Assembly: GCF_004010195.1 (NCBI RefSeq)
Contig: NC_057754.1
Span: 7,764,725-7,828,724 of the forward strand
Direction of reading: 5' to 3'
Source of the DNA: Chiloscyllium plagiosum
Lineage: Eukaryota
Length of the DNA stretch: 64,000 nucleotides
Position numbers and translations under genes: made by a program. Of the stretch, positions 1-64,000 are shown piece by piece. The notes beneath the pieces are model-generated. The model saw nothing but the letters and a program-made list of their open reading frames with translations. It was not told the origin of the DNA and did no database searches. How positions within the stretch are numbered: the first letter of the stretch is position 1; each line of letters opens with the position of its first letter.

Positions 1-1127
1 GTGCAGGTTCGGGTGGATTGGCCGTGCTAAATTGTCCCATAGTGCCCAGGGATGTGTAGGCTAAGCTGATTAGCCACAGGAAATGCAGGGTTAGGGTGTG
101 GGCCTGGGTGGGATGGTGATTTGATTCGATGAGCTGAATGGCCTGCTTCCACAATGTAGGGATTCTATGAATAAATGGTGGCACAGCCAGTGATGCCCAA
201 AGGCTGTGAAAGAATAACAAAAGACTTAATTCAGGGGGATATGATGGCTGCATGGAGAGTCTCAGCCTGGCAAGAGAATGGGTGTAGACTGAGGGGCTGT
301 GGACGAGTGTATGGGGGTGTATGGCGAGCACAAAGATCCATGGGAGCTGGGTAGAGAGGCACCCCTTGACGTGGGTGTGGGTGGCACACGCTGACTGCAG
401 TTCCCAGCACCCCCGAGAGGCCAGGCATGACTGATCACCCTTCAAAGGGCTGGCCTGACCCATTCAAACCTTGTTGGGAGGGGTGCGGCAGAGGTGACTG
501 TGTGCCCCTCCATTCTCCATGGTGGAGCCAAGGACTCTGGCTGCGAGAGCCATCTGGAGGTGCGTGAGCCAAACTAGACCCCACCCACCTTCAGCCCCCC
601 CCTCCCTCGACAACCACCACACACATACACCTTTAAAAAGGCAGCTCCCAGAAACTGAAAAGGCTGTGAAAAATTCGGGCATCAGCAGCTGTTCCCACCA
701 CCACCCCCCCCTCAGCCATGTCTCGAACCATCCCGACTCCGCGAAAATCCAGGTCCAATCGTCTCCCACTTGGAACGGAATCAAGGGGGAATTTGTTTTC
801 TCAGAGGGTGGATGATCGAGTCCTGGAGAGTTTTCACAAGCACAGAATGTGGTCTTCCAGCCCATCATGTCTGCACCGATTGTCAAACGTCCATCTATTC
901 AAATCCCATTTCCCAGCACTCGACCCCTCATCTTCAGCACTCTGACTTTTAGAGTTTTCATCTGAACACCTATCAAGGTGTACAGCATGGAAACAGGCCC
1001 TTCAGCCCAACTTTCAGCGTGGACCTAAGGATCTGCTTCATAAACCCATGACTATGACTTATCCATCTTGACCAGATTTCCTGAACTAATCAAGTCCCAC
1101 TCGCCTGCACTTGACCCATATCCCTCT

Positions 1128-1382
1128 CAGGAGAAAGTGAGGACTGCAGATGCTGGAGACCAGAGTTGAAAAGTGTGGTGCTGGAAAAACACAGCAGGCC
1201 AGGCAGCATTCAAGGAGCAGGAGAATCAACGTTTCGGGCATAAGCCCTTCATTCCTGAAGAAGGGCTTATGCCCGAAACGTCGATTCTCCTGATCCTTGG
1301 ACGCTGCCGGGCCTGCTGTGTTTTTCCAGCACCACACTTTTCAACTCTGGTCTCCAGCATCTGCAGTCCTCACTTTCTCCTG
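1128..1382. mobile_element. Palindromic non-autonomous PLE-derived element with hammerhead core
   Basis: Arms ggagaaagtgaggactgcagatgctggaga ... tctccagcatctgcagtcctcactttctcc. Same family at 3530-3662, 42920-43120, 49910-50010 and 63365-63450. Confidence 0.75.
1251..1286 (+). ncRNA. Minimal type I hammerhead ribozyme motif
   Basis: CUGAAGA (1255-1261), A, stem II GGGC-uuau-GCCC, GAAA (1275-1278), then C-GUC; predicted cleavage after 1282. Stem I is weak. Confidence 0.65.
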
Positions 1383-2339
1383 AGAGGGATATGGGTCAAG
1401 TGCAGGCGAGTGGGACTTGATTAGTTCAGGAAATCTGGTCAAGATGGATAAGTCATAGTCATGGGTTTATGAAGCAGATCCTTAGGTCCACGCTGAAAGT
1501 TGGGCTGAAGGGCCTGTTTCCATGCTGTACACCTTGATAGGTGTTCAGATGAAAACTCTAAAAGTCAGAGTGCTGAAGATGAGGGGTCGAGTGCTGGGAA
1601 ATGGGATTTGAATAGATGGACGTTTGACAATCGGTGCAGACATGATGGGCTGGAAGACCACATTCTGTGCTTGTGAAAACTCTCCAGGACTCGATCATCC
1701 ACCCTCTGAGAAAACAAATTCCCCCTTGATTCCGTTCCAAGTGGGAGACGATTGGACCTGGATTTTCGCGGAGTCGGGATGGTTCGAGACATGGCTGAGG
1801 GGGGGGTGGTGGTGGGAACAGCTGCTGATGCCCGAATTTTTCACAGCCTTTTCAGTTTCTGGGAGCTGCCTTTTTAAAGGTGTATGTGTGTGGTGGTTGT
1901 CGAGGGAGGGGGGGGCTGAAGGTGGGTGGGGTCTAGTTTGGCTCACGCACCTCCAGATGGCTCTCGCAGCCAGAGTCCTTGGCTCCACCATGGAGATTGG
2001 AGGGGCACACAGTCACCTCTGCCGCACCCCTCCCAACAAGGTTTGAATGGGTCAGGCCAGCCCTTTGAAGGGTGATCAGTCATGCCTGGCCTCTCGGGGG
2101 TGCTGGGAACTGCAGTCAGCGTGTGCCACCCACACCCACGTCAAGGGGTGCCTCTCTACCCAGCTCCCATGGATCTTTGTGCTCGCCATACACCCCCATA
2201 CACTCGTCCACAGCCCCTCAGTCTACACCCATTCTCTTGCCAGGCTGAGACTCTCCATGCAGCCATCATATCCCCCTGAATTAAGTCTTTTGTTATTCTT
2301 TCACAGCCTTTGGGCATCACTGGCTGTGCCACCATTTAT

Positions 2340-2710
2340 TCATAGAATCCCTACATTGTGGAAGCAGGCCATTCAGCTCATCGAATCAAATCACCATCCC
2401 ACCCAGGCCCACACCCTAACCCTGCATTTCCTGTGTCTAATCAGCTTAGCCTACACATCCCTGGGCACTATGGGACAATTTAGCACGGCCAATCCACCCT
2501 AACCTGCACATCCCTGGGCACTATGGGGCAATTTAGCACGGCCAATCCACCCTAACCTGCACATCTTCAGACTATGAGAGGGAACTGGAGCACCCAGAGG
2601 AAACAAACGTGTAAACTCCACACAGACAGTCATCCAAGGGTGGAATTGAACCCAAGTCCCTGGCACCATGAGGCAGCGGGGCTAACCCACTGAGCTACCA
2701 TGCCACCCCT
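2340..2710 (-). mobile_element. HE1-type V-SINE (tRNA-derived) with internal ~53-bp duplication
   Basis: Reverse complement shows head ggcatggtagctcagtgg, B box ggttcaattcc and body gatgtgcaggttagggtggattggccgtgctaaattg. Confidence 0.85.
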
Positions 2711-2875
2711 TTATCGTCCATCTCTAACTGCCCTGTGGGAGGTTCGGAGTCCTGTCCTCATTTATATGCTGCCCTCCTCCTTCTCAGTGGTGGGTTCAAG
2801 GATTTGGAAGGTGCTATCTAAGGATCTTTGGTGACTTGCTGCAGTGCATCTTTTAGATGGTACATACTGCTGCTA

Positions 2876-3280
2876 CTGAACATTTTCCATCGTGGGACCA
2901 TCCAACCATACGGTATTAATGTCAACTTCACCAATTTGCTCATCTCCCCTCCCCCACCCTCATCCAAGATCCAACCCTCCAACTCAGCACCGCCCTCGTG
3001 AGCTGTCCTACCTGTCCATCTCCCTTTCCATCTATCCACTCCACCCACTCCTCTGACCTATCACCATCACCCCCCAACCTGCATCTACCTATCACCTTCC
3101 CAGCTACCTCACCCCCACCCTCCTATTAATCTCTTCCCACCCTCCACGTTCCTGCTAAAGGGCTCATGCCTGTAACGTCGACTCTCCTGCTCCTCGGATG
3201 CTGCCTACGTGCTGTGCTTTTCCAGCCACACCTTTCGACTCTGACTCTCGAGCATCTACAGTCCTCACTTTGTCCTTCTA
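2876..3280 (+). mobile_element. Penelope-like element 3' remnant (endonuclease C-terminus, 3' region, decayed hammerhead)
   Basis: Translates NIFHRGTIQPYGINVNFTNL, resembling the PLE C-terminal LIFRLGTLQPxGINxxF motif. Followed by a C-rich tract and a decayed core cctgctaaagggctcatgcctgtaacgtcg. Confidence 0.7.
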
Positions 3281-3529
3281 CTGAAAGTCAGTGGTGGAGG
3301 GAGTGGATGCTTGTGGATGCGGTGCCAATTGATCAGCTGCTCTGTCCCAGTTGGTATCAAGCCTCGAGTGTTGTTGGAGGTGCACCCATCCAGGGGCAAG
3401 TGGGGGAGTATTCCATCACCCCCCTGACTTGTGCCTTGTAGGTGGTGGACAGGCTTTAGGAAGTCAAGAGGTGAATTACTGGCAGAATTCCCAGCCTCTG
3501 AGCTGCTTCGACCATCCTTTCAGGCAGTG

Positions 3530-3662
3530 TTCATTCCTGAAGAAGGGCTTATGCCCGAAACGTCGATTCTCCTGTTCCCTGGATGCTGCCTGACCTGCTG
3601 CGCTTTTCCAGCAACACATTTCCAGCTCTGATCTCCAGCATCTGCAGACCTCACTTTCTCCT
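3530..3662 (+). mobile_element. PLE-derived short element with intact hammerhead core
   Basis: CUGAAGA 3537-3543, GGGC-uuau-GCCC, GAAA 3557-3560, CGUC 3561-3564; tail matches the right arm of 1128-1382. Confidence 0.7.
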
Positions 3663-4299
3663 CAAAGTGTTCCATATCACCACAACTAAACTTAAAAAAG
3701 AGATTCTCATCATCCCCTCTAGTTCTTTTGTCTATTCTGTGCCCTTGTCGTCATCCACACTCCTTTCAGTAGAAACAGCTTCCCATTTCATGAACTCTGC
3801 CGAACTGCGCGTCATTTGGAAAGCTAATTTACACAGGGAATGAGTCCAAGATGCACTCTTGTAACTGACTAGGTGCGTCCATGCATAAGCTGAGGAGAGA
3901 CCTGCCGGTTCTGGTCAATATGTGTTCATTGATGGTTTTCATAGAAAGCTGAAAATTGCTACTTTTCTGCTCTCTGGGGACCTTGCTGGGCTCAAGTCAA
4001 CTCCAGTTTTCCCCATGTTTTAACAGCAGCTGCAACACCTTTTTATGTTCATATGGCACCTTCCAATTCAATTCAGTTTAATTTAATTCACAGGAGCGTG
4101 GCCAAAGGTTTGGAGCTCCCCGCCCCCCAAAAAAAGGAAGGTATTGGTTTTGGACCCAGCCGTGATCTTATTGAATGGGGCTGAACGACTTTTTTATGGT
4201 CTGGAGTCTTTGTTTTTTTTAAGGGAAGGAAGTGGGTTGCAGAGGGGGAGAAATTCCCTGTTGCCATGATACTTCCACTCAGGCTCTGGGGCACCGACT

Positions 4300-4550
4300 A
4301 GGCCTCTGAAGGGGGCGGGGCAATGGTGCGGGGGGGGGGAGGGGCAAAGGACTACAACTCCCAGCGGCCCCCGGGGCGGGGCGTACGCTCCGCGGCAACC
4401 GCACGCCGATTGGCTCGCGTGACCCGGCGCTGGGAGGCGATTGGAGAGCGGGGGGCCGTCAATCACGCGGAGGGGCGGAAGTGGGGCTGGAGAGTGTCAT
4501 GGCCGGGGCTGTGTGAGGGGGACATGTGAGCAGCAGCAAGCAGCAGACAG
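4300..4550 (+). promoter_or_regulatory. CpG-island promoter and probable non-coding exon 1 of the AKR gene
   Basis: CpG-dense. GC boxes at 4311 and 4373, ZNF143-associated motif ACTACAACTCCCAGC 4351-4365, reverse CCAAT boxes 4409-4413 and 4440-4444, ETS motif CGGAAGTG 4476-4483, splice donor CAG|GTAACC at 4550/4551. Confidence 0.7.
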
Positions 4551-5644
4551 GTAACCTACCAGCTACAGGTCCTGCCTTTAACACTGTGGCCTTTGCAGGT
4601 AATGCAGAGGCTACACGAATTCTGCATTCATACTGATGCTATTAATAGTTTTACCAGGTCTGCTGTCCCATTAGACAGTGACCATGTGGGAGGTGCTGGT
4701 GTTGGACTGGAGGGTGGGCAAAGCCTTTTAAAATAAAAACCACAATACACCAGGTTACAGTCCAACAGGTTTATTTGAAAGTACATTCCTCTGCTCCTTT
4801 GTTGGGTAGTTAGTGGCGCAGGATACACAGGGCACGGGATTTATAAGTAAAAGATCAAAATGTGGTACATCTCATGCAATGTGTTGAACAAACCCACGTG
4901 AGTCTTTAATCACTTAGAACGGGGAGGCTGGTTTCGATGGATTGAGAGAGGGACTGACTGGCTGAGGGCTGCTGTACTCCAGGCGGGAGGTGGGGGGCGG
5001 CAAAAAGAGAGAGAGATACTGAGACTGAGGAGATCTCTTCGTGGTAACCTCAGCCGGTCATGGGTTTCGAACTTGGTGCCACAAAATGCCGCCAACCGAT
5101 CTTCTGGCTGACAGAGCTGAACTGACCCCCACTCCCACGTTGGGATGCCTAATTCCCCACCATTAAAAAATCAAATACTTCCCCTGCCCCCCCTTCCCCC
5201 AATCACCACCACCACCATTGTTGCTTCTCGGCATCATGGGGGTGCACGCTCAGATACCCAGTGCATCAAAAGTGTAAAAATAAAGGACACGCGGTGTGGG
5301 ATCTAATTTCGTGGCCACCGGGGGTCAGAGCCATGTCCCTCGACGATCACCTCTTTCTCTCAATCTCAGGTAACCCAGTCTCCGTCCATTGGAATAAAAA
5401 TCCAGGGGAAAAAAAATTGATAACTTTTTTTCCTGCCTGTAAAGAAATTATTTTGGTTTGGATGTTAATGATGCGCAGGGATAAGGCAAGAGACTGGTAC
5501 TGGGGAGCAGTGCCAGACGAGATGACTGAGTCAGTGCGGCACAGTGGGCCGAATGGCCTCATACTGCACCACATCAATTTTGTGTAAAAAAACAAAAATG
5601 TGATTTTGTGTATGTGAAATATAAAAATGTTAGCCACTTAGAGC

Positions 5645-6035
5645 AGCACCGTGGCTCAGTGGTTAGCACTGCTGCCTCACAGTGCCAGGGACCCGGGTTC
5701 GATCACACCCTCGGGCAACTGTGTGGACTTTGCACATTCTGCTTATGACTGCCTGAGGTTTCCTCCGGCTGCTCCGGTTTCCTCCCACAGTCCAAAGATG
5801 TGCAGGTTAGGGTGTATTGGCCGTGCTAAATTGTCCCAGAGTGTCCAGGGATGTGCAGGTTAGGGTGGATTGGCCGTGCTAAATTGTCCCATAGTGCCCA
5901 GTGCAGGTTAGGGTGGATTAGCCGTGGGGAATGCAGGGTTACAGGGATAGGGTGGCAGGTGGGTCTTTGGATGTTTGGTTTTGACTTGATGGGTTGAATG
6001 GCCTGCTTCCACACAGTAGGGATTTTATGATTCTA
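5645..6035 (+). mobile_element. HE1-type V-SINE
   Basis: A box gtggctcagtgg, B box gggttcgatc, V-SINE core ggtttcctcccacagtccaaagatgtgcagg, CR1-like tail. Confidence 0.85.
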
Positions 6036-6931
6036 GGGAGGGTACCCTCATAAGAACAGCGGTAGGTGATTGCATCCATCCTTCACTGGATTGGCTCAAG
6101 GCACTGGATCCCTGCTGATGTGAGGCGGCAGTGCTAACCACTGAGCCTCCTTGCTGCCCACAGTGTTCAAGGGTGTGCAGGTTGGGTGCATTAGTCAGGG
6201 GTTAAATATAAGGGAATGGGTCTGGGTGGGTTACCCTTCGGAAGGTTGGTGTGGACATGTTGGGCCGAAGGGCCTGTTTCCACACTGTACGGGGTTCTAT
6301 GATTCATTCTATGACTATAATAATCCCGCAATCTACAGCCAGATCTTTCCTTCCATTTTGTCAGATGCCAGATGTGAATTCAAAAGAAAGAAATTCTAAA
6401 GCTTGCATCCGAACATACTACTCTGATGTATCACATATCATTCAAAATTGAGCCCCATGAAATATGACCATACTGTGGCAAGCATTTGACTGAGGAACAC
6501 TAGGTCCTTGCAGCCTCCTCCACCATTCAATAGGGTCATGGCTGATCTGATATGAGTCCGTTCGTTTCCAAATACTACTGACATTCTTATCTTTGGGTTC
6601 CAATGTGCCAAATCTTATCGTGTTCCCAGGAAAATGAGGGATAAAAGAAACCTGTTGGAAACCAGTATAACGTAGAAATGAACTTGCTGCTTGTACCAGA
6701 GTTGACCAGGAAGTATTGGGATTACTGACTTCCTGGCATTTGGAACACCCTCAATTAAAAAGTCTTTTCTGGTGCAGACAGAGCCATTCGGCCTGTCGCA
6801 TTCAGGCTGGGCTTTCCCAAGGAGTGCTTCCCCCAGCAACACTCCCCTGCACTCCTGCCCACTCTCCCTGTTCAGATAATAATCCTGATTCCCTGTTAAA
6901 GGCCTGGATTGAACCTGTCTCCCCGCAAGAC

Positions 6932-7525
6932 AGGACATTCCAGACCCTAACCCCTCGGGTGAACCTCCCCCTCACCCCCACACACTCAGTATGTTTCAGA
7001 CCCTAACCCCTCGAGAGAATCTCCCCCTCACCACCACACACTCAGTATGTTTCAGACCCTAACCCCTTGAGTGAACATCCCCCTCACCCCCACACACTCA
7101 GTATGTTTCAGACCCTAACCCCTCGGGTGAACCTCCCCCTCACCCCCACACACTCAGTATGTTTCAGACCCTAACCCCTCGAGAGAATCTCCCCCTCACC
7201 ACCACACACTCAGTATGTTTCAGACCCTAACCCCTTGAGTGAACATCCCCCTCACCCCCACACACTCAGTATGTTTCAGACCCTAACCCCTCGGGTGAAC
7301 CTCCCCCTCACCCCCACACACTCAGTATGTTTCAGACCCTAACCCCTCGAGTGAACCTCCCCCTCACCCCCACACACTCAGACAGTACGTTTCAGACCCT
7401 AACCCCTCGAGTGAACCTGCCTCCCCCTGACACCGTGAGACAGTACATTCCAGACCCTAACCCCTTGAGTCAACCTCCCCCTCCCCCAAACTGTCAGACA
7501 GTACATTCCAGACCCGAACCCCTCG
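6932..7525. repeat. 56-bp minisatellite, about 10 units
   Basis: Motif gtatgtttcagaccctaacccc recurs with its ATG at 6991, 7047, 7103, 7159, 7215, 7271 and 7327. Confidence 0.95.
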
Positions 7526-8436
7526 CTGTGTTAAATTTTCCCTGAAATCCTTTTTTATTTGTTTTCCGTACCCTCCTGTTCTCAACCCTGCGTGAATGGT
7601 TTCTCCCCATTTTCTGTCCAAGCCCCTCAGCATTTTGGACAGCTCCTGTTGGATTTCTTGCCAGCTTTCTCTTCACTGACATTACCAACTTCTCGAGTCT
7701 TGAGAGCTAACGTTCCTCATCCCCGGAATCATCCATGTCGGACTCTGCCCCTCGAAGGATAGTACTATGGGAGTGCCACATTGGCAGAGTTTCCATTCTA
7801 GTCAATGTCCCAGCTGCCCCTTGACTGACACTAAAGGATCCCGTGACTGCTGTTGAGAAAGGGAGAGGCGAATGGGTGGCCTCGTTGGGGTGTTGACCAA
7901 CATTTATGTCGTACCCACCCTCACTGAAACGTGATCTGCTCATTAACCCCATCGCTGGGAGTGGGACCCAGCCCTGAGCAAGTTAGCTCCAAGCTGAAGG
8001 TTCGTCACTGTCAGTGAAATGCTCGGGCTTCCCGAGTACATGACTGGCGCTACAGAAATGCAGGTCTTCCTTTCCTCCTACGTTTTTGGGTAGCATTTGG
8101 ACAGCAAGTGCAGTCTCGACAGAGACAGCAAGTCGGAAACGGGGTGGGGTCGATGTAGGGTGGGGGTTAAGATAGCTGAAATTCTATCAACGTGAGTCAA
8201 CAGGGAGTAGCCAGGTACGAGATGTGACATGTTTGATGCGATGTTTGCGCAGTGAGTTCTTACGTGGTCTCTGGAAAGATGCAGCAAATAATTTCAACCG
8301 CACCGGTCAAAATATCTTTGACTTAAGTCCTCAGAACTCTTGCAAATTTACCAGAGCGTTGGGGAAGGGTTGGGATTAATCGGATAATGTGGGTCATTAC
8401 TGGAAAGAGAGGCATCCTGCCAACATTGTGCGTCCT

Positions 8437-8725
8437 GCACGGTGGCACAGTGGTTAGCACTGCTGCCTCACAGCGCCAGGGATTTGGGTTCAATTCCCAC
8501 CTTCGGCGACTGTCTGTGTGGAGTTTGCACATTCTCCCCGTGTCTGCATGGGTTTCCTCCCAAAGATGTGCAGGTTAGGGTGAATTGGCCGTGCTAAATT
8601 GCCCGTAATGTTAGGTGAAGGGGTAAATGTAGGGGTATGGGTGGGTTGCTCTTCGGAGGGTCGGTGTGGACTTGTTGGGCCGAAGGGCCCGTTTCCACAC
8701 TGTAGGGGACCTAATCTAATCAAAT
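8437..8725 (+). mobile_element. HE1-type V-SINE
   Basis: gcacggtggcacagtggttagcactgctgcctcacagcgccagg head; (ctaat) tail. Confidence 0.85.
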
Positions 8726-8949
8726 CATGTTATGGGCTTGCCTGTATATTTCCAACTAATTCTTAAATTGTCATTTTTCTGCCTGTTGTGGGAGGTGAGT
8801 GTCTGAGGCAGCATTGCTGCCTTTTCAACCACACCAAGTTTCAATTGGATAACTCTTATCATTGAGCTGGCACAGGCTGTCTGGGCTGAATGGCCACATT
8901 CTGAACTGAATGCTTCTGAGAAGCTCCACAGGACCAGGTGAGGTCTGAG

Positions 8950-9590
8950 CAGAAGAAGTAGCAGCAGAAATAGGCCATTCGGCCCATCAAACCTGCTCCT
9001 CCTGCAACATGGAGGGATATGGGCCGGGTGCTGGCAGGTGGGACTAGATTGGGTTGGGATATCTGGTCGGCATGGACGGGTTGGACCGAAGGGTGTGTTT
9101 CTGTGCTGTACATCTCTATGACTGTATTAGATCGTGGTTGATCTGGTCATCTTCAACTCTACTCTCCTGCCTATTCCCCATACTCTTTGATTCCCTCCCT
9201 GGTTTAGAACTCTGTTTATCTCAGCCTTCGATATACTTACTGACCCAGCCTCGACATCCCTCTGTGGTGAAGAATTCCACGGATTCACTCCCCTCTGAGA
9301 GAAGAAATTGCAAACCATCTCAGTCTTAATCATGTGACCCCTTATTCTGAGATTACGGCCTCTGGTCCGAGACTCTGCCGCAAGGGGGAGACTGCCTCTC
9401 TGCATCTACTCTGTAAGAACTTCAATAAGGTCGCCTCTCAGCGCTCGAAATTCCAATGAGTACTGGCCCAATCTACTCCACCTCTCCTCATAAGACAATC
9501 CATGCAGACCTAGTACAGCCCAGCGGACCTTCTCTGGACTGCCTCCGATGCCAGTATAGCTTCCCTTAGGTAAGGGACCCAGAACTGTTC
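8950..9590 (-). mobile_element. CR1/HER1-like LINE 3' remnant with an opposite-strand CR1 tail nested at ~9010-9125
   Basis: ORF 9127..9405(-) contains SRTRGRNLRI...NFFSQRGVNPWNS, typical of the CR1 ORF2 C-terminus. Confidence 0.75.
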
Positions 9591-9639
9591 CCTTTGCAAC
9601 TTAGGCCAATATTACATTTACCTTCCATACTAACCACTG

Positions 9640-9952
9640 CGCGGGGCAGCACATTGGCTCAGTGGGTTAGCACTGCTGCCCCCCACAGCGCCAGGTTCGA
9701 TTCCAGCCTCGGGCGACTGTCTTTGTGGAGTTTGCATATTCTCCCCGTGTCTGCATGGGTTTCCTCCCATAATTCCAGGGATGTGCAGGTTAGGGTGGAT
9801 TGGCCATGCTAAATTGTCCCATAGGGATTTGCAGGTTAGGTGCATTAGTCAGGGGTAAATGTAGTAGGGTACTGGGTGGGTTACTCTTTGAAGGGTCAGT
9901 GTGGACTTGTTGGGCTGAAGGGCCTGTTTCCATACTGTAGGGATTCTATGAT
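9640..9952 (+). mobile_element. HE1-type V-SINE
   Basis: Head ggcagcacattggctcagtgg, B box ggttcgattcc, conserved body and tail. Confidence 0.8.
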
Positions 9953-10516
9953 AAGTTGGGTGCTAGCGTTTTGTGATCCATGGATGAGAGCTCCCAATTC
10001 CTTCTATTCCATAGCATTCCGTTTAAATAATCTTTGGCTCTGTTCACATTTCCCCACATTGTATTTCATCTGCCAAATCTTTGCACACTCATTTAACGTG
10101 TCTGTGTCCCTAAGCAGATTCTGAGAGTCATCCTCACCACTTGCCTTTCCATGTACATTTGTACTGTCCAGAGATTTGGCGATTAATATATTCACTTTCC
10201 TCATCCAAGTTATTCATATCATAGAATCCCTACAGTACAGAAAGAGGCCATTCGGCCCATTGAATTTGCACTGGCTCTCCGAACAGCATCCCACCCTATC
10301 CCCCAATCCTGCCTTCCCATGGCTAGCCCACCTCGCCTGCACATCCCTGGACACTGTGCGGTAATTTTCCACAGCCAGTCCACTGAAACCTGGATATCTT
10401 TGAACTGTATTGAGAGAGGCTGGTACAATGACAACATTTTAAAGGCATCTGGATGGGACATGAATAGGAAGGGTTTGGGGGGATATGGGCCAAGTGCTGG
10501 CAAATGGGACTAGATT

Positions 10517-10705
10517 AAGTTAAAAATCACACAACACCAGGGTATAGTCCAACACGTTTTGGTTGGAAGCACTAGCTTTCGGACACCCACCTGATGAAGG
10601 AGCAGCGCTCCGAAAGCTAGTGCTTCCAAATAAACCTGTTGGACTCTAACCTGGTGTTGTGTGATTTTTGTCCACCCCAATCCAACACCGGCATCTCCAA
10701 ATCGA
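10517..10705. mobile_element. Palindromic PLE-derived element (second family) with 9-bp target-site duplication
   Basis: Inverted arms 10522-10583 and 10609-10669, flanked by gactagatt at 10508-10516 and 10706-10714. A related decayed sequence starts near 4735. Confidence 0.75.
10588..10622 (+). ncRNA. Minimal type I hammerhead ribozyme motif
   Basis: Stem I CAC/GUG; CUGAUGA 10591-10597; stem II GGAGC-agc-GCUCC; GAAA 10612-10615; self-complementary AGCU stem III; CUA cleavage triplet ending at 10619. Confidence 0.75.
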
Positions 10706-10962
10706 GACTAGATTGGTCTCTCCCATCCAGATATCCTAAATTAAAGTGTCTGTAGGACTCGTCGTATCTCCCTAATCCATTTGGTTATTCTGGTGAAGAG
10801 TCACCGGACTAGGAATGTTAACTGTGCTTTCTGTCTCGCTCCAGACCTGCTGAGTTTCTCCAGCTGTGTGTGTTTTTTTTTGCTGTTTCAGATCCCCAGC
10901 GCCCGGGGTCCTTGTTACTTCCCCGTTGTGTCCTCCAATTCCCAGCGGTCTGAACAGGGAGG

Positions 10963-11817
10963 ATGGACAGTGTGCAGCTCAACAACGGGGTGGAGATGCC
11001 TCTGCTAGGCCTCGGCACCCACAGGTTGCGAGGGTATGAGGCCGTGTACCGGGCGCTGGATGCCGCGCTCAGGCACGGTTACCGCTCGGTCGACACGGCC
11101 AGCGTGTACGGCAACGAGGGGGACATCGGCAGGGCGCTGGCAGAGCTGCTGCCCAGGCACGGCCTGTCCCGGGCCGACGTCTTCATCACCAGCAAGCTCT
11201 CGCCAGCGGATCAGGGGGAGCGGGCCGAAGAGGGCGCCTTACGGAGCGTGGAGACCTTGGGCTGCAGCTACCTGGACCTCTATCTCATCCACTGGCCCGG
11301 CCGTCAGGGCTGGAAGAGCGAGGACCCCCGTAACCCGGGGTGCAGGCGCCGCAGCTGGGAGGCGCTGGAGGGCCTCTACAAGAGAGGCCTCTTCCGGGCC
11401 CTCGGAGTGTCCAACTACACGGAGGGCCACCTCAGGGAGCTGCTGGCCCATTGCCGGGTGCCGCCGGCCGTGCTGCAGGTGGAGTATCACCCGCGCCTGG
11501 TGCAGAGCGGCCTGTTGGCCTTCTGCGCCGAGCACGGCCTCCACCTGCAGGCCTACTCTTCCCTGGGCACAGGGTGCCTGCTGGAGGAGCCTCAGGTACA
11601 GGCCCTGGCCTCTGCCTACGGCCGCAGCCCCGCCCAGGTGCTGCTGCGCTGGGCCGTGCAGCAGGGCATCGGGGTCATCCCCAAGTCGGCCAATACCGAG
11701 CGCGTTGCCGCCAACGCCCGGCTCTTCGACTTCTTCCTGGCCCCGGAGGACGCCAAGCTGCTGACCGGGCTGCACTCTGACAGCCACTACTGCTGGGACC
11801 CCCGGGCTGTCGTCTGA
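10963..11817 (+). CDS. Aldo-keto reductase (NADPH-dependent), 284 aa, uninterrupted ORF
   Basis: N-terminal LNNGVEMPLLGLGT; catalytic tetrad D44 (DTA), Y49 (VYGNE), K78 (TSKL), H110 (LYLIHWP); GVSNY, LQVEYHP and IPKS cofactor motifs. Codons are strongly GC3-biased. Pyrimidine-rich acceptor ...tcctccaattcccag at 10945. Confidence 0.95.
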   Translation: MDSVQLNNGVEMPLLGLGTHRLRGYEAVYRALDAALRHGYRSVDTASVYGNEGDIGRALAELLPRHGLSRADVFITSKLSPADQGERAEEGALRSVETLGCSYLDLYLIHWPGRQGWKSEDPRNPGCRRRSWEALEGLYKRGLFRALGVSNYTEGHLRELLAHCRVPPAVLQVEYHPRLVQSGLLAFCAEHGLHLQAYSSLGTGCLLEEPQVQALASAYGRSPAQVLLRWAVQQGIGVIPKSANTERVAANARLFDFFLAPEDAKLLTGLHSDSHYCWDPRAVV

Positions 11818-11996
11818 GCTGGGGTGGGGGAAGGTGGCTGGGGATGTCTGAGTAACCGGCCTGTGCTGCCTACTTCAGGCTGCACCCCTGCCCGGTTCCA
11901 AATCCTGACTTGAGACGCGCCAAGGATGTGAAGGGTTGGGGGGTGGGGGGGGGGGTTGGTGCGTTCCCCCCCCCCGGGTCCAGAGCTGTGTTTGAA

Positions 11997-12002
11997 AATA
12001 AA
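11997..12002 (+). terminator. Probable polyadenylation signal of the AKR gene
   Basis: First AATAAA after the stop codon, about 180 nt downstream. Confidence 0.6.
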
Positions 12003-12134
12003 TATTGCTTATAAAACATCAACAAGACTTTGGTCTGGAATCTGTACGACAAAGGAATAGGCCCCTTCAGCACCACTCCTCCCCCCCCCCACGCCCTCCC
12101 CCGTCCCCCATCCCGCGACCTGGTATCCAACCTG

Positions 12135-13142
12135 TAAGACCATAAGAATGAAAAGGCCGTTCAGCCCTTCGAGCCTGCTCCACCACTCAATACGATTGTA
12201 GCCGACCTCATTTTAGCTTCAACCCCACTTTTGTGCCCTGCCCGTTTCTGATTAAAAATCTGTCTGTCTCCTCCTGAAATTTATTCAGTGTCCTCTGTGC
12301 ACACTGCTGTGTGTGTGGGGGGGGGGGGGGTGGGAGTGAATTCCACAGAGTTGACCCCTTCCCCCTTTGAGAGAAGTCATTGTTCCTCATCTGTGTGGCC
12401 CCCTTCTCCTGAAACGATGAACTCTCGTTCTAGATTGTTCCCACATGAGGAAACATCCTCCCTCAGTCTACCTTGCCAATCCCATTTAAACATCTGATAA
12501 ACCTTAATTAAATCTCCTTTTATTCTTCCAAACTCGAGAGCGTGTAGGTACAAACTGCTCAATCTCTCCATCATACAAACCTGGTATTAGTCCTCCAGTC
12601 AACTAATGGCCCAGTATATTCCCCCCCCACCATTCTTAGACCTATCCGTGGCTTTCCACGGTGAGCTGTGGAGGTGGGAAATGTGATTTTGGCATCAGAT
12701 AGAATCATAGAGTCCCACAGCACGAAAACAGATCCAATCAGTCCGTGCAGACTGTAATCCCAAACTAATTAGTCCCACCTGCCTGCATTTAGCCCATATC
12801 CCTCTAAACATTCCTTATCCAAGTATTTATCCAGCTGTCTCTTAAATGTTGCAACTTACCCACACCCACCATGTCCTCTGGAAGTTCATTCCAAACATGA
12901 ACCACCCTCTGTGTAAGGCAGTTGTCCCTCATGTCCTTCTTAAATCTTAAAAATAAGCCCCCCTTGTCTTGAAATCCCCCACCGAGGGAAAAGACACCTA
13001 GCCGTTCACCTTATCTGTACCCCTCAAGGTTTTAATACTCTCTATAACATTCCAGTCAAAAAGACCTAGCCCCCTCCTCAAAACTCAAACCCTCCACTCC
13101 TTGCAACATCCTTGTAAATCTATTCTGAGCCCTCTCCACCTT
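12135..13142 (-). mobile_element. Two decayed CR1-like LINE 3' remnants
   Basis: Tails taagaccataag and atagaatcatagag; ORF 12377..12574(-) RIKGDLIKVYQM is CR1-like. Confidence 0.65.
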
Positions 13143-13145
13143 AAG

Positions 13146-13435
13146 TTTAGATTAGATTCTCCTACAGTGTGGAAACAGGCCCTTCGGCCCAACTAGTCCA
13201 CACTGACCCTCCGAAGAGTAACCCACCCTCCTCTGACTATTGCACCTACCACTATGGGACAATTTAGCACGGCCAATCCACCCTCATCTGCACATCTTTT
13301 GGAATGTGGGAGGAAACTGGAGCACACCCATGCAGACATGGGAGAATGTGCAAACTCCACACAGACAGTCATCCAAGGCTGGAATTGAACCTAGGACCCT
13401 GTTGCTGTGAGGCAGCAGTGCTAAACACGGTGACA
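13146..13435 (-). mobile_element. HE1-type V-SINE
   Basis: (ttaga)n tail at 13146; reverse complement of the HE1 body. Confidence 0.85.
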
Positions 13436-13544
13436 CCCAGTAATATCCTAATGATCTCTCCAGAAAAGCCCTGCGTTTAGATAGAACAGCACAGTGCCAA
13501 GCACTAAACCATCTGGTGTTAAATTCGCACGCTGCTTCACGTGG

Positions 13545-13870
13545 GAAGCATGGTGGCACAGTGGGTGGCACTGCTGCCTCACAGCGCCAGAGACCTGGGT
13601 TCAATTCATGCCTCAGGCGACTGTGTGGAGTTTGCACATTCTCCCCGTGTCTGCGTGGGTTTCCTCCGGGTGCTCCGGTTTCCTCCCACAGTCCAAAGAT
13701 GTGCAGGTTAGGTGAATTGGCCATGCTAAATTGCCCATAGTGTTAGGTAAGGGGTAAATGTAGGGGTATGGGTGGTTGCGCTTCGGCGGGTCAGTGTGGA
13801 CTTGTTGGGCCGAAGGGCCTGTTTCCACACTGTAATGTAATCTAATCTAATCTAATCTAATCTAATCTAA
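13545..13870 (+). mobile_element. HE1-type V-SINE (young-looking)
   Basis: Near-consensus body and (taatc)n tail at 13838-13870. Confidence 0.9.
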
Positions 13871-14169
13871 ACCATTATCAAAATGTTGACGTGGTTCCTG
13901 AAAGTGTAAGGGTGAGCAACTTTTTGAAGATAAATGTAAGATATATCTGAAAAGATGTCTCCATCCCAGAGCACCAAAGAACGAGAATGTGTTTTATTTG
14001 CATTCCCTGGTGGGATTTGGGTGTTGCGCTGCCACCTTGATCTAGTCGAGTTTAAGTGCAGGAGGTTGGTACACAATGCCCTGAGGGAGGCATTTCCAGG
14101 ATTTTGACCCAGCAATTGTGAAGGAACCATGATAGATTTCCAGTGAAGGTTGGGTGAGAGCAGCAGCCC

Positions 14170-14440
14170 ATGACACCAATGCTACATTGATCTAAGTGGG
14201 GCATCAAGGAGCCCCAGCAAAGCTGGAATTAATTGGGGAATCGGGGGAGGAAACTCTCTACTGGTTGGAGTCATACCTGGCACGTAGGAAGATGTGCACG
14301 TTGGAGGTCAGTCATCTCAGCAACCAGGACATTGCGACAGGAGATCGTCAGGGTAGTGTCCTAGGCCCAACCACCTTCAGCTGCTTCATCAATGACCATC
14401 CCTCTATCATAAGATCAGAAGTAGGGATGTTCTCCAATAA
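14170..14440 (+). mobile_element. Non-LTR retrotransposon RT fragment
   Basis: WLESYLARRKM ... QGSVLGPTTFSCFIND, an RT motif of CR1/L2-group LINEs. Confidence 0.75.
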
Positions 14441-14704
14441 CTCATGTACAAACCGACCAATAAAACAGTGCATGTAACACAGACATCCCAGCAAACCTCC
14501 CAACCTCCGGCCACTCAAAGGCAGCCCGGCCAATGTGACTTCATTTATTTTTTTTAAAACACAAAACAAGAAAAAAAAAGCCGGAAGTCAAATGTCTCCA
14601 AACTCAGAGAGGTCTCTTTCTTCCTCTTCACAGTACACTGGCTGCGGCTAGCCAGCTCAGAGTCCGGCCTCTGAACCGAGGAGATTCTAATCTCCCGGTT
14701 ATAT

Positions 14705-15093
14705 ATTTTTTCTTTTCCCCAGCACCCGTGTTGTGTGTGTGCGCAGGTGAGAGACACAAGGTGCACGAATCTTTATTTGGTTTCCATCAGCAGGAAGAAA
14801 GGCCAGTGACAAGCAGTGCCCTTCACATCAAAGGGCAATGCTGTGTGATCAAACAGTGAGGGGGAGGGTAGGGATTAAATCAAAATAGAGTTGGAGGGGG
14901 AAGTAATGCACTCCACTCCCTGCGGCGCCCACCTCTCCCTGAACAACTCCAGGGTGTTAGCAGACACCGCGTGCTCCTTCTCCAGAGACATCCGGACTCT
15001 AACGTAACCGCGGAAGAGGGGCAGGCAGTCGGCCCTCACGACCCCCTCCATGGCCCACTGCCTGGACCTGGTTATGGCTGGTTTGGCCACCAA
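14705..15093 (-). mobile_element. Tx1/L1-like non-LTR element 3' end, copy 1
   Basis: AKPAITRSRQ...DCLPLFRGYVRVRMSLEKEHAVS...LELFRERW peptide ending in a stop, then a 3' UTR and A-rich tail. Confidence 0.65.
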
Positions 15094-15359
15094 CTGGACA
15101 TTTTAAAAAAATATTTTATTAAACAATTCACTGTTTACACAAACAATTAACATTTACAGCTGTATACAGAAAAACGGCAATTTTACAAGGGAAGGGAATG
15201 GCGAAGCCAGGCCCCAAACCCTACCATTTAACCAGTTTTCAGGGAAAATGAGAAAGCTCAAATCCCAGTTTCAATCATTATAAAAACAGTAACAATAACA
15301 TTTGGACATGTACAACAGTCCAATTATGCAAAAAAGTGCATACAATGCAGACCCCAGCA

Positions 15360-15700
15360 AGCCCCCAACCCACCCCGTCCCTCCCACCTTCCGACCACTC
15401 TAAGGCAGCCCGCCCCTACCCACCTTCCGGCTCTCAGTCCACCCCATGCCCCTTCCAGTTCTCTGTCTGCCCTGACACACCTTCCGACCACCTCTAGGAC
15501 AGCCCATCCTGAATACCCCTTCTTGGGACGACAGCGCTCAGAACGGCCTACCCACCATCAGGCTCTCAGCGTGACTGGCATCAGGGTGGCCCAACCACCC
15601 TCCGACTTTTGGAACAGCCTACCAACCTTCAGGTTCACAGGATGGCCTACCCACCCTCCGGCTCTCGGGGTGACAGCTTTCAGGACTGAAAGTTGTCCTC
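15360..15700. repeat. Degenerate C-rich tandem repeat (caccttccgaccacctctaggacagccc-like), also at 18254-18510
   Basis: Recurrent cacc(t)ttccg and cagccc(g)ccc motifs in both intervals. Confidence 0.6.
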
Positions 15701-16605
15701 CCAGTTCACAGTAAGGCCTGCCAGACCCAGGCACACACAAGACAGTGCAGGTGATAAGCCCAACGAACAACACGATACAGTTAATTACCAAAAAACAGAG
15801 TCCTTTCTGGTACACAGAGTCCATTAGCATAGACAGTTCTCTTCAAAACGCAGTATTCAAAGTGCATTGTCAGAAATAGAGTCCACTCCAAACTGCAGAA
15901 TCCACTCCCAAAGGCAGCAAATGCACACCCCACAGTATTCAATCTCCATGGAGTCCTGGCCCATCCTTGGAGAACCAGGTCCACTCACAGGAACACAGGA
16001 TATTATAAAGGTGCTGTTAACTCACAGGGGTTTGGTCCACTCCTGAAGCAAAGGTCTTCTCCCAAACTCCAGGATACAGCAACTGCTCACCTCCCAGCAC
16101 ACACACAGGTGCTCAATCTTCAGAGGCCTAGTCCCAGGGCTAGGCCTCCCCACAGGAAAAGCTCCTCTGGTAAGATGTATTTTTTCACAAGAGCTCAGTC
16201 CAAACGCAAGACACATACAAAAAGCAAAGGAAACTAGAGTCCTCGGGCTAAGCCCTACCACAAAATTAATATTATCCTTTTCTAAAAAACAGAGTAACAC
16301 ACAGGCTGTAACCAGCCAGTGAAACAACAATCCCCTAATGCAAACTGAGCGACACCTGAAACACATTGTGTGCATCAGGAGTTTAACAATCAGTCCTCAC
16401 TAAGGGAATACCAGTTAACAAACTGGCTAAATAATTCAGCCAGTTCAGAAATCAGGTCTCTCCGCCCCCATTAAAACACACTGACTGTAGCACTAGCCAG
16501 CATAGAGTCAGTCACCTGACACAAATGGGGTGTTCTTGAGACTAATCCAGCTCCCTCAAGAGCCAGCTCTCAGAGTGAACAGAACCTCTGACATCATCAC
16601 TCATC

Positions 16606-17789
16606 TTTTTTTTTACCCCAACACTACCGCCTAACTGTGGTAGTGCTTATTTTTCCCCCGACGCCATGTTGTGTGTGTGCAGGTGTGAGACACAGTGAGA
16701 AACACAAGGTGTGCAAATCTTTCTTCAGTTCCCACCACCAGGAAGAAAGGAAACACCCGGGTGGCCAGTGACAAGCAGTGCCCTTCACATCAAAGGGCAG
16801 CGCTGTGTGATCAAACAGTGAAGGGGAGGGCAGGGGGTAAATCGAAATCGGGTTGGAGGGGGAAATGATGCACTCCACTCCCTGCAGTGCCCACCTCTCC
16901 CTGAACAACTCCAGGGTGTCGGCGGAGACCGCGAGCTCCTTCTCCAAGGACACCCGGGCTCTAACGTAACCGCGGAAGAGGGGCAGGCAGTCGGCCCTAA
17001 CGACCCCCTCCACGGCCTGCTACCTGGACCTGGTTATGGCCAGTTTGGCCACCAACATGACTTTATTTTTTTTCTTCTTTTTTTTCTTTTTTCTTTTTTT
17101 TCCCCTGTTTTTTTTAAATTTTTTTTTCCTTTTTTTAACCTCCCCCACACTACCGCCTAACTGCGGTAGTGCTTATTTCTTCCCCAGCACCCATGGTGTG
17201 TGTGTGCAGGTGTTAGACACAAGGTGCATGAATCTTTATTCAGTTTCCACCACCAGGAAGATAGGAAACACCCGGGTGGCCAGTGACAAGCAGTGCCCTT
17301 CACATCAAAGGGCAGTGCTGTGTGATCAAACAGTGAAGGGGAGGGTAGGGATTAAATCAAAATAGAGTTGGAGGGGGAAGTAATGCACTCCACTCCCTGC
17401 AGCGCCCACCTCTCCCTGAACAACTCCAGGGTGTCGGTGGACACCACGAGCTCCTTCTCCAAGGACACCCGGGCTCTAACGTAACCGCGGAAGAGGGGCA
17501 GGCAGTCGGCCCTAACGACCCCCTCCACGGCCTGCTGCCTGGACCTGGTTATGGCCAGTTTGGTCACTAACATGACTTTATTTTATTTTTTTTAATCTCC
17601 TGTTTAATTTTTTTTTTCTTTTCCTTTTAAACACTGCCCTTACAAGCCTGTTTTATTTTTTTTTAATATATTAACCCCCATACTACCACCTAAGTGCGGT
17701 AGTGCTTATTTTTTTCCCCAGCACCCATGGTGTGTGTGTGCAGGTGTGAGACACAGTGAAAGACACAAGGTGCACAAATCTTTATTCAA
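16606..17789 (-). mobile_element. Tandem Tx1/L1-like 3' ends (two complete units plus the tail of a third running into the gap)
   Basis: Same peptide in ORFs 16624..17013 and 17352..17573. T-rich tracts at 16606, 17060-17135 and 17576-17665. Confidence 0.7.
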
Positions 17790-18253
17790 NNNNNNNNNNN
17801 NNNNNNNNNNNNNNNNNNNNNNNNNNNNNNNNNNNNNNNNNNNNNNNNNNNNNNNNNNNNNNNNNNNNNNNNNNNNNNNNNNNNNNNNNNNNNNNNNNNN
17901 NNNNNNNNNNNNNNNNNNNNNNNNNNNNNNNNNNNNNNNNNNNNNNNNNNNNNNNNNNNNNNNNNNNNNNNNNNNNNNNNNNNNNNNNNNNNNNNNNNNN
18001 NNNNNNNNNNNNNNNNNNNNNNNNNNNNNNNNNNNNNNNNNNNNNNNNNNNNNNNNNNNNNNNNNNNNNNNNNNNNNNNNNNNNNNNNNNNNNNNNNNNN
18101 NNNNNNNNNNNNNNNNNNNNNNNNNNNNNNNNNNNNNNNNNNNNNNNNNNNNNNNNNNNNNNNNNNNNNNNNNNNNNNNNNNNNNNNNNNNNNNNNNNNN
18201 NNNNNNNNNNNNNNNNNNNNNNNNNNNNNNNNNNNNNNNNNNNNNNNNNNNNN
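17790..18253. other. Assembly gap (464 N)
   Basis: Run of n. Confidence 1.
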
Positions 18254-19019
18254 AGGGTAGCCCACAAGCCTTCCGGATCTCAGCCCGCCCCTACGTGCCT
18301 TGTTCTCAGTCCGCCCTGACACACCTTTCGACCACCTCTAGGACAGCCCGCCCAGGGTGACAGCAGTCAGGACAGCCTACCACCTTCCGGCTTCACTAAC
18401 CACCCTCAGCACCTTTCGACCACCTCTGGGGCAGCCCGCCCCGGTACCTGCCCGGGGTGACAGCGCTGAGGACGGCTACCCGCCTTCTGGCTCTCGGTCT
18501 GCCCCTACGACCAACATGACTTTATTATGGCTAGTGAACAGATCTTTCCAATTACTAATTGATTTCCTGGGTTTTAAAAGGTGAGAGCAAAATACTCACC
18601 AGTCGATCACTTACCTATTTCATTTCCGTCGAGTGTCTCTCTGCCTCCTCCTGTGCAGCTTCTCTACCCCTTCACTCCTGCAGCCTGGCCATGTTCGAGA
18701 AAGGAGAATGGACTCCTCCTTTCCCCTCTGCTCAGACCTCCCTCACTCACCAAATCCCGTGTGTCACACTCTGTGCAGTGCGGCCTTCTATGGTGATGTG
18801 AAAAGATGCCTCAGAAGAGGGTGTGGTCTTGTAGAGGAGACTGCCAACTGTCACTTTAACGAGCTGCTTTGACCTGCAGCCACTGGGCTTCCTTATCCCT
18901 GTCTGAGTCTGGAAGAAACTTCCAAGTGTCTCCGATAAAGTGCTTAATTTTAAAGAGAGTTAGCTCTTCAGCTTAACCTTCTTGCTCACCAAACCCCGAA
19001 TACGTCACACGCTGCGCTG

Positions 19020-19720
19020 TCAGAAACGAAATCAGAAATTTGCTGGAGAAACTCGGGCAGGATCTGCGGGGGGAGAAAGCCGAGTTAACATTTCAGGTCC
19101 AACGACCCTTCTTCAGAACCGACTGTAGCAAGAAGAAGGTTAGGACATGGGTTAGGCTGGAGGTGGAGCCCGGGTAGAGACAAAAACAGTTGGGTAGACC
19201 AAGGAGCAGGTAAAGGTCAGCCTGGGCCATGGAATGGAGACTGTGAGTGGCTGACGTCGGGTTGTGTGTAATAGCAGACCGTGTGATGACAAGGCCTGGT
19301 GCGGGTGGAGTGTTAGGCTAAGGACATAGGAGAAACTGCTGGTGCACTGCAGAAAGCCTGAGGCACAGATGTTGGCCAAGGGAACGGTGGGGGGGGTGTC
19401 GAAGTGGCAGACGACTGGGATCTCAGGGTCTTTTCTTTTTGCAGGAGGAACGTAGGTGTTCTGTGAAGCAGTCACCCAGTCTGCACTTGGCCTCCTCAAC
19501 GTAGAGGGGACCGCATTGTGAGCAGAGAAGGCGGTGGACAAGATGGTCAGAAGTGCAGGTGAGGAAGGTGTAGCTGGGACCTTGGATACTGAGGAGGGCT
19601 GGTGTTGCACCTGACAGCGAGGGCAGGGGGAAGGTGTCGTCGGGCTGTGGGGGCCTGCTGGGAGTGGAGGTGGAGTGGCCCAGGGTGTCGCGGAGGGAAC
19701 AGTCCCTTACAGAAAGCTGA
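19020..19720 (-). mobile_element. Penelope-like element remnant with GIY-YIG endonuclease and terminal hammerhead (third family)
   Basis: Minus strand translates TCTSDHLVHRLLCSQCGPLYVEEAKCRLGDCFTEHLRS (decayed VY..C..C..YIGET..RL..R..EH motif), then PVVCHFD...GFLQC. Hammerhead GUU-CUGAAGA-A-GGGUC-guug-GACCU-GAAA-UGUU-AAC at about 19084-19119(-). Confidence 0.8.
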
Positions 19721-19944
19721 CAAGGCAGGGGAAGGGCACATGTAAACGTGTGATAGCAAGAGTCCAGAGCCAGTCTGTCCCTGTTGGGGTGAAGGGAAAA
19801 GCTGACAGGTTTGGGGGAATCCCTGGCTGATGAAGAATATTGAGGCTCTGCTCAGGAAAAAGAAGGTATACATTGGAGTTAAGCCATCGGTCTCAAGCTG
19901 ACGATAAAAAGTGTAAGAGAGAAACCAGAAAGAGGGTGTGAGAT

Positions 19945-20230
19945 ATTTTTAAATTCAAAAATAAACTTTATTCATAAAATTATTTGGGTCTCCTTACAAT
20001 TGGTCATGCCATTCTTGTGCACACATTACATTGCTTTAAATACAGACATCGAAATTTATTTATACAACTCTGTACATTTACTATCCAGCTCTTCTGCCGA
20101 GGCGCCAGCGGAGCCCCAAATGACTGCGTGGGCCCCCTGTTCTTCTTTAGGCAGGCAGATGTTACATGGTGGCCTTCCCCCACCGCGCCTTGGCGGCAGC
20201 TGCCTCAAGCTTCAGCGCGTCCCTCAACAT
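19945..20230 (-). mobile_element. Second Tx1-like family, 3' end
   Basis: Minus strand reads LRDALKLEAAAAKARWGKATM-stop, then a 3' UTR with aataaa. Confidence 0.6.
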
Positions 20231-20279
20231 GTAAGATAAGGTTAAGGAGAATCCCAAGAGCTTCTATTGCTATATTAAA

Positions 20280-20779
20280 NNNNNNNNNNNNNNNNNNNNN
20301 NNNNNNNNNNNNNNNNNNNNNNNNNNNNNNNNNNNNNNNNNNNNNNNNNNNNNNNNNNNNNNNNNNNNNNNNNNNNNNNNNNNNNNNNNNNNNNNNNNNN
20401 NNNNNNNNNNNNNNNNNNNNNNNNNNNNNNNNNNNNNNNNNNNNNNNNNNNNNNNNNNNNNNNNNNNNNNNNNNNNNNNNNNNNNNNNNNNNNNNNNNNN
20501 NNNNNNNNNNNNNNNNNNNNNNNNNNNNNNNNNNNNNNNNNNNNNNNNNNNNNNNNNNNNNNNNNNNNNNNNNNNNNNNNNNNNNNNNNNNNNNNNNNNN
20601 NNNNNNNNNNNNNNNNNNNNNNNNNNNNNNNNNNNNNNNNNNNNNNNNNNNNNNNNNNNNNNNNNNNNNNNNNNNNNNNNNNNNNNNNNNNNNNNNNNNN
20701 NNNNNNNNNNNNNNNNNNNNNNNNNNNNNNNNNNNNNNNNNNNNNNNNNNNNNNNNNNNNNNNNNNNNNNNNNNNNNNN
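20280..20779. other. Assembly gap (500 N)
   Basis: Run of n. Confidence 1.
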
Positions 20780-21475
20780 GCCTCACAGTGCCAGGGACCC
20801 AGGATCAATTCCAACCTCACGTGACTGTCTGTGTGGAGTTTGTACATTCTGCCTGTGTCTGGATGCTATTTGCTCGCATAGTCCAGGGATATGCAGGTTA
20901 GGGTGGATTGGCTGTGCTAAATTGTCCCATAGTGCCCAGGGATGTGCAGGTTAGGGTGGATTGGCCGTGCTATATTGCCCCATAGTGCCCAGGGATGTGC
21001 AGGTTAGGGTGGATTGCCGTGCTATATTGCCCCATAGTGCCCAGGGATGTGCAGGTTAGGGTGGATTGGCCGTGCTAAATACATCCATTTAGTGCGGCAT
21101 GTGGACTCAGTGGTTAGCACTGCTGCCTCACAGTGCCAGGGACCCAGGATCAATTCCAACCTCACGTGACTGTCTGTGTGGAGTTTGTACATTCTGCCTG
21201 TGTCTGGATGCTATTTGCTCGCATAGTCCAGGGATGTGCAGGTTAGGGTGGATTGGCCGTGCTAAATTGCCCCATAGTGCCCAGGGATGTGCAGGTTAGG
21301 GTGGATTGGCTGTGCTAAATTGTCCCATAGTGTCCAGGGATGTGCAGGTTAGGGTGGATTTGTCAGACGTAAATATAGGGTCGGGGAAAGTGTCTGGGTG
21401 GGATAGTACTTTGAGGGTTGGTGTGTACTTATTGGGCCAAATGTCCTGTTTCCACACTTTCAGGATTGTATGAAT
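20780..21475 (+). mobile_element. Tandemly duplicated HE1-type SINE with internal 53-bp repeats
   Basis: 20780-20890 is essentially identical to 21124-21234, with multiple gatgtgcaggttagggtggattggccgtgctaaattg units. Confidence 0.85.
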
Positions 21476-21719
21476 TAAAGCCCAGAGGGCTGTGCGTCTG
21501 GACTGATCTTTAGGCCAGATTGGGCAAAGGTGGCTGATTTCCTTCTAGAAAGGAAAATGGCGAATGAGGCGTGGTTTCCTGACTTATCAACAACGGTTCA
21601 TGGTCATTGTTCGACTCTGAACTCTATGTTGTTATTGCTGTTCCATTGCAGCAGCAGACGATGCGGGATTCGAACTCACTTCCCCAGAACCTGAGCCTGA
21701 TGTCTGGGCTCATTGTCCC

Positions 21720-22400
21720 CTGAGCACCACCAAAGGGGGCGCCAGTCAGCCTCATTCACGCTCTGACCGGGGAGGGGGGCGTCACCGTCGGCTTTCCTCC
21801 CGTGACGGGTTCAGCCTCTGGTCATACGGTCAACGTCACCACGCGGGGAGGGAGGGGCCGTTGGCTGTTGCCGTGGTGACGCCGCGAGCTCTTTGACACT
21901 CGAAAGCCTTTTGAATGGCTCAGGTCACGTGTGTTTACCTCTGACCCCGCCCCTTCCTGATGGACCGCCGTCCTGACCAGTCACCGGGTGAACGACGTCA
22001 CTTTCCCCCGCCTCCCTCCCATCCCCCCGCCCACCGACAGACGGCCGGTTTCGCCAATGGGAGGCGACGGCGCGGGCTCTCGGCCAATGAGGGTGAGCGA
22101 GGGGGGCGGGGATAGCCTGCGCACGTGGTTCCTACCCTCGGTGGGTTCGGCTTGTCGGGGGCAGGTCGGAGTGCGCGGCGTCTCCGCTGTCGGCGGTTGA
22201 GGTAACGCGCAGGGCGTTCGGGCACCTCCGGTCGTGGGGCGAATTGCTGCCGGGCCGCCTGCGGCGGTGGGGTGGTTTAATGCAAGCCGAAGCCTGACTG
22301 TCCGGTTTTGGGGTGTGTGTGGTATACCGCGGGGGTGCGGCCCTCTCCCCGGCCCCGGGATCCTTGACCCCGCCCCCTTTCCCTGCTCGAGGAAAGTTCA
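21720..22400 (+). promoter_or_regulatory. CpG-island promoter and first exon of an unidentified + strand gene
   Basis: CpG-dense. E-boxes GTCACGTG 21924-21931 and CACGTG 22122-22127, CRE-like CGACGTCA 21993-22000, CCAAT boxes at 22054 and 22084, GC box at 22101, splice donor GAG|GTAACG at 22201/22202. Confidence 0.7.
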
Positions 22401-22464
22401 CCTGGAGTTTGCTGCAAGAGCTGCACCTCTGTCCTGGTCTTACTACATTCCTGATCACATCCCA

Positions 22465-22900
22465 TCGCATTCCTGATCAACTCCCAGTCCATTCCTGATC
22501 AGGTCCTGTTGCGCTCCTGTTTTGCCCCTAATGCATTCCTGATCAGGTCCTGTTGCGCTCCTGTTTTGCCCCTAATGCATTCCTGATCAGGTTCTATTGC
22601 ACTCCTGTTTGCCCCTAATGCATTCCTGATCAGGTCCTGTTGCACTCCTGTTTTGCCCCTAATGCATTCCTGATCAGGTCCTGTTGCGCTCCTGTTTTGC
22701 CCCCAGTCCATTCCTGATCAGGTCCTGTTGCACTCCTGTTTTGCCCCTAATGCATTCCTGATCAGGTCCTGTTGCACTCCTGTTTTGCCCCTAATGCATT
22801 CCTGATCAGGTTCTGTTGCACTCCTGTTTTGCTCCCAATGCATTCCTGATCAGGTTCTGTTGCACTCCTGTTTTGCCCACCAGCCCAATTGCATTCCTGG
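22465..22900. repeat. 44-bp minisatellite, about 9 units
   Basis: Unit cattcctgatcaggtcctgttgcactcctgttttgcccctaatg starts at about 22490, 22534, 22578, 22621, 22665, 22709, 22753, 22797 and 22841. Confidence 0.95.
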
Positions 22901-23169
22901 TCAGATTTGCTTTTTGATCAGATCCAATCTGATCCTTGTCCAGCCTGGATGTGGAGTTAACGTATACCTTTCCTAATGCTGATGTCAGGGTATATCTGTA
23001 TTGAATCCTGCTGCAGTCTGATATTAACCCTGTACTGGTTCAATTTTGTCCTGATGCTGATCTACGTGGTCTTGACGTTAGTCCTATTTGAGACGTCGTG
23101 TTACCCTGGTTCAGCTAGGTTGTTGTGAGAGGCGGTTAACAAAGATTCCACATGACAGTACTACTTTTC

Positions 23170-23620
23170 CTGACTGCCTCAGTGCTTACAGGCTGCATTT
23201 GTGACATCGAGGATTGGAAGACCTGTAATTTCCTCCAGTTCAACTGAAATCAGTGCCTTCAGCCTCTGCCACAAACTCTCCTCCTCGCACCACTAATTCT
23301 AACCCCAGTCTGAGACTGAGGTTAGCTGCTTCGCAGTCTCACTCATTTTACCACTCCCCTACACCCCCAACTGCCCGAAACCCTTTATCACTGTCTAAAG
23401 CCCCCTCCTCTGCGATACCATTTACATCGGCGCTTCCTCATCTGCTGCTGAAGCCCTCACCCTCACCCTTGGAACGTGGGCAAAAATGGTGTTTCGCATT
23501 CCTGACCCGCACAGAGTCCCATTCAACGATTGACACTGTGCTGGACATCTATGTTGAGTCATGACTGACCAATCCTTGGAGATTTAAAATTAGAATCCCT
23601 CTGCCTCTCTGCAAAACTAC
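23170..23620 (+). mobile_element. Old L2-like LINE remnant
   Basis: Translates CICDIEDWKTCNFLQFN, resembling the L2 ORF2 CL.DI..WM..NFLQLN motif. Confidence 0.5.
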
Positions 23621-25149
23621 TGCGGGTGTTGCAATGGTCCTGGAATACTCGGTGCTTCTAAGTCTTCTGTGCGGTTTTGACCTGCTTATTTATGGAAGTC
23701 TGGAACTCTGATTGGAGCGGGGAGTCACAACCTAAGTTTATTTCTCAGCCTGTGGAATTTTCCGTCACAGAAAATGGTTGAGGGCGAGACATTAAATGTT
23801 TTCAAGGAGGAGGTGGATGTAGTTCTTGGGGCTGAAGGGTATGAGGGAGAAAGTGTACTGAGATGGATGATCAGCCATGATTGTATTGAAGGGTGGAGCA
23901 GCCCTGAGGGGCCAAATGGCTTACGTACTCTCTGTATACACATCTGATGCAGTGGAGAGAAAGCTCACCCCACTGATGTCTGGCTTTCGTGGGGTTGATG
24001 AAAGTTTGCACAGATTGGTCTTGCATCCATTGGAGAGTTTAGAAGAATGACAAACTATCTTGTTGAAAGAGATGGAGTTGACTGGGTGGACATTGAGCGG
24101 TTCCCTCCCACCTCGCCCCCTCAAACGTCCACCCAGCCCTCCAGGAGAGACAAGAACTGGGGCACAGTTTAACCATGAGAAGGTCTCCTGTTTAAGAGAG
24201 AGAGAGATGAGCAGGAATGTTATCTCTTGGAAGGTCCATGGGATCCTCTTCCCCACAGAGTGATGGAGATGTGCCCATTGGATGTTTTTAAAGTGGCAGG
24301 CGATATGTGATAGACTCTTGCCCAAAAAGGGAGTCTATCAGGAGTGGGAGGGAATGCAGAGTCAAGGCTACAGTCAGATTAGCTCTGCCTGTATTGACGG
24401 TTGCTGGAGGCGCAAGGGGCTGAATGGCCTCGGAGTTTGTGCATTTTGACTTCTTTTCCCACTTTTAGCCACTTTGATCCCACTTAGAAGAATTCAGTTC
24501 CTAAACCATAAAGCCTATTTATTTCTCAGGGGTTACCCCACCTCGTGTTTCCACCCCAGTGCCTCATCACAGTACCATTGAGGGGGGGGGGGATGTCCAT
24601 GTGAAACATGTTTATTGCCTGAGAAGCTGAGACAGAGGACCTGGATTCAGCGAGCAGAGCACAAATCTACCAAATATAGCCGTCTTTGAATCCTAGAAAT
24701 ACTTGCTGTCTGAGGAATAGTTTTGAAGCACTGCTCTGATTCTGCTGGCAGCCAGTTCGTCCCAGTCCTCTGCAAGGGGAAAGTGCTGGTGCAGTGATGA
24801 GGGTCGTCACCCAGAGAGTGGTGAATCTGTGGAACCCGTTGCTGCGGAAGGCTGTGGAGGCCACGTCATTGAGTATTTTAAGATAGTGATAGGTCCTTGT
24901 TTAGTAAGGGGATCAAGGGATATGGGGAGAAGGCAGGAGATTGGCTTGAGAAACATATCCACTCCGATCAATTGTGAATCAAACTCAATGGGCCGAACAG
25001 CCCAATTCTGCTCCCATATTTTATGGTCAGTGGTGGAAAAGTCACTGGACTAGTAATCCAAAGGTCTGGGCTGATGTTGTGGGGACACTTTTTAATGTCC
25101 CACCAATCAGTGAGTGGTAATTTGCAACTAAAAGCTAGCCTCGGGGTGA

Positions 25150-25670
25150 CTGGTGTTCAGTTTTGGTCTCCTTGCTATAGGAAAGATGTTGTTAAAACCT
25201 GAAAGGGTTCAGAGATGATTTACAAAGATGTTATAGGAGTTGAGGTTTTGAGCTAAAGGGAGAGACTGAGTAGGCTGCAGCTGTTTTCCCTGGAGCGTTG
25301 GAGGCAGAGGGGTGACCTTCTAAAGGTTTGTGAAATCATGAGGGTCATAGATGTGGTGAATTGCCACGGTCTTTCCTGAAGGTAGGGAAGACCAAAACAA
25401 GAGGGCATAGGTTTAAGGTAATGAGGGGAAAGGTTTACAAGGGACTTAAGAGGCAGCGTTTTCACTCCGAGGATGGTGCGTGTATGGAATGAACTGTCAG
25501 AGGAAGTGGTGGAGACTGGTACATTTATAATATTTAAAAGGCATCTGGATGGGTACATTAATAGGAAAGGCTTACAGGAATATGGGCCAAATACTGGTAA
25601 ATGGGACGAGATTAATTTAGGATATCTGGTCGGCATGGACGAGCTTCTGTGCTGTACAACTCTCTGACTC
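25150..25670 (+). mobile_element. CR1/HER1-like LINE 3' fragment
   Basis: RVWNELSEEVVETGTFIIFKRHLDGY plus the CR1 tail. Confidence 0.85.
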
Positions 25671-25937
25671 AAATTGTTGACTGTTGGGGGAGAAAAAACC
25701 CATTTCACAGCCCTTTGTGGAAGGAAATTTGGCAATCAGACACACAGCGGTCTGATTGACTCCTGAATGCTCTCAGAAATGGCCGATTAGCCAGTCAGTG
25801 GTGCTACAAGCTGTAAACGAAAGGAACAAAACTGGAAACGACAATGGCAAACACAGCCCTGTGGCCCCTGCAAAGTCCTCCTATGTAACTTCTGTCAAAA
25901 TTGGGCTGATTCTCCCACAGACAGATTAGGCAACAGC

Positions 25938-26238
25938 CTGACATAAGAAATTGTTGGATAAGCTCAATATCTGCCTAACCCTAACCCTCACCCTATCCCT
26001 AACCCTGACCCTAACCCTAACCCTGACCCTAACCTTGACCCTGACCCTGACCGCAGCATCTGTGGAGAAAAATCAGAGATAACATTTTGGGTCCGGTGAC
26101 CTTTCCTCTGAACCGTATCAGAAACGTTAACTCTGATTTTGCTTCACAGATGCTGCCAGATCTGCTGAGCGTTTCCAGCAACTTCTGTTTTTGTTCCTGA
26201 TTTACAGCATTTCTTTTGGTTTTTAGTCTGACATAAGA
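25938..26238. mobile_element. Palindromic PLE-derived element (third family, cores decayed) with 11-bp target-site duplication
   Basis: ctgacataaga at 25938-25948 and 26228-26238; inverted arms gcagcatctgtg...agagataac and gttaactctg...cagatgctgc. Confidence 0.65.
25974..26052 (-). repeat. Interstitial telomere-like tract (CCCTAA/CCCTGA)n
   Basis: About 13 hexamers: ccctaa, ccctca, ccctga variants. Confidence 0.85.
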
Positions 26239-26749
26239 CCTCTCATTCAACAGCACCATGATGTGGACCAGGTAGAAGGACAGGGGCACCAGATAGATGG
26301 GAATGGCAGTGCCTGCAGGTTCCCCTTTGAGGCATGCACAACTCTGGCTTGGAAATATATTGGCTGTTCCTTTACTGTGGTTGGGTGAATCTCCCAGAAC
26401 TCTCTCCCTGAACTGCACTGTGAGTGTACCTGCACCACACGGAAGGCAGCGGTTCAAGGTTGGTGGCAAGCCGTCATCATCTTGAGGGGCAATTATGGAT
26501 GGGTAATAAAGGCTGACCCAGCCAGCTACCCTTGATCGAACTAAAATAAAAATATCTTTTCAAAGGCCCTATTGCTATCTGACCATGCCATCCCCACAGG
26601 TAGTGTGTTCCTGATATAAAAACCTTTTCTCATTGATGGACAAAGGGGATCAATCTTACCTAGGATGGCAGGCATAGGAGAGTCAGAGGAGGCAATGATC
26701 TGGTGGAATTATCACTGGACTGTTTATCTGGAGACCCAGATAATGTTCT

Positions 26750-28110
26750 GGGGAACAATCAGAATCGAGAGGGCAAAGATACTCCGCAAACTATTAGAAT
26801 TGAGGGCTGACAAGTCCCCCAGGGCATTAAAGGAAGTGGCAGCAGAGATAGTGGATCCATTGGTTACAGTATTCCACAATTCCCTGGATGCAGGAAAGAT
26901 TCCAGTGGATTGGAAAACTGCTAATGTATTCAAAAAGGGAGGGAGGGAGGGAGGAAAAATGTGAGAAATTACAGGCCAGTTAGTTTAACATCTGATGTTG
27001 GGAAAGTGTTCGAATGAGTTGTCAATGAAGCAATATCAGGACATTTGGAAAGTCAAAACGCTGTCCATCAGAGTCAGAATGGTTTTTTGAAGGGCAAAAC
27101 ATGTTTGACTTGTTTGCTAGAGTTCTTCGAAGATGTAAAAAGCAAAGTGTAAAATGGGGGTCCTGTAGATGTAATATATCTCGGCTTCTGGAAGGGATTT
27201 GATAAGGTGCCACACAAAAGGTTAATTCACAAGGTTGGATCATACGGGAGTGGGATACTTTATTAGCTTGGATAGATGACTGGCTGCTGGACAGAAGATA
27301 AGTGAGTTTATGGTCAGGATAAATGTTTTTTTTTCTGGATAGCAAGAGGTAACTAGTGGGGTGCCCTGGGGTTCGGTCCTTGGATCCCAGCTATTTACAA
27401 TCTAATTAACGAGTTGGATATAGAGACAGAAGGCCAAATTTGCAGATGACACAGAAATATATGGGATGGTAAATTGCAGTGAGGAAATAAGAACCTTACA
27501 AAGAGTGTGCCAAAGTGTGGCAGATGGAGTTTAATGTGGATAAGTGTGAAGTCATACACTTAGGTCCCCTTCCTATTTTTTCAACCAATTATCTAAATGG
27601 AGAGAGACTTTCGGATGCTCTGGTGCAGAGGGATCTGGGTGTCCTTGTTCATGAGTCACAGAAAACTAGCATGCAGGTACGGCAGATAATAAAGATAGTG
27701 AATGGAACGTTGGCTTTTATAGCTAAAGGAAGAGAATATAAAGATAAGGACGTAATGTTGCAACTATACAAGGCACTGGTGAGACCGCACCTGGAGTACT
27801 GTGAGCCGTTTTGGTCCCCTTATTTGATGAAAGATGTGGTGCCACCGAATTTTGAGAAGGTTTGTAGCTCCGGTTGGGGTTCTGGATGTACGTTAGCTCG
27901 CTGAGCTGGAAGGTTCGTTTTCAGGCATTCACTACCCCAAAGTGTAGTGGATGCTGGGACAGTGAGTAAATGTAAGGAGGAGTTAAACAGCTTTATAATT
28001 GGATAATGGGTTGAAGGCTTATGGGGGTGAGGAGCATGTCAGCCATGATCAAATGGCGGAGCAGACTCGATGGGCTGAATAGCCTAATTCTGCTCCTATA
28101 CCTTATGAAC
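26750..28110 (+). mobile_element. Decayed CR1-like LINE (RT region to tail, with deletions)
   Basis: ALKEVAAEIVDPL, IPVDWKTANV, WQMEFNVDKCEVIH, LYKALVRPHLEYC. Confidence 0.9.
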
Positions 28111-28390
28111 TGAGTTCCGATCTCACCCCGGCAGATGGTGGAATTTGAATTCAATAAAAAATAATCTGGAATTATGAGTTTAATGATAACCATGAAACCA
28201 TTGTCAATTGTTGGAAGAACCCACCTGGTTCACCAATGTTCTTATAGGGAAGGAATCTGCCACCCTAACCTGGTCTGGCCTACATGTGACTCCAGACCCA
28301 CAACGACGTGGTGACTCTTAACTGCCCTCTGGACAGCTAGGGATGGGCATTAAATGCTTGCATAGTCAGTGACGTCCTCGTCCCATGAAA
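28110..28390 (+). mobile_element. Old tRNA-headed SINE-like family (unnamed); other copies at about 39090-39425(+), 44210-44410(-), 48930-49240(-) and 57360-57475(-)
   Basis: Shared core cctggtctggcctacatgtgactccagacccaca and tail gggcattaaatgct. Confidence 0.6.
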
Positions 28391-29129
28391 GATTTTCAAA
28401 AATCAAGAGTTATGGGTGGGAAAGTGGGCGCGAGGAATGTCAGATCAACCATAAGCCTATTGAATGGTGGAGCAGGCAGGAGGGGCCAAATGGCCTACTC
28501 CCGTTCCTTCTATTTATGGGCTTCCAGCTCTGTATCCAGACTTGGCGGCTTCTTGAGACCACCATTTTATCATCCCATCAGCTAGATTGCGTGCCTGGAA
28601 CGTGGCTTGAGCTTTCTACCATCTCCGAGGTGAAAGTGGCTTCACTGGTGCCGAACTCTTTTGGGTTTTCTCATAGCAGGGATTTCATGTGGTATCACAA
28701 GTAAACGGACCCCTGATCTCCTATTCCTATTGATCACCAGGGCAGATCTGAGCAGCGTTCCCTGCTGCACCAGTGGGTTTTTTTTAAAAGAAAAGCTACA
28801 GTTCTCAGTTGTCTGTGAAGGTTTCAGAGCGATTTAAAAAGTACAAAAGCAGCAAGAAGTGAGGGAAAAGAAGTTTTGCTTAATCTGATTGCAGTGAATT
28901 AATTCTGAGCATCAAGAGGGGCACCTTAAGTTCAATTTCTTGTTTGGATTTAACCTCCAGCTTTCAGATGAAGTTTCACTGCCTTCAGATTGCCGAGGTC
29001 TGTGAGATTATGAGCCTGTGTATCTACCCAGTCGTGTGAGCAAGCAATAGTGTTGCAAGCTTGCTTACATTTTGTGTACATTTAGGTTTTCTGATAAGAT
29101 CCCTCTACCCCAGCATTTTCTACTCAAAT

Positions 29130-29522
29130 GTTAATTAAAGGTAGGGCCTTGGATAGTATTGAAGAACAGAGGGACGTAGGGGTGCAGGTATATAATTCCT
29201 TGAAGTTTGCGTCACGTTTAGATAGGGTGGTTAAAATAGCGTTTGGCACGCTCGTCTTCATTGCTCAGTCCTTTTGAGTTCTAAAGAAAGGCTGGATTGT
29301 TTTTCACTGGAGCATAGGAGATGGAGAGGTGACCGTATAGAAGTTTGTGAAATAATGAAGGATAAGACAGTGTTATTGGTAAGTGTCTTTTCCCCAGGAT
29401 AGGGGATTTCAAGACTGGGGGCATATTTTTAGGGTGAGAGGAGAGAAATGTTAAAAAGGCACGAGAGGCAAATATTTTACAGAGTAGCTTGTGTGTGGAC
29501 TGAACTCCCTGAGGATGTGGAT
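29130..29522 (+). mobile_element. CR1-like LINE fragment
   Basis: gaacagagggacgtaggggtgcaggta ... gtgtggactgaactccctgagg matches the CR1 copy at 59.6-60.1 kb. Confidence 0.75.
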
Positions 29523-31564
29523 ATCAATGTTTGGAAGTTCTTGCCTAATACCGTCAAAATTGGCCGTCCTCCAATTGACTTATGGATCTGGTCTATCCTT
29601 TTTCATCGCTATTTTGAAACTAATAGCTTTATGGTCCCTGGCCCCAGAGTGCTCTCCCACTGACACCTCAGTCACCTCCCCTGCCTTCTATCCCAACTGT
29701 AGGTCAAGTTTTGTTCCTTCTGTAAAGGAAATATACAAGACCATTACAGGCAAGTCAGAAAAGGCTCACTCAACTGATAGCTGGGGTGCCGGGGTGAAGA
29801 ATGGTTGAGATCGATATCCTTTGGAGTATCAAAGAATGAGAGGGCCCCTTACTGAAAAACGCAAGACCCTGAGCAAGACCCTGAGCGAGGTAGAAGTTGG
29901 AAGGATGTTTCCCCTTGTGGTGTGAACCAGAACTTGGTTGGGGGGGGAAGGGGTACAGTTTAAACCGAAGAATATATCACACACCCTGCTTAAGATGCTG
30001 ATGAGAATTTCTGAGAGAACTTTCCTCCCCAGGGACTGGGGTAAGGGGTGGTGCAAGGTTGTAAGGTAGATGGATCCTGGACTAACCAAGGGGTAAAATG
30101 GGAGTTGGTGAGAAAGTGGAGTTGAGGCCGTTGTCGGATCAGCCATAATCTGATCCATGGTGAAGTAGGCTGGAGGGGATGAACGGCCAACTGTCTGCTT
30201 TAATCAGTGTGTTCCAAGGTCCCTGAAACTTGGTGACCCGGTCTGAAGATCTTATTATGAGTTTCTGGGAAATAACAGCGCACTATGTTTGGAAAAGCTG
30301 TGCATATTGCTTTGGGCTTGATACCCAAGTAAGGCAAGTACATTTTGAAGTCCACCAATATGGAAAACAGTGGTCGGTGGAGACTGACATAAAACATGGT
30401 TCCAGACAACAGTTATGAAATCTTGCTGTGCCATTCCCTTGTATAAGGTAGCACATATTCGCACAGCAGTGATTGGAATCCTGCTGTGCTCTCGTTCTCG
30501 GGCTGCTCATCCTCTCGGATTCGTCAGGTGTATTTTGGAGCTCAGCAATGAGCTGCTCGTGGCTTGGGATGGGGGAGAACTTTATGCGGATGGTTTGTGT
30601 CGTCATGGCCGTACAATCCTGGGCTGTAGATAAACACGCTGCTAATGGCAGACACTGTCCAATCTTCAATCCCCAGGGAGCAGCTGAGAGAATAGTACTC
30701 CAGTGTAATTTAAGCAGTTAAAATCTGTGCAGTGTGAATTGATAAGCAAAGCATACTGTACTTTGCAGTAGTGTCCAGTTTCAATAATTGGGGCGAGAGA
30801 GATAGTGTCATTTTTGCTATTCTTACTTCACTTGTTACTTTGGGTCTTCATTTGCTTGGATTGGTCAGGAGTTCTTCTCAGCGCAGCGACTGCTACAAGG
30901 GATAAAGGATTCCCTGGTCACTGTTAGAAAAAGAACAGGGGTGCTTTCCCAGTGTCCTCGGCCAATAGTCTTCAAACGACAATGCTAACTCAGATGATCT
31001 AGTCTACAAGTAATCATTTGGTAGTATGTGACTTAGAAAAGAGATGCAAAGTCAAAGCTTTTTATCTTGCGCTCTTGCATCCCAAGCATCAGGTTTGGGA
31101 TGGAAGAAACCAAATTTGGAAAGGGAGCAACAATTTCCACAGCAGGAGAGGAAGGTGCTGCTTGGTTTGGTATGGAGATGACGCAGGAACTGTTAACTGT
31201 CAATCTACTTACCTGAGCAAAGACAGAGCAAGCTGGTAGTCTCTGATTGGTCAGGATGTTGCCATGGAGAAATGCAGCCGGAATTGCTGTTCCCTTAAGC
31301 CCTACCTGGCTGAGAAGTGTGGCATGTACAAGATCCTTTTGCCCAAGCAGAGCAAGGTCCTGTGTCTGAATGTGCACATGAATTACACTGTGAACCTGAC
31401 TGATAATCGTAAATGATCTGGATGTCTCCTTGTTGCTGTTTGTGGGAGCTTACTGTGTTTCTGGGCTTCCTACATTACATTGGTTATGGCAGGCATCAGC
31501 TGGAAAAGACTCTGGCACTTCCCAAGGCAGTGAAAGGTGCTCTGGAAATGTTAGATCTTCCTTT

Positions 31565-32275
31565 GGGTGGCACACTGGTCAGCACTGTTACCTCAGTGCC
31601 AGGAGCCCTGTGTTTGATTCCAGCCTTTGGGGACTATGCGTGGAGTTTGCACATTTTCCCTGTCTGTGTGGGTTTCTTCCAGGTGCTCCAGTTTCTTCCT
31701 GTAGTCCAGAGATGTGCAGGTTGGGTGGACTGGCCAAGATGAATTGCTCATAGTGCCCAGGGATAGAGTTAGAGTCATAGAGACGTACAGCATGGAAACA
31801 GACCCTTCAGTCCAACTCGTCCATGCCAACCAGATATCCTAACCCCATCTAGTCCCATTTGTTAGCAACCGGCCCATATGCCTCCAAACCCTTCCTATTC
31901 ATATACCCATCCAGATGCCTCTTAAATGTTGCAATTGTACCAGCCTCCACCACATCCTCTGGCAGCTCATTCCATACATGTACCACGCTCTGCGTGACAA
32001 AGTTGCCACTTAGGTCTCTTTTAAATCTTTCCCCTCTCACCCTAAACCTATGCCCTCTGGTTTTGGACTCCCCCATCCCAGGGAAAAGACTTGTCTGTTT
32101 ATCCTATCCATGCCCCTTATGATTTTATATGTGCAGGTTAGGTAGATTAGTCATAGTAAATGTGGGTTTACAGGGCGAGGGTTGGGGGTTGTGTGTGGGA
32201 TGCTGTTTGGAAGGTTGGTACAAATTTGAAGGGCAAATGGCGTCTTTTTGCACTGTAGGGATTCTGTGATTCTTT
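31565..32275 (+). mobile_element. HE1 SINE interrupted by a minus-strand CR1 3' fragment (about 31765-32128)
   Basis: HE1 body breaks at gcccagggat and resumes at gtgcaggttagg. ORF 31849..32076(-) is the CR1 C-terminus. Confidence 0.85.
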
Positions 32276-33062
32276 TACATATTGTTTTAAGCTGCCTAAT
32301 ATCGTGTGAGCGAGGATGGTGCATTTTGCGTTTGCTACCAACTTGTCCACCCCAGAGTGTAACTGCTGCTGGTCAGTTCACTTCAAGTTCAGTTTTGTTG
32401 AGGAAAGTGTGTCATTGTTCAGCTTGTAATCCCATAGCCCCGTGATGAAACTTGGCATTCAGTATAAAGCAGTCTCTTTGTAACATGACTTGGAGCAATG
32501 TGATCCTGCCTTTATGCTCAAAACTCCTTTTTCCAAAAAAAAATCATTTGTACTGCTTCATGGAGAGAGTCACTTGATTGAATGAGAGCTGTTTGTGTAG
32601 GGAAAATGAGAGGTGTGGAGATGGTGGTGTGTGGAGAATTCTTGTGGTAGTTAGCCGTGGCAAAATTCCAAATGCGTTCATGGAATTTTCCTCGGGTGTT
32701 TTTAATAAAATTGCAATGCTTGAGACTTTTACTGAAATCTTGGCACTGACAGAAGTGTGTGACTACACAAGATGGGTGTATTGCGTAGTTGGCCAAAATG
32801 CTTTTTCTGTAATGTATGCATTAAATGGAGGTGCTTTCTCGACTTTGAATGACCAGTTCTTCAAAATAAGAATCCAAAAACCAGCCTTTACTTGAATAGA
32901 TTTATTTACAGTGTGAAACATTTTAGGTATGTAACTCCTAACTCCGCCTTACTCTTCTGTTTGTGTTTCCACATGTGCTCAAGTCACCTTCCAACCCCAT
33001 GTCCTCTACCTTAATGTACTTAACATTCAGTTGGTATCAATATCAGCTGAAGTATGATCCAG

Positions 33063-33871
33063 TGTTACACAATTGCCCTTCCTTGGGAAACCAAAGATGA
33101 CCCCTGCCACCTTGAAGCCGTCACCCCTTTGTTAAGATGCAGAGGTCGAACCCCTCTGCTAATTACAACTAAGACACCCAGAAAAGTTTACACATTTGTG
33201 AAAGAAAACCCCTGAATTCCACTGCTTCACGAAAAAAACGAACAATTTATTTTCTTAATTCTAGCGGTGAGCACTAAACAAAAGCTATTAACAAACCCGA
33301 GCCCCTTTTTCTCTTAACTAACTCTGACCCCAAGTCTATAAAAATGCTGCTCCGGTAACACAATCATTAAACATTAAATCAGCTTAAAGTCAATACAGTT
33401 TCTTGTGCTGTCTTCCTTCCGTCTTTCCAATTCTGCTGTCTTCCCCCGGGTCGTCATCTTAGTTTTTACTGCGAGTGTCTTTGTATACAGTACCTTTAAT
33501 AGATGCTGCCGTCTGAGAGGTTTCTTTTGAGCACAAGATGTTTATTTCTTCAAATGGCTCTCGTGTTTGATGGGCTCTGACTAATTTTCAAACTGCCCTT
33601 CCTTTTCATGTCCCAAAGATTTGTACCTTTTCATTGGTCCGAGGTTGTCGGTACAAAAAAGTCCAAATTCAATTGGTTTTTGGTATCCTGGGCATAATTT
33701 AAATTAGTTGGTTAAATTCCAAGCCTTAACATCAGAACGCAACCCCAAGCTGATTGTTGCATATCTCTGCAGCTGTCAGCTAGTCACAGACACATGTGCT
33801 GGCCCGATCTCTCAGCTCAGGAAAGGCACCTCTCTCTGAAAGTGACCATAGACTGTTTCGACTTTGTAACA
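33063..33871. mobile_element. Possible solo LTR
   Basis: Bounded by inverted termini TGTTACA ... TGTAACA about 800 bp apart. No target-site duplication found. Confidence 0.3.
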
Positions 33872-34629
33872 CCCCCTTCGGCCCCACGTTTCTCCCTGCT
33901 TATTGATTTGTTTCGGCTCCGAACTCTACATCGACTTTCCCTGAGCTCACGTGCTTGAATCCTTTGCTATCAGATTTCTGCCCCTTGTCACATTACTGTA
34001 ACAGCCCTCATTAAAGTCACAAACGGTGTCCTGGATGACTCTCCCTTATCTTGTTCTGCTTGACCAATCTGCAGCCTCTGCTCACCATCCCCCTCCAGCA
34101 CCTCTTCCCCCATTGCATTGATTCAAAATTGATAAAACCTTAGCCACAAAATCATTAGTATTGGCTTCACTTCCTCTTTCCACGCTGATATCATTTTATC
34201 CAAGTGATTTATTACTTACTATTACTCTTTCAAACCAAGAAACCTCTGAGTTAAAAGCCCACATCTTAGCCTTATGCTTTCCAAATGCACCACTATCTTG
34301 CATCTTTTGTTTTTATACCCTATCAAAGTAATTGTGAAGGTAGTTATAAAGTAACATCTGTCTGCCATTTCAGCACAGAAATCCATACAGTGGGTCAGAC
34401 GCAAACCTTGTCAACCAGTCCTGATTAACTCCAGATTTTTCCCACGTTCCATTCTGCAGCATAAATGCATGAGGTGGCATCCTTTTAAAATTCCTTCCTG
34501 GGATGCAGCTGTCAATGGCTAGACCAACCTAAATTGCTCATCCCTAACTGCCCTCGATTAATGAGTTTGATTGCGGATCACTACAGCAAAAGAGGTAGGC
34601 TGCCTAAGTATGGAATGGCCTGGTGGGAA

Positions 34630-35130
34630 CTGACAGAGTCTTGGAGTCGCATAGTACAGAAAAAGCCCCACCCAACCTGTCCACACTTTCTTGCACTTGA
34701 ATGTAATGACATTTTCAAGTGCTCACCTGAGTACTTTTTTACTGCTTGTGAGGTTTCCTATCTCTGCTACTCTCCTAGGCATTGCATTTCAGGTTCCTAT
34801 CAACCTCTGGGTGAAAATTGTTTTCTAAATACCCTCTAAACCTCCTGCTCTTCACCGTAATGTTATGCCCCCTTGTTATTGACCCGTCAAATAAGGGGAG
34901 TAGCTGCTTCCTGTTCACCCTATCCATGCCCCTCATAATCTTGTACACATGAATCAGATCTCCCCCCCCCCCCGCCGCTCTTACAAGGAAACAACCTGTC
35001 ATAGTTAAAGTGCTTTCAGCCAGGCACATCCTGGTGAATCTCCTCTATGCCCCCTCCATTGTAATCATATCCTTCCTACAGAGAGGTGACTAGGACAGTA
35101 CTCTTGCTGTGGCCTAACTAGAGTTCTGCA
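34630..35130 (-). mobile_element. CR1-like LINE 3' remnant
   Basis: GDLIHVYKIMRGMDRVNRKQL...TRGH. Confidence 0.75.
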
Positions 35131-35814
35131 TAGCACCAACAAACGCTCCCCCACCCGCTCTTATAATCTGTTCTTGGTGCACCCCTTCGACACAAGCTAT
35201 GCAGACTATTTGTTCCCACATCGGTGTCACAACTGTCTTCCTTCCCTGGGACAATCCCGTAGCAAGGCGAACTACCAAAGGAAATACTCGCGGCCCTTTC
35301 ACTCAATCTTTGAAACCCACATCTGGGTGATGTGCGTTTTTTTTCCACCTCCCGTTATCAGGTCTGCCATCTCAGCGGATCATGTCCCCCCCAGGCCATT
35401 TAAAGGTTGATGGGACAGGGACCCTTGTCCCACCTCACCCAAAGCATTCTTGTTGTTCCTCTAATTTGGTGAAGCATCCCAAGGTGTTTGTTTTTGTTGG
35501 GATTGGGGGGGGAGGCGGGGGGAACATTAGGAGTAGTGACCAAAATCTCAGTCAATGACAGGAGCGTCCTTGAGGAGGAGGGAGAGGTGGAGGGGGGGGG
35601 GTGGGGGTGGTGAAGAGTGTTAGAAAGGGAATTCCAATTTTAGGCCCCAGAGGATCATACCATGATGCCCAATGGCTGTGCGAGCAGCACTGAGTGGGAC
35701 AAAATCAAGGTCTGGAGTAGTACAGGGATCTCACCTGAGGCTCCACAGACTCTGGGCCTGCTCAGTTTTCTGAGAGCTAACCTGTTGTTTCTCTTGCTTT
35801 GTTCCTTTTCCCAG

Positions 35815-35926
35815 TTTGAAGAGGAGAGTGTTACTGGACATACCTGTTCCTCAGGAGGTGCTTCTCTGTGGCTGGTTGGAAACTTTTAAGGACGAACGTA
35901 TTTGAAAACTCAGATCTGTGGAGAAG
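35815..35926 (+). other. Candidate non-coding (5' UTR) exon of the gene starting at ~22.1 kb
   Basis: Long polypyrimidine tract with branch-like gctaac ending ...ttttcccag, and donor AAG|GTGAGC. Non-repetitive; stops in all three frames. Confidence 0.55.
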
Positions 35927-36437
35927 GTGAGCATGATTTCCATGAATGGTTTCTGAGTCACAGATGCAGGTTTAATCGATATGCGGGTTAAAATGGAGCA
36001 AGGGAAACATTGATCCATCTGCATATAATGGTTTTATAAGCACAGAACTGAAGCATTCGACCCATTTTGCTTCTGCTATTGCTTTGTAATGGCTGTCTAA
36101 TTTAGCCCTGCACCCCAGCTTTCTCCCTAAAACATCCTTCAAGTACAGTTGCCCTCTTGAAAGTTCCTCTGGAGTTTGGTGTCCTGAGGGAAGAAAAATG
36201 GCTCTACTCATTTCACCCTTAGTTCTTTGGCCAGTTGCTCAAAATCCATAACTGACTACTTAATGACCTGTCTAGAGGCAACAGTTGCCTATCCCTGATT
36301 AATTAAAGCTCTTTATAATTTTGAACACCTCTTTGGTCTCCTGCCAGCCTCTAAGATAAGATTCTGATTGTCTGCTAACATCCCATAGTTCCTCATCCCT
36401 GGTAAATTTTATTTGCTGCCAGGCCAGCTCATTGATG

Positions 36438-37525
36438 TCATAGAGTCATGGAGATGTACAGCATGGAAATAGACCCGTTGGTCCAACTCGTCCATGCCTA
36501 CCAGATATCCCAACCTAATCTAGTTCCATTTGCCGGTATTTGGCCCAGGTCCCTCCAAACCCTTCCTATTCATATACCCATCCAGATACCTTTTAAATGC
36601 TGTTATTGTACCAACTTCCACCACTTCCTCTGTCAGCTCATTCCATACACGTACCACCCCAGGGAAAAGACTTTGTCTATTTCTCCTATCCAGGCCCCAC
36701 ATGATTTTATAAACCTCTACAAGGCCACCCCTCAGTTTCCGACTCTCCAGGGAAAACAGCCCCAGCCTGTTCAGCCTCTCCCTATAGCTCAAACCCCCCA
36801 ACCCTGGCAACATCCTCGTAAATCTTTTCTGAACCCTTTCAAGTTTCACAACATGCTTCTGATAGGAGAGAAACCAGAATTGCACACAATATTCCAGAAG
36901 TGGCCTCACCAATTTCCTTTACAGCTGCAACATGACCTCCCAACTCCTGTACGCAATACTCTGACCAATAAAGGAAAGCATACCAAACGCCTTCTTCACT
37001 ATCCTATCTACCTGCAACTCCACTTTCAAGGAACTATGAACCTGCACTCCAAGGTCTCTTTGTCCTCTTCCCCAGGACCTTACCATTAAGTGTATAAGTC
37101 CTGTTCTGATTTACTTTTCCAAAATGCAACAGCTCACATTTATCTAAATTAAACTCCATCTGCCACTCCTCAGCCCATTGGCCCATCTGGTCCAGATCCT
37201 GTTGTAATCTGAGGTAACCTTCTTCGCCGTCCACTACACCTCCAATTTTGGTGTCACCTGCAAACTTACTAGCATTCTTCCTAAGTTCACATCCAAATCA
37301 TTTATATAAATTACGAAAAGTAGACGACCCAGCACTGATCCTTGTGGCACTTCACTGGTCACAAGCCTTAGTTTGAAAAGCAACCCTCCACCACCACCCT
37401 CTGACATCTACCTTCGAGTCAGTTCTTTATCCAGATGGCTAGTTCCCCCTGTATTCCATGAGATCTAACCTTGCTAACCAGTCTCCCATGAGAAACCTTG
37501 TTGAATGTCTTACTGAAGTCCATCT
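36438..37525 (-). mobile_element. CR1/HER1-like LINE, ~1.1 kb 3' portion
   Basis: LVRPLLEYCVQFW...LERVQKRFTRMLPGL and LQQDLDQMGQWAEEWQMEFN. Confidence 0.92.
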
Positions 37526-37754
37526 AATTGAAGAAAACCTTCACAGACTCAGAGCTTTGCAACTTGATAGCAGTGAAGGCAGGACCATTGAATGTTCTGG
37601 GGGTAGGGGATAGATGAATTCTTCACTAACACTCTCATTGCTCATTAGCCTAGGCCCCTGGATTATTACCCTGTCATTGGTGAAAGGCAAGTGGAAAAGT
37701 AGATTTGACGCTCCTATCAGATTAGCCATGATCTTATTGCATGATGGAATGAGC

Positions 37755-38180
37755 AGCATGGTGGCTTTGGGTAAGCATTGCTGACTCACAGCACCAGGGA
37801 CCTGGGGGACTGTCTATGTCCAGTTTGCATGTTTCTTCCCCCCCCCCCCCGTCTGCACGGATTTCTGCTGGGTGCTCTGGAGTCCTCCCACAGTCCAAAG
37901 GTGTGTAGGTTAGGGTGGATTGGCTGTGCTAAATTGTCCCATAGTGCCCAGGAATGTGCAGATTAGGGTGGATTGGCCATGCTAAATTGTCCCATAGTGC
38001 CCAGGGATGTGCAGGTTAGGGTGGATTGGCCGTGCTAAATTGTCCCATAGTGTCCAGGGATGTGCAGACGAGGTGGGTTAATGCAAAGTTACAAGGACAG
38101 GGTGCTATGCTCTTCGAAGGGTCAGTGCAGACTCGATGGGCCAAATGGCCTCATTCCCCGCTGCAGGGATTTTATGATGC
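37755..38180 (+). mobile_element. HE1-type V-SINE with three internal 53-bp units
   Basis: Repeated ttagggtggattggc..gctaaattgtcccatagtg. Confidence 0.8.
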
Positions 38181-40799
38181 TGTGTTTATGGGACCAATCC
38201 ACCTATTTTTGCACCTCGTGTACGTTTGCATGTAGAAATATTTCAGGGGAAGGAACTTGCAGACCTTTACTGCTCTTTCTGTGAAGTAATGAATGTTCAA
38301 GTCACTAGTTTCCTTTAGTTTTATCTCTGCTCTGCACCTTTGATTGCTCAGTATTGGGTATCTAGGGGAAAAACAGCACATTTTATTGGGGTTTGTTAAG
38401 CTGTTTGTTTCTGTGACCACTTCATTAGAAATGATTCTGGCTTTGAAATCAGGGCCGCCCAATAGATTTTTAGGGCTAGATACACAACAACCTTTTACTC
38501 TCGATCTCTAATCTGTGTAGAAACACCTTTCGCGCAACGCAGATAAATGTACTTTAAATGTGTGTATTTGCTTATCGAAGATCTCCCACTGTTTTATAAC
38601 CAAACACAGTTCTCGCAACATTTGCAGTCTGATTTTCACTTTACCATTTGACCAACAAATGTACCGAGCAAGCTCGCATACCCACTGTACAATAAACATA
38701 TGGAGGTCCATGGATTAATTCGGGAATGCCAGAGCGGTTATGAATTTGACCAGGAGCCAGAAAGCAAAGGGGTAATCGTTCCTTTACAGGCTAGATTGGA
38801 TGACAATCCCGGGGTGTTTCCCCACTGCTGTGCAGTTGGACTGCTGCCCTTTGTAACATACATTAATGACCTAGACTTGGCTACCATTCTCCCTTTAGGG
38901 GCCACGTTCTGAAATGGCGTTTGCGGCCACTGACTACTGCATTGGTTCTTGGCTTAGCTCGGCTAAGAACCTACAGCGGTTCACTGCTGTCTTCTGCAGT
39001 TGGTTGACCAGGAATCCCTCCGGCTCTTGACCGCGTGTGTTGGAAGGATTTCCAAGTTAACACTCAACTGGGGAAGGTGGTGGTGGTGGTAGTTTAGTGG
39101 TGATGCCACTGGACTAGAATCTTCTCAAAACTCCCTATGCCACTGGAGTAGAATCCAAAGTTAATGTTCTGGGGACCTGGGTCCAGATCCCAGCATGGCA
39201 CAGGGTGAAACTTGAATTCAGTAAAAGTCTGAATTAAAGAGACTAGCCCAATGTTGATTATTGTACAATAAGTAAAATGTCTGGTAATGTCATTTCGGGA
39301 AGGAAATGTACCCTCCTTACCTGTTTGCGCTCCACATTGCTCCACAAAGTCTGAACTGACCTCGGGAATTAGCAATGGGTAATAAATGTTGACTGTGTCA
39401 GCAACCATCCGTGTGTCGTGAATGAATAACAAAGCAGAATCACCGCCGTTTAAAATGGCTGAGCTAACCACTTTCAAGTCCAGTTCATGGTGGGCAATAT
39501 GCCTATATTTCACGAGTGAATAATTTTTAAAGATCCTGATGTTATTTTGCTGTCGGCCTTCAATTTATTGTAAACCATTCAAAGTATTTTTGGTTTGATG
39601 AATGAGGTGACCGCATAGAGGAGGCCTCAGGGACGTTGTGATGCCTCAGTGGTTAGCGGCCTCGCAGTGCCTGGGGCCCAGGGTCGATTCCAGCCTCTGG
39701 CGACTGTCTAGTGTCAAGTTTACATGTTCTCCCTGTGTCTGTGTGGGTTTCCTCACGGGTGCACTGGTTTCCTTCTACAATCAAAGATGTTGGTTGGATT
39801 GGCCATGCTAAATTGCCCTGTAGTGTCCGGTGATGTGCACACTAGATGGGTTAACTGTGGGAAATGGGGAGATGCGATGGGGGTGGGGGTGGTTTGGGTG
39901 TTGCTGCAGGGTCTGGGTGGAATGCTGTTTGTGCAACTTGATGGGCCAAACAGCCTGTTTCTGCAGAATAGGGATTCAATGATGGTAGGGCAAACCATGC
40001 TTTTGATTGGATTGATGAGCTGAGAAGGGTTAAGGGTCACAGGAGGAGCTTGTTGCATGTATTGCCCTCCAGGGTGAGACTGAAATCATTGGCAGCTTTA
40101 GTCAAGGGGAGAGTTAGATTAAAAATGTTTGACTTGGCAATGTATTAGCCGAGATGCAACAAGGAGCCAGTTGTGGTGGTACTTGAGAACTGAAACCGAT
40201 GTTGTTTCAACGGAAATAAAACCTGCAGCCTGTGATGCTGAACTGGTCTGAGATTGGATACCTAACTGAGCTGTGTGTATATTGCTGGCAGAACGGCTAA
40301 AGAAGATCTCACAGAGCAAACGCCATGCTCATTGCAGCATTTTCTGGTCAAACAAGTCTTGCCGTCTCTCCCCGTAGCCAGATGGACAATGATGGCTTGA
40401 TTCCAGAATTCTTGTTGCATTTGAAACTGAAATCGGAGTAACGTGTGATCAGACTCTGGTAATGCAAAAAATGTCATCATAAGGGCTGTCTGTATGTCAC
40501 GTTGCCTTTACTTCCTACAGTACACAGTCGACTCAGTAGGTAGCACTGTTGTTCCGAATCACAACGTCTTGGGTTCAAATCTCACTCCACGGTTGGAGTG
40601 CTTACTAACCAAGGCTAGCACTCGGGCGTATGCCAAAGATCGCATGGCATTAATTTCAAGGTTGGCACGGGAGCTCTCCCTGGGATCCTATCCAATATCA
40701 ATCCCTCAAATCAGCAACATAAAGTCCTGGAATACCCGGTCGTCTTACTCTCATTATTAACCACATTCGTGACTGTAAATGTAGGTGGAGAACGGATGT

Positions 40800-42190
40800 T
40801 TGATTGTGATTCTCAGAAGCAGGATTGAATATAACAGCAAAAAGGTTACGGTTCACCGACATGGGTCATTGGTGAGGGTGCATTTGGAGGAATATACACT
40901 GTATTGGTCATCTCGCATATGGAAGGATGTAAATGCTTGGAAGATGCTCAGAAGAAGTTTATTAGACAAGTACCTGAAAATAGGGGTGGTGGCTTATAAG
41001 GAGAGGTTAGACAGGCTACACTTGTATTAGGTGGAGCTCTGAAGACTAAGAGGCAACTTTATTGTAACATATCAGATCCTGAGGGGGTCTAGACAAGATG
41101 GAATCTCTTCTGGGAGATTCGAGAACTCTGGGTGTTCGTTTCAAGCTCAAGGGTCACCCATTTAAAACACAGATAAGACCTTGAGACACACGGGTGGAAG
41201 TGAGGCCATTCGGCCCATTGAGTCCACTCTGTCATTCGATCGTGGCTGATGGGCATTTCAACGCCACTTACCTGCACTCTCCCCGTAGCCTGTAATTCGT
41301 TGCGAGATCAAGAATTTATCAATCTCTGCCTTGAAGACATTTAACGTCCCGGCCTCCACTGCGCTCCGTGGGATAAGATGGCAACTTTTTCATGTAGAGC
41401 GTTGTCAGTCTTTGAAACTGTCTTGCTCAAAAGGTGTTGGAAGTAGAGTCTTTGAATGTTTTCTTGATGAGCAAGGGGATGAAAGATGATCAGGGATAGG
41501 TGCGAATGTGAAATAATCAGATCACCCATAGGCAGGCCTGAGAGGCTGAGTGAATTTCTTCTCCTTCCTCATCCATACTACATTGAAACAGGCCCTTTGG
41601 CCCAACTTGTCCTTGCCACCCAGTTTTCACAATGAATCGAGTCCCATTTGACTGTGTTTGGTCCATATCCCTCCATGTCTATCCCATCCTGTCCAAATGT
41701 TTCTTAAATGACAAAGTTATACTTGCTTCCACCACCACCTCTGGCAGCCCATCCCAGACCCTCACCACCCTCTGTTTGGAGAACATTGCCCCTCTCCCCT
41801 TGAACATATGCCCTCGAGCTTTAGACTCTCGCCATGTTGGCAAGCTGTTGGCTATCTACACTATCTGTGCCTCATATGATTTTATACACCTTTAAAAGGT
41901 CACCCCTCAGCCTCCTACACTCCAGGGGGAAAGAAGTTCCAGCTCATCCAGCCTCTCCTTATAACTCAAACCTAGTCCAGGTAACATCCTAGAAAGTTTT
42001 TTTCGTCATTCTTTCGAGTTTGCTACTATACTTTCTACAGTCGAGTAACCAGAATTGTAGACAGTACTCCAAATGGTGGTCATACTAACATCTTGTACAG
42101 CTGCAGCAAGACAGCCCAACTCCTAGACTCCGTGCTCTGACTGATGAAAGCAGGCATGCAGAAAGCTGCCTTCACCAGCTGGTCTCTCTG
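40800..42190. mobile_element. Cluster of decayed CR1-like fragments on both strands
   Basis: LVRVHLEEYTLYWS...YKERLDRL on +; CR1 tails on - at about 41185-41370 and 41580-42190. Confidence 0.7.
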
Positions 42191-43295
42191 TCACTCTGCT
42201 TTCGAGAAGTAGCTTTGTATGTAAAGGAATTGGCGGTGTTTGTAGCAGTGTCTACACATCGCGCTTTACCCCATTAATACCATCAGGAGCATGGAAAGAA
42301 AGGCTTGTATTTAGACCGCCCTTAGAAGGGCTTCCGCAGTGAGTCACTTTGAGGTATGGTGACAGGTTACACAGGCACTCTATATTGGGATCGCGTTGGA
42401 AAGGGAGTCTGCTGAGTGAACTGAGCTAGTTGACTTGGTCCAAAGTGAAACCTGAGGTTTATGCCAATGGTACTTGTCCCTTACTCTGTTGTTCATTCAC
42501 CCTGGTAGGTCACCACTGATACCTGGGGAAAGCACCATGCAGCTCCCCATTTGGGATAGTGCCTTTTATGACCTGCCTGACCCGCCAGAGCATTTTAAAG
42601 GAAGTGTGCCAACCAAATTGCACACAGCTAGCTTCCCGGTACATCGATATGGTGCTGGCCAGCTTCTCTGAACTCCTGTGCCCATCTGCCAGGGCCTGTG
42701 ATCTTTCAGTTGAGTGGGAGAGTCCAGACAAGGCCTCAAAGTTTAGCGTTTCCTCCAAAACGCAGCACGTCTGATGCCTCAGCACTCCTTGAGCAGTCTT
42801 GGAAATGAATACTTGGCTCACGGACTCAAGTCGCCAGAGTGGGGCTGGAACCCGCAGCTTTCTGATCCACAGATGAGAGAGAGGGGGAGGGCGCCAACTA
42901 TTCATGCCTGGCTGACTGTTGACAGAGTCGAGAGTGCGGTGCTGGAAAAGCACAGTGGGTCAGGCAGCATCCGAGGAGCAGGAGAATCGACGTTTTGGGC
43001 AATCGGCCTTTCATCTGGAGTCTACATTCCTAATGAAGGGCGTATGCCCAAAACATCCACTCTCCTGCTCCTCGTATGCTGCCTGACCTGCTGTGCTTTT
43101 CCAGCGCCACACCTTTTTGACTATAAATCCAAAAACTCAACTAATTTCTGGGGACCTGCATTCAAATCCTACCACAGCTCATTCCTCATGTGTCAGGCAA
43201 GAGTGTTGAGGTGTTGAAGACCTTGAAATGTTGAACCTGGTGGATGGGGTGCCAATCAAGTTGGACTACTTTGTGTTGTTGGAGCTGCCCTTATT

Positions 43296-43852
43296 CTGTC
43301 TCTCTCTTTCTCTGTCTGTCTCTCCTCTCGCACACGCGCGCACACACGTTCTTTGTGACCTTCTCTTCTGCAGCCCACATTTCTAGTCCTTATCTTCCAT
43401 TGAAAGAATCGACACTTGACTCTGGAGCTTGGGGTCAGGGTTAGTGGGTGTATTCTGTCACCCTCCTGATTTGTGCCGTGTGGATGATGGATTGACTTTG
43501 GGGGAGGTGGGAGATGAGTTAGTCGCCACAGAATTCCTACTCTCTGACCTGCTGTTGGAACCGCTGTATCTCTGCGTTTGTCAACAGTAATCACTGAGGT
43601 AGAATGTGATGGCTGAAGATGTTTTATTCATGATTATGTGATGGCTGAAGAGGGAGAGACAGAGATCTGAAGATAGGCTGAAATAGTGAGCAAGGAGTGA
43701 AGGCATTCATCTCCAAATGTATGTGCTGCAAAAAGGCTCCCTCAGAATGGCTAATGCACTGGACACTTTTAAACTGGACTGTGTGACTACAGTGTGCTGG
43801 AGGGGATCAGCTCCCTGTTTCAAAGCGATATTCTCTGCTCTGTCTCTCTCTC

Positions 43853-43885
<33 letters not shown>

Positions 43886-44034
43886 CTCTCTGTCTCTCTC
43901 TGTCTCTCTCTGTCTCTCCTCTCGCACACGCGCGCACACACGTTCTTTGTGACCTTCTCTTCTGCAGCCCACATTTCTGGTCCTTATCTCCCATTGAAAG
44001 AATCGACACTTGACTCTGGAGCTTGGGGTCAGGG
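43296..44034. repeat. Direct repeat of ~140 bp (43296-43440 and about 43890-44034)
   Basis: ctcgcacacgcgcgcacacacgttctttgtg...gcttggggtcaggg occurs twice, offset 594 bp, with 2 visible mismatches. Confidence 0.9.
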
Positions 44035-47000
44035 GCTGACTGTCAGATAGTGGAGGATTTATCTAGCTGCACCTTCCTAACATGTGGCGGGGCTGAATTT
44101 GAGCTGAAATGCTGATTCACTTCATGCCGTGAGTTGTTCTTCAACAATTGTGCTGTACTCGAGCTGCTCAGCGACATTTAGGAGGAGTTTGTAAGACTCT
44201 TTATTTTTAATGCTTTCATGCAGTGCAGGCGTCACAAGCGACACCAGCCCTTTTTTTTAACCCATCCCTTCACTGAGCTGAGGTCATTTCAAAGTTTCCA
44301 CCCCATTGCTGTCGGTCTGAAGTCACATGCAGGCCAGACCAGGTAAGGACGACAGATTTCCTTCCTTAAAGGGACGCTAATGGACCAGATGAGTTTTTCG
44401 GACAGTCAGCGATGGTTGTCAGAGCCCCCATCAGCAATTTGGACAAAGTGAGCGTTTGTACAGCAGCACTCAGGTTAAGCACCACGCAACAAACTCATGT
44501 CTTTTGAATTGAATCGAATGAGCTTCATTGTCACATATACTCAAATGAGTGCAGTGAAAAGTTTACAAGTCGCCACTGACGGCGCCATTTTAGGTACAAG
44601 GTACCCAGGTGCACATTCTTCAGTACAACTTCTTACGGGGGAAAGAAAAAGTCAAATAAAGAAATTAAAAGGTCCGGCGTGGAATAGGAATAAATGAGAA
44701 AAGTAGAGAAATAAAATGCTCAGAATAACAGTCTTTCCAATCCAGTCCATGCTGGCACCTTGCCTCCAGTCCGCACTGGGCATTGAATCGCTTCAAGACT
44801 GGAAGTCCACACTGAGGCCACACTGGGTTGAAAGAGTGCCTTGGGTGGCCGAGAGACCATCATTCCGGGCCAATAGGACGCCAGGCTGAGCCGAGGGTGT
44901 GTCTCGCTGAGCCGGGAGGACACCAGGCTGAGTCGAGGGGACACCTCGCCAGGTCAGTGCTGAGGCTGAGAATCCAAGTCTGTGCTAGGGTCGGGAGTCC
45001 GTGATTTTGTTGCAGACTGTCATTTCCACTTGAAGAGTCGGAAGCTCCTGGGGTCCAGCCCCGTTCCTGTAATCCAAGCCAGTAGGCCCAGCCCAGAAAT
45101 GGAGGAGGGCTGAACTGTTAAAGGTGTGAATTTGACACACATCGTTCAACAGGGGACTTGGGACAGAAGGTCCCAAGGGTTCTATGAGGAAAAGAGTGGG
45201 GGGGGGGATGTTATCTGATGTGTCCTGACCCATGTTTTTGTAGGATTTGGAGGTTGATAATTAACCTGCTTTGTCACATTTTGGTCATGTATAGGCACTG
45301 AGGGATTTGAAGGTAAGGGGTAAGATTTGGAGGAGGAAAATGTTCTTCTCTGAGGGCGGCGAATCTTCAGAGCTCACTCTTCCTCGGAGCTTGGTGGAGG
45401 TGTGGTCACTGAGTGCTTTTGATGTTGTTGGATTCAAACATGGGAGTCTGGTGGCGTGGCAGGGCGAGGTGAGAGTGTGGAGCAGAGGCCACACTCCAGC
45501 CAAGTTGTGACAGCCGGTTTAAAGGACCCAAGTGCTCAACTCTGCATTGGTGGTTCGTCTGTTTGCACAAACCTTGGCCATTGGTGACTGGGGGGGGGGT
45601 CTCGGAGCTGGACCTGGACCCTGTGGGCCACTGCACCAGGCGGCCCTGTGTCTGGCAGTCTCTGGATTGACATAAGTCTAGGACCGAGAGCTCAGAAGAC
45701 CTGGATGCTCTCGCTGCAGTGCTGCAAGACAGGCTTTCAGGTGATCATTTGATGTTTTTTTCAGGTTTACCTGAGTCACACAGCATCCATGAGTCATGGG
45801 AGACAGACATGCACACAGAAGGACCGCAAACAGCTCACACCCTGTGTTTCTCTACCAGTGACATGCTCTAAGCAGCACCGTTTAGTGGCTTGCCCACCTA
45901 CCTTCCATCCCTCCCTGTTCAGATACGCCCCCCCCCCCCCGTCACTGCCACTGCCACATCCCCCCCAACCCAATGAGTATTACTATTGAATTCTTGCTCT
46001 GGGACAAAGTGGATGCTGATGAGTAGACATTCCAGCTTCAGTTGAGGTGGTGACAAGTGCCGGTGTAACTCGAGATTTATCAATAAATAACAAAGGGCTT
46101 GAAATCCAATCCAGTTGCAACCTTGTAAAGTGCAGTGCCCGCCAGTTATCGGCTGCTAAATTCCACTATCATGGGAGTCACTGGAGGTTTAAAGTACGTT
46201 TCTGTTATAGTCTTTTGGTTACTACTTCCTAAACTCTGTTCTACCCACGACACTGTTTTAACGGCTTGGACTTTTTGTGGCTGCAGAGTGAAAGTTACTC
46301 TGTTTGACCGGAGGGAAAAGTCTAAGACCCTTTTCTTACACCGATCAAAATTCACACTCCGGACTGCTGTCTTCTCTCTACATGCCTCCCTGTCTCCCTC
46401 CATCTGTCTGTCTTTCTGTCCCTCTCTCTCTCTCTCTCCGTCTCCATCCCTTTCTCTCTGTCTCCCTCCCATTCTCTCTCTGTCTCCCCGTGTCTCTGTC
46501 TCACTTCTCAATCGCTTCCAACACCCTGCCTCCTCTCTCAGCCTGCCGTGGACAGCCTCCCTTTCCCCAACAGGACAGTTTGAACCTCTGCTTGGCAGGA
46601 CAAGTGGTAGGAAGCCCCCCCCCACATCCCAAAGCAAATATTACTTGGCACTGATTAGCTCACGCCTTGATGTTGCCTCAATCTTGCTGAATATTGACAT
46701 GGGAATAGTACAATTAACAAAATACGAAAAAGGTGTCTCTGGTTTGTGCTGAATTACAAACTTGCATTGACTTGGCTTTTCCAATTTCCCATGTCTCTGT
46801 TGTCTTCAAATGATCTATCTCTGACTCTTTCCTGCACTGTCTCCATTTATGGTGATAGGCTGTCACTGAATATTCCGTATAATCCCACTGACTTCCACAG
46901 TTCCTTGGACAACATTTTAATTCCCAAAATTGAATTGTTTTGATGTTCTTCCGTTTTCTTTCAGGATTCCCTTGCATTCTGCTATTTCTGCACCTCTGTT

Positions 47001-49907
47001 GTATTCATTCAGATCGTGCCTTACTGTCCCTCCCAGTATCTTTCCCTTTGTCCACAATGCAGCAATCCCCTTCGCTGCTGGTGATGTGGCCTAGGATCCT
47101 GCCTGTTCCTTTTCGCATACTTTTTTGCTTCCCCCCCTTTCCACCGTGAATGAATGGGTTCCTGCCAGCTGTTTGGATTTATCACCCTCCACCAACCCTT
47201 ATCCCCCACTTCCATTTCTACAACCTCCAACATGATGCTCAAGATCTCGCTCTTTCTCTCGACGCTGGCGCTCTTGCTCTCTGAGCACTCAATCTCGCTC
47301 GCTCTCTCTGAGCGCTCGTGCTTGCTCGCTCGCTCTTTCTATCTCTGAGTCCCCTCTCCTTTCTTTCCTTGCTTTGCTCCATTCTCAAGGTGGCATTATC
47401 TGTGATCCCGTGATCCTTCCCTGTCACTGCCACATGGCCTGCCTTTGCCACAGTACCTGTACTGGTAAAGAAAAGAGCACCATCCGAGCCCTCAGCCGCT
47501 TGGGGAGTGCCTTCCTTGTGATTCAGTCTATTGTATTCGCTGTTGGCAGTGTGGTCCCCTCTATAGGAGGGAGACAAAGTGCAGACAGTGTGCGGCTGCT
47601 TTGCTGAGGGCCTCCTTTCAGGCCCTCAGCACCGTTCTGTCCGTTAATTGGTGGGAGCCCAGGCCAGGCATTGTCAATAGCCGGAGGTCATGGATCAGTG
47701 CTCCTCACTGGGGGTCTTCAGAGGCCAGGAGTCAAAAGGAAGAAAAGTAGAAGGAGAAGAAGATAAGGAGGAAGACAGAGGGAAGAGAAAGAAGAAGAGG
47801 AGTGGGTGGAGCAGACGAGGGTTAGGGTTAGGGTCAGGGTTAGGCTGGAGTGTCCTACTCCACTACCATCTTGCAATGTTCCAGATTTATAAGGTACTGT
47901 GATGGGGTTTGAACCCCTGTACCAGGATATTGGCTTGGCCTTCTGGAGTTTTAGTCCAATGACAATAGCATCATGCCAGCACCCTCCTGCGGGTGCAGTC
48001 CTCCCTCTCCGACCTTGGTCTCTGCAGTATTCCAGTGCAAGGTTAAGGAGTAGTAGCTCAACCTTCGACTGGCACTTTACAGCTTTCTGGAGATTAATGA
48101 TCTTAAACTTGAAACCGCCTTCCTTTGTTCCTTTGAGTCTCTTCTTTCTCATTTCACTTTGGCCCCTTTGCTTTCGGGCTGGTCATGATCCTAGTGTAGG
48201 TATTTCTAGTCCACTTGCCTTCTGTTTCTTTGCCTGGGGGTTGGGGGGGTGGGGTGGAGTTGGCGGGAAGGTGGAGTTAAGGACTCTGTTCGGTCTACCA
48301 TGACTTTATTGAATGGCACAGTGGCCTTGAGCGGCTAAATGGCCGACTTCCTGCTCCTCAGGTGCCATCCGTGCCATCTTCCTTCAAGTCCAGAGTAATG
48401 CCCTAATAGGACCTTGTGCTGTTTGAGATTCATTCCCCAGCTCATGTTGAGGTTTAAACTCTGGCTGAATCAACTGTTACTCATTCTCTTGCTCACCCAT
48501 GCTTTATGTAACCTAGTCGGTAACTCGCTCTTCTCCCACTCTACCGGGACAGAGTGCTTTTGATAATCCTTTCGTCCCTGACCTTTCCATTCATCTTTAT
48601 CTCAAATATCGATTGCTCTGCCCTTATCGCAGGCCATTTCAATTTATCACAAATCTCGACAGTGCAGACCCCCCCCCCCCCGCCAAGAGAAAGCAGTCTC
48701 CTACTCCAAAGGTCAGACAGAGAAACATATTGATGTTTGCACTGAAGTAGAACTTGGTTACTATTTATCAGACACCTTGAGAAGTTTAGACAGGGGTTAG
48801 ACAAGCCTGAAGGGAAGGTTGCATTACTTCTGACACTGGAGCCCCCACTAACCTGTTCGTGTCCCTCTCTCCCCCTGAGAGATGGAGGAGGCATTTTGCT
48901 GATTGAACAGAGAGCAATGGCTTTTATTTATTTGCAGGCCGTGGGTGTTGCTGGCTGGGACACCATTTATTGCCCATCCCTAATTGCCCATAGGACAGCT
49001 AAGACTCTACCACATTGATTTGGGTCTGCGGTCACCAACTGGGTAAGGATGGCAGTGAACCAGACGGGTATTTCCAATAATCGACCGCACTTTAACAAAC
49101 ATCACGAGACCCTCCATTCCATTTTTCAAATTCAATTTCTGTCATCTCGCTCCAATGGGATTCGAACCCAGGTCCCAAGCACGTTGTCTGGGTCTGTGGA
49201 TTAATATTTGAGCAATAAAACAATGGCCCATCACCTACCTATAACCCAATTATTAGGCTCACACGTCCACATTAATGTACATTTGAAAATTCCACCCCAC
49301 ACCCATCGCTAGATTGCCGGTGCCCTTTGCCACTTTGTGCATGAGTCACTGAGATACTACAAACAAGACGGGAAATAAAAATAGGGACCGCTCATTCGGA
49401 TCTATGGGTCCTGCTCCACTGTTGACTGAGATCATGGCTGACCTTCTAACTAAACCTAATTTTTACCGCACTATCCCTGTATCCCTTGATGCCTTTATAG
49501 AACTGTGTCAGTCACTGAATTGAGCATACTCCTTATTGGAGGTGGGAAATTCAATGGTTGACCACCCCTTGAAATTCCTCTTCACCTGAGTGCTATTGTG
49601 GGCTCTGACCCCTAGGCCTCCTCCTCCTCCTCCTCCCAGACCCACACATTGAGTTCTTTAACCTCTCAGCATTGCAGACAGAAGGGTTTGGGGGCCATGA
49701 CTCACCAAACCACAGTACACAGATGCAACATGTGTTGAGGAAGGCAGAGGAATGTTGTCACTTATTGTTGGGGAATGGAATCTAAAAATAAGGATATTTT
49801 GCTCCAGTTGTATAGTGCATTGGTGTGGGCTGTTCCCGCAGTACAGTGTGGAAAGAGAAGATAATTGTGTTTCACTGGAGGCTCTTATGCTGCAGTGATA
49901 GTGTCCC

Positions 49908-50012
49908 TTTTCCTGATGAAGGGCTTTTGCCCGAAATGTCGACTCTCCTGCTCCTCGGATGCTGCCTGATCTGCTTTGCTTTTCCAGCGCCACACTCTCT
50001 CTCTCGACTCTG
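49908..50012 (+). mobile_element. PLE-derived short element with hammerhead core
   Basis: CUGAUGA 49913-49919, GGGC-uuuu-GCCC, GAAA 49933-49936, UGUC. Confidence 0.65.
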
Positions 50013-51279
50013 AGCCTGGAGCCGCAGGTTTTTTTTTACAGATTAGATTACATTACAGTGTGGAAACCTCTGGGTGGATTGGTTGGAAAATACCTGGAAT
50101 TCTGTCTTAAGCAATTGGCAGAAGGCTCACTCGACTCACTCCTGGGATGAAGGGCTTATGAACAAAACTGAGCAGGTCAGACCTGCCACCGTAGATTGTA
50201 GTAAAATAACAGGTGATCTCGTTGAGACAGCCAAGATCCTGAGAGGAAACCATAGGGTGAAAAGCAGGATGTTTCCACTGGGCAGGGGGATGGGGGTCAC
50301 CATTTAAGGATTAGAGATTTCTGATCGGTGGGAAGGGGATTCTCTCTGAGAATCGTTAGTTCATGGAATTTTCTTTTTCGGAGAGCAGTGGAGGCTGGGC
50401 CAAACCTGAGTGAAGGAGGTTCTTTTGATTGATGAGGGTGTCAATGACTGGAAGGAGGAATAGGCCATTGCTGGCTTAGCCATGATCCCGAATGTACACT
50501 GCAGGAGGGCCTTACAAATCCAGATGTGACCAGCTCCTGCACCGACCTCCCCTATTTCTAGAAGGTCCGAGAGATCGGGAAAGACAGCAGAGGGACCTAA
50601 AGGTTTCGGGTCAGGAGTCAGTGTGGATCAGCAATGTAGCAGGGGCACCAATGAACCTGATGGTATATTGTGCTGATTCGCCAACTTTCTGGAACAAGTG
50701 AAGTTTAAAAAAAAAGACGTGGAAAGGTGCCATTCCAAAGATAGAAGGGCACGTGGGCGAAGGAGCTTTTGTTTCTTGTCGAGTGATTGCTGAGCTTTGA
50801 CCATTTGAAAGTACACACAGAGTCATACAGCTTGGAAACGCACCCCTCGGTCCAACTAGTCAATGGCGACCATGTTCCCAAGTCTAACTTGTCCCACTTG
50901 CCTGTGTTTGGCCCATATCCCCCCACTTCCCCCCCCAAACCTTTGCTGTTCACGTGCCTATCCAAATTCCTGCTGCCTCTGAGGCAAGTATGGTAAAGAG
51001 TTCTCTTCCAGACCGTTTTCGTTCCCTGACCGTGTGCTGATGTGGAGATGTGGGATCCCTTTGCTTGGTTCATCCAGATCTAGGCTTTCTTTATTTGTCT
51101 CTCAGAAAGGAGTTTCCTGTTCGACTCATTCCTGCAAGTCAAACTGACTTTAAGCCAAGACCACCCACCTCTCACGATCCCCTGTCCTCATTTGTTGAGA
51201 AGTCGGGACATGCGTCTCTGTTGGTGGCAGCTTGCTGTGTGCATTTTGGCTGCAGCGTTGTGTCTGTGCAGCATATAAA

Positions 51280-51520
51280 AATGCTTCAGACGCTCAGTAA
51301 GAGGTCTGACAGCATCTGTGGAGAGAGATCGGAGTCAGTATTTCTGGTCCAGTGACCCTTCCTCAGAACTGGAGCCCTTCACTCAGATGAGTTCTAAGGA
51401 AGGGTCACGTTGACTAGAAGTGTTAGCTCTGGATCGTTTCCCACAGATGCTGCCAGACCTGCTGAGTTTTTTCCAGCAGTTTCTGATTCTGTATTTGTTT
51501 GTGATTTCCAGCAGCCGGAG
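51280..51520. mobile_element. Palindromic PLE-derived element (third family, decayed)
   Basis: Inverted arms cagcatctgtgg...gacccttcctcagaact and agttctaaggaagggtc...ccacagatgctg. Confidence 0.6.
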
Positions 51521-52477
51521 TTCTTTTTGTTTTTCACAAAAAAAAAGCTTAACTGTGGCCGTGGAGAGCTCCTGAGATTGCAAAAGCGTTTTCCCTGGAG
51601 TCGGGCATCCAGTTATTGTTGGGATAAGTTTGGGGGTCAAACTGTCCAGAAAAGGGATTATTTTAAATTGGTCCCAGTTGCAGCAGGAAACGGGGAATGC
51701 AGTTGTGACTGGCTTGGGTCAGGTCAGCAGTTTGCATTGTCTGTCGAAATTGAGCTGGTTATTTCTGCGTGCAGGTTTATTTACAATTGACGAACTGGTT
51801 AAATATTTGGAATGCTAAACTTTTTTTGCAATGCACTCCCTCACCCTTCTATCCAGTAAAATGCAGCTTTGGTGACACACCTCCTCCCCACCTCCAAACT
51901 TGCCGGGAGCGCACACTCCCAGCGAGCTCTCGAAATTAGCATGGAAAGTCATTGACCCTGGCAGTGCAGAAGGAGGCTGTCCTGCTCACTGGGGAAAAAG
52001 CAGCCACCTCTCGGCCCTCACTTCCCACCTTTTTTGTAAGCTGTTTGTTGACAGTACGCCCCCATGGGGCTCCCTTTATGAACTGATCGCTGGAGCCGGT
52101 TTGCAGAAACGGCCTGCTCTCCCGAATGCGAATGTTCATACTTGCCTCCCCTCGAGATCGCCTTGCCCGATGGTTTAAAACTCTCGGACCACTGGCTGTA
52201 GGGAAAAATAGACTTCATTTGCTGAAAGTAAACAAAAGGTTACTTTGGGAAACAGTTCCTACAATAACAAACGGGGGGATTCCTTCACTTTATTAATTTA
52301 CTTTGCCACTGACGAGGCCAGTATTTATTTCCCATCGCAATTTGAACAGAACAGCTTGCTTGACTATTTCAGAGGGCAACTAAGGGTCAACTGCAGTGCT
52401 GTGGGTCTGCAGTCACATGGACGTTGCATGTTTTATGTTGTATTTTAATACGACTGGTAAATGAAGACAAGACCGTG

Positions 52478-53092
52478 AGATTAGTTTGGGGATTGATACA
52501 GGGCTGTGGGGAGAGAGTGGGGCAGTGGGATTAGTTTGGGGATTGATACAGGGCTATGGTGAGAGAGTGGGGAAATGGGATTAGTTTGGGGATCGATACA
52601 GGGCTATGGGGAGAGGGTGGGGCAGTGGGATTAGTTTGGGAATTGATACAGGGCTATGGTGAGAGAGTGGGGAAATGGGATTAGTTTGGGATTGATACAG
52701 GGCTATGGGGAGAGAGTGGGGCATTGGGATTAGTTTGGGGATCGATACAGGGCTATGGGGAGAGGGTGGGGCAGTGGGATTAGTTTGGGAATTGATACAG
52801 GGCTATGGTGAGAGAGTGGGGAAATGGGATTAGTTTGGGGATTGATACAAGGCTATGGGGAGAGAGTGGGTCAGAGGGATTAGTTTGGGATTGATACAGG
52901 GCTATGGGGAGAGAGAGTGGGGAAATGGGATTAGTTTGGGGATTGATACAAGGCTATGGGGAGAGAGTGGGTCAGAGGGATTAGTTTGGGATTGATACAG
53001 GGCTATGGGGAGAGAGAGTGGGGAAATGGGATTAGTTTGGGGATCAATACAGGGCTATGGGGGGAGCACGGGGCAGTGGGATTAGTTTTGAT
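52478..53092. repeat. ~50-bp minisatellite, about 12 units
   Basis: Unit gattagtttggggattgatacagggctatggggagagagtggggcagtgg at about 50-bp spacing from 52479. Confidence 0.95.
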
Positions 53093-54161
53093 ACAGTGCT
53101 ACGGGGTGCATGGCTAGTTGGATTAAGTTGTGCACACACAACGCTGGAAAGAGTCAGCAAGTCTGGCAGCATCTGGACAGAGAAATAGAGTTTACGTTTC
53201 AAGTCCAGTATGACTCTCCTTCAAAACTAGTCCATAACAGCTGTCTTCCTTTGTGGGGGGCATGATTCTAACCAAGAAAGTTTTATTTTTGTAATTTTGA
53301 TTCCCATCACGAGAAAGGAAATGAGGGATGGCTATTGTATAGCAAGCAGAGGAGCAAAGGTTAAATTAAATGGAGGGGAAAGATGTGCTACGTGGTATCC
53401 CACAGGGGTTAATTTGACTTGCTCTCGCTGTAACATAGGACAAATTGCTGAGGCCACTGAGTCCCACCCACTTCCCCCTGCCCCAGCAGCAGCACCACCA
53501 GCAGAGGAAATAGCGATCACCCAGGAGCAGGTTTTAGCTGGGCCGACGTGTCACACTGCTTTGCCACAGATACTCTGTAGCCCTTCAGTGCACTGCCACC
53601 CTCTCAATGAAGCTCTTGCTCGCTGCTGGGCCAAGGAAGAAAACAGCAGTGCTCATTTCCAGAGGTACATCGTTGGATTTGGTCGTGTCTTGTGTTGAAG
53701 TGTGAGCATTGGAGAATGTGTGGTCGCAGGGTACCTTCCAGGCGGTGAGGGGGAGAGGCAAGTAAGGGCCAACAATTCCACTGTTGGGTTTCATGTGGAA
53801 ACAGGAATCTGTGGCTTTGTCAAAAAGGGGAACCTTGGTAATTTATTTTCTTGCAGAATTCCCCTTCTGTTATTATCTCAAAATATTGCACTGTTTGTGA
53901 TCTGAGGGTGTTCCAAAGCTCTTTGCCTCCAATGAAGTCCAGCCATTGATGTGATATCAGAAATGTCGCAGCCAGTTTCTCTCACTCTGTGATCTTGGAC
54001 CCTTTAATGGTGATCAATTGGATCACATCTGAATCTCTTCTTGAGCGGATTCAAGTCCAATTTGTGGGAGCCCACCCTCTTATAAGCCCGGGGGTCATTT
54101 GGGTGAAAATGTGCTGCATTCCCCCCCCCCCCCCCCCCCCAAAGACTAATATCTCCTACCT

Positions 54162-54500
54162 GGGCGGCACTCTGGCTCAATGGTTAGCACTGCTGCCTCA
54201 CAGCGCCAGAGACGCAGGTTCAATTCCATCCTCGGGTGACTGTGCAGTCTCTACAGAGACATTCTCCCCATGTCTAAGTGGGTTTCTTCTGGGCGCTCCA
54301 GTGCCCTCCACTGTACAAAGATGTGCAGGTTAGGGTGGATTGGCAATGTTAAGTTGTCCATAACGTCCAGGGATGTGCAGGCTAGGTGGATTAGCAATGG
54401 GAAATACAGGGTAGGGGCATCAGTCTGGGTGGGATGCTCTTTGGTGTGACTTGATGGGCCGAGAGGCCTGCTTCCACATTGTGTAGAGATTCTATGATTC
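54162..54500 (+). mobile_element. HE1-type V-SINE
   Basis: gggcggcactctggctcaatggttagc head and ggttcaattcc B box. Confidence 0.8.
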
Positions 54501-55404
54501 TAACATATAAGGCCTAGAACTTAATGTGGTTGCTGCCAAGCTCCCACGAATTACAGTACAATAACGAACAAATAATCTGTTTTTGTGATGTTGCAAGAGT
54601 GGTGGTACAGACTACTGGACGTCGGAAAAGATTGCTCTGCCCTCCTTTGAAGTTGTACCGTGGGATCCTTGAGAGAGAAAAACAGGGACATCAGTTCCTG
54701 CAAACATACGCACTCCTCCCCGGTACTTCGAGCCTACGTTCTTATTCTCGAATCTCTTCAGTGGGACTCGAGTAGGGCCCACAACCTTGTGCTGAAAGCT
54801 GAGAGTAATAACAACTAACCCATTTGCAAACTGTGGGTTTTTCAAACAGTTAAATGTTCCTGTTCGTGCTCTTGAGTAATCTGATTTTAAGTAGCTAGTC
54901 AGGAAAGGGGGAATTCAAGATTAATAAAATTGTCCTTGAGAATGAACGAACATTTTTTTTTTGTGTGTGATCTTGTTTCAGGAGACGTGCTGCATAGCCT
55001 GGGATTAGAACCACTGTGTGTATTTTACTGAGTTTGATCAGATAGCGAGGACCTTTGCTACTTAGTGAAAGCAATTTTAGGAGGGCCAAGCGTGACACAA
55101 AGCTGAAGGTAGGAAGCTTCTGATTTATTACCTCGATTGCAAAAGACAAAATTTCATTAGTGTAGCCTCTTACCGGTCAGTTTCGGAACCGCCACTTGTG
55201 CAATTGTTTTAATTGTCCATGTGACAGTGAAATTTTCTGCAGTTTTCTGGTTCCCAACGCAGTGCTGACAGAACTGTAGCCCCTGTAAGCGTAAATCTCT
55301 GAGCTGCTCTTTATCCTCCAGGGGAATCTTGTTAAGTCACCTAATTATTGCACCTCAAGGTGGTGGCTGTGAGTTTGCTTGCTGGTGATTTTTACATAGA
55401 AATG

Positions 55405-55720
55405 ATTTTGCATTGATATTGCACCTATCCTGACCAGAGAATATCCTGAAGAGCTTTGTGCCCAATTAAGTACCTTTGAATTGTAGTCACTGCTGTATCA
55501 GAGGAGTCAGGGGGGATGATATTATGTACAGGAAGCTCCTGCAAACAGCAACAAATAATTAGTTTCTGAGGCATTTGAGGAATAAATATTTTCCAAGGCA
55601 CGGAGAGAACTCCCCTCCTCTTGTTGCGGTTGTGGGAGCTTTGACATCCACCTGATCGGGGTATACGGAGACCTCAATTTAATGTGTTATCCAAAGGATG
55701 ATACTTCTAACAGTGTTTCA
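55405..55720 (-). mobile_element. DeuSINE (AmnSINE1/SacSINE1-like) remnant
   Basis: Reverse complement contains caggtggatgtcaaagctccca, aggggagttctc, tgctgtttgcaggagct and gtgactacaattcaaaggtact, matching the Deu-domain consensus as I recall it. Other remnants at about 30900-31560(+) and 54520-54670(-). Confidence 0.6.
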
Positions 55721-56285
55721 CTCTTGTAGGACTGCATCTTTGGGGGACAGCACTCTCTCAGTACTGCCCCTCCGACAAGTGCAGCACTCCCTCAATACTG
55801 AACCTCTCGCAGTGCAACCACTCCTCACTACTGACCCTTTAACAATACAGTTTTCCCTTAGTACTGCCCCTTGGTCAATGCAATACCCCTCCAGATACTC
55901 TGCCTCAGACTCCCTGACAATGCAGTGTTCTCTCAGTACTGTGCTCCGACAATGCTGCACTCCCTCAGTACTGCCCCTCCGACAGTGTCGTGCATCCTCA
56001 GGACCGACCGTCCAACAGTGTGGTACTCCATCAGAACTGACCTTCTGACAGTGCAAGCTCCGTGATTACTGTCCCTCTGACATTGCACTGTTCTCTTGGT
56101 ACTGTCCCTCTGTCAGAGCAGTGTTCCCACAGTACTATGCCCTCCAGCAGTGCAACAGCCTCTCAGTAATATTCTTCTGACACTAGGGCAGCTTTGATAC
56201 CAATTGCCTGGAGTATTTCTCCAGTAATGCTTATATAGCCATGCAGAACTCTCTCAGTACTGCCCTTCCGACAGTACAGCACTAT
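55710..56285. repeat. Degenerate ~33-bp tandem repeat (cagtgcagcactccctcagtactgcccctccga)
   Basis: Recurrent cagtactg(c)ccctccgacagtg motifs. Confidence 0.85.
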
Positions 56286-58139
56286 GCTATGATCTGGGAA
56301 GGAAGTCTTGCAATAATCGGACAAGGCATTGGTATAACCATCTGGTGTTGAGCTTCTTGGAGCTGCACATATCCAAGCAAGAGGGGACTTTTCCACCACA
56401 CTTCTCACTTGTGCCTTGTAGATGGTGGACAGGCTTTGGGGAGTCAGGAGGGGATCGGCAAATATGCTGGAGGAGGCGTTGAGAATTAGCTTTACACAGG
56501 GCGTCGGTGTGGTCTAGAATGCACCGCTCGAAGCAAATTCATAAAAAAGGGAATTAGATAAATACTTGAAATGGTGAAAGCTATTTGAGTTGTGGAGATA
56601 GAGCCAGGGAGGTGGAACTCAGCCACAGTGGACTGATCAAGGACCGTGCATGCTGTAAAAGACACTGATAAAGAAACAGTGCTGAATAAATGAGGCAAAC
56701 TATTAATGCAGAGCTCATCTTTCAGCAGAAGATCAAATCTAATCTTTATGTAAATGAAGCAGGGAATCCAAATCTCACGTCGCCGACTGACCTTAGTTGA
56801 ACGCCCTAAACCAGTCCACAATAACATTTCACAATACTTGCGATACAAGTATCAATATTTATTCATGGTGAAGTGATTACTTGAGTCCACGTGATTCCAC
56901 TTAAATTCCTCTCGAACCTGGCACGATAAATTCTGACACACCTTTTGGGCTGTCTTTTTGTTTCAAGGGGATACATAAATTCAAGTCGTTGCTGTAGTTT
57001 TTAAAGCATTGAGCACCTCTCAAGGCAGACTGATGTTCGGTAGCCTTGATATTTAACGAATGTTGCAAACCCTTAACATGTTGGAATTCTCAAATGAAAT
57101 GTTTGTAACTGTTTCCCACGGGCAGGTTAAGTCTTGTGTTCTTGTAGCTCAATTAGATGACACCATTAGGTGGTACTGTAAGAAAATTCCCAATATTAGT
57201 CTGATCACTGACCTGCATCATTTGAGTTGGAACACAGAAACTGTTATATTTTGTCTACAATTTATTCTTTCATAAGTTTGACCTTAGAGTAAGATAAAAG
57301 GTTGGCTTAACATCGAGGGCTGAAGGGCCTGTACTCTGCTGTATTGTTCTATAGTCAAGACCAACATTTGGTGACCACGCCTAATTGACTTTGACTTGTT
57401 AGACTATTTCATTTGGCAATTGAGAGTCAACGTTGCTGTGGGTCTGGAGTCACATGTAGACCAGGCCAGGTACATTGCAGATTTTATCGGTTGAATTTGC
57501 AAAACCATTTGTCCTAGGACCACCCTGTCACCTGAGGGGGGCTAATTTAGTGACACTTCCCAGTACTGCCTCTGATGTAAGGAAATCTTTTTTTCGAAGT
57601 GTGGAGGCCAGAACTGATTGTGGTTTCCGAAATGCAGCTTGGTCACTTGGCCTGAGCCTGTGCTGGTGTCAGTGCCAAGTAGTTTGCTAAACTACAGGAA
57701 TATGTTTTCTTTGGCTTTGAGATCATTCTGCTCAATTCTTGTTGAGAATACTTTGAGGAAACACTAGGGTGAGATTGATATGCTTCCCTTTAGATTAGCT
57801 TTTGGAATAGCCTTTGTTGTAACGTGCACTCGAATGATTGCAGGGGAAAAATTTGTAATGTCACTTTGGGGGTGTGAATAGTAGAGAGTGATGAGACTAG
57901 GTAGGAGACTTCATAGTCTGAAGGGATAAACAGGAGAGATAATATGCAGGGTCGGATGTTGAAAGGCATTTAGCACATAACAGTGAACATGCGCTCCTCT
58001 CTCTTAGGAGTCCAGAACTCCATTGTGGGACCCTAATCTCCTTACACTGGCTCACAAGGGATTGTTACTTCTGGTGGTAGGGATTTAATATTGGACCACA
58101 AATGCTTTGAGTTTTAGATCACTCAGTTTTTTTGATTAT

Positions 58140-58420
58140 ATTTAGATTCTCTACAGTGTGGAAACAGGCCCTTCAGCCCAACCAGTCCACACTGACCCTC
58201 CGAAGAGTAACCCACCCAGACTCATTCCCCTCTGACTAATGTACCTAACACTACGGACAATTTAGCATGGCCAATTCACCTCTCCTGCACATCTTTGGAC
58301 TGTGGGAGGAAACCAGTGCAGTCACTGGGAGAATGTGCAAACTCCACACAGACAGTCGCCCAAGGCTGGAATCGAACCTGGGACCCTGGTTCTGTGAGGC
58401 TAACCATCGTGCCGCCCGAT
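58140..58420 (-). mobile_element. HE1-type V-SINE
   Basis: Reverse complement of the HE1 body. Confidence 0.8.
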
Positions 58421-59127
58421 TATTGATAAGGACAGAAGCAATAGGAGCATGAGTAAGCTGTTGACCCTTTGAGGCTGTCTGCCAGTCAGTAAAACCATGA
58501 TTGGATTGTGGCTTTCACTTCACTCTCCTGTCTTCTCATCCTTATAAATTTCAATGAGTTCAGGTCCCACTTGCTCAACCTTTCCATGTAAGGCAACCCC
58601 TTCATCCCAGAAGACAGCCAAGTCAGCCCAATCTAAGCTGCCTAAAGTGCATTAACGTGTTTCCTACGGAAAGATGATTAAAACCATTCAGTTGTCCAAC
58701 AACAATAAGAACCAGGAGCAGGAGTAGGCGTTAAGTCTACATCATTCGACACGATCACAACTGATCTCGACTTGGCCTCAACTCCACTGACCTACCTGTG
58801 CCCAATACCCTACTAATTTAAAGAAAAAATCTTCCCTCCTCAAATTTATTCAGTGAGATGGTGTCCACTGCACTCTGGGGGAGTGAATTCCACATATTCT
58901 CACACAATTCCCTTTGAGAGAAGTCCTACCTCCTCATTTTTAAATCTGCTAACTATTATCTCAAGACCGTGACCTCTCATTCTAGAGGAAGCGTTCCCTC
59001 TACGTCTACCATGTCAATCCCCTTTAGCATCATCTTAACTTTTATTTCTTATTTCCTAACTTGTACTATGAATCACTGTAAGGTAATGTAACTTTTTTTT
59101 ATTTCTCTTTTGTATCTAGGTACTTAA

Positions 59128-60310
59128 AGAGGATTGATGGGGGCAGAGCGGTAGATGTGATCTATGTGGACTTCAGTAATGCGTTCGACAAGGTTTCCCA
59201 TGGGAGACTGGTTAGCAAGGTTAGATCTCACAGAATACAGGGAGAACTAGCCATTTGAATACAGAACAGGCTCAAAGGTAGAAGACAGATGGTGGTGATG
59301 GAGGGTTGTTTTTCAGACTGGAGGCCTGTGACCAGTGGAGTGCCACAAGGATCGGTGCTGGGTCCTGTACTTTTCATCATTTATATAAATGATTTGGATG
59401 TGAGCATAAGAGGTACAGTTAGTAAGTTTGCAGATGACACCAAAATTGGAGGTGTAGTGGACAGCGAAGAAGGATACCTCTGATTACAACAGGATCTTGA
59501 TCAAATGGGCCAACGGGCCGAGAAGTGGCAGATGGAGTTTAATTCAGATAAATGCGAGGTGATGTATTTTGGGAAAGCAAATCTTAGCAGGACTTATACA
59601 CTTAATGGTAAGGTCCTAGGGAGTGTTGCTGAACAAAGAGACCTTGGAGTGCAGGTTCATAGCTCCTTGAAAGTGGAGTCGCAGGTAGATAGGATAGTGA
59701 CGAAAACGTTTGATATGCTTTCTTTTATTGGTTAAGTATTGAGTCCAGGAGTTGGGAGGTCATGTTGCGGCTGTGCAGGACATTGGTGGCCACTGTTGGA
59801 ATATTGCGTGCAATTCTGGTCTTCTTCCTATCGGAAAGATGTTGTGAAACTTGAAAGGGTTCAGAAAAGATTTACAAGGATGTTGCCAGGGTTTGATTTA
59901 TAGGGAGAGGCTGAACAGGTTGGGGCTGTTTGGCTGAGGGGTGACCTTATGGAGGTTTACAAAATTATGAGGGGCATGGATAGGATAAATAGACAAAGTC
60001 TGTTCCTGGGGTGGGGGAGTGCAGAATTAGAGGGCATAGGTTTAGGGTGAGAGAGGAGAGATATAAAAGAGACCTAAGGGGCAACTTTTTCTCGCAGAGG
60101 GTGGTACGTGTATGGAATGAGCTGCCAGAGGATGTGGTGGAAGCTGGTACAATTGCAACATTTAAGAGGCATCTGGATGGGTATATGAATAGGAAGGGTT
60201 TGGAGGGATATGGGCCGGGTGCTGGCAGGTGGGACTAGATTGGGTTGGGATATCAGGTCGGCATGGACGGGTTGAGCCGAAGGGCCTGTTTCCGTGCTGT
60301 ACATCTCTAC
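59128..60310 (+). mobile_element. CR1/HER1-like LINE, ~1.2 kb 3' portion (RT with stops)
   Basis: [50 protein letters not shown]-like motif and CR1 tail. Confidence 0.95.
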
Positions 60311-61349
60311 GAAGTGAAAATAAATCTAATTCTTATGCGAAACAGCGAAAATTGCAGACCGCAATTAGGTCTTCTCTCATTTTTCTAAAGTGTACAGACC
60401 TAATCTGCTCAGTCTGTCCTCATAAGGCACATTATGTTCTATCTGTAATGCATCTAGCAACGCTGAGAAATCAACTGTGGAGCCTGAACACAAGCTGTAA
60501 ACACTGGTCAGAGATTCTTTTGAAATTGGAGCTGACGTCAATCATGAGCTGGAACAGTGAGCAGCCGAACGTGTTCAAAACACTGCTTTGGCTGATGAAG
60601 CCAGTGATTATTGAGACACATTGATTGCCCCTTTTGGACTGAATCGTGGTCTCATCAGCCAATTGAGGAAAGGAAGGTGCTTTTCGCAAGACCGCAGGTC
60701 GGGGAATGACCTGTTGGTGAGTGGGAGCAGGGATCTGGGTTCAGGTGAGGGTTAAGCTCACAGTGGGCTGGCTGCCTTTTTGTGCAGTCGAATAAGTTGA
60801 AATGTGAAAACTCTGGTGTCTTTATTTACAAATGAAATCACCTTGCTGTGTGCATCAACAAAGGCATGCCCATCAGCACGACATTTTGCCACGATGGGCA
60901 AACACAGGATATCGAACCCCTAGCTCGAAGCTGAGATAGCTGAGAAGGGCATGATTCACTGTTTGCCTCTGATAAGGCGAAGGTTTTTGCTGTGCATTTA
61001 TCAGATATATTTGTGAACAGGCGCGCTCACTCAGTTCACGTAGTGTGTTCCATGATAGAGAACAGGAGGGGCCTGCAGTTCAGAGGTTGCATTTGGGGAT
61101 GGACTTACTGTGTGAGTGTGTATATATAGACAGATGTGTGAGTTAAGGACCTTGGTTACTTGAGTAGTCTTGCTGTGTCCATTGAATTTGAATTCCTTCA
61201 GGTAACGCAGTTCAGGAGATGACGAAGCTAGTAAGTTACAATCGTGGTACAGCTGGGTGGTAAGATTGACTATGCTGAAGCTTCTGGAATTACAGTGTAA
61301 TTTTAATGAATGGGTTAGGTCCCTGCTCGAGTATAGCGTCCAGTTCTGG

Positions 61350-62530
61350 GCACTTAGAGCCGTACAGCACAGAAACAGATGCTTTGGCCCAACTTGTCCC
61401 ATTCACCTATGTTTGGCCTATATCCTTGTAAATCTTTCCTATTCGTGTATCTATCCAAATGTCTTTTAATTGTTGTAACTGTACCTGCATCCACCCCTTC
61501 CTTTGGCAGTCCATTCCATATACAAACCGCTGTGGGGTGGTACGGTGGCTCAGTGGTCAGCCCTGCTGCCTCACAGCGCCAGGGAACCGGGTTCGATTCC
61601 CGTCTCGGGCAACTGTCTGTGTGGAGTTTGCACGTTCTCCCCGTGTCTGTGTGGATTTCCTCCGGATGCTCCGGTTTCCTCCCACAATCTAAAGATGTGC
61701 AGGTTAGCTGAATTGGCCGTGCTAAATTGCCGATAGTGTTCAGGGATGTGTAGGTTAGGTACATCGGTCAGGGGTAAATGGAGGATAATAGGGTAGGGGA
61801 GTGGGTCTAGGTGGGTTACTCTACGGAGGGTCGATGTGGACTTCTTGGATCGAAGAGTCTGTTTCCACACTGTAAGGATTCTGTGACTCTCTCTGTGGTA
61901 AAAGTTGCCCTTTGTGTCCCTTTTAAATCTTTCCGCTCTCACCTTAAAAAATGTGCCCCCTAAGTTTTGAAGATCCCCCACCTGAGGGAACTTGGCTAAT
62001 CACCTTATCTATGCCCCTCATGATTTTATAAACCTCTCTAAGGTCACCCCTCAACCTCCTACGCTCCAGGTAAAAAATGTCCCAGCTATCCAGCCTCTCC
62101 TTATAAATCGAACACTCCCTTCTCGGCAACATCCTGGTAAGTCTTGGTGGGCGGCACGGTGGCACAGTGGTTAGCACTGCTGCCTCACAGCGCCAGAGAC
62201 CCGGGTTCAATTCCCGCCTCAGGCAACTGTCTGTGTAGAGTTTGCACGTTCTCCCCGCGTCTGCGTGGGTTTCCTCCGGGTGCTCCGGTTTCCTCCCACA
62301 GTCCAAAAGATGTGCAGGTCAGGTGAATTGGCCATGCTAAATTGCCCGTAGTGTTAGGTAAGGGGTAAATGTAGGGGTATGGGTGGGTTGCGCTTCGGCG
62401 GGGCGGTGTGGACTTGTTGGGCTGAAGGGCCTGTTTCCATACTGTAAGTAATCTAAAAAAAAAAGTCCCTTCAGAACCCCCTCCAATTTAATACCATCCT
62501 TTCTGGAGCAGGATGACCAGAACTGTACAC
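61350..62530 (-). mobile_element. CR1 3' fragment interrupted by two + strand HE1 SINEs (about 61533-61886 and 62146-62463)
   Basis: CR1 sequence resumes in register after each SINE; both SINEs are near consensus. Confidence 0.85.
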
Positions 62531-62824
62531 GTGTCATGGTGTTGCCCAGGCTGCGGATGGAGAAGTACCAGAATGAGACCAAAAGAGGAGGCTTCTCCAT
62601 TCACATCCAGCAGAGTCTGGAGAGCTTGAGATGGTTTTACTTGCAACAGATTGGGTTAAAAGGAGATTCACTGGAACATTCAAAATCATGGGGGATCATG
62701 ATGAGGTAGTTGGAGTGACACTGTTCCCAGTTACAACAAGGTTGACATGGGATTAAGATTATCTACAAAAATATGACTAGGGAGACATTTTCTTCCATAT
62801 CATGTTGTCTTGTTCTCTTGGCAT

Positions 62825-63035
62825 GCAGGTAAAGTCACCATCGTCCTCGGGGACCATCGCACCACGCTCTCGTTAGAGAGAGACGAGTGGCGGTAGTTTA
62901 ACCTGTGGTTTACTGGGACTCAGACGAGGGGAGCGGTTGGGAAGGACAGTCCTTCATGGTGTCCTCAGCCAGTGCGAGAATTGAACCCATGACGTTGGTG
63001 CCACTCTGTGTCGCTAACCAGCCTAACTGAGTCTT
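62825..63035 (-). mobile_element. tRNA-headed SINE-like element (related head at about 5035-5130, minus strand)
   Basis: Reverse complement has ctcagttaggctgg...gggttcaattc..ggctgagg in both places. Confidence 0.5.
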
Positions 63036-64000
63036 GTGGCTCCAGATAGATAGCAACTATTTCAATGGATGATGGAACAACATGTTAATGACAGCTCTCC
63101 AAAGCCAATGAGAAAGCCACTTAAACATTTGCAGGACCATGAGTAAAGAGCAGGGAAGTGGGACTAATTGGATAGTACAGGCACAATGGGCTGAATGATC
63201 ATCATCTGCAGTGGTCTCATTCTTCCATCCTCATTTTTTAAAAAGCTGCAATTTCTGTTGCAAAACTGCTTTTCAATTTGGATACATCTTTCCGCTTGCA
63301 GTGTCGGAGAGATCTGTTTCCAATGAGACACATTCTCGTGCTACTTGGCCGATCACTGAACAGGTTTTGAAGGGATTATGCCCGAAACATCGATCCTTCT
63401 GCTCCTCTGATGCTGCCTGACCCGCTGTGCTTTTCCAGCACCGCACTCTTGGCTGTGTACTTTCAGGCTGGTTCCAAAACAGGAACTTGCATGACATTTC
63501 TGCCTTGTGTGTATTGTCACCTTCAAATTTGTTGCCATCTCTTCCAGACCTCGATTGTTAGGACCTTGATTATTTTCCCATTGTATGCACTCAGTTATAA
63601 ATGTTGTCCTGGTTGACCATGGGCGCACGTTCTTCCTCTACCTTCTTGAATTGTCTGAAGCTTTTAAACATCTTGAGTTATCCAAAGAGGCAACACAGCA
63701 GGGAGGGAGTGAAGGAGACGGGACGGCAGGTTTTCAGGGAGGGAGGGAGAAACCGAATGCTTAGAGGTAGAAAGAGCCAAGGCAATATGCAAACTATTAT
63801 TTCAATGAGAGACTACTTCTGTCACATCCTAAAAAGTAGCACGTGGTAGTGGAGGCTAAGTCACTGATTGGGTATAAGAAAGAAGTAGATTTGTTTCTAG
63901 ATATGGAAGGGGAATGTGAAGAGAGATTGAGTATGGTGTTGAGATAGAGGATCAGCATGATCAGGGATGGCATGGTAGCTTGGTGATTAGTACCGCTGCC

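Follow-up and report, generated by a model that had tools for sequence, protein, structure and literature searches.

Results

Repeats and genes of the window

The 64-kb window (the whole stretch of DNA that was analysed) contains an aldo-keto reductase gene and 13 units, with 18 arms, of hammerhead-bearing repeats that belong to three families, A (GGGC), B and C (GGGUC) (Table 1). Together these units cover about 2,893 bp (4.5%) of the window. At the 90% level the neighbouring protein groups with proteins of Chiloscyllium punctatum and Hemiscyllium ocellatum; the very abundant population that an earlier note had proposed for a shark is thus borne out on both counts. At all 12 of the positions listed there we found either the motif or a decayed copy of it, and five opposite-strand arms can now be added (1131-1250, 10517-10582, 26053-26113, 42908-43019 and 51285-51370). 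The same note had spoken of three unrelated stem families. Families A and C, however, have in common a 33-nt tail segment with 85-88% identity (BLASTN within the window, E 1e-5 to 3e-7), and they are therefore related. The palindrome centred on the 1255 unit is a fold-back that is either real or an artefact of the assembly.

Table 1. Positions of the genes, repeat units and associated features in the 64-kb window. PLE, Penelope-like element; TSD, target-site duplication.
Feature	Position	Strand	Remarks
Palindrome, 1,250 bp	1..2509		centred on 1255 unit; 8 mismatches, 5 of them in 1201-1228
Family A head-to-head pair	1131..1380		plus arm 1251-1380, intact minimal hammerhead 1255-1282; minus arm 1131-1250 cut inside core
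Family A 5'-truncated PLE copy	2881..3277	+	ORF C-terminal end 2882-2935, pyrimidine-rich 3' UTR, broken core 3152, tail
8-bp TSD of the preceding copy	2873 and 3278
Family A solo unit	3533..3665	+	intact core 3537-3564; 7-bp TSD at 3526 and 3666
Aldo-keto reductase first exon	4495..4550	+	start approximate; donor GT at 4551
Family B remnant	4728..4810	-	broken core; absent from the earlier list
Family B head-to-head unit	10517..10705		plus arm: intact core 10591-10619, AATAAA 10629-10634, GU-rich stretch; tail on plus arm only; 9-bp TSD at 10508 and 10706
Decayed family C copy	10785..10915	+	tail contains AG 10890-10891
Aldo-keto reductase CDS	10963..11817	+	284 aa, one coding exon; PF00248, E 3.5e-46
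Family C 5'-truncated PLE copy	19000..19713	-	GIY-YIG remnant 19429-19671, intact core 19087-19116, tail
Telomere-like hexamer array	25974-26052		minus arm of the following pair runs into it
Family C head-to-head pair	26053..26225		both cores broken
Family A head-to-head pair	42908..43130		both cores broken
Family A solo unit	49907..50010	+	intact core 49913-49940; short 3' end
Family C head-to-head pair	51285..51535		both cores broken
Family C solo unit	53125..53232	-	broken core
Family A solo unit	63369..63460	+	truncated inside core

The hammerhead core

An intact core was defined as CUGANGA, an extra A, a stem II of 4-5 bp, GAAA, NN and UH. Such a minimal hammerhead is retained by five units (A at 1255+, 3537+ and 49913+, B at 10591+, C at 19116-), that is, in 5/13 core-bearing arms. 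The core pattern taken as sequence only gave these five matches against a shuffled mean of 0.88, with one of 100 shuffles reaching five; with the stems included the mean fell to 0.005, and none of 200 shuffles reached five (largest, 1). Among seven weak matches that Rfam returned for the window, up to E 10, there was no hammerhead family.

The extra unpaired A between positions 9 and 10.1 is present in all 13 core-bearing arms, and the 10.1-11.1 pair is G-C in four of the intact cores and G-U in the fifth. There is no monomeric stem III; its place is taken by a palindromic 15.2-16.2 (CG in A, GC in B, UG/CG in C) that is pairable in 5/5 intact cores. Regarding stem I, which the earlier note had required to be pairable, C (4 bp) and B (3 bp) are so, while A is borderline, with 2 bp followed by a pyrimidine mismatch. 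The changes in stem I are compensatory between families, and six stem positions have changed on both sides. When stem pairs were counted by motif position, 92/117 stem cells paired, as against 24-64 when the alignment was slid, and one of the 13 rows was off by one base. Folding of six unit or tail sequences gave ordinary stabilities (z from -1.6 to +0.1), so that for the tails of A and C, with the arms GAUGCUG/CAGCAUC, a conserved structure can only be suggested.

It had been argued that a conserved core on different stems speaks for function rather than chance. Within a family, nevertheless, the core fares no better than the tail in this window, an outcome that the earlier note itself had named as telling against its reading: in family A the mismatch is 7/66 (10.6%) for the core and 37/358 (10.3%) for the tail (p=1.0), and in family C 9/66 (13.6%) and 54/302 (17.9%) (p=0.47), both with a small sample of 6 arms. 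This comparison dropped the three arms that are truncated inside the core and left out family B, with its one intact core and one remnant. As the core decays like the tail within a family, selection would have acted on the source elements and not on the copies. The argument for function thus holds for the source elements, where we infer that the hammerhead has been kept by selection, and fails for the dispersed copies, which appear to decay neutrally.

Insertion architecture

Five of the 13 units are head-to-head inverted pairs and the other eight are single arms. With a minimum length of 7 bp, TSDs (of 7, 8 and 9 bp) flank 3 of the 12 units tested, family A shows two 3' end classes, and the family B unit has a one-sided tail of about 34 nt. 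With respect to their upstream limits, 11/13 core-bearing arms seem to start no more than about 10 nt before the core, and 0/18 arms begin at the cut site. There are no head-to-tail repeats among the 13 units, nor does any TRF array cover them. 5' truncation, an adjacent inverted 5'-truncated copy, a 30-40 bp tail at one end and a variable TSD are what has been described for insertion units of EN+ PLEs (PMC8557442). A MITE was also considered and rejected: 8/13 units are single arms, the arms are unequal, and the TSD is 7, 8 or 9 bp rather than of fixed length.

PLE coding remnants and their homologues

On the strand of the 19116 core, and about 310 nt upstream of it, there is a GIY-YIG remnant (HMM iE 2.4e-19) that scores 58.2 bits, as against 1.3 bits for the best of 20 block shuffles. 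The remnant is not recognised by Pfam, and a word-indexed protein search confirmed none of its 57 candidates; a full HMMER scan, on the other hand, found 36 relatives. These homologues include ray proteins and an 816-aa protein with RVT_1 (E 7.5e-6) and GIY-YIG (E 7e-4), both below the Pfam curated cut-offs, as is also the score of the RT in homologues P0009 and P0037. The CxxC linker before the GIY-YIG domain suggests that the source PLEs may be of the Neptune type, an assignment drawn from the homologues (P0009) rather than from a tree. The second coding remnant, a PLE C-terminal ORF end of 18 aa, belongs to a TSD-bounded unit and precedes the 3152 core by 217 nt; its score is modest (HMM iE 0.0013, from a 3-sequence profile). 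Hence the PLE origin claimed for these hammerheads finds support in the ORF remnants upstream of an A and a C copy, in the inverted pairs and in the TSDs. The upstream family sequence of A and of C is represented by one decayed copy each, and the window has neither a full-length PLE nor an RT. No PLE ORF was found adjoining any family B copy in the window, and B's PLE origin therefore rests solely on the motif and the insertion architecture.

Public metagenomes yielded 118 loci with 124 occurrences of the same motif, of which 54 have both stems. Around these 54, a PLE-like ORF is found upstream on the same strand in 14 cases, on the opposite strand in one, and downstream in none. None of the 118 loci has a tail matching A, B or C; the family A pattern has no matches in prokaryote genomes and viral contigs, and the family B pattern none in metagenomes.

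Use of family B and of a family C copy in RNA processing

In poly(A) RNA of a close relative, 1,724 of the 4,474 aligned reads end in poly(A) just after the AAUAAA of family B, at a junction some 28 nt past the uncut ribozyme site (about 133 junction reads per million reads). Family B is thus a poly(A) site, as seen for the family in the relative's reads and not for the 10591 copy itself. Read coverage shows no drop across the B cut site, and the RNA is seen uncut only; no pile-up of read beginnings or ends is listed at family B, in what is one poly(A) single-cell run whose oligo-dT priming could miss cleaved pieces or circles. The 1,483 loose read ends at 10583-10589 extend into three upstream sequences that are related and of the family type (agreement 0.64-0.70), and many B transcripts therefore include upstream sequence. 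Among the 40 read differences listed out of 115, the sole substitution inside 10591-10619 falls in loop II. Summed contig depth over B in a genome run of a relative is 1.5-3.8 million, as against 7.15 on the single-copy exon, a value that is not to be taken as copy number.

The other case concerns the aldo-keto reductase gene, whose first exon corresponds to the 53+3 nt head of one RNA-type contig (contig 24, run X9). The AG at 10890-10891, in the tail of a decayed C copy, is the splice acceptor of the coding exon, as shown by this one contig together with a relative's gene model. The intact B copy at 10517..10705 sits in sense orientation within the same intron, and the C copy that provides the acceptor has a broken core.

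Discussion

Relation to known systems

The class of these sequences is already known: PLEs that end with minimal hammerheads occur across metazoans, and the shark copies are further examples. Minimal hammerheads were described in the pLTRs of metazoan PLEs by Cervera and De la Pena (2014, PMC4209133), and the resemblance extends to the extra base between 9 and 10.1, G10.1-C11.1, the palindromic 15.2-16.2 and the short helix I. As there, a genome has several families, few hammerheads lie inside full PLEs, and most copies are solo or in opposite-strand pairs 100-700 bp apart. Helix I is given as 4-5 bp in that work, with 2 bp in a D. virilis variant that the family A helix resembles. In density, the five intact cores per 64 kb may be set against genome totals of about 4,000 for coelacanth and 9,000 for Xenopus; no shark is named in the text consulted or in supplement file 2. 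Annotation has already shown PLEs to be abundant in a shark genome (10.1101/443036). The C-terminal GIY-YIG and the strong 5' truncation are likewise features of EN+ PLEs (Craig et al. 2021, PMC8557442; Frangieh et al. 2024, PMC11167929). Cutting by the anole PLE hammerhead was reported to depend on PLE protein, and none of the reads stopped at its cut site, which is also what we see here (PMC11167929); the anole ORF starts inside the hammerhead, whereas the in-core ATG of shark A and B runs into a stop.

What is new here is the use of family B as a poly(A) site in a relative's RNA, and the C-derived splice acceptor of the aldo-keto reductase. Transposon-derived poly(A) and splice sites are known (PMC2553571), and in the present cases too host transcripts take an AAUAAA or an acceptor AG from the repeat; unlike those, the donor is a PLE end module of very high copy with a predicted dimer-dependent ribozyme. 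We found no literature report of PLE end modules supplying host poly(A) or splice sites.

Origin of the repeats

The repeats are very probably 3' end modules (pseudo-LTRs) of endonuclease-bearing PLEs, truncated at the 5' end and often inverted, from at least two lineages (A with C, and B separately). The source module would consist of a short stem I strand, CUGANGA, the extra A, stem II, GAAA, the two-base palindrome, UH and the cut site, followed by 85-100 nt in which reverse transcription would start. On known PLE biology, full-length elements would supply the RT and the GIY-YIG endonuclease with which copies are made by target-primed reverse transcription. The hammerhead, its stem III being one palindromic pair, would fold only as a dimer or when aided by PLE protein. 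Host RNA processing makes use of some copies, family B as a poly(A) site and one C copy as a splice acceptor.

Several other explanations have to be weighed against this. Chance matches are encouraged by the 45 occurrences of the bare CUGANGA heptamer in the window, but with five full matches where 0.005 are expected, all of them in repeat families with shared tails, this explanation is vanishingly improbable. The earlier note had called the population retrozyme-like. Non-LTR retrozymes, in which units self-cleave, circularise and spread via small circular RNAs, do share a type I hammerhead, non-coding sequence, PLE relationship and high copy number (Cervera and de la Pena 2020, PMC7229834; Li et al. 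2026), and they have been reported, as proposed pLTR derivatives, in one chondrichthyan genome (10.64898/2026.07.22.740005). Retrozymes are, however, head-to-tail repeats giving circular RNA, and the lack of such arrays and of arms that begin at the cut site largely refutes this reading for the window. Moreover, the pairs place two hammerheads on opposite strands, the units fall short of the 150-450 bp of the repeats in PMC7229834, which have canonical hammerheads, and B reads pass uninterrupted over the cut site (cleaved pieces could, as noted, be missed by an oligo-dT library); such an origin is highly improbable.

Dedicated SINE-like mini-elements, with units of 95-135 nt that have a transcription start of their own just upstream of the hammerhead and are mobilised by PLE proteins, are an unlikely explanation, though hardly a negligible one. 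The clustering of arm starts within about 10 nt of the core is unlike random 5' truncation, the 3533-3665 unit is bounded by its TSD exactly at that point, and the family B depth is very high. Yet two copies extend into PLE ORF sequence, many B transcripts carry upstream sequence, and a fixed start could equally be the pLTR promoter of full elements. Finally, the dispersed hammerheads might be retained by selection as host regulatory elements, as the position of family B just upstream of a used AAUAAA and the intact sense-oriented B copy in the reductase intron might suggest. We consider this very doubtful: few arms have kept an intact core, the core decays as the tail does, the poly(A)-site and acceptor functions require the tail rather than the ribozyme, and the acceptor-bearing copy has lost its core.

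Consequences for shark transcripts

The poly(A)-site and acceptor findings show that even "debris" copies shape shark transcript ends. One extension, which we regard as very improbable, is that family B acts as a portable cassette of ribozyme and poly(A) site, present in very many copies, so that every mRNA ending in an intact B copy would carry a latent cut site 9 nt before AAUAAA. The Clec2 3' UTR hammerhead, which precedes a poly(A) signal, can bring about loss of the tail, as described in PMC6765202, and dimer cleavage is the subject of Lunse et al. (as cited in PMC6765202). Because the B ribozyme needs either a partner (palindromic stem III) or PLE protein, any two mRNAs with an intact B copy, or a burst of PLE protein, could cause the tails to be cut off. 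The cassette would be a sensor of copy number or PLE activity and would lower the stability of element and host transcripts alike; with the poly(A) site upstream of both putative reverse-transcription starts, polyadenylation would itself compete with retrotransposition. The two findings make it possible to test dimer- or protein-assisted cleavage directly on natural mRNAs, and the scale of the repeats in bamboo-shark-like genomes (about 4.5% of this window) brings statistical power to the question of what purpose the PLE hammerhead serves.

Hammerhead census and ribozyme anatomy

The CUGANGA heptamer occurs 45 times on the two strands of the 64-kb window in a pattern scan, and five of these occurrences belong to a full minimal hammerhead (min-HHR). 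Sequence alone gave five matches against a shuffled mean of 0.88; when the stems had to form as well (4 bp or more for stem II, 2 bp or more for stem I), there were again five, whereas 200 dinucleotide shuffles averaged 0.005. No Rfam model detects these hammerheads. All seven decayed sites listed in the earlier note proved homologous to the five intact ones. Counting opposite-strand arms and a family B remnant (4728-4810), the window holds 13 units (single arms or head-to-head pairs) with 18 arms, covering about 4.5% of it.

The families A, B and C are named by stem II (GGGC, GGAGC and GGGUC), whose length is 4 bp in A but 5 bp in the other two families. Stem I is longest in C (4 bp), followed by B (3 bp) and A (2 bp and then a mismatch). 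An extra A follows A9 in each of the 13 core-bearing arms. Self-complementarity at positions 15.2-16.2 (CG, GC, or a U-G wobble) restricts stem III to pairing between two ribozymes. Cervera and De la Pena (PMC4209133) describe the min-HHRs of Penelope-like elements (PLEs) by these same features. Between families six stem positions differ on both sides, and 92 of 117 stem cells are paired, against 24-64 in slid controls (one row is off by a base). The earlier note described three distinct families with unrelated stem II sequences, but A and C have a 33-nt tail segment in common (85-88% identity) and are therefore related, leaving two lineages. By eye this segment resembles, on the hammerhead strand, a branch point, pyrimidine tract and CAG; judged by its sequence, each sense copy may be a candidate cryptic 3' splice site.

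Features of the window
Feature	Position	Strand	Remarks
Intact min-HHR, family A	1255, 3537, 49913	+	pattern scan
Intact min-HHR, family B	10591	+	pattern scan
Intact min-HHR, family C	19116	-	pattern scan
Possible very short family A remnant	50136-50168		BLASTN E 0.076; left out of unit count
A/C common tail segment	3582-3613, 51446-51478		also in other A and C tails
GIY-YIG remnant	19429-19671	-	about 310 nt upstream of 19116 core; profile iE 2.4e-19
Second PLE GIY-YIG remnant	47514-47585	+	iE 2e-4; hammerhead not found downstream
Family B poly(A) feature	10629-10669		AATAAA at 10629-10634
Aldo-keto reductase gene (YtbE-like)	4495-4550, 10892-12020		one coding exon
Second pyrimidine tract with CAG	~10920-10958		
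Palindrome	1-2509		1,250 bp; centred on 1255 unit; reaches first base of window
Telomere-like hexamers	25974-26052		about 13 (CCCTAA, CCCTGA variants)
Shorter telomere-like run	~47820-47845		
Very abundant SINE-like family	5645-6300, 8432-8714, 20780-21470, 37792-38175, 61535-62456, others		internal 53-bp tandem unit; presumably shark HE1/V-SINE type
Minisatellites	6941-7487, 22490-22878, 52475-53088, 55748-56144		56, 44, 50 and 33 bp
LINE ORF2-like fragments (by eye)	26620-27904, 36520-36918		taken to be CR1/L2 type; no above-cut-off Pfam match

Origin and decay of the copies

A Penelope-like origin, as proposed in the earlier note, is supported by the GIY-YIG remnant upstream of the family C core at 19116 (profile of 25 relatives; none of 20 shuffles exceeded 1.3 bits). 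Among its 36 relatives are stingray and skate proteins and an 816-aa protein that matches reverse transcriptase (RT) and GIY-YIG, both below Pfam's cut-offs, and also carries a DKG motif and a CxxCxxC linker, the marks of Neptune-type PLEs in PMC8557442. In family A, the 3152 copy is a 397-bp unit flanked by 8-bp target-site duplications (TSDs), and its 5' end corresponds to the final 18 codons of a PLE-like ORF. The 3537 and 10591 units have flanking TSDs of 7 and 9 bp; none of at least 7 bp was found in 9 of the 12 units examined. Five units are head-to-head pairs, one arm of the family B pair is longer by about 34 nt, and family A arms stop at either of two places about 30 nt apart. This matches the PLE pattern of an inverted, 5'-truncated partner and a one-sided 30-40 bp tail, which in the anole element marks two reverse-transcription start sites (PMC11167929). 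In a metagenome control the hammerhead motif was found 124 times in 118 loci, and the 54 motifs with both stems had an upstream PLE-like ORF in the same orientation 14 times, one on the opposite strand once and one downstream never. No PLE ORF was found beside the family B copies in the window.

The copies had also been called retrozyme-like, a reading that is very unlikely for this window: copies of cleaved RNA should begin at the cut site and none of the 18 arms does so, none of the 13 units is head-to-tail, and the paired hammerheads lie on opposite strands. In 11 of the 13 core-bearing arms the start instead appears to lie at most about 10 nt ahead of the core, most simply read as a transcription start inside the PLE end module (pLTR). 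Nor do the dispersed copies bear out a core conserved for function. Mismatches to the majority row amount to 7/66 core and 37/358 tail cells in family A (p=1.0) and to 9/66 and 54/302 in family C (p=0.47), in a small sample that excludes three arms cut inside the core; cores are intact in three of six A arms, one of six C arms and the one core-bearing B arm. At the level of copies this is the outcome, a core no more conserved than its flanks, that the earlier note had itself named as contrary to its claim. The covariation between families, on the other hand, reflects selection on active source elements.

The hammerhead class itself has been published, along with the occurrence of many families in one genome and of pairs on opposite strands (PMC4209133). 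Annotation of the whale shark shows its PLEs as expanded (10.1101/443036), and a 2026 retrozyme survey includes one chondrichthyan (10.64898/2026.07.22.740005). In the literature searched we found nothing on shark hammerhead ribozymes or on PLE ends that act as poly(A) sites; transposon-derived poly(A) sites are known in general (PMC2553571).

Family B as a poly(A) site

Four read or contig runs were compared with positions 10400-12100 at 85% likeness. The genomic contigs of a close relative (X1; differing at 17 positions, with 30 gap letters, in about 1,420 nt) have a summed depth of 1.5-3.8 million over B against 7.15 over the exon, which is not a copy number but puts B in the class of very high-copy repeats. 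In raw poly(A) single-cell RNA with the same organism label (X21; a sample of 12.96 million reads, about 2% of the whole), 4,474 reads matched; over the B core 1,672 have the orientation seen at the reductase 3' end and 314 the opposite, so that the main RNA strand of B is the hammerhead strand. Departures into poly(A) occur behind 10645 (948 reads) and 10649 (776), in total 1,724 of the 4,474 reads or 133 per million reads, 11-15 nt past AATAAA (common variant ATTAAA) and just ahead of a GU-rich run. Since the reference has no A-run at this point and the best six loose ends listed for the genomic run include no matching poly(A) end, family B is a working poly(A) site, summed over copies, be the source RNAs host mRNA or element transcript. 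With 32 reads at least 99% alike, this use is read for the family and not for the copy in the window.

Depth does not drop across the B cut site (2,306 at 10604, 2,488 at 10630), nor is there a pile-up of read beginnings or ends there among those listed; the sampled poly(A) RNAs are uncut at the hammerhead, although an oligo-dT library would not capture fragments left by cleavage. Both 3' ends of the inserted copies lie downstream of the poly(A) site, so the polyadenylated RNA would not be their template. One metagenome locus has a B-like motif with AATAAA 18 nt past the cut site.

A probable PLE-derived acceptor in the reductase gene

The reductase (10963-11817) clusters with proteins of Chiloscyllium punctatum and Hemiscyllium ocellatum, which marks the host as a carpet shark akin to the bamboo sharks. 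In the 324-aa C. punctatum isoform residues 3-16 map to 4506-4549 and residue 17 onward to 10891; with a donor GT at 4551 and an AG at 10890-10891 the intron would measure 6,341 nt. This AG sits in the tail of a decayed family C copy; the corresponding dinucleotide is TG in three other members of the family. A 1,074-nt contig from a run guessed to be RNA (X9) matches from 10889, preceded by 53 unmatched letters; against the splice, this is the one contig of RNA support and another run (X4) has an unspliced contig spanning 10673-11941. On balance we think it highly likely that the acceptor is used. The intron also holds the intact sense B unit, about 240 nt upstream of the acceptor. The second pyrimidine tract with CAG, by its sequence, may be an older reductase acceptor. 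The upstream ATG, open in the long C. punctatum isoform, runs into stops in the window.

Possible rearrangements at hammerhead units

The arms of the palindrome differ at 5 positions in the inner 50 nt, at none in the 73 nt of element that follow and at 3 in the outer 1,200 nt; the near-identical outer arm is therefore a recent fold-back copy at an old short inverted repeat, formed either in vivo or as a by-product of library preparation or assembly. The longer telomere-like array directly joins the truncated minus-strand arm in a family C pair, a junction that may represent telomerase-type healing at a break.

Proposed mechanism

The following scheme as a whole is, we consider, very probably correct. 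Its direct observations are the sequence features, the pattern of decay and the use of family B, as a family, for polyadenylation; target-primed reverse transcription (TPRT), dependence on a dimer and the transcription start are inferred. Full-length Neptune-type PLEs would have supplied RT and endonuclease, which nicked DNA and by TPRT copied element RNA, starting about 55-100 nt beyond the hammerhead at one or other of two points. Copying would mostly have ended where the hammerhead begins, often with a switch that yielded an inverted partner. The hammerhead would serve the source element, presumably cleaving only as a dimer or with a PLE protein, while the dispersed copies would decay neutrally and a few be taken up by the splicing and 3'-end machinery of the host.

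Follow-up and report, generated by a model that had tools for sequence, protein, structure and literature searches.

The window, as we call the whole stretch of Chiloscyllium plagiosum DNA analysed (64,000 nt), raises the question of how a hammerhead ribozyme motif came to lie between inverted arms within an intron of an aldo-keto reductase (AKR) gene, and what state it would adopt in the transcript of that gene. The explanation considered very probable is a dead-on-arrival insertion of a Penelope-like 3' terminal repeat: a 120-nt sense copy with an intact minimal hammerhead and a tail lies head to head with a 67-nt inverted copy, and the arms are predicted to hold the ribozyme off in the AKR pre-mRNA.

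Inspection of the sequence, together with a descriptor search, identified a minimal type I hammerhead on the plus strand at 10588-10622 with the full conserved core CUGANGA, GAAA and UH. Stem I, of only 3 bp, pairs CAC (10588-90) with GUG (10620-22); within it lie the core box CUGAUGA (10591-97), a bulged A after A9 (10598), a 5-bp stem II with a 3-nt loop (GGAGC, 10599-10603, with GCUCC, 10607-11), the core box GAAA (10612-15), and G-C-U-A at 10616-19, where A17 is 10619. The palindrome AGCU (10615-18) replaces stem III, and the cut predicted from the motif falls at 10619/10620 of the same strand. An initial annotation of this DNA had claimed a complete core, both stems and AGCU in place of stem III, and all of these are present. 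The descriptor (core, stem II of at least 4 bp, palindromic minimal stem III, stem I of at least 3 bp) had this site as its sole match on both strands of the 64 kb, and no match in 300 dinucleotide shuffles; relaxation of stem I to 2 bp added two matches, at 1255 and 3537, both copies of a second family in the window (family 2). Searches with Rfam covariance models, at gathering as well as E-value thresholds, gave no hammerhead match, probably for want of the stem III that such models expect, and four weak Rfam hairpin matches (E 0.15-1.2) were dismissed as chance. As a sequence feature, the hammerhead motif in the AKR intron is real.

Hammerheads of this form have been described from the pLTRs of metazoan Penelope-like elements, mostly as solo truncated copies with no activity as monomers and little as dimers (Cervera and de la Pena, 2014; PMC4209133). 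With the accessible parts of that report, the shark motif shares the core boxes, the bulge between positions 9 and 10.1, the G10.1-C11.1 pair (here G10599-C10611), the palindromic 15.2-16.2 (G10616/C10617) and the short helix I, which together correspond to the features that define a min-HHR there. It differs in its stem II of 5 bp and in having only half of a second motif on the other strand. The published copies are mostly solo and truncated, with some paired on opposite strands, as are those of the shark; supplement file 2 of the same report holds no shark min-HHR.

The insertion that carries the motif measures 189 bp and is truncated beyond any ORF, with inverted and sense copies joined head to head. 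Its inverted arms, which the initial annotation had put at about 60 bp, were found at 10522-10583 and 10609-10669, and align with 56 identities, 5 mismatches and 1 gap; they differ at 6 of 62 columns (about 90% alike), and the arm fold has a z of -10.8. The left arm (10517..10583, minus strand) is an inverted, 5'-truncated, tail-less terminal-repeat copy of 67 nt that holds only the 3' half of the hammerhead; no CUGANGA, and hence no core, occurs on its minus strand. The sense copy (10584..10705, plus strand, about 120 nt) is also 5'-truncated, family sequence extending upstream of 10583 in other copies, and the two overlap by 1 nt at 10583. Beyond the hammerhead, the sense copy holds an AAUAAA at 10629-34, family poly(A) addition points after 10645-47 and 10649 and a GU/U-rich stretch (together 10629..10669, plus strand), followed by an unpaired tail of 36 nt (10670..10705, plus strand). 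The description of the element as palindromic is therefore borne out for its arms and not for its overall symmetry, the tail lying outside the right arm.

The ends of the insertion were placed with the help of other copies. In their loose ends, family sequence past 10669 is the complement of 10517-21, which puts the most likely start of the left arm at 10517, directly next to the direct repeat; the same 5-6 letters from 10517 also match the host repeat, and the right arm of this copy is without 6 family letters at 10669/10670. The family carries a branch-point-like stretch, pyrimidines and CAG at 10669-10680; this sense intronic copy has lost the 6 letters and carries an A at 10680 in place of the G that makes up 93-96% of family depth. 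Loss of the branch-point-like letters and the AG could be chance among 4-5 changes.

The 9-bp direct repeat GACTAGATT stands at 10508..10516 and 10706..10714 (plus strand), with a chance expectation of about 4e-5 for a slot of 10 positions; the left copy, a likely target-site duplication, ends in ATT. It lies within an older dispersed host repeat (10416..10516, plus strand; presumably a LINE-like 3' remnant), the insertion target of the element, whose continuation appears as loose ends at 10517/10522. This host repeat has 14 other matches to 10400-10530 within the window, where the 9-mer also occurs at 9042 and 60233, and Pfam gave no family for two frames related to it. On the right, 10715..10744 (minus strand) is a scrambled flank of inverted host-repeat pieces. 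It includes a 17-nt mini-hairpin, the 3' part of the host repeat is absent, and the whole looks like templated repair. The repeat asserted earlier is thus present at both ends; with its left 9-mer inside an older repeat and its right flank scrambled, it stays a candidate, and likely, duplication rather than a proven one. No empty site was found among the 15 joints shown of 229 or the 12 between-letter rows shown of 260.

This anatomy is that of the published Penelope insertion unit, and its kind has already been described. Pen2a_Av of Adineta vaga has an inverted pLTR, a 9-bp duplication and a 31-bp tail on one end, head-to-head junctions being the most frequent (PMC3846280); the same insertion-unit scheme is given in PMC8557442, and Penelope of D. 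virilis bears inverted repeats of varying size (PMC2377424). As far as the available portions of these three papers go, endonuclease-bearing Penelope-like units and the shark insertion share an inverted truncated pLTR by the 5' end, in head-to-head orientation with an arm of variable length, a tail of 30-40 bp on one end only, and, provided that the 9-bp repeat is one, a duplication of 8-10 bp; the shark copy differs in being truncated to 189 bp in total, without an ORF. The tail, inverted copy and 9-bp repeat agree with the earlier assignment of a Penelope-type minimal hammerhead to a retrotransposed insertion. Pattern scans of viral, metagenome and prokaryote collections returned no matches and no RT-GIY-YIG frame was linked to this repeat, so that Penelope membership rests on anatomy together with the motif.

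The PAc protein (Poseidon of Anolis carolinensis) cuts and extends both strands, prefers ATT and is a predicted dimer; its reverse transcription (RT) starts at two sites bounding the tail, and its hammerhead needs protein, is dispensable for insertion in vitro and leaves no RNA-seq ends at the cut site (PMC11167929, from the sections available). Two RT starts bounding the tail, the preference for ATT, in which the shark direct repeat ends, and the lack of RNA ends at the hammerhead site are shared with the shark family, whereas the shark family has a poly(A) site between hammerhead and tail that is absent from what could be seen of the PAc description. It is on the published Penelope insertion anatomy and these PAc activities that we base a proposal of two-ended priming. 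The element's endonuclease would nick both strands, 9 nt apart, and each 3' end would prime reverse transcription, the distal start giving the tailed copy and the proximal start the tail-less one. Both cDNAs would stop at the hammerhead, one at its front edge and one inside stem II, and would then be joined over the 1-nt overlap. The parent element probably uses its hammerhead either as a dimer or together with its own protein; in the present copy the motif would be a passenger. We take such two-ended priming to resemble L1 twin priming. Self-priming on an antisense template also makes a head-to-head palindrome (Arkhipova et al., in the text accessible) and fits equally well.

Evidence from other copies came from four of 24 listed runs, compared with 9950-11350 at 93% likeness: X2 and X13, both contig sets of DNA size; X21, raw single-cell poly(A) reads amounting to about 2% of that run; and X5. 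Matching contigs numbered 58,819 (X2) and 39,135 (X13), host repeats counted in, and summed depth at 10608-54 reached 5.6e6 and 4.9e6 as opposed to 7 and 49 on unique exon, depth not being copy number; the element belongs to a very abundant family. Just past 10669, many copies give way to flanks unrelated to one another (107 and 62 contigs; agreement 0.42 and 0.41). Of the 15 joints shown, 14 touch the element; in 13, the arm (10536-10552) is connected to the sense copy (10583-10628), in some cases through intervening known letters. Alignments broken at mismatches of this copy (10542, 10554-62) may account for part of the spread. Other copies thus join arm and sense copy at different points, and the palindrome was likely made at insertion.

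Further copies lie in the window. An older decayed family copy with tail occupies 4689..4810 (minus strand) of the same AKR intron; a start of this copy at the cut site, as its BLAST end indicated, was rejected, since a global alignment runs on through stem II. The upstream family motif had no match in the window. Family-2 minimal hammerhead copies lie at 1255, 3152, 3537, 43030, 49913 and 63368, and 42930-43112 is a head-to-head family-2 pair with one decayed hammerhead per strand, about 8 nt apart. The region 1-2509 forms a palindrome that is 99.2% perfect, with arms of about 1.25 kb and its axis inside the core of the family-2 hammerhead at 1255; it is either a real long fold-back or an assembly artefact. 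N gaps span 17790-18253 and 20280-20779, and near-identical repeat blocks (20780-21083 and 21085-21478) follow the second.

The clustering of starts at the hammerhead gives rise to an alternative that is unlikely but deserves weight, namely that what moves is a SINE-like non-autonomous derivative whose template is an RNA of about 120 nt starting at the hammerhead's front edge, the inverted arm again being a by-product. The sense copy here starts 7 nt ahead of the hammerhead core, five of the seven family-2 copies in the window start 3-10 nt before theirs (query 49910 region; matches 43027, 1245, 3534, 3149 and 43019), and the loose ends at 10583-89 rank with the best supported ones in each of the four runs. 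However, 156 RNA reads carry shared family sequence on the 5' side of 10583 (agreement 0.69), which indicates that longer templates exist, no 5' ends pile up, and a reverse transcriptase stalling at structure would give the same clustering.

Across the family, the core decays like its surroundings. G12 (10612, a CpG) is A in 15.7% and 16.1% of DNA depth, C11.1 is T in 22-23%, and loop and stem CpG positions are changed in 13-21%, these figures coming from 40 rows shown of 61. G12 is changed at the rate of loop CpG positions, and copies therefore decay without sparing a catalytic base, contrary to the excess conservation of the core that had been anticipated; in this copy the core and both CpGs are intact. 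Among the same 40 rows, non-CpG variants fall in loop II (10604, 10605) and at 10630 and none in the core boxes, which fits constraint in parent lineages. Compensatory changes were found in none of six pairs over seven family-2 copies, while the three window families differ in the letters of stems I, II and the palindrome and still pair (by inspection, with no statistic). In the RNA reads of X21, G12A occurs in 79 of 665 (11.9%) and is not enriched, and no pile of ends was found anywhere, including 10619/10620, where the initial annotation had looked to RNA ends as a check; a 3' product of 30 nt would be lost from such a poly(A) library. The RNA, which may come from few loci, gives no sign of efficient cleavage.

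The host gene was defined from an ORF at 10963-11817 (284 aa), an aldo-keto reductase by Pfam (PF00248), whose 90% cluster includes proteins named from Chiloscyllium punctatum and Hemiscyllium ocellatum. The N-terminal residues of a shark orthologue (P0003) map to 4506-4549 in two frames, and residue 17 onward to 10891. This mapping delimits an intron at 4551-10891 between the 3' part of exon 1 (4500..4550, plus strand; donor 4550/4551, CAG/GTAACC) and exon 2 (10892..11817, plus strand; PF00248 and orthologue mapping). The exon junction from P0003 confirms that the element is in sense orientation inside the AKR intron, as proposed earlier, and corrects its distance from the acceptor: the CAG at 10889-91 is 272 nt downstream of the cut site, and the figure of about 330 nt given before fits the AG at 10946-47, the gene having two AG acceptors (10891 and 10947). 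The C. punctatum orthologue is annotated with 40 additional N-terminal residues, which a frameshift and a stop disrupt in the window (4500-4550, 10892-10962), so that the intron lies in the 5' UTR. One X21 read starts at 10889, with a depth of 0.02 in the 47-nt bin before 10890, and X5, only presumed to be RNA, has a depth of 31 on exon 2 versus 3-4 at 9950-10184; both are consistent with AKR splicing and lend it thin support. An older decayed hammerhead-type repeat of a third family (10788..10915, plus strand) contains the AKR pyrimidine tract and the acceptor CAG, and the splice site may thus derive from such an element. This repeat includes the first bases of exon 2, and related copies lie at 19118-19042, 53217-53134, 51453-51512 and near 26140.

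In X21 (one run, one sample), 370 family reads end in poly(A) 11-15 nt after AAUAAA, with the A-runs of 245 behind 10645 (after two letters) and of 125 behind 10649, at median lengths of 70 and 67 letters. The hexamer is 9 nt behind the cut site, with the GU/U-rich stretch downstream, and the window is not A-rich there. A common variant at 10630 gives AUUAAA (197 of 702 reads; 26-27% of DNA depth; 26-28% over three runs), and sense family reads exceed antisense by about 4:1. Three upstream consensus ends (10583, 10587 and 10588) suggest several source loci; no X21 read touches the unique flanks, so that none of the poly(A) reads can be attributed to this locus. A-runs encoded in the genome at other copies are a possible source of these reads; 10645 and 10649 were not among the six loose ends shown per DNA run (24 rows shown of 946). 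No statement on a poly(A) signal in Penelope repeats was found in the openly accessible passages covered. The 3'-UTR hammerhead of Clec2 is likewise cut upstream of a polyadenylation signal, where cleavage would remove the poly(A) end; as described in the parts seen of PMC6765202, that motif is a split canonical ribozyme active in host mRNA, whereas the shark motif is minimal, 9 nt from its hexamer, and its cleavage putative.

Retention or domestication of this copy by the host, such that hammerhead, poly(A) site or hairpin would regulate the AKR pre-mRNA by cleavage, premature polyadenylation or editing, is very unlikely. Its sense orientation 272 nt before the acceptor and the family's poly(A) ends at this site favour such a role. 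So does the recurrence of the tail-to-flank junction in one contig of each DNA set (10678-11350 and 10685-11350; 28 and 21 element letters, below the 31-letter rule), the alleles differing both from the window and between the two sets. However, minimal monomers are inactive in vitro (PMC4209133, text as available), and in the predicted fold the left arm pairs with the whole of the GU-rich stretch and mostly with four of the six hexamer bases, masking both. The same intron holds seven AAUAAA/AUUAAA hexamers, and the absence of reads on the unique flanks in 2% of run X21 bears on host use neither way.

The predicted folds, whose energies are without tertiary or protein terms, bear on the earlier suggestion that the arm provides a built-in on/off fold. 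The left arm does pair with the 3' half of the core in these predictions, as had been foreseen. In RNA that includes the arm, constraining the fold to the hammerhead costs 12.0 kcal/mol relative to the ensemble if the RNA ends at 10622 and 24.5 kcal/mol for the full element, and stem I has a probability of 0.0; with the arm removed, the gap is predicted to fall to 1.4-3.9 kcal/mol for RNA up to 10714, or 9.7 if extended to 10900. Transient formation of stem II is predicted with the RNA end at 10612-16, before the ribozyme is complete; otherwise stem II is free only in transcripts starting at 10576 or later, in which the probability of stem I is still below 0.1 for RNA ended at 10680. A conformational RNA switch would require two folds of similar energy and was rejected on a gap of 12.0-24.5 kcal/mol; the hairpin is predicted to be a permanent off state for the hammerhead in AKR pre-mRNA rather than a toggle. 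A palindrome moving as a non-autonomous unit, its hairpin an on/off switch for the ribozyme, is thus highly improbable. The complete core, the strong hairpin, the direct repeat and the brief formation of stem II speak for such a unit, but the energy gap, the 6 differing columns of the arms and the variable junctions of other copies argue against it; among 24 pieces listed of 101,738, none crosses the 10583/10584 junction by more than 2 letters, a weak point given contigs fragmented in repeats. The self-propagating palindrome proposed initially is accordingly less well supported than a by-product of insertion.

A foldback DNA element or MITE, or an assembly artefact, is hardly credible: a long inverted repeat with a short direct repeat would suit the former and palindromes are error-prone in assemblies, but the 36-nt tail is asymmetric, a hammerhead is present, arms only 90% alike and junctions vary, and the right junction recurs in contigs of other samples. 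Non-LTR retrozymes, reported in one cartilaginous fish, form head-to-tail tandem arrays with a motif per unit (bioRxiv 10.64898/2026.07.22.740005); to the extent that this preprint was accessible, they share with the shark insertion a non-coding, pLTR-derived type I hammerhead and differ from its single head-to-head unit. Such a retrozyme was rejected here, there being a single core and no direct repeat of the unit in 10200-11000 or in the window.

Set against the dead-on-arrival insertion, a single locus that matters little as one of very many stubs of an already described kind, the family poly(A) site and the masking by the arm are leads beyond the Penelope features described in the literature accessible, absence from which is no proof of novelty. 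A joint reading of the family, doubtful when taken as a whole, would be that the shark Penelope terminal repeat compresses into 120 nt a hammerhead, a functional poly(A) site that follows the cut by 9-30 nt, a stretch resembling a 3' splice site and two RT start points. The ribozyme would remove the poly(A) tail, only read-through RNA would be copied, and sense intronic copies would be traps for host transcripts; fold-back copies would persist in genes because the arm masks both ribozyme and poly(A) site. If this family-level reading holds, a poly(A) site between the cut and the RT starts would couple cleavage to 3'-end processing, and would bear on the open question of the role of the hammerhead in Penelope-like elements. 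The intronic copies, which would number tens of thousands and of which some have a masking arm and others lack one, would then constitute a natural experiment on how a genome tolerates insertions that bear a ribozyme and a poly(A) site.
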